From assembly GCA_049970595.1 (NCBI GenBank), contig JBMFMQ010000001.1, forward strand, positions 1 to 39,780: a stretch of 39,780 nucleotides of DNA, written 5' to 3'. Source of the stretch: Candidatus Ratteibacteria bacterium. GTDB taxonomy: Bacteria; Ratteibacteria; UBA8468; B48-G9; JAFGKM01. The notes beneath the pieces were generated by a model. It did not search any database. It saw only the letters and a list, made by a program, of their open reading frames with translations, and had not been told where the DNA came from. The position numbers and the translations under genes were made by a program. Below, in pieces: positions 1 to 39,780 of the stretch (position 1 is the stretch's first letter; the number at the start of each line of letters is the position of its first letter).

Positions 1-146
1 GGATAGATTTAGAAATACCAAAACCAGCAAAAACACTTATTGAAAAATTAAACCTACATATTACTTAAAAACTGCGGAGTTAGGGATTAAAAGAGATTGT
101 TAAAAAATTAAGGGAAATTTCTCCATTTAAATCAGAAAAAGATTTT

Positions 147-968
147 TTAGGGTTTAAGTAGAATATCTGGCTTTGGGATTGATTCATTCATACTGCCTGT
201 TCTATATCCTTCAAGGTCAACTGTTATGTATTTATATCCAATTTCTTTCAATTTTTTAACTATTTTATCTTTCAATTTTATTAATTTTTCTATTTCATCC
301 TTATCAACTTCTATTCTTGCAATTTCATTATAATCCCTTATTCTGACAATCTTAAATCCAAGTGAATATAAAAAATTTTCTCCTTCTTCAATTTTTTTTA
401 ATCTTTCTTCTGTTATTTTTTCTCCATATGGTATCCTTGAAGCAAGACATGCCATCTGTGGTTTATTCCATGTTGGCAAATTTAACTTTTTTGAAAATTT
501 TCTTATATCTTTTTTTGTAAAACCACATTCTTTTAAAGGAGAAAAAACATTATAAATTTTTTTTGCACTTTCCCCTGGTCTAAAATCTCTCTCATCGTCT
601 TTATTTGCTCCATCAATTATATATTCAAAATTCAATTTTTTTCTTATCTCTTCAATTTTCCCAAATAATTCCTTCTTGCACCAGAAACATCTATCAGGCG
701 GATTATTTATAAAATTATCATCTTTAAATTCATCTGTTTCAATCTCAATATATTTTATCCCATTATCTTTACAGAATTTTTCAGCAAATTCTCGCTCTTT
801 TTCTGTATATGTGGGTGAAACTCCAATAACTGCTAAAACATTTTCTTTCCCAAGTGTATCTGATGCAACTTTTAATAAAAAAGTGCTATCAACACCACCT
901 GAATAGGCAACTACAACTTTTTTCAATTTTTCAAGATACTCCTTAAGTTTTTTCAGTTTTTCTTCCAT
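147..968 (-). CDS. larE: LarE-like PP-loop ATP-dependent sulfur transferase
   Basis: 273-aa ORF with an N-terminal PP-loop (VVAYSGGVDST). It also has the QMACLASRIPYG cysteine loop typical of LarE/TIGR00268-type enzymes. No larA/B/C in the window. Confidence 0.7.
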   Translation of the reverse strand: MEEKLKKLKEYLEKLKKVVVAYSGGVDSTFLLKVASDTLGKENVLAVIGVSPTYTEKEREFAEKFCKDNGIKYIEIETDEFKDDNFINNPPDRCFWCKKELFGKIEEIRKKLNFEYIIDGANKDDERDFRPGESAKKIYNVFSPLKECGFTKKDIRKFSKKLNLPTWNKPQMACLASRIPYGEKITEERLKKIEEGENFLYSLGFKIVRIRDYNEIARIEVDKDEIEKLIKLKDKIVKKLKEIGYKYITVDLEGYRTGSMNESIPKPDILLKP

Positions 969-980
969 ATTTTTCAGTTT

Positions 981-1110
981 TTAATCTTCAGTGTAAAAAT
1001 ACTTTCTTATCTCCTCCTCTTTTATATATTGAATACCTTTTCTGTAAATTGCTTTATTTTTCAAAAATTTTGATAACTTCCACACCTGATAGATTTTTTA
1101 GTTTAGACAT
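981..1110 (-). pseudogene. HicA-like toxin remnant (truncated or interrupted)
   Basis: The minus-strand ATG at 1110 overlaps the upstream stop (ATGTCTAA). It reads MSKLKNLSGVEVIKIFEK then stops, which resembles the HicA N-terminus (SGkEviKiLEK). The GSH core is missing, and only a C-terminal-like tail (..YIKEEEIRKYF..) is readable in another frame. Confidence 0.3.
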
Positions 1111-1326
1111 AAATTTCTTCAACTGGAATATGAATGATTATAGAAGGGAATTGAGATATCCCTAATTCTTCTAAATTTTCTTCTTCTAAAAAAGTTCAGT
1201 TGCTTCTTTTATATTCTTACAAACCTCGTCTATCGTATCACCCTCCGTTATAATAGGAAACTCAAAACATTCTCCAATATATTTTTTCTCTCCTTTATAA
1301 ACTTTAAATAAAATTATCTTTCTCAT
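1103..1326 (-). pseudogene. HicB/UPF0150-like antitoxin, frame broken in a T6 run
   Basis: ATG at 1326 reads MRKIILFKVYKGEKKYIGECFEFPIITEGDTIDEVCKNIKEATELF then stops. Adding one T to the T6 run (+ strand A-run 1188-1193) continues as LEEENLEELGISQFPSIIIHIPVEEIYV and stops at 1103. This region is not in the ORF track because both pieces are short. Confidence 0.4.
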
Positions 1327-1350
1327 ATTTTCATTTTACCTTTTAAATCA

Positions 1351-1581
1351 TCAGTCTTCAACCTCAATAACTTCTTTAACTTCTGGAACTCTTTCCTTTA
1401 TTATTGCTTCTATTCTCATCTTTAAAGTTATCTGTGAAAAAGGGCATCCTTTACATGTTCCTATTAATTTCACCTTAACAATACCATCCTTTGCCTCAAC
1501 TATTTCACAATCACCACCTTCTGCCTGTAAAAAACATCTTACATCCTTTATTGCATTTTCAACTTTTTCTCTTAATTCCAT
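1351..1581 (-). CDS. Nfu / NifU C-terminal domain Fe-S cluster carrier
   Basis: 76 aa containing GTCKGCPFSQ (the CxxC of the NifU_C/Nfu fold) in the typical short stand-alone format. Confidence 0.8.
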   Translation of the reverse strand: MELREKVENAIKDVRCFLQAEGGDCEIVEAKDGIVKVKLIGTCKGCPFSQITLKMRIEAIIKERVPEVKEVIEVED

Positions 1582-1590
1582 TTTTCCTCC

Positions 1591-2688
1591 TTATGTATTT
1601 TCCTTTAACCATTTTACTATACTTTCTGCTTCTTTTAAATTTTTGAACTGCCAGGTTGGTTGATAAACTATTTTTTCAGGACCAAGTTCTTTATGAAATG
1701 TTTTAATTTCTTCAAATGAATAAGGATATATAATAACTGATTTTCCTGCATTTTTTATTTTTTTAAATAATTCAATCCAGTAAATATGTGGTTTATTTCC
1801 TGCTCCTGGAACCCATTGTATAGCATTTATTTTTTTAATTGACAACAAATCATCAAGATGTTTTAAAGCACCAGGTCCATCAAGATGAAATATTGAGTGG
1901 TCAAGAAATTCTGCTTCATATTCAATATATGGTAAAGCAAATTTTCTAAACATCTCTGGAGATATCATACATATAAAATCACATTGTATAACAGCAAATT
2001 TTTTTCTTGAATAAAAAGGAATCCAGCCAATTGTTCCCCATCTTTTCATACCTGTTAAATTATAAATTTCATTGTAAATATCAACAAAAATATCCTTAAT
2101 CTTTTCAAGAATTTTTTTTATAAAATCAGGTCTTTCTATTAAATCAATACATAAATTCTCACTCCCTCTTATTGCTCTCAATAAATCAAGATGCGTATGA
2201 AAATCATTCATACTTATTAAGAATTTCCCTTCAGAATATTCAGAAGCAAATTTATGGAATTCAATAAATTTTACAAACCATATATTTTTTCTATCAAGTT
2301 TCAACTTTTCAATATCTAATTTTTCAATCTCTTCTATACAGGGATTAACCCATGCAGTTCTATTATCAAAGTAAATATCTATTTTTGGTAAATTTAAAAA
2401 ATATGCAATCTGATCCGGTCCAAAATATGGTCTAAAAAATGGTATACTCTCAGCAAAAAAAATTGTATTGGAACAAAATTCTTCAAATTTTTCACACGGA
2501 GTTCTAAAATCACCATTAATACCTGAAATATAGGGAGGTTGTATTTCTTTTCTGCTTTTTTGAATATTTATAACTAAAAGTGGTCTATCAATGATTTCAC
2601 CTTCCCAGAATGCATCCCAGTATCTTCTTGCTTTTTCAAAGTCCTCTTTATATTTTAGAAACAATTTTTGGTTTTGCCCTTTCTCCAT
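1591..2688 (-). CDS. Hypothetical protein, possibly a URO-D/MtaA-like TIM-barrel fold
   Basis: Long uninterrupted ORF. The start was moved to the ATG at 2688 (MEKGQNQ..), which follows AAGGGAAG. The N-terminal ..YWDAFWEGEIIDRPLL.. resembles the xxDRxP opening of URO-D-like methyltransferases. The family call is from memory only. Confidence 0.4.
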   Translation of the reverse strand: MEKGQNQKLFLKYKEDFEKARRYWDAFWEGEIIDRPLLVINIQKSRKEIQPPYISGINGDFRTPCEKFEEFCSNTIFFAESIPFFRPYFGPDQIAYFLNLPKIDIYFDNRTAWVNPCIEEIEKLDIEKLKLDRKNIWFVKFIEFHKFASEYSEGKFLISMNDFHTHLDLLRAIRGSENLCIDLIERPDFIKKILEKIKDIFVDIYNEIYNLTGMKRWGTIGWIPFYSRKKFAVIQCDFICMISPEMFRKFALPYIEYEAEFLDHSIFHLDGPGALKHLDDLLSIKKINAIQWVPGAGNKPHIYWIELFKKIKNAGKSVIIYPYSFEEIKTFHKELGPEKIVYQPTWQFKNLKEAESIVKWLKENT

Positions 2689-3061
2689 AAATCTTCCCTT
2701 TTTTAAACCCAATTGTCCAGAAAAAAATTAAAAAGAAAAGGAAAATTATAACCTTAAAAAATATATTATTCAAAAAGTAAGAAAAAATAACACCAAAAAT
2801 AAAACCAATAAGAGGAAAACCATAAATAAAAATAGAAACTTTAAACAGAACATCTTCATCTATTTCAACAATAACATCATCCCCAATTTTTGCATTTATA
2901 GAATTTATTGCTTCAATTGTTGGTTGTCTTGGAGTTATCTTATTACACAATGAGCAACTTTTACATTTTTCTTTCTCTTCCATCAAAACAATACCTGTAT
3001 TTTCTTTCAATTCAATAAGTTTACCCTTTTCCTTCATTTTTCTTTTTTCTGTAATCTTCAA
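2648..3061 (-). CDS. RseC/MucC-family (SoxR-reducing system) membrane protein
   Basis: 137 aa with an N-terminal soluble part carrying CKSCSLC, followed by two hydrophobic helices (FIYGFPLIGFIFGVIF.., IIFLFFLIFFWTIGF). The true start may be the internal Met at 3040. Confidence 0.55.
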   Translation of the reverse strand: MKITEKRKMKEKGKLIELKENTGIVLMEEKEKCKSCSLCNKITPRQPTIEAINSINAKIGDDVIVEIDEDVLFKVSIFIYGFPLIGFIFGVIFSYFLNNIFFKVIIFLFFLIFFWTIGFKKGKIYGERAKPKIVSKI

Positions 3062-3419
3062 TTGCTGATTTAAGTCCTTCTTCTGCTAAAAGTGAACAAT
3101 GTTTTTTTATTGGTGGAAGCCCTCCAAGAAATTCAACAACATCCTTATTTGAAATCTTTTCTGCCTCTTTCAATGTTTTCCCTTTTGCAAGTTCTGTTAC
3201 AACTGAACTTGTTGCTATTGCTGCTGCACAACCAAATGTTTCAAATTTAATATCCTCAATAATTTCTTCATCATTTTCATTCTTCCCAACTTTAATATAT
3301 ATCCACATTACATCACCACAGACAGGATTTCCGACTTTCCCTATTCCATCTGCATTTTCAATTCTACCCATATTTTTTGGATTTCTAAAATATTCAAGAA
3401 CTTTTTCTGTATAATCCAT
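3021..3419 (-). CDS. iscU: IscU/NifU-N Fe-S cluster scaffold
   Basis: All three scaffold cysteines sit in canonical contexts: NPVCGDVM, FGCAAAIATSS and KKHCSLLAEE. Confidence 0.9.
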   Translation of the reverse strand: MDYTEKVLEYFRNPKNMGRIENADGIGKVGNPVCGDVMWIYIKVGKNENDEEIIEDIKFETFGCAAAIATSSVVTELAKGKTLKEAEKISNKDVVEFLGGLPPIKKHCSLLAEEGLKSAIEDYRKKKNEGKG

Positions 3420-3436
3420 CTTTAACCCCCATAAAT

Positions 3437-4336
3437 TTAAATATAATCAAGCATTCTCTCAAGGGATTTCTTGGCTCTTTCAATTATCTCTTGATTTAAT
3501 TTTATTTCAAATTTTTCTTCTTTTAATGAATGATAAAGTTTTTCAATTGTTATCTTTTTCATATTAGGACATATCTTACATGAACCAAGACAATAAAATT
3601 CTTTATCAGGATTTTCTTTTTTCAATCTGTGAATTAATCCTTCCTCTGTCCCTATAATCATTACTTTTGCTTTTGATTCTTTTGCTCTTTTTAACATACC
3701 ACTTGTTGAGTATATACCATCTGCAAGTTTTTGAACATCAGGGTCACATTCAGGATGAACAATTATTTCTGCTTCAGGATATTTTTCTCTTGCTTTTATT
3801 ACCTCATCAACTTTAAATTTCTTATGAACAAAACAGTATCCATCCCAACAGATTATCTCTTTTTCAGGAACTTTGTTTTTTACATAAAAGCATAAGTTTT
3901 TATCAGGTAAAAATATAATTCTTTTTGCAGGTATATTCCTGACAACTTTATCAGCATTTGCACTTGTACAGCAGGTATCTGATATTGCTTTTACATCTGC
4001 ATTTGTATTTACATAGGAAACAACCCATGCATCTGGATATTTTTCTTTCATCTTCAAAACATCATTATAATCTGCCATATCTGCAAGTGGACAGCCAGCA
4101 TCAAGGTCAGGTAAAAGAACTTTTTTGTCTGGAGAAAGAATTTTTGCTGTTTCTGCCATAAATTTAACTCCACAGAAAACAATTATCTCTGCATCTTTAA
4201 CCTGACTTGCTTTCTTTGCAAGTTCAAGTGAATCACCAACAAAATCAGCAATATCTTGAATTTGTGGTATTTGATAGTTATGGGCAAGTATTATTGCTTT
4301 TTTCTCTTTTTTCAATTTTAAAATTTCATCTATCAT
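3437..4336 (-). CDS. nadA: Quinolinate synthase NadA
   Basis: 299 aa with AIILAHNYQ.PQIQDIADFVGDSL at the N-terminus, a three-repeat architecture, and cysteines in CPLA / HPEC / CPNMK contexts. Confidence 0.9.
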   Translation of the reverse strand: MIDEILKLKKEKKAIILAHNYQIPQIQDIADFVGDSLELAKKASQVKDAEIIVFCGVKFMAETAKILSPDKKVLLPDLDAGCPLADMADYNDVLKMKEKYPDAWVVSYVNTNADVKAISDTCCTSANADKVVRNIPAKRIIFLPDKNLCFYVKNKVPEKEIICWDGYCFVHKKFKVDEVIKAREKYPEAEIIVHPECDPDVQKLADGIYSTSGMLKRAKESKAKVMIIGTEEGLIHRLKKENPDKEFYCLGSCKICPNMKKITIEKLYHSLKEEKFEIKLNQEIIERAKKSLERMLDYI

Positions 4337-5490
4337 TTTTTCTCCCAGAATGGACTTAACTTTCTTAATTTATCAACAATATTTGGTAAAACTTCAAGAA
4401 CTCTATCAACATCTTCTTCCTTATTGTATTTCCCAAGTGAAAACCTTAAAGAACCATGTGCAATTTCATGAGATAGTCCAATTGCAAGTAATACATGACT
4501 TGGCTCAAGAGAACCAGAAGTGCATGCTGAACCACTTGAAGCATAAATTTTTTCAAAATCAAGATTTAAAAGTATACTTTCTCCTTCAACATATTTAACA
4601 CATAAATTTAATGTATTATAAAGACGTTTTTCTGGATGCCCATTTATTACTATTTCAGGTATCCTTTCAAGTATTCCACTTTCAAGTTTATCCCTTAAAT
4701 ATTTAACTTTTTTTATCTCTCCTTCCATTTCTTCAATTGCTATTTCTGCTGCCTTTCCAAGACCAATTATTCCAGGTACATTATAAGTTCCTCCTCTTTT
4801 ACCCTTTTCCTGTTCTCCTCCATGAATAAATGTTTCTATTTTTGTTCCTTTTTTAATATAAAGGGCACCTACTCCTTTTGGTCCATAAAATTTATGAGCA
4901 GAAAGAGAAAGCATATCAACTCCAAGTTTTTTTACAGAAACTGGAATTTTACCAACTGTCTGGACACAATCTGAATGAAAATATATACCATTTTCTTTTG
5001 CTATTTTTGATATCTCTTCAATTGGCTGTATTGTTCCTATTTCATTATTTGCATGCATTATAGTTATTAAAATTGTCTCTTTCTTGATTGATTTTTTTAT
5101 AAATTCAACATCAACAATTCCAAATTTATCAACTGGCACATAAGTTATCTCATATCCGATTTTACTCAAAAATTTACATGTATTTAAAACAGCATGATGT
5201 TCTATCTGGCTTGTTATTATATGATTACCTTTATTTTTCAAAGCAAAAGCAACTCCTTTAATTGCCCAGTTATCACTTTCTGTCCCTCCTGAAGTAAAAA
5301 ATATCTCATCAGGACTTGCATCTATTAATTTTGAAAGATTTTCTCTTGCTTTTTCAATTTCCTTTTTATTTTCTCTTGCTATTTCATAAATAGAACTTGG
5401 ATTCCCAAACTTCTCAAAAAAATATTCTTTCATCACATCTATAACTCTTGGGTCTGTTGGAGTTGTCGCATTATAATCCATATATATCAT
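4333..5490 (-). CDS. nifS: Cysteine desulfurase (NifS/IscS class)
   Basis: PLP lysine motif SAHKFYGPKG, active-site loop SSGSACTSG, and N-terminal MIYMDYNATTP. The start was moved to the ATG at 5490, which follows GGGAGGAAAG. The stop overlaps the nadA start (ATGA-type overlap). Confidence 0.9.
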   Translation of the reverse strand: MIYMDYNATTPTDPRVIDVMKEYFFEKFGNPSSIYEIARENKKEIEKARENLSKLIDASPDEIFFTSGGTESDNWAIKGVAFALKNKGNHIITSQIEHHAVLNTCKFLSKIGYEITYVPVDKFGIVDVEFIKKSIKKETILITIMHANNEIGTIQPIEEISKIAKENGIYFHSDCVQTVGKIPVSVKKLGVDMLSLSAHKFYGPKGVGALYIKKGTKIETFIHGGEQEKGKRGGTYNVPGIIGLGKAAEIAIEEMEGEIKKVKYLRDKLESGILERIPEIVINGHPEKRLYNTLNLCVKYVEGESILLNLDFEKIYASSGSACTSGSLEPSHVLLAIGLSHEIAHGSLRFSLGKYNKEEDVDRVLEVLPNIVDKLRKLSPFWEKK

Positions 5491-5524
5491 CTTTCCTCCC
5501 TTTTCAGAACTCACTTTGTAAGTT

Positions 5525-5929
5525 CTAAATGGATGATACCATTGCTTTTGTTGGACACCCTTTTATACACAATTCACATGCAATACATTTTTCTGGTTCA
5601 AATTTAACCTCATAAGTTTTTCTATCAATAAACAAAGCACTGGTAGGACACAAAGAAACACAGACAGAACAATCAGTACATCTTTCCCTTACCATCTTTA
5701 TATCACTTTCTATAAGTTGAACCTTAACACCCTTACTCTTTAATTCGCTAATTGCATCAAAAACATTTTTCTCTTCTCCTGAAAAAGAAATTACAAGTGT
5801 CCCTTCTTCTTCAGGCGATATATATGCTTTTAAAATATTAAAGTCAAGATTATATTTTTTTACAATTGTTGAAATTATTGGCTTATCAACTAAAAAAGAA
5901 GGAAAATGCATAACAAATTTTTTTTCCAT
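5525..5929 (-). CDS. NIL domain fused to a 2x[4Fe-4S] ferredoxin (MA1822-type homocysteine biosynthesis partner)
   Basis: The N-terminal ~75 aa is a NIL-like beta-alpha fold (FLVDKPIISTIVKKYNLDFNILKA..). The C-terminus has two CxxCxxCxxxCP motifs (CTDCSVCVSLCP and CIACELCIKGCP). Confidence 0.8.
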   Translation of the reverse strand: MEKKFVMHFPSFLVDKPIISTIVKKYNLDFNILKAYISPEEEGTLVISFSGEEKNVFDAISELKSKGVKVQLIESDIKMVRERCTDCSVCVSLCPTSALFIDRKTYEVKFEPEKCIACELCIKGCPTKAMVSSI

Positions 5930-5930
5930 T

Positions 5931-7124
5931 TTATACCTCTTTCATTGGTTTAAATTTATATCCAGTTTCAGGTCCAGGGAAATAAAAAATTGGTTCAGTT
6001 AGAAAAAATTTGCCACTTTTAATCCAATCTTTAAGTATCTCTGCTATTTGTTTTGCTTTTTTATAACTTGATAGTGAACCTGTTGGAACATCCTTGCCCA
6101 TTATTTTTATTTTCCCACTTTTAAGTTGCCCATAATTTACATAATCAAGTATTTTTCCAGTTGAATTTGGATAATCATAACTATAATCAACAATAGGTGC
6201 ATAAATTTCTTCATCAGAAATACCTGTCCATTCAAGTATTTCTTCATTTAAAATAGGTATAGGAATCCCAACACCAACAATTAAACTTGTTCCATATCCA
6301 GTTAAACTTGCTCCTTTCAAAAATTCACTCTTCATCTGTTTTAAATCACCTATTAAAGCAAGAGTTGCTCCACCTGTCATAGGTATTCCATTTTCATTTC
6401 TTTTTACCCCTGGATTATATTGAGTCCCCCACCAACAAACATATCCAATTCCACCTCCAAGAAATATCCTTGTCCCAAATCCAATTGTCTTTAAATAAGG
6501 GTCTTTTAAAAGTGGAGATAGTTGTCCTGCTGAACAATAATTTGCATTTCCAAGATTTGGTTTTAAAACACCCATATATGTATAAATTGTTCTGTTTGAT
6601 AGATTAACAGCAACATTATAATTCTGATAACAGTTTCTTGGGTCAAATAAAATCGCCTCATTTAAATCATTTATTGTAATTTTTGTTTTTAAATATTTTT
6701 TTGGATAGCAATCGGTTCCATATGCAAAAATTTCAAGTTCAATCTCTTTTCCACTAACCAAATCCTCAATAACATGTCCTCCTCCATATTTAAATTCTCC
6801 TGGATATTTTGAATTTCTCGGGTCATTTTCAGGTAAAGATGTTGCACCAAGATAAACATCAACAGCAGCAAGTCCAGAATAAGCACTAACTCCATTTAAA
6901 TATACTTTACCTCCACCAATTTTTATTTTTTCTTTTGAATGACCAAAATTTAAAAATACTCCTGAAGAACACATAGGTCCAAAAGTTCCAGTTGTAACAA
7001 CATCTATTTCCTTTGCAAGTTTTTTTAAGTTTGCTGATTTTTTTAATTCAACAAGTTCATCAGCAGTTAAAACTACTGCTTCCCCTTTTTTAATCCTTTC
7101 ATTTATCTCTTTAATTGTTTTCAT
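5931..7124 (-). CDS. COG1900/DUF39 homocysteine biosynthesis protein (MA1821-type, without CBS domains)
   Basis: 397 aa that opens MKTIKEINERIKKGEAVVLTADEL, as in the COG1900 family. It lies immediately upstream of its usual NIL-ferredoxin partner. Confidence 0.75.
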   Translation of the reverse strand: MKTIKEINERIKKGEAVVLTADELVELKKSANLKKLAKEIDVVTTGTFGPMCSSGVFLNFGHSKEKIKIGGGKVYLNGVSAYSGLAAVDVYLGATSLPENDPRNSKYPGEFKYGGGHVIEDLVSGKEIELEIFAYGTDCYPKKYLKTKITINDLNEAILFDPRNCYQNYNVAVNLSNRTIYTYMGVLKPNLGNANYCSAGQLSPLLKDPYLKTIGFGTRIFLGGGIGYVCWWGTQYNPGVKRNENGIPMTGGATLALIGDLKQMKSEFLKGASLTGYGTSLIVGVGIPIPILNEEILEWTGISDEEIYAPIVDYSYDYPNSTGKILDYVNYGQLKSGKIKIMGKDVPTGSLSSYKKAKQIAEILKDWIKSGKFFLTEPIFYFPGPETGYKFKPMKEV

Positions 7125-7148
7125 TTCTAAAAATTATTTATAAAATCA

Positions 7149-7589
7149 TTATATCTGATAGTCAAGTATTTCCTTTTTTTTCGCTTCACTCAATTTAATG
7201 AGGTCTGATAGTTTAATTGAACTTAAGAATTCATAGATTTTTTCTTTAAGTCCTTTCCATACCTCCCTTGAACTGCATATATTTGATAAATTACATAATT
7301 GGGGATTATCAACACAAAAAACAGGAGAAATATCCCCTTCAAGAGCAACTACAATATCTATTACTTTTATTTCTTCTGGATTTTTGCTTAAAATAAAACC
7401 ACCTTTTGAACCAGCAATACCTTCAACAAATCCAGATTTTTTTAATTGCAACATAATTTGTTCAAGATACTTTTCTGAAATATTCTGTTTTTTTGCAATC
7501 TCTTCAATTTTTACTGGTTTCCCTTTAAAACATTCTGCAAGTTGGACTAAAGCCCTTAACCCATATCTCGTTTTTGAAGAAATTCTCAT
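7149..7589 (-). CDS. Rrf2-family transcriptional regulator, Fe-S binding (IscR-like) type
   Basis: N-terminal wHTH MRISSKTRYGLRALVQLA, plus a three-Cys cluster CVDNPQLCNLSNIC spaced like the IscR cluster ligands. Confidence 0.85.
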   Translation of the reverse strand: MRISSKTRYGLRALVQLAECFKGKPVKIEEIAKKQNISEKYLEQIMLQLKKSGFVEGIAGSKGGFILSKNPEEIKVIDIVVALEGDISPVFCVDNPQLCNLSNICSSREVWKGLKEKIYEFLSSIKLSDLIKLSEAKKKEILDYQI

Positions 7590-7622
7590 TTTAATTTACC
7601 CCTAAATATTACTTCTATAATT

Positions 7623-7651
7623 ATTATAATTACATTAAAATAAAATGTCAA
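7623..7651 (-). promoter_or_regulatory. Consensus sigma70-type promoter for the Rrf2-led operon
   Basis: The minus strand reads TTGACA, a 17-nt spacer, then TATAAT (-35 at 7646-7651, -10 at 7623-7628). The -35 hexamer contains the TGA stop of the upstream PP-loop gene. An AGGGG RBS precedes the ATG at 7589. Confidence 0.55.
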
Positions 7652-8628
7652 TAGATTTTAAAAATTTCAGGAATTTCAGGTATTGGCTGGACATAAATCT
7701 TTTTATTTTCTCCTTTTATTATTATAATAACTTGGTTATCCTTTGTATACTTTGCAAAAATTCTTGCTGAATGTCTTACAGAAAACTCATTAAAACAGCC
7801 CCTTAAAATCCCAGTAATTTTTGTTTTTTCATTTATGAAAACTACATCGTTTTCTTTTTTGAAAGAGAGCAATCTCTTACTTTCTTCCTCATCCCTTGCA
7901 ATTATAAGTTTTAAAAAAGGATTTATTCTAAAATGTCTTCCAATTTTCAGAAGATTTATATTTTCTAAATTAAAGTCACCAAATTCAATTAGGTCCTTTA
8001 CTTTTTTTGAGAAAATTGGGTCAGTTAAAAGACATCCTCCTGATGGACAAGGATAATCCTTGATACCATAAAAGTCAGCAAAAAATATTTGTTGTTTTCT
8101 TGTTCTCCCTTTTATTGAAAGTAATTTTCTTCTATCAATCCAGCCTTTTTTTTCTGGTATTGTTTCTGGTAAAAATTGTGCTGAAAGAGGTCTTAAAATT
8201 AGTCCATCAAGTCCTGTTTGGCTTTCAATAATCTTGAGTGCTTTATATGTCTGTGACTTTGGTCTCTGATTTAATACTTCTCCTGTTATTATAAAAGAAT
8301 ACCCATCTTTTTCCATATATTCCTTTGCTTTTTTAAACATTAAAATTCTGCAATCAATGCATGGATTTAAATTCTTCCCATAACCATATTTTGGATTCTT
8401 CACAATATTCAAATATTCTTCACCAAGAAATATTCTTTTAACTTCAATACCAAGTTTTTCAGAAATAAACTTTGCAGAGGAACCACATCCTTTTATTCTA
8501 TTACATCTACAAAATGGACTATAAAAATTTATTGCAAGGACTTCTATCCCTTGTTCAATAATTAATTTTGTTGCAAGAGTGCTATCAAGACCACCCGAAA
8601 GAAGAGATAATGCTTTTATTTTTTCCAT
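7648..8628 (-). CDS. PP-loop (adenine nucleotide alpha-hydrolase) protein, MnmA/ThiI-like putative tRNA thiolase
   Basis: N-terminal SLLSGGLDST PP-loop. Also has NPCIDCRILMFKKA, GEVLNQRPKSQ, LRPLSAQ and PCPSGGCLLTD motifs seen in uncharacterised thiouridylase-like ATPases. The exact subfamily was not resolved. Confidence 0.55.
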   Translation of the reverse strand: MEKIKALSLLSGGLDSTLATKLIIEQGIEVLAINFYSPFCRCNRIKGCGSSAKFISEKLGIEVKRIFLGEEYLNIVKNPKYGYGKNLNPCIDCRILMFKKAKEYMEKDGYSFIITGEVLNQRPKSQTYKALKIIESQTGLDGLILRPLSAQFLPETIPEKKGWIDRRKLLSIKGRTRKQQIFFADFYGIKDYPCPSGGCLLTDPIFSKKVKDLIEFGDFNLENINLLKIGRHFRINPFLKLIIARDEEESKRLLSFKKENDVVFINEKTKITGILRGCFNEFSVRHSARIFAKYTKDNQVIIIIKGENKKIYVQPIPEIPEIFKIY

Positions 8629-9333
8629 TTATTCTATATCTTTTCCTAAAATCCCATCTTTCGTTAAATTTATATCAGGAAAATTGTCATTTGCAGGTAA
8701 TATTTTTTTTGCTTCAAGAAATTCTACATGCCCATCAACAAATAAATAATTTCTTGCACCTTCCCAACTCCACCAACCATAATAACCATCTCTGTGGTTA
8801 TCAAGCCATTCTCCTATAATAATTTTCTTTGTAGGATATCTTACTTTTGAGAATTTCTGCCCTATTGATGGCATAACTTTATTTATATCATAAGTATAAC
8901 TTTTATCATTCATCATATTTATCTGTTCTGGTGAATGGTAAAAACTCATTGAATATCCATAAGAAGTGCTTTCCCATTTACTTGGTGCTGTCTTATCAGA
9001 TGGACAATATAATATAGAGGGGTCTTTTTCTGAAATACTTTTTTTAATATATTGAGCAAGCAATTTTCTCCAGCCACGACCCATCCATAACCAGTAATAT
9101 GGAGATAAACTTACAGGGTCTTGTGCAGATGGAAAATAATCATCATAATCAGAAATATACATATAAAATGAAAGGTATATCTGTTTTAAATTGTTCATAC
9201 ATACAGCAGTCCTTGCCCTTTCTCTTGCCTTTTTTAATGCAGGAAGAAGTAAAGCAGATAAAATCGTTATTATCACAATTACAAAAATCATTTCAATAAT
9301 AGTCAAGCCATCTTTAATTTTTAATCTCTTCAT
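8629..9333 (-). CDS. Prepilin-type N-terminal cleavage/methylation domain protein, DUF1559-like (H-X9-DG type)
   Basis: MKRLKIKDG/LTIIEMIFVIVIITILSALLLPAL is a class III signal with a hydrophobic helix. The C-terminal NYLFVDGHVEFL is the DGHV signature of DUF1559 pseudopilins. The start was trimmed to Met19 (9333). Confidence 0.75.
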   Translation of the reverse strand: MKRLKIKDGLTIIEMIFVIVIITILSALLLPALKKARERARTAVCMNNLKQIYLSFYMYISDYDDYFPSAQDPVSLSPYYWLWMGRGWRKLLAQYIKKSISEKDPSILYCPSDKTAPSKWESTSYGYSMSFYHSPEQINMMNDKSYTYDINKVMPSIGQKFSKVRYPTKKIIIGEWLDNHRDGYYGWWSWEGARNYLFVDGHVEFLEAKKILPANDNFPDINLTKDGILGKDIE

Positions 9334-9916
9334 AAATTTTTTTAGCAGTTTCTGTCTTAAAGAAATTAATATCAATTTTTTCTCCATTTGAATATTTTGT
9401 CAAAAGTAAAGCATCGTTAATTATGAAAAAACTTTTATAATCAAGATTACAAATTTTCTCTATATCTTCTTTTTTAAATTCAAACTCATTCAGAATATTT
9501 ATTTTTTCATCCTGATTTAAAAAATATAATATAGAAGCAGGAATAACTATATGCCAGTTTTCTTTTTCCTTCTCACGAATCTTTTCAGAAAAATTCAAAA
9601 TCATTTCAATTTCTTTTATTCTTTCAGGAATTATCTCTTTAACTCTGTCTAAAATCTTCTGTTTAATAAGTTTTTTCTTATCATCAATATATTTTTTATA
9701 AAAAACCTCTCCGACACATTTTTCTGCATAAGGACACCAATCTATGCATGTTGGAGTTGCTTCCCTGAAAACATCTTTTTTACATCTTGGACATTTTACC
9801 CTTAATTCATCAGAAAAAATTTCTACTTCATAACCACAATTTTTACATTTTATAACTTCTGATCTTAACTTTCTTGAATCCTGACCTGGACATTTAAAAG
9901 GCATTTTATCCTCCAA
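9314..9916 (-). CDS. Cys-rich zinc-ribbon protein of unknown function
   Basis: The N-terminal 65 aa carry 8 Cys (KCPGQD, CKNCGYEVE, CPRCKK, CIDWCPYAEKC). The remainder is helical and K/E-rich. A GGAGGA RBS lies upstream of the ATG. Confidence 0.5.
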   Translation of the reverse strand: MEDKMPFKCPGQDSRKLRSEVIKCKNCGYEVEIFSDELRVKCPRCKKDVFREATPTCIDWCPYAEKCVGEVFYKKYIDDKKKLIKQKILDRVKEIIPERIKEIEMILNFSEKIREKEKENWHIVIPASILYFLNQDEKINILNEFEFKKEDIEKICNLDYKSFFIINDALLLTKYSNGEKIDINFFKTETAKKIYEEIKN

Positions 9917-9959
9917 TTATTACTAATTTAATCATATTTATAATATTACAGGTTAATTA

Positions 9960-10379
9960 TTAAATTGTCAAGATGGAAAATATATAACCAAAGGATACAC
10001 CTGAAAGGATTATAATAGGAAGATATATCAATAGGACCTTAATGCCAAATTCCTTTCTTAATAAAATTAAAGTGCCATAACTTGTTATTGGTCCAATCAT
10101 AAGAAAAGAAAAAGCAGGTACAATAGACATCCCATTTTTTATTAAAGAATGAACAATTGGAACGCTCATAGTTGTACACATATACATTAAAATTCCTACA
10201 AAGACAGCAAATATATATCCTTTATTACCTGAAAGATAGTTTTTTATAAAATATGAAATTGGGAAAAATGAATCAATAAAACTTGCAAGCAAAATACCAC
10301 TTAATAAAAAACCAACTATTAAAGCAGGAAAAACTTCTTTAACATAAAATAAAATTGAATTTATTAATTTTAAAAACAT
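9960..10379 (-). CDS. Half-size integral membrane permease (COG0701/DUF318-like)
   Basis: 139 aa with four hydrophobic segments, including ..YMCTTMSVPIVHSLIKNGM.. and FLMIGPITSYGTL, typical of one half of COG0701 permeases. The family call is from memory. Confidence 0.5.
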   Translation of the reverse strand: MFLKLINSILFYVKEVFPALIVGFLLSGILLASFIDSFFPISYFIKNYLSGNKGYIFAVFVGILMYMCTTMSVPIVHSLIKNGMSIVPAFSFLMIGPITSYGTLILLRKEFGIKVLLIYLPIIILSGVSFGYIFSILTI

Positions 10380-11170
10380 TTTTTAATTAAATTGAAATGT
10401 TTTTCACAAAAATCAGTTCCACTTTCTAAATGTGAAATTATTTCTTGTTGCCAGTGAAAGTTATATAATTTGCATTTTTTATCATCACAGAAAACTTCAC
10501 CAAAAATATTATAGAAAATTGCTTGAGAAAAGTAAACTTTTAAAATATCTGTTATTCTTCTATCTTCATAATCAATTATTTTATCACCAAATTCTTTTTT
10601 TAAATTAAATCTATCATATCCAAGTTGGAGTTTAAAATAATACTCCCTTGGTTTTGCAAGTGCTTCTATTATTCCTGTTGTTGATATAATATTTGGCTGC
10701 CCGAGAATTATAACTCTTAGATGATATGATTTATCATTTTCATCAAAAGTTGCAATAAGTTGATTTGTTAAAATAATATTTACAAAATTTATCTTCATTT
10801 CTTTCCTTTTAATCAATCCTTTACAAATATCTTGAAATTCAAACCCATCATATATTACTCCATGTTTTTTTATTTCCCCTTTTAACCTTTTCTCTTCATA
10901 TTCAATCTCAACTGGATAAATAACTTCATCCTCTTTAATTTTTCTTTTTCTGTCCTTTACCCTTATTTTTGAAAATCTTTCAGCAATATTTTTTATTTTT
11001 GATTGGTCAATTGAGGAAACAAAAAAATCTTCCCTTTTTAAAATTGTAAAAGATAAAAAATTTTTTTTAATAAAAGAGATAATCTTGTCTAAATCAAAAT
11101 CAGGATAGTGATATGTGTCATAGATTATTAGATAATATTCATTGAATTTAATCACTTCCTTACATTTCAA
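10370..11170 (-). CDS. Archaemetzincin-like (M54-like) protein lacking the HEXXH catalytic motif
   Basis: The C-terminal ..[22 protein letters not shown]..(19)..FCEKH follows the archaemetzincin GX3CX4CX(M/L)..CXX(C/H) pattern. HEXXH is replaced by AIFYN. The start was set to the TTG at 11170, which overlaps the thi4 stop (TTGA); the track N-terminal 36 aa lie inside thi4. Confidence 0.4.
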
Positions 11171-11946
11171 AATTTCCTTAATGCTATTTCTCCTGCCCTT
11201 TTTCCTGAAAGAAGCATTGCTCCAAAAGTAGGTCCCATCCTTGGAAGTCCATAAAGAGTTGAAACAGCCATACCACAAACAATTAATCCATCTATAACCT
11301 CACCTGTATGTTCAACAATCAAATCTTCAGAAAAATCAACCCACATTGCTCCATATCCTTTTGTCTTCAATATTCCCCTTTCTTCAAGTTTTTTACATAC
11401 AACTGCTTCATGTCCTGATGCATCTATCACAATTTTACTTTCAAGTGCAACAGGGTCAACACAGGTAATTTGTCTTGGTAAAGCACTAACAGGTGTCCAG
11501 TTTATAACAACTCCCCTTACTTTATTTTCCTCCCTTAAAACAATATCTTCAAAAATACTCATATTTGCAAATTTAACACCTGCCTCACATGCAGATGCAA
11601 TAAGTTTTGAACAGGCAAATGGACCATCAGCAACAAAAAGACCATCACTTGTTTCTTCAAATGGAACTTTAAGTTCTTTTAATATTTGCTCAGCAGGAGC
11701 TCTAACAGTTACTTTATTCATAAGATATCCACCTATCCAAAAACCTCCTCCAAGATAATTATTTCTTTCAACAATCAAAACTTTAAATCCATTCTTTGCT
11801 ATCTCTCTTCCAGCCATTAAACCACTTGGACCTGCACCAATAATAATTACATCACTTTCTGCATACTCATAAAATTCTTCATAAAATTTTTTAACAATTG
11901 CTCTTGTTACTTCTTTTTCACTTACATGTTTGAATATTTTTTCCAT
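11167..11946 (-). CDS. thi4: Thiazole synthase Thi4 (archaeal/eukaryotic type), probably the non-suicidal sulfide-dependent form
   Basis: Dinucleotide fold [36 protein letters not shown], with Thi4-like length and order. The conserved GH(D/E) motif reads DASGHEA, with Ser rather than Cys before the Gly. Confidence 0.85.
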
Positions 11947-11955
11947 TTTTAACCT

Positions 11956-12195
11956 CTATTCTATTAAATCACCAGGAACTTCTTCAACTTTAACACCTTT
12001 TCTTTCAAGATATTTTATTGCTTTTTCAAGATTTTCCTTTTTTCCTGAAAACTCAAGTGTAACCTCTCCAACTGTTTCAGTTACTCTCGCTCTTCTTATA
12101 TTTGGTATTATATCATATTTTTTTGAAACTGTAAATATAACTGGTTTTTTTATAAGATTTTGAGGAAATACAAGATTTAAAATTTTTTTAGCCAT
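11956..12195 (-). CDS. Stand-alone NIL domain protein
   Basis: About 79 aa: LVFPQNLIKKPVIFTVSKKYDIIPNIRRARVTETVGEVTLEFSG..ENLEKAIKYLERKGVKVE. This parallels the NIL half of the 5525-5929 protein. The start was trimmed to the ATG at 12195, 2 nt after the E1 stop. Confidence 0.7.
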   Translation of the reverse strand: MAKKILNLVFPQNLIKKPVIFTVSKKYDIIPNIRRARVTETVGEVTLEFSGKKENLEKAIKYLERKGVKVEEVPGDLIE

Positions 12196-12197
12196 TT

Positions 12198-13007
12198 TCA
12201 CTCCTTTCTTCTTAAACCACAAAATTCTTCATAATCTATTAATTCTTTTAAAGATGGATTTTCACCACATACTATACAATCTGGGTCCTTTCTTACTTTT
12301 ACCTTTCTGAACGATGAATCAATAGCATTAAAAACAAGAAGTTGATTTTTAAGAAGTTGACCAATACCAAGAATATATTTTATTACTTCATTTGCTTGAA
12401 TTAAACCAAGTATTCCTGCAACAACTCCAATTATACCTGCTTCCTGACAACTTGGAACAAAACCAGGAGGTGGTGGTTCTGGAAATAAACATCTATAACA
12501 AGCACTCTCTCCAGGTATAATTGTTATTGCCTGTCCTTCAAATCTCAATATCCCTGCATGAAAAAGGACTTTTTTCCTTAAAACACAGGCATCATTAACA
12601 AGATATCTTGTTGGAAAATTATCTGAACCGTCAATAATTAAATCATATTTATCAATTATTTCCATTATATTTTTTGAATTCAATCTTACCTTATACTTCT
12701 TTATTTTTACATCTGGGTTTAATCTTTTTAATTTTTCCTCTGCAGAATCTACTTTTGATTTTCCGATATCTTCTGTAAAATGTAATATCTGTCTCTGCAA
12801 ATTATTCAATTCAACATTATCTGAATCAACTATTCCTATTTCACCAATACCTGCTGCACAAAGATAATACGCACATGGAGAACCAAGTCCACCTGCACCA
12901 ATTATTAAAACCTTTGAATTCAAAAGTTTCTCCTGTCCTTTCCCTCCAATTTCTTTAAGTATAATCTGTCTTGAATATCTCTCAATTTGATTGTCATTTA
13001 AAGCCAT
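12198..13007 (-). CDS. ThiF/MoeB/HesA-family E1-like adenylyltransferase (no rhodanese domain)
   Basis: RYSRQIIL..IG..GQ..L, the VLIIGAGGLGSP nucleotide loop, zinc CxxC pairs (ACYRC and DCIVCG), and a crossover-loop Cys in PSCQEAGIIG. Confidence 0.85.
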   Translation of the reverse strand: MALNDNQIERYSRQIILKEIGGKGQEKLLNSKVLIIGAGGLGSPCAYYLCAAGIGEIGIVDSDNVELNNLQRQILHFTEDIGKSKVDSAEEKLKRLNPDVKIKKYKVRLNSKNIMEIIDKYDLIIDGSDNFPTRYLVNDACVLRKKVLFHAGILRFEGQAITIIPGESACYRCLFPEPPPPGFVPSCQEAGIIGVVAGILGLIQANEVIKYILGIGQLLKNQLLVFNAIDSSFRKVKVRKDPDCIVCGENPSLKELIDYEEFCGLRRKE

Positions 13008-13282
13008 TTTTCTCCTCCTGCTATTGCAGGTATAATTGAAATAATATCTCCATCTTTTAGTTTTGTCTTTTCTCCTTCAAGAAATCTTATATCCTCATCA
13101 TTTACATAAATATTTATAAATCTTCTTAAATTCCCATTTTCATCATAAATCCTCTCTTTCACCTGTGGATATTTTTTTATTATATTTTTAAGTAATTCTT
13201 CAATATTATCACCATCAACTAAAATCTCTTTTTGATTATCAACAAATTTTTGTAATGGTTCTGGTATTCTTACTTTTACCAT
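12998..13282 (-). CDS. MoaD/ThiS-family beta-grasp sulfur-carrier protein with a four-residue extension after the di-glycine
   Basis: 94 aa ending ..DGDIISIIPAIAGG-EKWL. The GGAGGA Gly codons double as the RBS for the overlapping E1 gene, whose ATG is at 13007. Confidence 0.8.
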   Translation of the reverse strand: MVKVRIPEPLQKFVDNQKEILVDGDNIEELLKNIIKKYPQVKERIYDENGNLRRFINIYVNDEDIRFLEGEKTKLKDGDIISIIPAIAGGEKWL

Positions 13283-13284
13283 AT

Positions 13285-14526
13285 TTAACCTCCCAATTTT
13301 TTCAGTTTTTCTTCAAATGCTTCTAAATTTGGTTTGATTTTTATTACTTGAGATATTTTATCATATAATGGTTCAGTTGTCTTTAACCCATTTCCTGTTA
13401 TAGAAATAACTATTGATTCATCAGGAGGAATTATACCTTTTTCTAATAATTTTTTAGTTACTGCAACTGTTACTCCTCCTGCTGTTTCTGTAAATATTCC
13501 TTCAGTTTCAGCAAGTATTCTTATCCCCTCTATAACCTCTTCATCGCTTACTTCCTCTCCATATCCACCTGATTCTTTTACACTTCTTACAGCATAAACT
13601 CCATCAGCGGGATTACCAATTGCAAGTGATTTTACAATTGTATTTGGTTTAACTGGCTTAATTATTTCTGTATTTTCTTTTATTGCTTTAACTATCGGAG
13701 AACATCCTTCTGGTTGTGCTGCATATAATTTTGTATCTATATTTTCAATAAACCCAATTTTATAAAATTCTTTAATTCCCTTCCATATTTTTGTTATCAA
13801 TGAACCACCAGCACATGGAACAACAATATGTTTTGGGGTCTTCCATCCAAATTGTTCTATTATTTCAAATCCATATGTTTTTGAACCTTCTGAATAATAA
13901 GGTCTTATATTTATATTTACAAATGCCCATTTATATTTTGAAGCAATCTCTGTACATAATCTATTTACCTGGTCATAATTTCCTTCAACGCCAATAACAA
14001 TAGGGTTATAAACTGAACTTCCAATAATTTTACCTTTTTCAAGGTCTGCTGGTATAAAAATAAATCTTTTTAAATTACATAATGCACCAATTGATGCAAC
14101 AGAATTAGCGAGATTTCCAGTTGATGCACATGCAACTGTATCAAAACCAAATTCAATTGCCTTTGAAACTGCAACAGAAACAACTCTGTCCTTAAAGGAA
14201 AGAGTAGGATGATTTACAGAATCATCTTTAATATATATTTCCTTTGCTTTTAACTTTTTCTCAAGATTTCTTGCTCTGAAAAATGGAGTAAAACCTGTAT
14301 TAAGCCCTGCTTTTGGATTTTCTCTTAAAGGTAATAGTTCAATATATCTCCATAAATTTTTGTTTCTTTTCTCAATTATTTCTCTTTTAATGGTTTTCTT
14401 AATTTCTTCATAATCATATATAACTTCAAGAGAACCAAAACACCATTCACACACATATATTGGTTCTTCAGGATATTCCCTTCCACATTCCCTACATTTA
14501 AGACCTCTTATAAAATCCATCTTCAT
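13285..14526 (-). CDS. thrC: Threonine synthase family PLP enzyme (ThrC-like; candidate MetM-type homocysteine synthase)
   Basis: N-terminal zinc ribbon (CRECGREY..VCEWC), PLP lysine motif TLSFKDRV, and a tryptophan-synthase-beta fold length. It lies directly upstream of the MoaD-like carrier (2-nt gap). Confidence 0.8.
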   Translation of the reverse strand: MKMDFIRGLKCRECGREYPEEPIYVCEWCFGSLEVIYDYEEIKKTIKREIIEKRNKNLWRYIELLPLRENPKAGLNTGFTPFFRARNLEKKLKAKEIYIKDDSVNHPTLSFKDRVVSVAVSKAIEFGFDTVACASTGNLANSVASIGALCNLKRFIFIPADLEKGKIIGSSVYNPIVIGVEGNYDQVNRLCTEIASKYKWAFVNINIRPYYSEGSKTYGFEIIEQFGWKTPKHIVVPCAGGSLITKIWKGIKEFYKIGFIENIDTKLYAAQPEGCSPIVKAIKENTEIIKPVKPNTIVKSLAIGNPADGVYAVRSVKESGGYGEEVSDEEVIEGIRILAETEGIFTETAGGVTVAVTKKLLEKGIIPPDESIVISITGNGLKTTEPLYDKISQVIKIKPNLEAFEEKLKKLGG

Positions 14527-16808
14527 CCTCCCTTTTCAACTTTTAACTTATAATAATTTTCAATCTTTTCAATATTTACAATCTTATGCCCATCATTTTC
14601 TAAACTTTTTGGAACATTTTCAATGGGAGGCCCTTCATCAAGAAATATTTCTATTATATCCCCTTTATTAAAATTTTCAATAAAAATTTTTGCTTTTACA
14701 TAATTTATCGGACATGGAGTTCCTCTTAAATCAATTAAATTTGTTTTCTCAATTTTTTTCTTAAATTTCTTAGGAAAATTAAATGTTGGGTCCATACTTT
14801 TATAAAGTGATAAAACATGATTATAAAAACTTTTTGCATATTCAAATTTTCCTTTCAATTCATTAATATCAATATTTTCGTCTATTGAATTATATATTTC
14901 TAAAAGGTTTAAATATTCTTCTGAACTTATTCCCTCATTTATAAAATTTTCAACAAATCCTTTTATTGCTTCATAAGGTGTTTTTGGGTCAATTCCTCTA
15001 ACAATAAGTAATGCTCTTGAAGAAATATATATAATATTTTTAACATTTTTGTAATCAAGTTCCTTTTCACATTTTTCTAAATATATCTTTGCCTCATCAA
15101 GGTCTGATTCTATCATATCTATAACACCTGCTCCACATTCACCTTGAGATAGTCCTGATAGAGAAAAATCTTCTTCTTTTCCCCAGTCCTTATAGAATTC
15201 AGAATTTTCACTATATGGTGGAACATATAAATAATTTTTTATCAAATCTTTACCTAAATCTTTAATTTTTTCCAATCCATTTTCTTCAAGTTTACTCAAG
15301 AATTCCTCAATAAATGATGGGATATTTTTTGCTGGAATAATTCCTATTTCATCTGCAAGTTTAGTATTTTCACCTTCAGATTTTCCTCCTATTAAAAATT
15401 TATAAAATGGGACACTTCTTCCATATACTTTCCTTATAATCCCATGAAAAGAAATATCTCCAATAGGATGCTGACCGCAAGCATTTGGACATCCATTTAT
15501 CTTTATTTTCAATTTATCAAAATATTTACTTTTTAAAAATTTATTCTTTATAACATCTTCTATTTCCTTTGAAAGTCCAACACTATTGCAAAGTCCAAGA
15601 TTACAGGTTAAAGCCCCTTTACAGCAACTTACATCAAGAATTGTCTCTGGATAAAGGAATTCATATCCAAAAATCTCCAGAAATTTCTTATAAATTTTAT
15701 ATAAATCCTTTTTTTTAATCCATGTAATTCCTATATTTTGACTCTGAGTTGTTCTGAATTCAATGTTTTCAAATTCATTCTTAAGTTCTGAAAGTTTAAT
15801 TGCATTTTCAAAAAATAAATCTCCTCTTGGTATCCTTAATATAATATAAACAAATCCATCCTGTTTTTGCTCAAATATATTATATTTCAAAAAATCATTG
15901 TAATAAGGGTCACCATTTTCTGGTATTTTCCCTCCATTTGCCTTATATTCATTAAAACTGATATTCCTCAAATATATGTATTCATTTTCTTTAATTTTAT
16001 TCAATTCTTTTTCAAAAATTTCTTTAAAATTTTCAAACCCAATTTTTTCAATAAAAAACCTCAATCTATTATGATGTCTATCCTTTCTATCACCATTAAA
16101 ATAATATATATTTTTTATTGCCTCAACAAGATATCCAACATCCTCTACTTTAATAAAATCACATAATAACTTTCCTTTCATTGAAATTGCACCCATTCCT
16201 CCGCCAGCATAGACAGAAAAACCAATTTCTCCATCTTTTCTTTTTGCTATAAAACCAACATCATTAACAAGAGCCTTTGCACAATCATAAGAACAACCTG
16301 AAAAAGCAATTTTAAATTTTCTTGGTAGATTATAAGATTCATCTTTTCTTAAAAGGTATTCACTCAAAGATATTGCAATGCCTTTAACATCAAAAATCTC
16401 TTTCTTACATACACCTGAAAATGGACATGCAGTTATATTTCTTATAGTATTTCCACCTCCTCCTCTTGGTGACAAATCAAATTCCTTAAGATAATCCATA
16501 ATTTTATATGTATCCTCAATTTTAACTTCATGTAATTGTATATCCTGCCTTGTTGTTATATGTAAAATTTTATTCCCATATTTTTCAGCCATAATTGAAA
16601 TTGCTTTAAGTTGTTCTGATGTTAAAAACCCACCAGGAATTCTTATCCTCATCATAAATACTTTCCCACCTCTATGAGAATAAATACCCCATGGAACTCT
16701 AATCCCTCTAAATCTTTCTTTTGGTATATTTCCTTTTAAAAATTCTTCAAGAGAGTTTTTATAATTCTCTTTTAATTGAATTTTTATTTCTTCAGGTAAT
16801 TTAAACAT
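14523..16808 (-). CDS. sir: Assimilatory sulfite reductase hemoprotein (NirA/Sir type) fused to a helical linker and a C-terminal TusA-like domain
   Basis: Siroheme/[4Fe-4S] ligand pattern SCCKGALTCNLGLC...NGCPNACGQH and duplicated NIR_SIR repeats. The last ~75 aa read DLRGTPCPINYVKAK...GDIIEIFLDEG.., which is TusA/SirA-like with CPxN instead of CPxP. Confidence 0.8.
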   Translation of the reverse strand: MFKLPEEIKIQLKENYKNSLEEFLKGNIPKERFRGIRVPWGIYSHRGGKVFMMRIRIPGGFLTSEQLKAISIMAEKYGNKILHITTRQDIQLHEVKIEDTYKIMDYLKEFDLSPRGGGGNTIRNITACPFSGVCKKEIFDVKGIAISLSEYLLRKDESYNLPRKFKIAFSGCSYDCAKALVNDVGFIAKRKDGEIGFSVYAGGGMGAISMKGKLLCDFIKVEDVGYLVEAIKNIYYFNGDRKDRHHNRLRFFIEKIGFENFKEIFEKELNKIKENEYIYLRNISFNEYKANGGKIPENGDPYYNDFLKYNIFEQKQDGFVYIILRIPRGDLFFENAIKLSELKNEFENIEFRTTQSQNIGITWIKKKDLYKIYKKFLEIFGYEFLYPETILDVSCCKGALTCNLGLCNSVGLSKEIEDVIKNKFLKSKYFDKLKIKINGCPNACGQHPIGDISFHGIIRKVYGRSVPFYKFLIGGKSEGENTKLADEIGIIPAKNIPSFIEEFLSKLEENGLEKIKDLGKDLIKNYLYVPPYSENSEFYKDWGKEEDFSLSGLSQGECGAGVIDMIESDLDEAKIYLEKCEKELDYKNVKNIIYISSRALLIVRGIDPKTPYEAIKGFVENFINEGISSEEYLNLLEIYNSIDENIDINELKGKFEYAKSFYNHVLSLYKSMDPTFNFPKKFKKKIEKTNLIDLRGTPCPINYVKAKIFIENFNKGDIIEIFLDEGPPIENVPKSLENDGHKIVNIEKIENYYKLKVEKGG

Positions 16809-16816
16809 AGTATCTC

Positions 16817-17932
16817 CTATATTTGAAAATACTGCTCAATTGAAAAATATCTTTCACCTGTATCAGGGAAAACAGTAACAACCTTTTTACCTTTACCAAG
16901 TTTTTTTGCTACTTTTAAGGCACCATATAATGCAGCACCTGATGAAATTCCACAAAATATCCCTTCTTTTTTTGCAAGTTCTTTTGCAAGTTTAAATGCA
17001 TCTTCATCACTACATGTTATCACTTCATCTATAATCTTTAAGTTTAAAACTTCAGGAATAAAACCAGCACCTATTCCTTGAATTTTATGTGGTCCAGGTG
17101 TTTTTCCTGATAACACAGCACTTGTTTCTGGTTCAACTGCAAAAATTTTTATATCCTTATTATATTCTTTTAAAACCTCTCCAACACCAGTTATTGTCCC
17201 TCCTGTTCCAACTCCAGCAACAAAAGCATCTATCTGGCCATTTGTTTGTTCTAAAATCTCTTTTGCTGTTGTTTTCCTATGTATTTCTGGATTTGCAGGA
17301 TTTTTAAACTGCTGTGGCATAAATGAATTTGGGATTTTTAAGAGTAATTCTTCTGCTTTTCTAATTGCTCCGTTCATTCCTTCAATTCCTGGGGTTAAAA
17401 TTACCTCTGCACCAAATGATTTAAGTATATAAATTCTTTCCAAACTCATTGTTTCAGGCATTGTAAGTATACATTTATAACCCTTTACAGCACATACCAT
17501 TGCAAGACCAATTCCTGTATTTCCACTTGTTGGTTCAATAATAGTTGCACCTTGTTTTATAATTCCTTTTCTTTCAGCATCCTCAATCATACTCAAAGCA
17601 ATTCTATCTTTTACACTTCCACCTGGATTGAAAAATTCAAGTTTTGCATAAATATCAGACATATCAGGTTCAGGAATTTTATTTAATTTCACCATAGGAG
17701 TATTACCAATAAGTTTAAGAATATCATCAAAAATCCCTCCTCCCATAAAAAATACAAATTCAACAACATCATTTTCTTTCAATTTAAAACTTTCAAATTC
17801 TTCTCTTTTTATTATTTTCTCATTCACCTCCACAGTTACAACTTCAGGTCTTATATTTTTCTCTTTCAGAAGTTCAAGCACAGTTATATTATCCCTTATT
17901 TCTGTCTCCTTCCCATTTAAAATTATTTTCAT
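16817..17932 (-). CDS. cysK: ThiS-like beta-grasp domain fused in frame to cysteine synthase (CysK/CysM family)
   Basis: Residues 1-66 ([11 protein letters not shown]...[13 protein letters not shown]) form a complete ThiS-type domain ending in GG(G). Residue 67 onward ([19 protein letters not shown].., SVKDR PLP lysine, GTGGT loop) is a full O-acetylserine/O-phosphoserine sulfhydrylase. Confidence 0.85.
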
Positions 17933-19187
17933 CTCTTCCCCCTTTTTAAAAAATCTTGGATTATCTCTAATGATAAATTTATTTCTTTTTCTCTGTGTTC
18001 TGTTGATAAAAAATTTGCCTCAAAAGGAGATGGTGAAAAATAAATTCCTTTTTCAAGAGCATAAATGTAAAATTTCTTAAAAAATTCAATATCATGATTT
18101 TTTTCTCAGGAAAAAATATTGAAAAAATAGATGAGATATAGTTTATCCTTATAGGAATATTAAAATCTTCAAATAAATTTTTTATTTTTTCACAAAGATA
18201 TTCTGTTTTTTTCTCCAATTTTTCATAAGGTCTTTCATTTAATAATTTTTTAATCGTTGCAATCCCAGCAGTAAGAATAAATGGATGACCACTGAAAGTT
18301 CCTGCTTGATAGACATTCCCTTCAGGACAGAGAAGTTCCATTATCTCTTTTTTTCCGCAAACTGCACCAATTGGAAACCCACCACCTATTATTTTACCAA
18401 GACATAAAATATCTGGATGGACGCCAAAGAATTCACTCGCTCCTCCAGTTGATAATCTAAATCCTGTTATAACCTCATCAAAAATTAAAACTGAACCATA
18501 TTTATCACATAAATCTCTCATCCCTTTAAGAAAACCATCTTCTGGAATTATTACACCACAATTTGCCATAACTGGCTCAACAATTATACAGGCAATATAT
18601 TTCCCATATTTTTTAAATACCTTTTCAAGGGCTTCAAGATTATTATATGGAAGAACAATTGTATTTTTAATAAACTCTTTATTTACTCCATCGCTTGTTT
18701 TAACTTTATATGTCAATGAACCAGACCCTGACTTAACAAGCAAATAATCAACATGTCCATGATATGAACCATCAAATTTTATTATTTTTTCTCTTTTTGT
18801 ATAGGCACGTGCTAATCTAATACCTGTCATAACCGCCTCTGTCCCTGAATTTGTTAACCTTATTTTTTCAGCAATTTTTATATTTTTATTTATTAATTCG
18901 GTAAATTCAATTTCATTTCTATTATTTGTTCCAAAATATATACCGCAATTTAATTGATTTTTTATAGAAGCAATAATCTCTTTATTCGTATGTCCAAAAA
19001 TTAAACTACCCCATCCGCAGTTATAATCAATATATTCTTTATCATTTTCATCATATATATAACAACCTTTTGCTTTTTTTATAAAAATTGGCTCTCTATC
19101 AAAAATTTTAAATGCTCTTACAGGACTATTAACTCCTCCAACCATATATTTTTTTGCAATTTCAAAAAGTTTTTTATTTATATCCAT
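17929..19187 (-). CDS. hemL: Glutamate-1-semialdehyde 2,1-aminomutase HemL, reading frame broken in an A7 run
   Basis: The class III aminotransferase body is intact up to ..[11 protein letters not shown]. After the A7 run (+ strand T-run 18098-18104) the track ORF reads nonsense. The frame reached by adding one A reads [44 protein letters not shown]. That is the canonical HemL C-terminus, and it stops in an ATGA overlap with thiS::cysK. Confidence 0.85.
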
Positions 19188-20161
19188 TTTAAAATTTCCT
19201 TTGCATGATAACTTATTATAAAATCTGCTCCTGCTCTCTTTATTGAAGTTAAAATCTCAAAAATTATATCTTTTTCAATTTCTTCTCCAAATCTTTTTAC
19301 ATAATCTTTAACCATCACATATTCACCACTTACATTATAGGCACATAAAGGATAATGAAGTTCCTTTTTCATTCTGTAAATTATATCAAGATATGGGATT
19401 GCTGGTTTAACCATTAAAATATCTGCTCCCTCTTGGATATCCTGTTTTGCTTTTATTATAAATTCATCGGAGTTTCTGAAATCCATCTGATATGTCTTTC
19501 TATCTCCAAATTTTAAATTTGATGAAACACTTTCTCTGAAAGGGAAATATAAATTTGAAGCATATTTACAAGTATAAGAAATTATACCAACATCAATAAA
19601 ATTATTTTTGTCAAGGACTTCCCTTATCGCCTTTGTCTGAAAATCCATCATTGAAGATGGGGCAACAAAATCAACTCCACAAAAGGCATGTGAAAGAGCA
19701 ATTTTCTCAAGAATTTCAAGTGTTTTATCATTATCAATATAATAATTATTCCCTTTATTTTTAACTATTCCACAGTGCCCTGTTTCTGTATAATTACATA
19801 GACATACATCTGATATTACAATAAGGTCAGGGAAGTTTTCCTTAATCTTTCTTATTGCTTTCTGAACTATCCCATCTTCTGAAAATGCCTTCTCACAAAC
19901 TCCTTCATTATTAAATTTTTCATTATTTTTATCAATAACTCCAAAAAGAATTATGCTTTTTAAACCTTTTTTGTAAATTTCTTCAATTTCTTTTAAAAGG
20001 TCATCAATAGAATATCTAAAAATTTTTGGCATATTTTTTATCTCTTCTGTTTTTCCATATTTAACGAAGAAAGGCAAAACAAAATCATTTTTACTGATAT
20101 TTATATTTGAAACAAGGTCCCTAATTGCTTCATTCTTTCTCAATCTTCTAAATCTTTTCAT
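19178..20161 (-). CDS. hemB: Porphobilinogen synthase HemB
   Basis: 327 aa with RRLR near the N-terminus, the Cys-rich zinc site DVCLCNYTETGHCG, and Schiff-base lysine context ILMVKPA. Confidence 0.9.
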   Translation of the reverse strand: MKRFRRLRKNEAIRDLVSNINISKNDFVLPFFVKYGKTEEIKNMPKIFRYSIDDLLKEIEEIYKKGLKSIILFGVIDKNNEKFNNEGVCEKAFSEDGIVQKAIRKIKENFPDLIVISDVCLCNYTETGHCGIVKNKGNNYYIDNDKTLEILEKIALSHAFCGVDFVAPSSMMDFQTKAIREVLDKNNFIDVGIISYTCKYASNLYFPFRESVSSNLKFGDRKTYQMDFRNSDEFIIKAKQDIQEGADILMVKPAIPYLDIIYRMKKELHYPLCAYNVSGEYVMVKDYVKRFGEEIEKDIIFEILTSIKRAGADFIISYHAKEILKWI

Positions 20162-21539
20162 AAAAAAACTCCTCTTTTAATGCTTTTTCAGTTACCTCTC
20201 CTATACATTTTATATTTATTTCAGGCAATCTTTTAAACCTTTTTTTAAAATTTCTAACAGTTGAAGGACTTGTAAATATTATCTCATCAAAAAGGGAAAA
20301 ATCAATATCTGGTATATTTTCAGGCATAACATTTTTATAACATATACTACTTGTAACAAAACAACCCATTTTTTCAAGTTCAATTTTAAGTCCTTTATCA
20401 GAAAGGTCACTCCTTGGAAGAAAAATTTTCTTATTTTTCATATCAATTTTCTTAAATTCTTCAATCAATCCAAGTGATGATTCTTTTATAGGTATAATAT
20501 CTGGTATAATCCCATATTTTTTTAATTTATTCCCTGTTGAATTTCCAATAGCAGCAATTTTTATATTTGAAAGCGCCCTTGAATCAAGTCCAATTGAAAA
20601 AAATCTTTTGAAAAAATATATAACACCAAATCTACTTGTAAAAATAATCCAATCATATTCTCTAATATTCCTTAATTTTTCATCAAATTCTGAATAATCA
20701 TCAAGTTCTTTTATTTCAATTAACGGGATATGAAAGATTATGCCATCTTCAAAATATCTTTTTGGTGAAATTCCAAAAAATAGAACCTTCTTTTTCTTTT
20801 CAAACCATTTAAATCTATTTTTAATGACTTTTCCTATTATAATTATTGCTGGTGGTTTTACTTTATCATAAACATCTTCTGCATTACATATTTCACCTTC
20901 AAAAATTCTCTGTTGAACCTTACTGACATTTGATATTACAATAAATGGAGTTTTCTTATCCATACCATTTTCAATAAGTTTATCAAATATTTTCTTCATA
21001 TTTTCTACACCCATATAAAATACAATTGTTTCAAGTTTTGAGATTATATCCCATCTTAATTGATTTTCTGGATTTTCAACCTGATGACCTGTTAAAAAAA
21101 TAACACTTGATGAAACATTTCTTATTGTTAAAGGAACTCCTGAATAACAACTTGCACAATTTGCAGATGTTATTCCAGGAACAATATAATATTCAATATT
21201 ATTTTCTTCAAGAAATTCAAGTTCCTCTTTTGCTCTCCCAAATATAAATGGGTCTCCATTTTTAAGCCGGACAACATTTTTCCCATCATTTACTTTTTTT
21301 AAAATCAGTTCATTAATAAGTTTTTGTTTTCTTAAAAATCCATCAGAATATCTATTACCATTTAATTCATCTGCACATATAAATTCACAATTTTTATTTG
21401 AGTATCTTAAAATATTTCTATCAACAAGATAATCATAAATAACAACATCACACTGATAAAGGATTTTCTTCCCTTTTAGTGTAATCAATTCAGGGTCTCC
21501 TGGTCCTGCTCCAACAATATAAACTTTCCCTTTTTTCAT
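20148..21539 (-). CDS. cobA/hemD: Bifunctional uroporphyrinogen-III C-methyltransferase / uroporphyrinogen-III synthase (CobA-HemD fusion)
   Basis: N-terminal SUMT signature VYIVGAGPGDPELITLKG and ..RLKNGDPFIFGR... The C-terminal ~220 aa is HemD-like (..IIFTSRFGV.., ..IIFTSPSTV.. duplicated lobes). Confidence 0.85.
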   Translation of the reverse strand: MKKGKVYIVGAGPGDPELITLKGKKILYQCDVVIYDYLVDRNILRYSNKNCEFICADELNGNRYSDGFLRKQKLINELILKKVNDGKNVVRLKNGDPFIFGRAKEELEFLEENNIEYYIVPGITSANCASCYSGVPLTIRNVSSSVIFLTGHQVENPENQLRWDIISKLETIVFYMGVENMKKIFDKLIENGMDKKTPFIVISNVSKVQQRIFEGEICNAEDVYDKVKPPAIIIIGKVIKNRFKWFEKKKKVLFFGISPKRYFEDGIIFHIPLIEIKELDDYSEFDEKLRNIREYDWIIFTSRFGVIYFFKRFFSIGLDSRALSNIKIAAIGNSTGNKLKKYGIIPDIIPIKESSLGLIEEFKKIDMKNKKIFLPRSDLSDKGLKIELEKMGCFVTSSICYKNVMPENIPDIDFSLFDEIIFTSPSTVRNFKKRFKRLPEINIKCIGEVTEKALKEEFFYEKI

Positions 21540-22204
21540 TTTCCGTCTATTAGTTTAAAAATTTTTTTTAATTCATAATCATCTTTTCTTATTTCAACTG
21601 CAAGGCATCCCTGAAGCGGATGAGGTTTTATGATTTCAAAAGGAATTGTCTGACTTATCAAATCTTCAAGTCCAAGCCGTATCAATGCACATTTTGCAAC
21701 AACTATTCCATCAAGTTTTAATTTTTCAATAAGTTTAATCCTTTCTTCAATATTCCCTCTTATATCTACAATTTCAAAATCAGGTCTAAAATTTTTCAGT
21801 TGTCTTTTCCTATTTTCACTACTTGTTCCTATCCTTGCTCCATATTCTAAATCGTGAAGTTTTTTACTTTCTTTTGAAACAAATGCATCATAAGGGTCAA
21901 GTGGCTTTGTTATAGCAGCAATAAATAGCCCTTCTCTTATCTTATCAGGGAGGTCCTTAGCAGAGTGGACTGCAAAATCAATCTCCCCTTCTAATAATTT
22001 TTCTTCAATTTTATCAGTAAAAAAATCTGTTCCTTCAACAAAAGAAAGAGAAGTTTTTTTATCAATATCTCCAGTAGTTTCAATTTTTATAATTTCGTAT
22101 TCCATTTTAATATTTATTTTTTCAAGTTTTTTTATTATTTCTTCAACCTGTTTTAAAGCAAGATTACTTGGTCTTGTTCCAATTCTATAAATTTTTTTCC
22201 CCAT
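21536..22204 (-). CDS. hemC: Hydroxymethylbilane synthase HemC, domains 1-2 only (C-terminal cofactor-binding domain absent)
   Basis: Conserved IGTRPSNLALKQ, AVHSAKDLP, IGTSSENRKRQL and DIRGNIEER motifs. The ORF ends at 222 aa, straight after the region equivalent to E. coli ~218. It then overlaps the cobA start by ATGA. Confidence 0.8.
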   Translation of the reverse strand: MGKKIYRIGTRPSNLALKQVEEIIKKLEKINIKMEYEIIKIETTGDIDKKTSLSFVEGTDFFTDKIEEKLLEGEIDFAVHSAKDLPDKIREGLFIAAITKPLDPYDAFVSKESKKLHDLEYGARIGTSSENRKRQLKNFRPDFEIVDIRGNIEERIKLIEKLKLDGIVVAKCALIRLGLEDLISQTIPFEIIKPHPLQGCLAVEIRKDDYELKKIFKLIDGK

Positions 22205-23178
22205 ATTTTCTCCACATAAAAATCTATTATTTTTTTTGCCTTTTCTGCTTCTTTTTTTCTATTTTCAATATTTCTTTCTATAATGACATTTAAATCTTCA
22301 AGTTGATAAAGTTCAACATTTTTAAACATCTTTATTTCAGGGTCTATATCTCTTGGAACTGCAAGGTCAACAATAATTATTTTCTTATCCATTATAGGAA
22401 ATTTCTCTTTTTTAATTATAAAATGTGGACTTGAAGTTGATGAAATACAGATATCGCAATCTCTTAAAATTTCATATAATCTATCAAATTTAAATGCAAA
22501 TCCTCCAAACTTTTCTGATAAATATTTTGCTCTTTCATAAGTTCTGTTTCCAATAAAAATTAATGAACAATTTTCCTTTTTTAAATAACTTAAAACAAGT
22601 TCACTCACCTTTCCTGCACCAATAATCAAAATTTTTTTATCATTTAATTTTCCGACTTTTTCCTTTATAAAATCAATAACTACACTTCCTACAGAAATCT
22701 TACCTTCATTTATTTTTGTCTCATTCCTAACAATTTTTGAAATTTTAAATGCACATTCAAATACCTTCCTTGTAATTCTATCAGTCATACCAATTGATAG
22801 AGAAATAAAATAAGAGTTCTCAACTTGCTTTTTAATCTGTGTCTCACCAATAATCAATGAATCAATACCTGAACATACATAAGATAGATGCCTTAAAACA
22901 TCTTCATTTTCAAAAAAATAGAAATAATCAGGTATTTTATTAAATTTTAAATTTTTTATCCTTTCAATCATTTCAAAAACTTTTTTAATACCTTCCTCTT
23001 TAAAATTTGTTGAAAAATATATTTCAAATCTATTACAAGTAGAAATTATTACACATCCAGAAATACCTTTCCCTTTAAGAAATTCAAGTCCATTTATAAT
23101 CATATCCCTTGTGAAACTTAACCTTTCCCTTAAACTTTTGTCTGAAAATTTATGATTTGTTCCAATTAAATAAACCAT
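22153..23178 (-). CDS. hemA: Glutamyl-tRNA reductase HemA (short form, C-terminal dimerisation domain largely missing)
   Basis: Catalytic Cys context IISTCNRFEIYF and NADPH loop ILIIGAGKVSE. At 341 aa it is shorter than the roughly 400-420 aa typical. The last 52 nt overlap hemC. Confidence 0.85.
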   Translation of the reverse strand: MVYLIGTNHKFSDKSLRERLSFTRDMIINGLEFLKGKGISGCVIISTCNRFEIYFSTNFKEEGIKKVFEMIERIKNLKFNKIPDYFYFFENEDVLRHLSYVCSGIDSLIIGETQIKKQVENSYFISLSIGMTDRITRKVFECAFKISKIVRNETKINEGKISVGSVVIDFIKEKVGKLNDKKILIIGAGKVSELVLSYLKKENCSLIFIGNRTYERAKYLSEKFGGFAFKFDRLYEILRDCDICISSTSSPHFIIKKEKFPIMDKKIIIVDLAVPRDIDPEIKMFKNVELYQLEDLNVIIERNIENRKKEAEKAKKIIDFYVEKIWGKKFIELEQDQVILL

Positions 23179-23580
23179 TCAATCCTCCAATAAAATTTCT
23201 TCTTCAAAAATTTCTCCTTCTTTTATTTTATATGATTTTGCAACAGGTCTATCAAATTCTAAAAGTGAAACAATTATATATGATGCATCAGGATAAAATG
23301 CAAGTTCAACATCTTTACCTGATGGATATGGATATGAAAATGGGTGAGAGTGATAAATAGCAAGCATCTGATAATTATTCTTTCTTATATCCTTCATAAC
23401 CGAAATCTGTTCTTTTGGGTCCATAAAAAATGATACAGAACTATTATCTATATTTTTCATTTTATATACTTTTTTCACTTCAAAATTTTCACCAGCAAGA
23501 ATTCCACATGCTTCCTTTGGATACTCTTCCTTACAATGTTTTATAATTTCTTCAAAAATTTCCTTTCTTATCTTAATCAT
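23179..23580 (-). CDS. JAMM/MPN+ (Mov34) metalloprotease
   Basis: Catalytic Glu in PKEACGIL and a complete JAMM motif HSHPFSYPYPSGKD (HxHx7Sx2D). The start was trimmed to the ATG at 23580, which overlaps the permease stop (ATGA). Confidence 0.8.
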   Translation of the reverse strand: MIKIRKEIFEEIIKHCKEEYPKEACGILAGENFEVKKVYKMKNIDNSSVSFFMDPKEQISVMKDIRKNNYQMLAIYHSHPFSYPYPSGKDVELAFYPDASYIIVSLLEFDRPVAKSYKIKEGEIFEEEILLED

Positions 23581-24545
23581 TTTTTTAAAAGAGAAAGTAA
23601 AATATATGTCAAAAATCCACTTAAAAATGGTGTAATTATCCAAACTTTTATAATTTTTCTTGTTATAGAATGATTTAATGAATCAATGTGTTTTTTCCCC
23701 TCTTTTAATGTATGTATTGCAAGAATTGAAAATGTTGAGAATTGAACATATGGAGCAGGAATTCCAAAAACAGAACATAATATAATCAATGATGAAACAA
23801 CAAGAGAAATAATAGAGGATGATGCAATTCCAAGAGGAATAATTTCATTACTTACTGTGCCTATAATCTTTCTTCCAAAAATATATCCACCAATTCCAAA
23901 AATTAATGAAAAAGTCAAAAATCCCTCATAAGGTAAAATAATTTTTGCTGCAAAAAGTGGTCCAACAACATTTGCAACATTATTTGTTCCAATTCCAAAT
24001 GCTCTGTAATAGTCACTTAAAAGAACCCATTTTTCAAGTTTATTTTTATTTAAGAATATTTTTTCATAAATTTTTAAATTTTCAAAACTTGGTGGATAAA
24101 TCTTTTTCCATAAAAGATATGTAAAATAATATGAAATAAATGAGACAAAAATCCATGTTAAAAAAATTTTTGGAAGAAATCTTAAATTTAAGGCATTAAA
24201 ATATATACCTGCTCCTATAAAAGAACCGATAGTTACCATACTTGTTGATTGTGGAATTTTTAAAATATTTGCAATAAACAAAGAAATTGAAGATGAAAAA
24301 AGAACAATTAAAACAACCTCTTCTTTTAAAAATTCAGAAGGAACAATTTTACTGCTTAATGTTTTAACAACATTTATACCAGCAAATAAAGAACCAAGTA
24401 AAACAAATAATGTGAATAAAAAAACTGCTTTTTCTTTCTTAATTATTCCTGCACCAACAGATGGAGCAAAAGAAACACTATATCCTGAACCACCCATATT
24501 CATTGCCCAGAAAATAGAAATTAATATTAAAAGTATGCTAACCAT
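23577..24545 (-). CDS. PiT (PHO4) family anion permease, candidate CysP-like sulfate transporter
   Basis: 322 aa polytopic membrane protein. The second-half PiT signature is present (GIGTNNVANVVGP). The first-half signature is degenerate (GGSGYSVSFAP instead of GANDVAN). It sits between sat and the JAMM gene. Confidence 0.65.
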   Translation of the reverse strand: MVSILLILISIFWAMNMGGSGYSVSFAPSVGAGIIKKEKAVFLFTLFVLLGSLFAGINVVKTLSSKIVPSEFLKEEVVLIVLFSSSISLFIANILKIPQSTSMVTIGSFIGAGIYFNALNLRFLPKIFLTWIFVSFISYYFTYLLWKKIYPPSFENLKIYEKIFLNKNKLEKWVLLSDYYRAFGIGTNNVANVVGPLFAAKIILPYEGFLTFSLIFGIGGYIFGRKIIGTVSNEIIPLGIASSSIISLVVSSLIILCSVFGIPAPYVQFSTFSILAIHTLKEGKKHIDSLNHSITRKIIKVWIITPFLSGFLTYILLSLLKK

Positions 24546-25707
24546 TTTTGCTCCTTAAATACCATTCCATTAAAATATTTGCAATCTCTGGCCTTGTAAA
24601 TTCTGAAGGTGGTATTTCTCCTGCAGCAAACAATTCCCTTATTTTTGAACCACTGAAAGAAAGCCAGTCCTCTTTATTATGAGGACATGTCTTTACTGTT
24701 CTCATTTCTCCACATTTCTTGCAATAAAAAGCATTTTCAAAAAAAAGTATCTCTATCTCAATATCTTCTTTTTTAAATTCATAAAATATTTTCTGTGCAT
24801 CAAATGGACCATAATAATTTCCAACTCCTGCATGGTCTCTACCTACTATAAAATGTGTGCAACCAAAATTTTTCCTCACAATTGCATGCAATACTGCCTC
24901 CCTTGGTCCTGCATATCTCATATATCCACCATAAACACCTATAAATACCCTTTCTTTTGGAAAATACTTATCTATTAAAACTTTATAACATTTCATCCTT
25001 ATATCTGCTGGAACATCATCTTTTTTTGTTTGACCAACAAGTGGATTTATAAAGACACCATCAACAATTTCAAGTGCTGTCTTTATTATAAATTCATGTG
25101 CTCTATGTATAGGATTTCTTGTTTGAAAACCAACTATCTTTTTCCATCCTTTATTTTTAAATATTTCTCTTGTTTCAACAGGTTTAAACCAGTAATCTTT
25201 AAATTCTTCATGAAATGGTTCATTCAACATATATACCTTACCCCCAATAAGATAATCACCATTTGAATAAACATAACTTACCCCAGGATGATTTTCATCT
25301 TCTGTCTTATAAACATATCTTGCCTCCTTCTTCTTATCATAAGAATAAACTTCATCAATCTTCATTATACCGAGATGAATATTTTCTGGACTTGATAAAA
25401 CAATTTCTTCTCCTTCTTTTAAAATTTTTCTCTCCTCATCATCAATTGAAAGAGTTATTGGTATTGGCCAGACAATTCCATTTTTCAATCTCATATTTTC
25501 AACAACATTTATATAATCATCCTTATTTAAAAAACCATCAAGAGGAGAAAAAGCACCTATGGAAATCATATAAAGGTCAGATACTTCTCTTTCATTTAAA
25601 TAAATCTTTTTTAAATAACTTACCTTTTCTATAAACTCTTTTTTTTCATCATCATTTAAGACACAATTGATAAGTTTTCCTCCATGTGGTTTTATTATCT
25701 CTTCCAT
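24538..25707 (-). CDS. sat: Sulfate adenylyltransferase (homo-oligomeric ATP sulfurylase, Sat)
   Basis: QTRNPIHRAHE and VGRDHAGVG motifs, with the KPHGGKLIN opening. The start was trimmed to the ATG at 25707, which overlaps the cysH stop (TAATG). Confidence 0.9.
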   Translation of the reverse strand: MEEIIKPHGGKLINCVLNDDEKKEFIEKVSYLKKIYLNEREVSDLYMISIGAFSPLDGFLNKDDYINVVENMRLKNGIVWPIPITLSIDDEERKILKEGEEIVLSSPENIHLGIMKIDEVYSYDKKKEARYVYKTEDENHPGVSYVYSNGDYLIGGKVYMLNEPFHEEFKDYWFKPVETREIFKNKGWKKIVGFQTRNPIHRAHEFIIKTALEIVDGVFINPLVGQTKKDDVPADIRMKCYKVLIDKYFPKERVFIGVYGGYMRYAGPREAVLHAIVRKNFGCTHFIVGRDHAGVGNYYGPFDAQKIFYEFKKEDIEIEILFFENAFYCKKCGEMRTVKTCPHNKEDWLSFSGSKIRELFAAGEIPPSEFTRPEIANILMEWYLRSKNG

Positions 25708-26414
25708 TATTCCCTCCTTGAAGGATGTAAACCACATTCTTTATGTTCAGGCGCTTCCCACCACCATCTTCCAGCCCTTATATCCTCTCCTTCTTTTATT
25801 GCTCTTGTGCATGGAGAACATCCAATACTTGGATAATTTTTGTCATGCAATTTATTATATGGAACATTATTTTCTCTTATATAGTTCCATACATCTTCAT
25901 TTTTCCAGTCAACTATTGGATTTATTTTAATTATTCCATTATGCGTCTCATCTATTTCAACCTTTTTTACATCCACTCTTGTTATTGATTGTTCTCTCCT
26001 TAAACCTGTTATCCATGCTTTATAATTTTTTAAAGCCCTTTCAAGAACCTTAACCTTCCTTATATTGCAGCATAATTTTCTCAATTCTATTGATTTATAA
26101 AATAAATTTGGACCATATTTTCTTTCCATTTCTTCTACCTCTCTAAAATCTGGGAAGTAAAAATCAATATCAATTTTATATTTATCCATAATTTCTTCAA
26201 TTACTTCATATGTTTCATTTGATAATCTTCCAGTATCAAGAGTAAAAATTTTCGGTTTTAAATTTTTTTCAGAATAAACCTTATATAAAATATCTATTAA
26301 AACAACATCTTCAGCACCAAAACTTGAAGAAAGAGCAACTTTATCTCCAAATTCATCCCTTGCCCATCTTAAAATCTCCCATACATTCAAACTTTCAAAT
26401 CTTTCAAATTCCAT
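25707..26414 (-). CDS. cysH: Assimilatory APS (adenylylsulfate) reductase, Fe-S containing CysH
   Basis: C-terminal KECGLH redox motif plus the CC...CxxC cluster ligands (RKLCCNIRK and GCSPCTR) that distinguish APS reductases from PAPS reductases. The start is set to the second ATG (26414), behind AAGAAGG; the first ATG at 26435 is also possible. Confidence 0.85.
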   Translation of the reverse strand: MEFERFESLNVWEILRWARDEFGDKVALSSSFGAEDVVLIDILYKVYSEKNLKPKIFTLDTGRLSNETYEVIEEIMDKYKIDIDFYFPDFREVEEMERKYGPNLFYKSIELRKLCCNIRKVKVLERALKNYKAWITGLRREQSITRVDVKKVEIDETHNGIIKINPIVDWKNEDVWNYIRENNVPYNKLHDKNYPSIGCSPCTRAIKEGEDIRAGRWWWEAPEHKECGLHPSRRE

Positions 26415-26461
26415 ATTTACCTTCTTTTTAATCATAATACTAATATTACTACTTTAATAAT

Positions 26462-26489
26462 ATTTTATCATTTTTAAAATTTTTGTCAA
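26462..26489 (-). promoter_or_regulatory. Sigma70-type promoter with extended -10 in front of cysH
   Basis: The minus strand reads TTGACA (26484-26489), a 16-nt spacer ending in TGA, then TAAAAT (26462-26467). This is the only non-coding gap (60 nt) between cusA and cysH. Confidence 0.5.
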
Positions 26490-26496
26490 TAGATTT

Positions 26497-29400
26497 TTAA
26501 AATAAGGAAGAGGCGTGTCTTTTTACTTCTTTTTCTTTAATCCAGGAAAATAAAACAGGAGTAATATATAAAGTTACAAGTTCCCATGTCATACCGATAA
26601 CTATAGGGATACTCATAGGCATCATAACCTCTGAACCCCTTCCAATTGAAGTTAAAACTGGATATAAAGCAAGAACTGTTGTTATTGTTGTCATAAAACA
26701 TGGTCTTGCCCTCTTTTTTGCCGCTTCAACAACCAAATATCTTACCTCTTCAATATCTTTTGCTTTTTTTTGTGAAAACTGTTGAATTAAATAAGTCCCA
26801 ATAACAACTGCATCATCAGTCGCAACTCCAAATAAAGCAAGAAAACCAACCCAAACAGGAACACTTATATTGTATGTTTTTAGATTGAATAATTCTCTTA
26901 AATTTACTCCAAAAATACTAAAATTTAAAAACCATTCTCTTGAAATAAGATACATACCAAAAAGTGCTCCTCCCCATACACAAAAAAGTTGTAAAAATAC
27001 AATTAGTGTTAAAGAAGGTAGTTTAAATTGGAAATAAAGAATTAAAAAGATTAAAAATATTGCAGCAGGTAAAATAACTTTTAATCTTCTTTGAAAACTT
27101 AATTGTTGTTCATAACTTCCAGCAAAAGTATAAAACACACCTGGTGGCAATTTTAATTCACCTGACTTTATCTTGCTTTCAATATACCTTTTACAACTCT
27201 CAACAACCTCAACTTCAGGATATCCAACTTTCTTATCAAATAAAACATAGGAAACAAGAAATGTTCCTTCACTTTTTATCATTGTTGGACCAGGAACAAT
27301 TTTTATTTCAGCAATCTGTGATAAAGGAATCTGTGCTCCATCCATTGAAGGAACAAGAATATTTCCCAACTCATCAGGATTATCCCTCAATTCTCTCATA
27401 TATCTAACCCTAACAGGATATCTTTCTCTCCCTTCAACAGTTAATGTTAATGGTATCCCACCAATTCCTACTTCAATAACATCCTGAACATCCCTTATAT
27501 TTACTCCATATCTTGAAATTTTTTCCCTGTCTATATCTATTTCAATGTATGGTTTTGCTATCAATCTATCAGGAATAACAGAAGATGGTTCAACGTGAGG
27601 GACTTCTTTTAAATATGAAGCAATCTTAAAACCAACCTCTTCAATCTCCTTTAAATCTGTTCCAAAAACCTTAACACCCATTGAGGCCCTCATTCCTGTC
27701 TGAAGCATAACAATCCTTGCAGCAATTGGACCAAGTTTTGGTGCAGAAGTAACCCCGGGAACAATTCCTGATTTGTTTATAATCTCTTTCCATATGTCAT
27801 CTGGTGTCTTTATATTTTCTTTCCATAATCTTGTCCTTTTACCTGTTTTTGGGTCTATCTGGGAATATTCTGGTTTATATGTTATTATTGTTTCAAGCAT
27901 ATCAATTGGAGCAGGGTCAAGTGGTGTTTCAGCCCTACCTATTTTTGCAACAACATCTTCTATTTCAGGGATACTCAATATAGCCAAATTTAATTTTTTT
28001 GTTATATCACTTACTTCTCCAATTGATGTATGAGGCATAACAACTGGCATAAATAAGAATGAACCTTCATCAAATGTTGGCATAAATTCCCTCCCAAAGC
28101 CAGGAAACTTATGGGAAAGATAACCATATAAATCTATCTCTTTTATCTTTTTTTCCTCTATGCCAATTTTTTTCAAAAAAAGAATTAAAGGAGAAGAGAA
28201 TTTCTGAAAACCAAAATAGACCATAAATCCAAGTAGTGTAATGGTTAATGGTAAAAGCATGAATATAAATTTTATTTTTAAAAGGAAAGATAAAATTTTA
28301 GGATAAAATTTTATAAAAATTAAAGCAAGGATACCCCAGAAGATTGTAGGAAGAAGAACTATAGAAAGATTTTTAAAAAATCCTTCTTCAATACCAATTG
28401 GCATCCATCTTCTTGTAAGAAGCAAAAGAACATAGAAAGAAGCAAGAACACCTGTTAAAAAATCAATATTTTTCTCAGAAATCTTTTTTGATAGATATAA
28501 ATGAACAGAAAGAAAATATATTCCTCCAAGAAAAATCGGTATACCAAACCATTTATTTATAATAATCCATCCTATTAGTCCAAAAAACATTAATATAATT
28601 GAAGTTATTATCTTTGTTCTTTTTGAATACTTTCTTGGGGTTAGAAATAGATGAGCAAGTGTTGGCACAACAGTTAAAGCAGCAATTATTGAGGATGTAA
28701 GGGCAAATGTTTTTGTATAGGCAAGTGGTCTAAAAAGTTTTCCTTCAGGACCTGTTAATGCAAAAATTGGTAAAAATGAAAAAATAGTTGTTGCTATTGC
28801 AGTCATTATTGCTGAACCAACTTCACTTGCTGCATTGAAGACAATAAAAAATGAACTTTCACCTTCTTTTTTCAATGAAAAATGTCTTACAGTATTTTCA
28901 CAAAGAATAATACCCATATCAACCATTGTTCCAATTGCAATTGCTATTCCACCCAAACTCATTAAATTTGACTGAACATTAAAAATCTTCATAAAAATAA
29001 AAGAAAGTAAAATTGCAAGTGGTAAATTGAATGAAATTATAAAACTACTTGAAATATGATTTAAAATTAAAAATACAACAAAACATGTTATTATTACTTC
29101 AAGTATAAGGGTGTCCTGTAATGTATATAGTGTCTCCCTTATTAGTTGAGTTCTGTCATAGAAAGGGACTATTTTAACTTTTGAAACCCTTCCATCAGGA
29201 AGTGTTTTTTCAGGTAGTCCTGGACTTATTTCTTTTATCTTTTTCTTAACCCTGTTTATAACCAAAAGAGGATTTTCTCCATATCTACAGGTAACAACTC
29301 CACCAACAACTTCTTTATCCTTTTTAATAAGAAGCCCCCTTCTAAATGCTGGACCTGTAGAAACAATTGCAACATTTTTTATAAAAATCGGTGTATTATC

Positions 29401-30201
29401 ATATTCTTTTATTACTGTATTTTCTATATCGCTTAAACTTTTTATAAACCCTTTTCCTCTTATTATATATTCAACTCCATTCCATTCTATTGTTTTTGCT
29501 CCAATATCAATATTTGACTTTTTAATAGCATTAACAACTTCACCAAGACCAACTCCATATTGTCTCATTGCATCAGGGTCAACATCTATCTGATACTCAT
29601 TAACAAATCCACCAACAGAAGCAACCTCACTAACTCCTTCAACTGATTGAAGAGCATATCTTACATACCAGTCCTGAATTGACCTTAATTCCTGTAAATC
29701 AAATCCTTCCCCTTCTAATGTGTACCAAAAAATCTGGCCTAAAGGTGTTGCATCAGGACCAAGATATGGAACAACTCCTTCTGGTAAAAGTTTTTGTGCA
29801 ACATTTAATCTTTCTATAGTTCTGCTTCTTGCCCAATAATAGTCAACATTATCATTAAAAATAACAAAACAGGTTGAAAATCCAAACATTGAATAACTTC
29901 TTATTGTTTTAACCCCAGGTATTCCCTGAAGAGAAATTGAAAGAGGATATGTAACCTGGTCCTCAACATCCTGAGGGGAACGACCTTCCCAATCAGCAAA
30001 AACAATAACCTGTTTTTCTCCTATATCTGGAATTGCATCAACAGGTATTGGGTTTCTTAAATCTGCTTTATATTCAAAAGGCATAAAATAAAATCCAGCA
30101 ATAATTATAAAAGATATCCATAAGAATGTTATAAGTTTGTTTTGAAGGAAAAAAAGTATAAACTTATCTATCATCCCTTTTGTTTTTATCTCTTCATTCA
30201 T
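26497..30201 (-). CDS. cusA: CusA/CzcA-family heavy-metal efflux RND permease (enlarged, 1234 aa)
   Basis: Full RND topology with two large periplasmic loops and TM4 context GGIAIAIGTMVDMGIIL. It sits in an operon with an adaptor and an outer-membrane factor. It carries about 100 extra residues with four hydrophobic segments after TM6. Confidence 0.9.
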   Translation of the reverse strand: MNEEIKTKGMIDKFILFFLQNKLITFLWISFIIIAGFYFMPFEYKADLRNPIPVDAIPDIGEKQVIVFADWEGRSPQDVEDQVTYPLSISLQGIPGVKTIRSYSMFGFSTCFVIFNDNVDYYWARSRTIERLNVAQKLLPEGVVPYLGPDATPLGQIFWYTLEGEGFDLQELRSIQDWYVRYALQSVEGVSEVASVGGFVNEYQIDVDPDAMRQYGVGLGEVVNAIKKSNIDIGAKTIEWNGVEYIIRGKGFIKSLSDIENTVIKEYDNTPIFIKNVAIVSTGPAFRRGLLIKKDKEVVGGVVTCRYGENPLLVINRVKKKIKEISPGLPEKTLPDGRVSKVKIVPFYDRTQLIRETLYTLQDTLILEVIITCFVVFLILNHISSSFIISFNLPLAILLSFIFMKIFNVQSNLMSLGGIAIAIGTMVDMGIILCENTVRHFSLKKEGESSFFIVFNAASEVGSAIMTAIATTIFSFLPIFALTGPEGKLFRPLAYTKTFALTSSIIAALTVVPTLAHLFLTPRKYSKRTKIITSIILMFFGLIGWIIINKWFGIPIFLGGIYFLSVHLYLSKKISEKNIDFLTGVLASFYVLLLLTRRWMPIGIEEGFFKNLSIVLLPTIFWGILALIFIKFYPKILSFLLKIKFIFMLLPLTITLLGFMVYFGFQKFSSPLILFLKKIGIEEKKIKEIDLYGYLSHKFPGFGREFMPTFDEGSFLFMPVVMPHTSIGEVSDITKKLNLAILSIPEIEDVVAKIGRAETPLDPAPIDMLETIITYKPEYSQIDPKTGKRTRLWKENIKTPDDIWKEIINKSGIVPGVTSAPKLGPIAARIVMLQTGMRASMGVKVFGTDLKEIEEVGFKIASYLKEVPHVEPSSVIPDRLIAKPYIEIDIDREKISRYGVNIRDVQDVIEVGIGGIPLTLTVEGRERYPVRVRYMRELRDNPDELGNILVPSMDGAQIPLSQIAEIKIVPGPTMIKSEGTFLVSYVLFDKKVGYPEVEVVESCKRYIESKIKSGELKLPPGVFYTFAGSYEQQLSFQRRLKVILPAAIFLIFLILYFQFKLPSLTLIVFLQLFCVWGGALFGMYLISREWFLNFSIFGVNLRELFNLKTYNISVPVWVGFLALFGVATDDAVVIGTYLIQQFSQKKAKDIEEVRYLVVEAAKKRARPCFMTTITTVLALYPVLTSIGRGSEVMMPMSIPIVIGMTWELVTLYITPVLFSWIKEKEVKRHASSLF

Positions 30202-30212
30202 TTTTTTCCCCT

Positions 30213-31519
30213 TTAATGATGATGGACACCAACTGGCTTTTCAAATTCAATTTTCCCTTTTTCTCCAGACATAATTTTCATCATACTTTCTTTCCCTTTT
30301 ATCTGTAATGTTGAATCAATAACAAAATTTCCTTTTTTAACAACTCTTTCCCCTTCTTTTAAACCAGATATAACAGGATAAAAATCACCTGCCCTTTGGC
30401 CAATAACAACTTCTCTCACCTGGAAAAGATTTGGTTCCTTTTCAACAAAAACAACAGCCCTTTTGCCAGTTAAAAGAACTGATGTGTATGGGATACTCAA
30501 TTTTTTCCCAAGATGATATTTTAAAAAAATATGGGCAAACATACCTGGTTTTAATTCTTCTTTTGGATTATCAATTTCAATTCTCACTTTTACAGTTCTT
30601 GTTTTTTCATTAAGAAAAGGGTCTATAAAAATAACATTTCCTTTAAATATTTTTTCAGGATATGCTTCACAAATTATTTCAACCTCTTGTCCAAGTTTTA
30701 CAAAAGAAATATCTTTTTCATAAACATCAAGTTTAATCCAGACCTTTTTAATATCAGCAATTTTAAATAAAATATCTCCAGTACTAAAATATTTACCTTC
30801 ATATGCATCCCTTTCAATGATAATACCAGATGATGGAGAATAAAAATCAATTTTATCTAAAGGAACCCTTTTTTTTCTATATCTTCAATTTGAAAAGGTA
30901 AAAAACCAAGAAGTAAAAGTTTTTTCTTTACACTTTCAAGTATTTCTTTTTCAGAATTTATTAAAGAAATTTCTTTTTTCTCAACTGCTTCTTTATATCT
31001 TTTAAGAGATAAAAGGTATTCTTCACAATATGTATAAACATCAGGACTATAAATCTGAAATAGTTTTTCTCCTTTTTCAACTTTTGCACCAATAAAATTA
31101 ACATAAAGTTTTTCTATTCTTCCAGGGATATAGGCAAAAATATTTGCAATTCTTGTTTCATCATACTCAATCTTCCCAAGAAATTTTATTTCTACATTTA
31201 AGTGTCTGTAAGAAACAGGCACTGTCTCAATTTCAGAAATTTCTTTTTCTTCATTGGTAAATCTAATCTCTGAAATATCTTCCTTTTTCTCCTCATAAAC
31301 AGGTATTAAATCCATAAAACAAATAGGACATTTTCCAGGATTGGGAAGTTTTATTTGAGGATGCATACTACATGTCCAGAAAAGTATTTTCTTTTGTTCT
31401 TCTTTAACTACAGTAATTTTTCCTTTGTTTTGTTGCTTTTTTATTTTTAAATTTATAAATGAAATAAGGATTATAAGAAAAATAAAAGAAGAAATTATGT
31501 AAATAATTTTTCTTTTCAT
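30213..31519 (-). CDS. cusB: CusB-like RND periplasmic adaptor with N-terminal heavy-metal-binding domain, frame broken in an A8 run
   Basis: The N-terminal piece (track 30857-31531) has a signal anchor and WTCSMHPQIKLPNPGKCPICFMDL. The frame that contains the 30213-30587 ORF is open back to ~30877 and reads RVPLDKIDFYSPSSGIIIERDAYEGKYF...VWIKLDVYEKDI...IDNPKEELKPGMFA. The two frames overlap only at the T-run 30869-30876. The start is the ATG at 31519, behind GGAGGT. Confidence 0.8.
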
Positions 31520-31521
31520 AT

Positions 31522-32864
31522 TTACCTCCATATATTTTCAGGCATTATTCCAGCAATTGTAAGTAAAATTTCATTTATTGTTATTTCCCTCAAAATTTTT
31601 GCAGAGAGATAATTTATATTAAATTCATAATAATTTTTTTCTGAAATCAAAAATTCATCTATATCTGAAAGCCCTGTTATATAATTTGATTTGGTTAAAT
31701 AAAAGACGGACTCTGCTTTTGGAAGAAGAATTTTTTCATATAAATTTTTCTCTCTGTTTGCCTGTCTGTATCTGAAAAGTGTTTCAGATAAAATAGTTGC
31801 AAGTTCAAGTAATTCTGATGAATATTCTGCTTTTTTCATTTTTAAAGCACTTTCTGCAGAATAAATTTGATATTTTACTTTTTCTCTCCATGGTATTGAT
31901 AATGTTATAAGTGGCTTTGTTATAATCATTGATGAAAAAAAGTTTCTCATAATCCCTGCCTCTATTTCTGGATAATATTCTCTATATGCAAGTTTAATAA
32001 ATATTTCTGCCTGTCTTATCTCCTTTTCCATTATTGATAATTTTGGGTTTTTTTTCTTAACAATCTCCCATATTTCTGTTTCTGAGAAATTTTCATCTGT
32101 GAATTTTAAATTTTTTGGTGGTTTTGGTAATTTTTCTCCAAGTGGAATTCCAAGAATTGATGCAAATTCCCTCAATATATAATTTTTACTATCTATCATA
32201 TCAGACAGCATATTTCTCATCTGCTCTTTTTCAATCTGTATTCTTAATATATCTTTTTCATATGCCTTTGCAACCTTTAATTTTGAGATATTTATTTTTT
32301 CAATTTCTTCAAGAAGATTTATAATTTTTTCAACAATTTTTATTTTTTCTTCAACAAAATAATATCTATAAGATATATCTTTAACTTTATAAATTGTTTT
32401 TAATATCTCATACTCAAAATTCAATATTTTCTTTTCTGCCTCAAGAGAATATAATTCAACAGATAATGGTATCTTTTCTGATTTCGGAAACATAAACATA
32501 ATTCCTGCCATTAATTCTTCTAAAATAGAATTTATTGTCCCTTCAAAAGAAATTTTTGGCTCAGGAAGAAATCTCTCAGAAGCAAGTTTATCAACCTCTG
32601 CTTTCCAGGAGTAAAATGCTTCTTCAATTTTTGTATTATTTAAAACAGCATATTTAATAAAATCAGAGATATTTGAATTTTCATCAATTTCAGGTAATTT
32701 CGGTTTTTCTCCTTTTGGTCTATATTTAATCTCAATCCCTTTAATTTCTTCTTTTTTTCAGTAATTTTTTCTTTTGTCTTTTTCCTTCCAGAATAAAAAT
32801 CAGAGCATCCGGTAAAAAATATAATTAAAATAAATAAAAATATTTTTCTCATTTTATTCAACAA
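31522..32864 (-). CDS. cusC: CusC/TolC-family outer-membrane efflux lipoprotein, frame broken in an A7 run
   Basis: The 5' piece encodes a lipoprotein signal (MRKIFLFILIIFFTGCS). The frame of the 329-aa ORF is open upstream to the A-run and reads EEIKGIEIKYRP...ISDFIKYAVLNNTKIEEAFYSWKAEVDKLASERFLPEPKISFEG. The frames meet only at the + strand T-run 32752-32758. Confidence 0.75.
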
Positions 32865-32914
32865 TCAATTTTCCTTTCATTTTTGAATGGTCTTTCCCGC
32901 AATAAACAAGTCAA

Positions 32915-32940
32915 TTTTATATATCTATTTTATATATCTA
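32915..32940. repeat. Perfect 2 x 13-nt tandem direct repeat abutting a TTGACT hexamer upstream of cusC
   Basis: The + strand reads ttttatatatcta at 32915-32927 and again at 32928-32940. On the minus strand this is TAGATATATAAAA twice, followed directly by TTGACT (32909-32914). Confidence 0.8.
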
Positions 32941-32989
32941 GAAAGCATCTTTGATTAAAAAGGGGGAGAAAAATCTCGCTCTTAAGTTT

Positions 32990-33259
32990 TTACTTCCCTT
33001 TTATATATTTTTCCGGCTCTTTCTCAAACTTGCCTTTACACATTGGACAGCAGAAAATATATATCTTCCCTTTATACTCACTTTTTTCTGATTTCTCATT
33101 TGCCTGAAATTTTTCTTTTGTTACAGGACATATCATCTCATTCCCTATTTTTAAAAAATCACATTTTTCTGAAGGCCCTGTTATAGCACAACATGATTGT
33201 GAAAAAGCAAGCCCTGAAAGAAATGTAAAGAAAAAAGCAGAAATAATTAACTTCTTCAT
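32990..33259 (-). CDS. Secreted YHS/TRASH-domain metal-binding protein
   Basis: Signal peptide MKKLIISAFFFTFLSGLAFSQS, then CPVTKEKF...YKGKIYIFCCPMCKGKFEKEPEKY (YHS pattern). The start is the ATG at 33259, behind GAGGTGA. Confidence 0.7.
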   Translation of the reverse strand: MKKLIISAFFFTFLSGLAFSQSCCAITGPSEKCDFLKIGNEMICPVTKEKFQANEKSEKSEYKGKIYIFCCPMCKGKFEKEPEKYIKGK

Positions 33260-33338
33260 ATTATCACCTCTTTTCAATTTTTACAACATGGTTTAGTAAA
33301 AAATTTAATTATTCTTTTTAAAAAATTCTTTATTTTTT

Positions 33339-33617
33339 TCATTTTGAAAATTTCTTATAAATTTCAATAAGTTGGTCAATTTTCTCCTTTATTTCCTCTT
33401 CATTTTTTGATAACATTGCTTCTTTCACACAAGTATCTATATGATTTTTAAGTATCATTAAAGAAATTACTTTTAAACCACCAATTATTGCATAAATCTG
33501 CTGTAATATATCTATACAATACCTCCTATCTTTAACCATTTTTTCTACTCCATCTATCTGCCCCTTTATCTTCCTTATCCTTGGTATAATCTCCTCTATT
33601 AACTTTTTATCTATCAT
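33339..33617 (-). CDS. csoR: CsoR/RcnR-family metal-sensing repressor (Cu(I)-type C-H-C ligands)
   Basis: 92 aa with RIRKIKGQIDGVEKMV and YCIDILQQ (Cys), and NHIDTC (His-x3-Cys), matching the CsoR x-C-H-C fingerprint. Confidence 0.8.
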   Translation of the reverse strand: MIDKKLIEEIIPRIRKIKGQIDGVEKMVKDRRYCIDILQQIYAIIGGLKVISLMILKNHIDTCVKEAMLSKNEEEIKEKIDQLIEIYKKFSK

Positions 33618-33623
33618 ATTATT

Positions 33624-33652
33624 ATTATACCATACTATAGTATAGTTGTCAA
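33624..33652 (-). promoter_or_regulatory. Consensus promoter of csoR with a palindromic operator in the spacer; near-leaderless
   Basis: The minus strand reads TTGACA (33647-33652), a 17-nt spacer, then TATAAT (33624-33629). The ATG lies only 6 nt after the -10 and there is no RBS. The spacer contains the perfect 12-nt palindrome ATACTATAGTAT (33632-33643). Confidence 0.6.
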
Positions 33653-33742
33653 GAGATAAAAAATCTGTGGTTAAGGCAATTAAAATCGGTTGTGCAGGTT
33701 TACAATAAGGGCTCCTTGAAACTGAACTTAATTTTTAAGTTT

Positions 33743-34393
33743 TTATAAATCATTGCAAGCCCAGAGCATACCCCTTTTAACTATTTCTCTTGTCTCAAAT
33801 ATGTCAAAATCACTCACTTGATGTCCAAAAGATGCATAAAAAACCCTGCCTTTTCCATATCTTCTTTTCCATACACTTGGCATTATAACTCCATTTATCC
33901 ATTCAAATTCTGTATTTTTAAAAGTTGTTGTTGCAAGAATTTCATTTGATGGGTCTACATGCATATAATATTGTTCAGATTTTAATTTAAAATCATTTAT
34001 CCCCTTAACTATAGGGTCATCCTTTTTTATTATATTAACTTCATATTCAACTATTCCACCTGGATGATTTACAAATTGTCCACCAACCATAAATTGAAAT
34101 TCTGTATTTTCTCTAAAAGCATCTCCAAGTCCTCCATGCCATCCAGCAATCCCAGTTCCTGATTTTATAGCATGAAGTAGCTTATTTGTCTGTTCATGTG
34201 ATAATTTACCCATAGTCCAGCATAAAACAATCAAAGAAGAAGAATTTAACTTTTTCTCATCAAGGAAGACATCAAGTGTATTATAAATTTCAACCTTATA
34301 TCCTTCCTTTTCCATAATTTGTGCAAAAATTTCTGTTGTTTCTTTTGGCTGATGTCCTTCCCATCCACCCCAAACAAAAATTATTTTTTTCAT
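33743..34393 (-). CDS. ThuA-domain (class I glutamine amidotransferase-like) protein
   Basis: 216 aa with KIIFVWGGWEGHQP, IAGWHGG and the FGH.. pattern typical of ThuA-like proteins. Called from memory. Confidence 0.55.
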   Translation of the reverse strand: MKKIIFVWGGWEGHQPKETTEIFAQIMEKEGYKVEIYNTLDVFLDEKKLNSSSLIVLCWTMGKLSHEQTNKLLHAIKSGTGIAGWHGGLGDAFRENTEFQFMVGGQFVNHPGGIVEYEVNIIKKDDPIVKGINDFKLKSEQYYMHVDPSNEILATTTFKNTEFEWINGVIMPSVWKRRYGKGRVFYASFGHQVSDFDIFETREIVKRGMLWACNDL

Positions 34394-34404
34394 AATAACT
34401 CCCT

Positions 34405-35559
34405 TTACTTGAAATTTAAAATTAATTGACTGAAATATTTTACAGCAAAAGGTAAAACCATTTCATCAAGATTAAACTTACTGCTATGATGAATACCACT
34501 TTTTTTGCCACTTCCAATAAAAATATAGGTTGAGGGGACTATTTTTGTATAAAAGGCAAAGTCCTCTCCACCCATTATTGGATGATATTTATAAAAATAT
34601 TTTTTCGGTAGAAATTGCCTGCTTAATTCATATATTTTTTCAGTCAATTTTTCATCATTTTTTACTGCTGGAGAGTAATAATTGTATGTGAAGTTGAATT
34701 TGCAATTGAATGACCTTGAAACTTTTTCACCTATATTTTTAATCTCATTTTTTATCTTTTTTCTTAATTTTTCAGATAATGTCCTTACAGTTCCTTCAAT
34801 TTCAACTTTATCTGGAATTATATTAAAAACTTCTCCTCCTTTTATTTTACAAACAGATATTACAGCAGGTTCACCTGGATTTATTTTTCTGCTTATAATT
34901 GTTTGTAAAACACTTATAAAATAAGATGCGCATATAATTGGGTCATTTGTTAAATGAGGGGAACTTCCATGTCCACCCTTTCCTTCTATTATTATATTGA
35001 ATCTATCAGTATTTGCCATAACAACACCCTTTTCAATATATATTTTAAAAATAGGGATATAAGGGAAAAAATGAAAACCAATAAGTGCATCAATATTTTC
35101 AAGAACACCTTCTTTTATTAAGATAGTCGCCCCTCCAGGTGGTTTTTCCTCACATGGCTGAAAAATTAACTTAACATTAAATTTAAGATAGTCAATAAAT
35201 TTATATAAAATCTTTCCAACACCAAGAACTGTTGCCATATGTCCATCATGACCACAGGCATGCATTATTCCTTTATTTTTTGAAGAAAACGGAAGACCAG
35301 TTTTTTCACAAATTGGTAAAGCATCCATATCTGCTCTTATTCCTAAGGTTTTTGTTGAATTTTTACTTATAAAACCGATTACTCCTGTTTTCCCCTTTAT
35401 TTCAAAAGGAATTCCTGTTTCTTTTAAAATACTCTGTATTTTTTCACTTGTCTTATATTCCTCAAACCCAAGTTCAGGATACATGTGAAAATATCTTCTC
35501 CATTCTATAATCTCATTTTCAATATTTTTAACTTCTTTTTCAATCAATTGGTCAAACAT
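34405..35559 (-). CDS. M20D-family amidohydrolase (N-acyl-amino acid / hippurate hydrolase-like)
   Basis: RRYFHMYPELGFEEYKTS, IRADMDALPI, MHACGHDGH and the GGEDF motif. Confidence 0.8.
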   Translation of the reverse strand: MFDQLIEKEVKNIENEIIEWRRYFHMYPELGFEEYKTSEKIQSILKETGIPFEIKGKTGVIGFISKNSTKTLGIRADMDALPICEKTGLPFSSKNKGIMHACGHDGHMATVLGVGKILYKFIDYLKFNVKLIFQPCEEKPPGGATILIKEGVLENIDALIGFHFFPYIPIFKIYIEKGVVMANTDRFNIIIEGKGGHGSSPHLTNDPIICASYFISVLQTIISRKINPGEPAVISVCKIKGGEVFNIIPDKVEIEGTVRTLSEKLRKKIKNEIKNIGEKVSRSFNCKFNFTYNYYSPAVKNDEKLTEKIYELSRQFLPKKYFYKYHPIMGGEDFAFYTKIVPSTYIFIGSGKKSGIHHSSKFNLDEMVLPFAVKYFSQLILNFK

Positions 35560-35562
35560 CTT

Positions 35563-36615
35563 TTATTCCCTTCTTATAAATAAGATTTCAATCTTCTCAC
35601 CAAATAGTTTATTTTTTATATCCCCAATCATTCTATCAACTGCCTCATATTCATTTTTATAATCTATAACAAAACTTAAAGAAAAGATAACCCCGGAATT
35701 AGTGTATTCTGTAACATAAACTTCACAATTTCTTTCAAGTAAAAATGGTGATTTCTGACAGACACCAATGAGTAAATCCTTTATTTTTTCAATCTCTTCT
35801 TTGACCTGTATTCCTATTTTAAGTTTTATCTTAATTTTTGTTTCAGGAAATCCAAAATTTGTTATTCTTGTTTTTGCTATTTCTGAATTTGAAATTATAA
35901 TGACATTATTTTCAGGAGATAATATTTTCGTCCTTCTTAAACCAATTTCAATAACATCACCAATTTCTCCTGTTGAAAGTTTTATTCTATCTCCTATTTT
36001 AAATGGTTTATCAATTATTATAAAAAATCCTGAAATCATATTTGAAAGTGTATCCTGTGCTGCAAAAGCAACTGCAAATGAAGCAATTCCTGCTGCACCA
36101 AGAATACTTGTTATTGGTTGATTAAATTTATTAAGAATTATACTTATTGCAATAAAATATATAACTATTTTTGAAACATTCTTGAATAAATGCATAAATT
36201 CTTCATCTACTTTTGTTTTTGTTCTATTTGCTATTTCTTCAAGATACCATTCAACAAATCCATCAACTATACTGCTTACAATAAAAGAAATGGAAAGGAC
36301 AATAAACGAAAAAAGAATTTTGGGAAGATTTAAAATTAGTTTTTCAATAGGTGGTGATTTTGGAGATATAATATAAGATGTTCTTTCCCATAAAATACTT
36401 AATCCAGAAAAAAATACAAAGATTACAACTCCTTTCCCTGTTTTTTTTAAAATTTTATTATAAAGTTTTCTTTTTGAGGTAATTTTTAAAAGTAGATTAT
36501 TCCATATCCATTTTATTAAGGTGCAGATGACTATAATTATAAAAAAATAAATTAAAGTGAGCAGATTATTTCTTAATGTTTCATTCATATCAAGTAAGTT
36601 TTTACTGAACCCCAT
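35563..36615 (-). CDS. mscS: MscS-family mechanosensitive channel
   Basis: Several N-terminal TM helices. The pore helix plus beta domain context is AAGIASFAVAFAAQDTLSNMISGFFIIIDKPFKIGDRI. Confidence 0.8.
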   Translation of the reverse strand: MGFSKNLLDMNETLRNNLLTLIYFFIIIVICTLIKWIWNNLLLKITSKRKLYNKILKKTGKGVVIFVFFSGLSILWERTSYIISPKSPPIEKLILNLPKILFSFIVLSISFIVSSIVDGFVEWYLEEIANRTKTKVDEEFMHLFKNVSKIVIYFIAISIILNKFNQPITSILGAAGIASFAVAFAAQDTLSNMISGFFIIIDKPFKIGDRIKLSTGEIGDVIEIGLRRTKILSPENNVIIISNSEIAKTRITNFGFPETKIKIKLKIGIQVKEEIEKIKDLLIGVCQKSPFLLERNCEVYVTEYTNSGVIFSLSFVIDYKNEYEAVDRMIGDIKNKLFGEKIEILFIRRE

Positions 36616-36716
36616 TAGTTATTTTCCCTTTTTTATATAATACCACATTCTTAAGTTTGTTTCTTAAAGGGTTTAAACCCCTTTAAAATCCCCAAAAGGT
36701 ATCAACTCCGCAAAGT
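36594..36716. repeat. Copy 1 of a ~123-nt promoter-bearing intergenic repeat (upstream of mscS)
   Basis: Aligns with 39656-39780. The promoter-distal 76 nt are identical except for one G indel. The proximal ~48 nt are about 80% identical. It includes an extended -10 (TGGTATTAT, 36637-36645) and a 23-nt near-palindrome at 36664-36686. Confidence 0.85.
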
Positions 36717-36772
36717 CCCTCAATCTTGAGGGGAGTTCAAGGTATTCTTATCTGTTCTGGGCAAAAAACGCC

Positions 36773-36811
36773 AGAAAAAGCACTTGGAATGTTTTTAAAT
36801 TCCAGTGCTTT
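36773..36811 (-). terminator. Rho-independent terminator after serS
   Basis: The minus-strand RNA reads AAAGCACUGGAAU-UUAAAAAC-AUUCCAAGUGCUUU. This gives an 11-bp stem with one bulge and an 8-nt loop, followed by a U-rich tail (UUUUUCU). It lies 24 nt after the serS stop. Confidence 0.6.
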
Positions 36812-36834
36812 ATATTTGATTGAGTTAGTATTTA

Positions 36835-39780
<2,946 letters not shown>

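Follow-up and report, generated by a model that had tools for sequence, protein, structure and literature searches.

A conserved Omnitrophota gene string that likely joins sulfate assimilation to ubiquitin-like sulfur carriers

Does the run of genes at 9960-26489 act as one unit that carries sulfur from sulfate into amino acids and thiamin, and is such a locus new? In the window, that is, the whole 39,780-nucleotide stretch of DNA analysed, ORF calls together with inspection of start codons and ribosome-binding sites place 18 minus-strand genes between a promoter-like site (26489-26462) and a permease stop at 9960 (Table 1). The sequence-only reading had described every junction as an overlap or a gap of at most 9 nt, and this is reproduced at all 17 successive junctions, with a frame repair at hemL/thiS-cysK. 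Seventeen tight junctions in a row are not the background state, since 8 of the ~22 junctions in the rest of the window have gaps of more than 50 nt. The gene content proposed earlier is likewise borne out by Pfam and NCBIfam matches.

Table 1. Features of the string in order of reading, with matched families and the junction of each gene to the next
Feature	Predicted product	Coordinates (strand)	Domains	Family score (cut-off)	Junction to next gene
promoter-like site	sigma-70-type	26462..26489 (-)	TTGACA, 16 nt, extended -10 TG-n-TAAAAT		
cysH	APS-type (thioredoxin-dependent) adenylylsulfate reductase	25707..26435 (-)	PF01507	TIGR02055 APS_reductase 269.3 (235.3)	TAATG, 1-nt overlap
sat	ATP sulfurylase	24538..25707 (-)	PUA_2, ATP-sulfurylase	NF003166 572.7 (387)	8-nt overlap
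PiT	PiT-family permease, CysP-like sulfate permease	23577..24545 (-)	PF01384		ATGA
JAMM	JAMM/JAB metallopeptidase (Mec/HcyD/desampylase-like)	23179..23580 (-)	Prok-JAB 1.6e-22	NF041370 desampylase 77.7 (under cut-off)	gap 0 nt
hemA	glutamyl-tRNA reductase, short form without dimerisation domain	22153..23178 (-)	GlutR_N, Shikimate_DH	TIGR01035 305 (209.6)	52-nt overlap
hemC	hydroxymethylbilane synthase, short 222-aa form without domain 3	21536..22204 (-)	PF01379	TIGR00212 231.6 (164)	ATGA
cobA-hemD	uroporphyrinogen-III C-methyltransferase + uroporphyrinogen-III synthase fusion	20148..21539 (-)	TP_methylase, HEM4	TIGR01469 254.9 (185)	14-nt overlap
hemB	porphobilinogen synthase	19178..20161 (-)	ALAD 9e-125		10-nt overlap
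hemL	glutamate-1-semialdehyde aminomutase, frameshifted	17929..19187 (-)	Aminotran_3		46-nt gap as read; ATGA overlap only after frameshift repair
thiS-cysK	ThiS beta-grasp domain + canonical cysteine synthase A domain	16817..17932 (-)	ThiS, PALP	TIGR01683 thiS 69.7 (37.45); TIGR01139 cysK 473.9 (350.95)	gap 8 nt
sir	ferredoxin-type (NirA/Sir family) sulfite reductase + C-terminal TusA domain	14523..16808 (-)	NIR_SIR_ferr x2, NIR_SIR x2, TusA (residues 692-759)		ATGA
thrC-like	PLP enzyme with N-terminal Zn ribbon, candidate MetM-type homocysteine synthase	13285..14526 (-)	PALP, CxxC...CxxC ribbon (NinF match)	TIGR00260 305.5 (over cut-off)	gap 2 nt
moaD	MoaD/SAMP-like sulfur carrier, end ...SIIPAIAGG + EKWL	12998..13282 (-)	ThiS, Urm1	moaD_arch 56.6 (49.5)	10-nt overlap
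E1	E1-like adenylyltransferase (MoeB/ThiF/UbaA type) without rhodanese domain	12198..13007 (-)	ThiF (1.5e-85), sole domain in 269 aa	NF004281 285.1 (266)	gap 2 nt; NIL start ATG at 12195 with GGAG ribosome-binding site
NIL	stand-alone NIL-domain protein, 79 aa	11956..12195 (-)	PF09383 3.4e-16		gap 9 nt
thi4	Thi4 thiazole synthase, Cys ('suicide') type	11167..11946 (-)	Thi4 2.3e-72		TTGA
DUF6775	DUF6775/DUF7001, putative metal-binding metzincin-like Thi4 companion	10370..11170 (-)	PF20565 1.9e-71		10-nt overlap
permease	ArsP_1-family, internally deleted, 139 aa	9960..10379 (-)	PF03773, profile positions 175-293 only		

The stretch is one co-directional, translationally coupled unit, most likely with one main transcript that starts from the 26489-26462 site. 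This site, the top match of the promoter scan, falls in the 61-82-nt gap that follows cusA, the sole gap upstream of cysH. Two relatives (L001 and L089) keep ATCTATTGACA followed by N16-17 and TAAAAT/TATAAT, while the DNA further upstream differs, and the block keeps this promoter-like site at its 5' end in three different genomic contexts. Overall, promoter-like matches show no enrichment (101 observed vs 114.6 expected); each of the three gaps nearby (55-61 nt or more) contains a strong one (26489, 9971, and 7651, the last a 12/12 match). The terminator scan gave 3 sites vs 4.8 expected and no credible terminator inside 9960-26489, the operon strand having only one weak hairpin (24686-24667, within sat), which agrees with the earlier view that none is present. 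The claim of a single promoter holds less fully. The best match is where it had been placed, but two 11/12 promoter-like sites fall within coding sequence, one before thrC-like (14680-14653) and one before thi4 (12135-12107). Also against one transcript, thi4 is a separate unit under a TPP riboswitch in L005, and a ~150-nt gap precedes thiS-cysK in L087 and L088.

Across Omnitrophota, an uncultured phylum, the string is conserved: at least 8 independent contigs have its core order, at protein identities down to ~40-55%, so that the suggested synteny check came out in favor of the locus. Six of them (L003, L005, L009, L086, L087, L089) show cysH-PiT-JAMM-hemA-hemC-cobA/hemD-hemB-hemL-thiScysK-sir-TusA-thrCl-moaD-E1-NIL, L001 and L088 are close variants, and the partial contigs L006, L007, L014 and L084 fit. 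The window operon is collinear with that of L089 over 16.2 kb at 79% nucleotide identity. Three close relatives each have the block in a different context, once inverted, with its promoter retained, and it thus seems to move as a unit.

The sulfate genes are assigned by family. The cysH translation, which probably begins at ATG 26414, shows the CC...CxxC and ECGLH motifs, and a strong ribosome-binding site, AAGGAGGG, lies just before the sat start. The PiT permease matches a single NCBIfam model, NF053884 (sulfate permease CysP), over the full length at 244 bits, under the cut-off of 400. It carries GGSG and GTNN in place of its two GANDVANA motifs, the same Asp-to-Gly and Asp-to-Asn changes reported for Bacillus subtilis CysP (PMC5840216). 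In the PDB, the sir protein is closest to ferredoxin-nitrite and sulfite reductases, and its TusA part to TM0983; in relatives TusA is either fused to sir or encoded directly after it. Sulfate would be imported by the CysP-type permease, converted to APS by Sat and to sulfite by the APS-type CysH, without APS kinase, and the sulfite would then be reduced by the ferredoxin-type enzyme.

The tetrapyrrole genes were proposed to supply the sulfite reductase cofactor. The set from hemA to cobA-hemD is present and is predicted to make the siroheme precursor as far as precorrin-2, where it ends. Neither a precorrin-2 dehydrogenase nor a ferrochelatase was found in the window by domain and family searches, so the final two siroheme steps must be encoded elsewhere. 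HemA matches profile positions 2-327 of 416, and HemC only 2-215 of 293, being short in all relatives too (198-236 aa). The hemL frameshift lies at an A7 run (~18105-18112); the conserved C-terminus continues in the other frame and ends in the overlap with thiS-cysK. In L089 and L001 hemL is intact (426 and 432 aa, respectively), and relative to these the window shows a gap of 25 nt here.

The carrier genes follow a recurrent pattern. In the JAMM translation, HSHPFSYPYPSGKD fits HxHx7SxxD. The MoaD-like gene always comes directly after thrC-like in relatives. Its AIAGG is invariant across 11 loci; after it come 0-22 variable residues or, in L015, a whole NIL domain. A NIL gene follows E1 in every relative carrying the carrier set; in Chloroflexi loci L059 and L064, NIL is paired with ThrC-like and no MoaD-like gene is nearby. 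Of the NIL domains earlier assigned to the operon, one is inside. The second, a NIL-ferredoxin, lies outside the stretch at 5929-5525.

The window ThiS domain ends in FFMGGG and is joined straight onto CysK. The fusion occurs in more than 120 clusters (90% identity), from Omnitrophica/Omnitrophota wherever named, and in relatives ThiS either stops 1-3 residues after MGGG or is fused via a linker of up to ~15 residues. A CysM-type identity, as in the Mycobacterium tuberculosis enzyme, was considered for the CysK domain and rejected: the cysM model scores under its cut-off, CysK enzymes are the best PDB matches, and the clade of fused proteins has unfused CysKs from loci without nearby carrier genes nested within it. 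The domain is a canonical CysK, which leaves the assumed pairing of ThiS with CysK uncertain. The thiS-cysK fusion called earlier is confirmed, but the role of cysK as a carrier consumer is less certain.

At the 3' end, Thi4 has Cys162 (in ITCVDP) at the aligned position of the His in the catalytic Methanocaldococcus jannaschii Thi4, and the same Cys occurs in 9 related loci. The DUF6775 gene starts with a TTG that overlaps the thi4 stop. A permease is present as had been called, but it is internally deleted: compared with the 296-aa L001 protein (intact length 292-296 aa), TM1 of the first repeat runs in frame into the second. Its nearest NCBIfam models, the SO_0444 Cu/Zn efflux transporter and SaoE, are both under cut-off.

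Taken as a whole, the string appears to lead from sulfate to cysteine and homocysteine via ubiquitin-like sulfur-carrier proteins, and probably also to the thiamin thiazole. The steps from sulfate import to sulfite reduction and the siroheme precursor rest on family assignment, and those of the carriers we infer. The TusA fused to SiR would take reduced sulfur as persulfide, standing in for the rhodanese domain that E1 is without; S0 as a SiR product has published precedent. JAMM would cut ThiS off CysK after GGG and trim EKWL from the MoaD-like carrier, exposing the Gly-Gly ends, and the single E1 would adenylate both carriers for conversion to thiocarboxylates. That of the MoaD-like carrier could serve ThrC-like in making homocysteine from O-phosphohomoserine by MetM/MetO chemistry, and that of ThiS could serve the CysK domain (as CysO does CysM) or the Cys-type Thi4 (Hanson hypothesis). 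Like Mec, JAMM may also free the amino acid from carrier adducts. The small NIL protein could be a partner or ligand sensor of ThrC-like, and DUF6775 a Thi4 accessory protein.

The weak points of this pathway are the frameshifted hemL and truncated permease in the window, the close relative L001, which has no sir altogether, the absent siroheme dehydrogenase and chelatase, and the canonical CysK. In its favor are the above-cut-off families (APS reductase, Sat, HemA, HemC, CobA, CysK, ThiS, ThrC, moaD_arch and the MoeB subfamily), a JAMM motif in the peptidase, GG carrier ends whose tails vary, ThiS domains that are fused or, where free-standing, carry 1-3 added residues, and published precedent for every module. 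On balance we consider it likely, judging from gene content and order, that the string is an Omnitrophota operon for sulfate assimilation plus ubiquitin-like sulfur carriers with the pathway proposed.

An embedded tetrapyrrole trunk, a ThiS-CysK fusion and a conserved stand-alone NIL partner were not found described in the literature. The earlier statement that no described locus combines these elements is nevertheless too strong. Iyer, Burroughs and Aravind (2006) described operons with a ThiS/MoaD carrier, JAB, rhodanese-less E1 and SirA/TusA, and with a sulfate transporter, PAPS reductase, ATP sulfurylase and sulfite reductase (PMC1779556). A ThrC-like MetM/MetO route to homocysteine has been published (Hasebe 2024), and Oliveira-Filho et al. 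(2026) reported that Cys-Thi4 clusters with DUF6775, ThiS, ThiF, CysK and CysI, gave an example from Omnitrophica and also tested a Thi4 of that group (PMC13325395). Since each module has already been described, the string is not a new system but an unusually complete form of a known operon type.

The minus strand holds every sizeable gene of the window (G+C ~28%), and 18 of these are consecutive between 26435 and 9960: cysH, sat, PiT, JAMM (a JAB-type metallopeptidase), hemA, hemC, cobA-hemD, hemB, hemL, thiS-cysK, sir-TusA, thrC-like, moaD, E1, NIL, thi4, DUF6775, and a permease. The sequence-only reading had every junction in this block as an overlap or a gap of at most 9 nt. With starts supported by ribosome-binding sites, this holds for 16 of the 17 junctions (overlaps of 1-52 nt or gaps of 0-9 nt), whereas hemL/thiS-cysK is a 46-nt gap as the sequence reads, owing to a shift of the hemL frame at a run of seven adenines (A7), and joins the others, as an ATGA overlap, only after repair of the frame. 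Since 8 of the ~22 junctions elsewhere in the window exceed 50 nt, genome compactness alone does not account for the tight spacing within the block.

The gene assignments made earlier from the bare sequence are borne out by Pfam and NCBIfam. CysH is an APS-type reductase (TIGR02055 score = 269, cut-off = 235) with the CC...CxxC and ECGLH motifs present, and Sat is an ATP sulfurylase. The PiT permease has a single NCBIfam match, the CysP sulfate permease NF053884 (244, below the cut-off of 400). Both GANDVANA motifs of Bacillus subtilis CysP have lost their conserved Asp, which is replaced by Gly in one and by Asn in the other (PMC5840216), and the same replacements are found in the window permease, where the N-terminal and C-terminal motifs read NMGGSGYSVS and GIGTNNVANV, respectively. 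The sulfite reductase (SiR) is of the NirA/Sir type and carries a C-terminal TusA domain (residues 692-759); in the relatives, TusA is always either a domain of the sir product or encoded by the very next gene.

HemA, HemC, a CobA-HemD fusion, HemB and HemL follow the JAMM gene and make up the trunk from glutamyl-tRNA to precorrin-2. The claim that the unit covers the tetrapyrrole steps for the SiR cofactor is upheld for HemA, HemL, HemB, HemC, HemD and CobA (SUMT), but the set ends at precorrin-2, and no precorrin-2 dehydrogenase or sirohydrochlorin ferrochelatase domain was found in the window or in the related operons examined. We also noticed that two of these enzymes are short in all relatives as well as in the window, namely HemC (222 aa), which is without domain 3 and has the Cys of its LQGC motif near the end, and HemA, which is without the C-terminal dimerisation domain; their genes overlap by 52 nt. 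In Escherichia coli HemC, domain 3 carries the Cys that holds the dipyrromethane cofactor. In one related locus, L005, hemB and hemL are separated by genes for an MtrA-like/pterin-binding (DUF4346) protein and for a 153-aa protein of unknown family.

The ThiS-CysK fusion is found in >120 database clusters at 68-91% identity, and the named sources are Candidatus Omnitrophica/Omnitrophota. The fusion protein of the window itself had no exact database entry, and the comparison was therefore made with relatives. Neighbourhoods were compared for nine fusion-bearing proteins and for GTDB genomes, in which a contig scan with the fusion protein returned mostly ordinary CysK genes from many phyla and about a dozen informative loci. 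The core order (Rrf2)-cysH-PiT-JAMM-hemA-hemC-cobA/hemD-hemB-hemL-thiScysK-sir-TusA-thrC-like-moaD-E1-NIL recurs in six relatives (L003, L005, L009, L086, L087, and L089), in which the hem proteins share only 37-57% identity with their window counterparts, with close variants in L001 and L088 and consistent partial contigs in L006, L007, L014, and L084; this was the synteny check proposed with the sequence-only reading, and the arrangement came through it. L089, whose fusion protein is 91% identical, has all 18 genes in the same order, with an intact 426-aa HemL, the ATGA overlap and a full permease of 292 aa. Individual parts vary: sat is restricted to the window's clade, thi4 and DUF6775 stand downstream, upstream or are missing, the hem genes are missing from L011, L015, and L021, and L010 and L012 keep cysH-PiT-cysK-hem-sir with ThiS, JAMM, E1 and the second carrier all missing. 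Sir-TusA is cleanly missing from L001 and L002, two independent assemblies of a close relative (fusion 89% identical) in which nothing of it lies between thiS-cysK and thrC-like; both still have cysH, sat and all hem genes.

Three close relatives place the block in three contexts, after cusA on the same strand in the window, inverted in L001 between an orf200/SBP_bac_10 pair and cusA, the genes that also flank it in the window, and after a V-ATPase gene in L089. Comparison of the boundary regions for inverted repeats that might explain the inversion relative to L001 gave AT-rich noise only, and neither mobility genes nor boundary repeats were found.

Coordinates of features in the window (forward-strand numbering) and in related loci
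Feature	Coordinates	Detail	Context
Sigma-70-like site	26489-26462	11/12 + TG	before cysH
Sigma-70-like site	9971-9943	10/12	before next gene after block
Sigma-70-like site	7651-7623	12/12 consensus	before Rrf2 gene
Promoter-like site	14680-14653	11/12	before thrC-like, in coding sequence
Promoter-like site	12135-12107	11/12	before thi4, in coding sequence
AGTAATAWT	7605-7613		ahead of Rrf2
AGTAATAWT	9916-9924		ahead of orf200
AGTAATAWT	26442-26450		ahead of cysH
Block boundary regions compared	window 9900-9975, 26410-26500; L001 1200-1520, 16130-16230; L089 1380-1520		16-kb block
hemL frameshift	17979-18120	A7	
cusB frame split	30860-30930	A8	
ArsP_1 permease	9960-10379	internal deletion	last gene of block
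HemC	21536-22204	222 aa	
HemA	22153-23178		
Copper-resistance set	26497-33617		directly upstream of block
Second sulfur block, downstream	2648-8628		same strand
DUF39/COG1900 route	7124-5525		
sir-TusA missing	L001 11116-11132; L002 5378-5394		between thiS-cysK and thrC-like
TPP riboswitch	L005 15158-15265	63.5 bits	between NIL gene and thi4-thiM-thiE
DUF4346 and 153-aa proteins	L005 7106-8703		between hemB and hemL
MoaD-like carrier fused to NIL	L015 14175-14717		
ThrC-like followed by NIL (Chloroflexi)	L059 12246-13742; L064 15460-16982		

A strong sigma-70-like site is present in each of the three gaps of at least 55 nt that flank or follow the block. In scans of the window, promoter-like and terminator-like sites, each as a class, occur at or below the counts expected from shuffling; such counts are not usable as statistics, and only the position and conservation of single sites carry weight. 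Homology to the relatives begins on the 5' side at ATCTATTGACA, which is the -35 region of the site before cysH, and this gives independent support for a unit beginning at that promoter. An Rrf2 operator common to the cysH and Rrf2 promoters was considered and rejected, as ATCTATTGACA appears to be a general extended -35 that is present also before csoR. Scanning from position 1 to 27500 gave no convincing terminator, as had been claimed for the interior of the block.

A second short element, AGTAATAWT, occurs in five copies in the window. Each of the three promoter gaps has one of them, 12-20 nt past the -10, and related copies are found in the cysH leaders of L001 and L089. This distribution is suggestive of an operator, which may serve the Rrf2 regulator whose gene immediately precedes cysH in more distant relatives. 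For the window copy of the unit, control through a SAM, T-box or TPP element was rejected, as an Rfam scan of the window matched no riboswitch and no other RNA family. In L005 a TPP riboswitch precedes thi4-thiM-thiE, whereas the NIL/thi4 gap of the window is 9 nt and has no Rfam match, which indicates that in the window's clade thi4 has been merged into the sulfur unit and TPP control has been lost.

The same riboswitch unit, standing right after NIL in L005, bears on the number of transcripts. It is possible, although on the whole unlikely, that the block consists of several abutting transcription units, with internal promoters driving thrC-like to NIL and thi4 to the permease and with a spacing that simply reflects a compact genome. 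The two promoter-like sites ahead of these segments are kept in both L089 and L001, but both lie in conserved coding sequence, so that their conservation is uninformative, and promoter-like matches occur at chance frequency. Modules are also found apart, the hem genes and the carriers each being missing from some of the loci described; against this, there are no terminators between the parts, most starts overlap the preceding stop, and internal promoters would supplement read-through rather than replace it. We consider one main transcript from the promoter before cysH most likely.

As the sequence stands, hemL is frameshifted at the A7 run of 18105-18112 and cusB, upstream of the block, is split between frames at an A8 run near 30870, and a 25-nt gap opens in the window at the hemL site when it is aligned with the intact genes of L089 and L001. 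The ArsP_1 permease has a clean in-frame internal deletion, which joins the first transmembrane segment of repeat 1 to repeat 2 and leaves 139 aa, whereas the protein of close relatives has 292-296 aa; the final codons of the gene run into the -35 of the promoter-like site that precedes the next gene. Together with the loss of sir-TusA from L001 and L002, these lesions could mean that the unit is decaying in the window genome and no longer works as described, which we consider distinctly improbable. Frameshifts at A7 and A8 homopolymers are typical of sequencing or assembly indels, HemL continues in the other frame with a C-terminus that is conserved at the protein level and ends with the expected ATGA over the next start, and the remaining 16 genes are all intact, at 63-91% identity to their counterparts in the relatives. 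The two homopolymer positions suggest indel errors in the assembly as the likeliest cause of both frameshifts, possibly with a natural 24-nt deletion beneath the hemL indel.

Both ubiquitin-like carriers have Gly-Gly ends. The MoaD/SAMP-like carrier ends AIAGG-EKWL in the window, and across 11 loci its SIIPAIAGG is invariant; this motif either closes the protein or precedes a tail of 2-22 unconserved residues, and in L015 a complete NIL domain comes after it. The end of ThiS is always (F/Y)(F/Y)MGGG (FFMGGG in the window), beyond which the chain stops after 1-3 further residues or continues through a linker, at most ~15 residues long, into CysK; the domain scores above the cut-off of the thiamin ThiS equivalog model (69.7 bits, cut-off = 37.45). 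The JAMM gene (Prok-JAB 1.6e-22, HxHx7SxxD motif intact) is present in every locus with Gly-Gly ends and tails. The conserved ends, the disposable tails and the peptidase are consistent with a role in maturation like that demonstrated for HcyD and Mec in the published systems. The E1 (269 aa) has a ThiF domain alone with no rhodanese Pfam match, its match to the MoeZ model NF005902 is limited to positions 15-275 of 392, and the E1 of the relatives never carries a rhodanese domain. SirA/TusA has been proposed to replace rhodanese in a class of sulfur-assimilation operons with a rhodanese-less E1 (PMC1779556). A persulfide hand-off from SiR to TusA is chemically plausible, since a 2026 report has assimilatory sulfite reductases releasing S0, not sulfide.

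It seems highly improbable that these carriers are mainly protein modifiers, conjugated in a SAMP/Urm1-like manner with the E1 and with JAMM as a "desampylase," sulfur transfer being secondary. The best NCBIfam matches are indeed SAMP1 (59.0, cut-off = 60), the SAMP-activating E1 UbaA (334.7, cut-off = 450) and desampylase (77.7, cut-off = 130), but all three fall below cut-off. Moreover, the genes stand amid sulfate reduction and PLP sulfhydrylase-type consumers, to one of which ThiS is fused, and sulfur transfer is the link of every published operon of such composition (PMC1779556).

The ThrC-like protein is a PLP enzyme with an N-terminal zinc ribbon (thrC family TIGR00260, score = 305.5). 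Its gene lies 2 nt from moaD, the pair is kept in every relative with the carrier set, and JAMM and E1 are encoded within the operon. The pair resembles the MetM/MetO route from O-phosphohomoserine, which makes the ThrC-like enzyme a likely candidate for MetM; according to GapMind, MetM is usually mis-annotated as thrC family. A 79-aa NIL protein follows E1 in every locus with the carrier set and is not a carrier, because it has no Gly-Gly end. In L015 the MoaD-like carrier is fused via its Gly-Gly end to a NIL domain, and in two Chloroflexi loci (L059 and L064) NIL directly follows the ThrC-like gene with no MoaD-like gene nearby. Both arrangements tie NIL to the ThrC-like enzyme, and we infer a role of the NIL protein as partner of that enzyme or as its ligand sensor.

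NIL-ferredoxin proteins are also needed in the DUF39/COG1900 homocysteine route, which is unrelated to the ThrC-like route. This second route is encoded downstream of the block with Rrf2, NifS, NadA and NifU, and the window thus encodes two unrelated homocysteine routes. The downstream genes on the same strand are a ThiI-like PP-loop protein, Rrf2, HcyBio (COG1900/DUF39), NIL-ferredoxin, NifS, NadA, NifU, and RseC. The copper-resistance set on the other side comprises OEP, the split CusB, and CusA, accompanied by a CsoR-type repressor and a YHS-domain protein. Among NCBIfam models, those closest to the terminal permease are Cu/Zn efflux transporters, so that this last gene of the block may functionally be part of metal export rather than of sulfur metabolism.

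By family score, the CysK domain is a canonical CysK, as it passes the cysK equivalog (473.9, cut-off = 350.95) and fails cysM (324.2, cut-off = 394.2); its nearest solved structures in PDB are the Geobacillus and M. tuberculosis CysK1-type enzymes. In a neighbour-joining tree, the unfused CysKs of L010 and L012 nest inside the fused clade. Thi4 belongs to the Cys-type class because its Cys162 takes the place of the His of the catalytic Methanocaldococcus jannaschii enzyme (4y4m) in the alignment. DUF6775 overlaps the thi4 stop, and E1, the MoaD-like carrier and ThiS-CysK are encoded two, three and six genes upstream, respectively; no ThiG was seen in the ~40-kb window. Comparing Thi4 type (Cys or His) with the presence of ThiS as a way of assigning the carrier fails, as all Thi4s of the clade are Cys-type.

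The sulfur could be wired to these two enzymes in another way, to which we give a substantial chance, if somewhat below even. CysK would then be an ordinary O-acetylserine sulfhydrylase acting on free sulfide (or S0) from SiR, and the N-terminal ThiS, merely co-translated with it as in ubiquitin-ribosomal protein fusions, would be freed by JAMM to supply the Cys-type Thi4 with sulfur or to repair it, while the MoaD-like protein, working with ThrC-like, would be the sole amino-acid carrier. The thiamin-type ThiS score, the cysK rather than cysM match and the CysK structures all point this way, as do the unfused CysKs within the fused clade, whose loci have no JAMM, E1 or carrier. An Omnitrophica Cys-Thi4 was moreover described as complementing E. 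coli better with ThiF and ThiS present (PMC13325395). On the other hand, members of a gene fusion are usually direct partners, ThiS-CysK fusions also occur in L003 and L087 with no thi4 within 10 kb, L013 has ThiS, E1 and JAMM beside SiR and CysK without thi4, and co-occurrence is not discriminating when the Thi4s of the clade are Cys-type regardless of a ThiS nearby. Transfer from ThiS to CysK, and transfer from ThiS to Thi4 with CysK on free sulfide, are both possible and are weighted roughly equally.

More broadly, sulfur might stay protein-bound all the way from sulfite to product, a scheme that we put forward tentatively and consider rather unlikely. The SiR-TusA fusion would take the nascent reduced sulfur as persulfide and pass it to the two E1-activated carriers, which the JAMM peptidase would first have freed from their precursor fusions. 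From the two carriers three consumers would be supplied, giving cysteine, homocysteine and thiazole; the "suicide" Cys-type Thi4 would be rendered catalytic through ThiS-thiocarboxylate, and the stand-alone NIL protein would act as a new adaptor or sensor of the ThrC-like homocysteine synthase.

The locus gathers, in one conserved compact unit, every component for testing several sulfur-carrier questions: whether a Cys-type Thi4 can be supplied by ThiS and escape suicide, whether a canonical CysK can take a protein thiocarboxylate, whether TusA fused to sulfite reductase substitutes for the rhodanese of MoeZ-type E1s, and what role the NIL domain has in homocysteine synthesis. It also accounts for a possible prototrophy of the still-uncultured Omnitrophota for sulfur amino acids and thiamin. 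Under-annotation of such loci is systematic: databases call the fusion simply "cysteine synthase A," and threonine synthase is what the likely MetM would be scored as.

Among known systems, the sulfur-metabolism ubiquitin-like operons that make up class 4e of Iyer, Burroughs and Aravind 2006, including the HcyS/HcyD/HcyF/MetY cluster of Wolinella succinogenes (PMC1779556), share with the window a ThiS/MoaD-like carrier whose Gly-Gly end bears a tail to be trimmed, a JAB/JAMM peptidase in the operon, an E1 without rhodanese and with SirA/TusA in its place, and neighbouring genes for ATP sulfurylase, (P)APS reductase and sulfite reductase. Unlike class 4e, the window has a ThrC-like consumer instead of O-acetylhomoserine sulfhydrylase, two carriers of which one is fused to CysK, TusA fused to SiR, and a CysP-type PiT instead of an ABC sulfate transporter, has no APS kinase, and adds the five-gene tetrapyrrole block, Thi4, DUF6775 and the NIL protein. 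By Pfam, neither a MetY-type Cys_Met_Meta_PP enzyme nor an ABC transporter is present in the block, whose consumers are ThrC-like and CysK.

The MetM/MetO system of Streptomyces albulus (Hasebe et al. 2024; 10.1101/2024.10.14.618325, PMC12172450) is a thiocarboxylate route from O-phosphohomoserine to homocysteine in which, as outlined there, MetM is a threonine-synthase homologue beside a small sulfur carrier and needs a Mec-type JAMM and a MoeZ-type E1. The window likewise has a threonine-synthase homologue adjoining a small sulfur carrier, with JAMM and E1 at hand. It differs from the system so outlined in having the four genes in one operon with sulfate reduction, an E1 without rhodanese, no SAM riboswitch, and the NIL protein as a constant extra partner. 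Oliveira-Filho et al. 2026 described clusters of Cys-type Thi4 with DUF6775, ThiS, ThiF, CysK and CysI in a survey spanning ten genes around thi4, with an Omnitrophica MAG as one of two test cases (PMC13325395). The active-site Cys, the adjacent DUF6775, and ThiS, E1, CysK and SiR within ten genes are all found here, whereas the sulfate-activation/hem block, ThiS-CysK, JAMM and the ThrC-like/MoaD-like pair as one unit go beyond those clusters as described.

The CysO/CysM/Mec/MoeZ system of M. tuberculosis also brings together a ubiquitin-like carrier, a JAMM hydrolase, an E1 and a PLP beta-replacement enzyme, but the window enzyme is a canonical CysK rather than CysM, the E1 is without the C-terminal rhodanese of MoeZ, and the carrier is fused to its enzyme and must be cut free. 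The cysH operon of B. subtilis reads cysH-cysP-sat-cysC-sumT-sirB-sirC. Like the window, it combines cysH, a CysP-type PiT with the Asp-to-Gly/Asp-to-Asn changes, sat and a uroporphyrinogen methyltransferase in one operon, and it provides a precedent for siroheme genes travelling with sulfate assimilation. CysP and sat are treated in PMC5840216. However, B. subtilis has only the siroheme-specific steps (SUMT, dehydrogenase, chelatase) and no carrier system, whereas the window has the whole glutamyl-tRNA-to-precorrin-2 trunk without dehydrogenase or chelatase.

The sequence-only reading had been aware of no described locus that combines all these parts. In the literature searched, we indeed found no description of all modules in one translationally coupled unit, of the whole glutamyl-tRNA-to-precorrin-2 trunk lying between JAMM and thiS-cysK, of a precursor in which ThiS is fused to CysK, of NIL as a constant partner, or of an arrangement conserved across the phylum, but every single module has a published counterpart. 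In summary, the locus is an unusually complete form of a known operon type rather than a new category, and a useful test bed.
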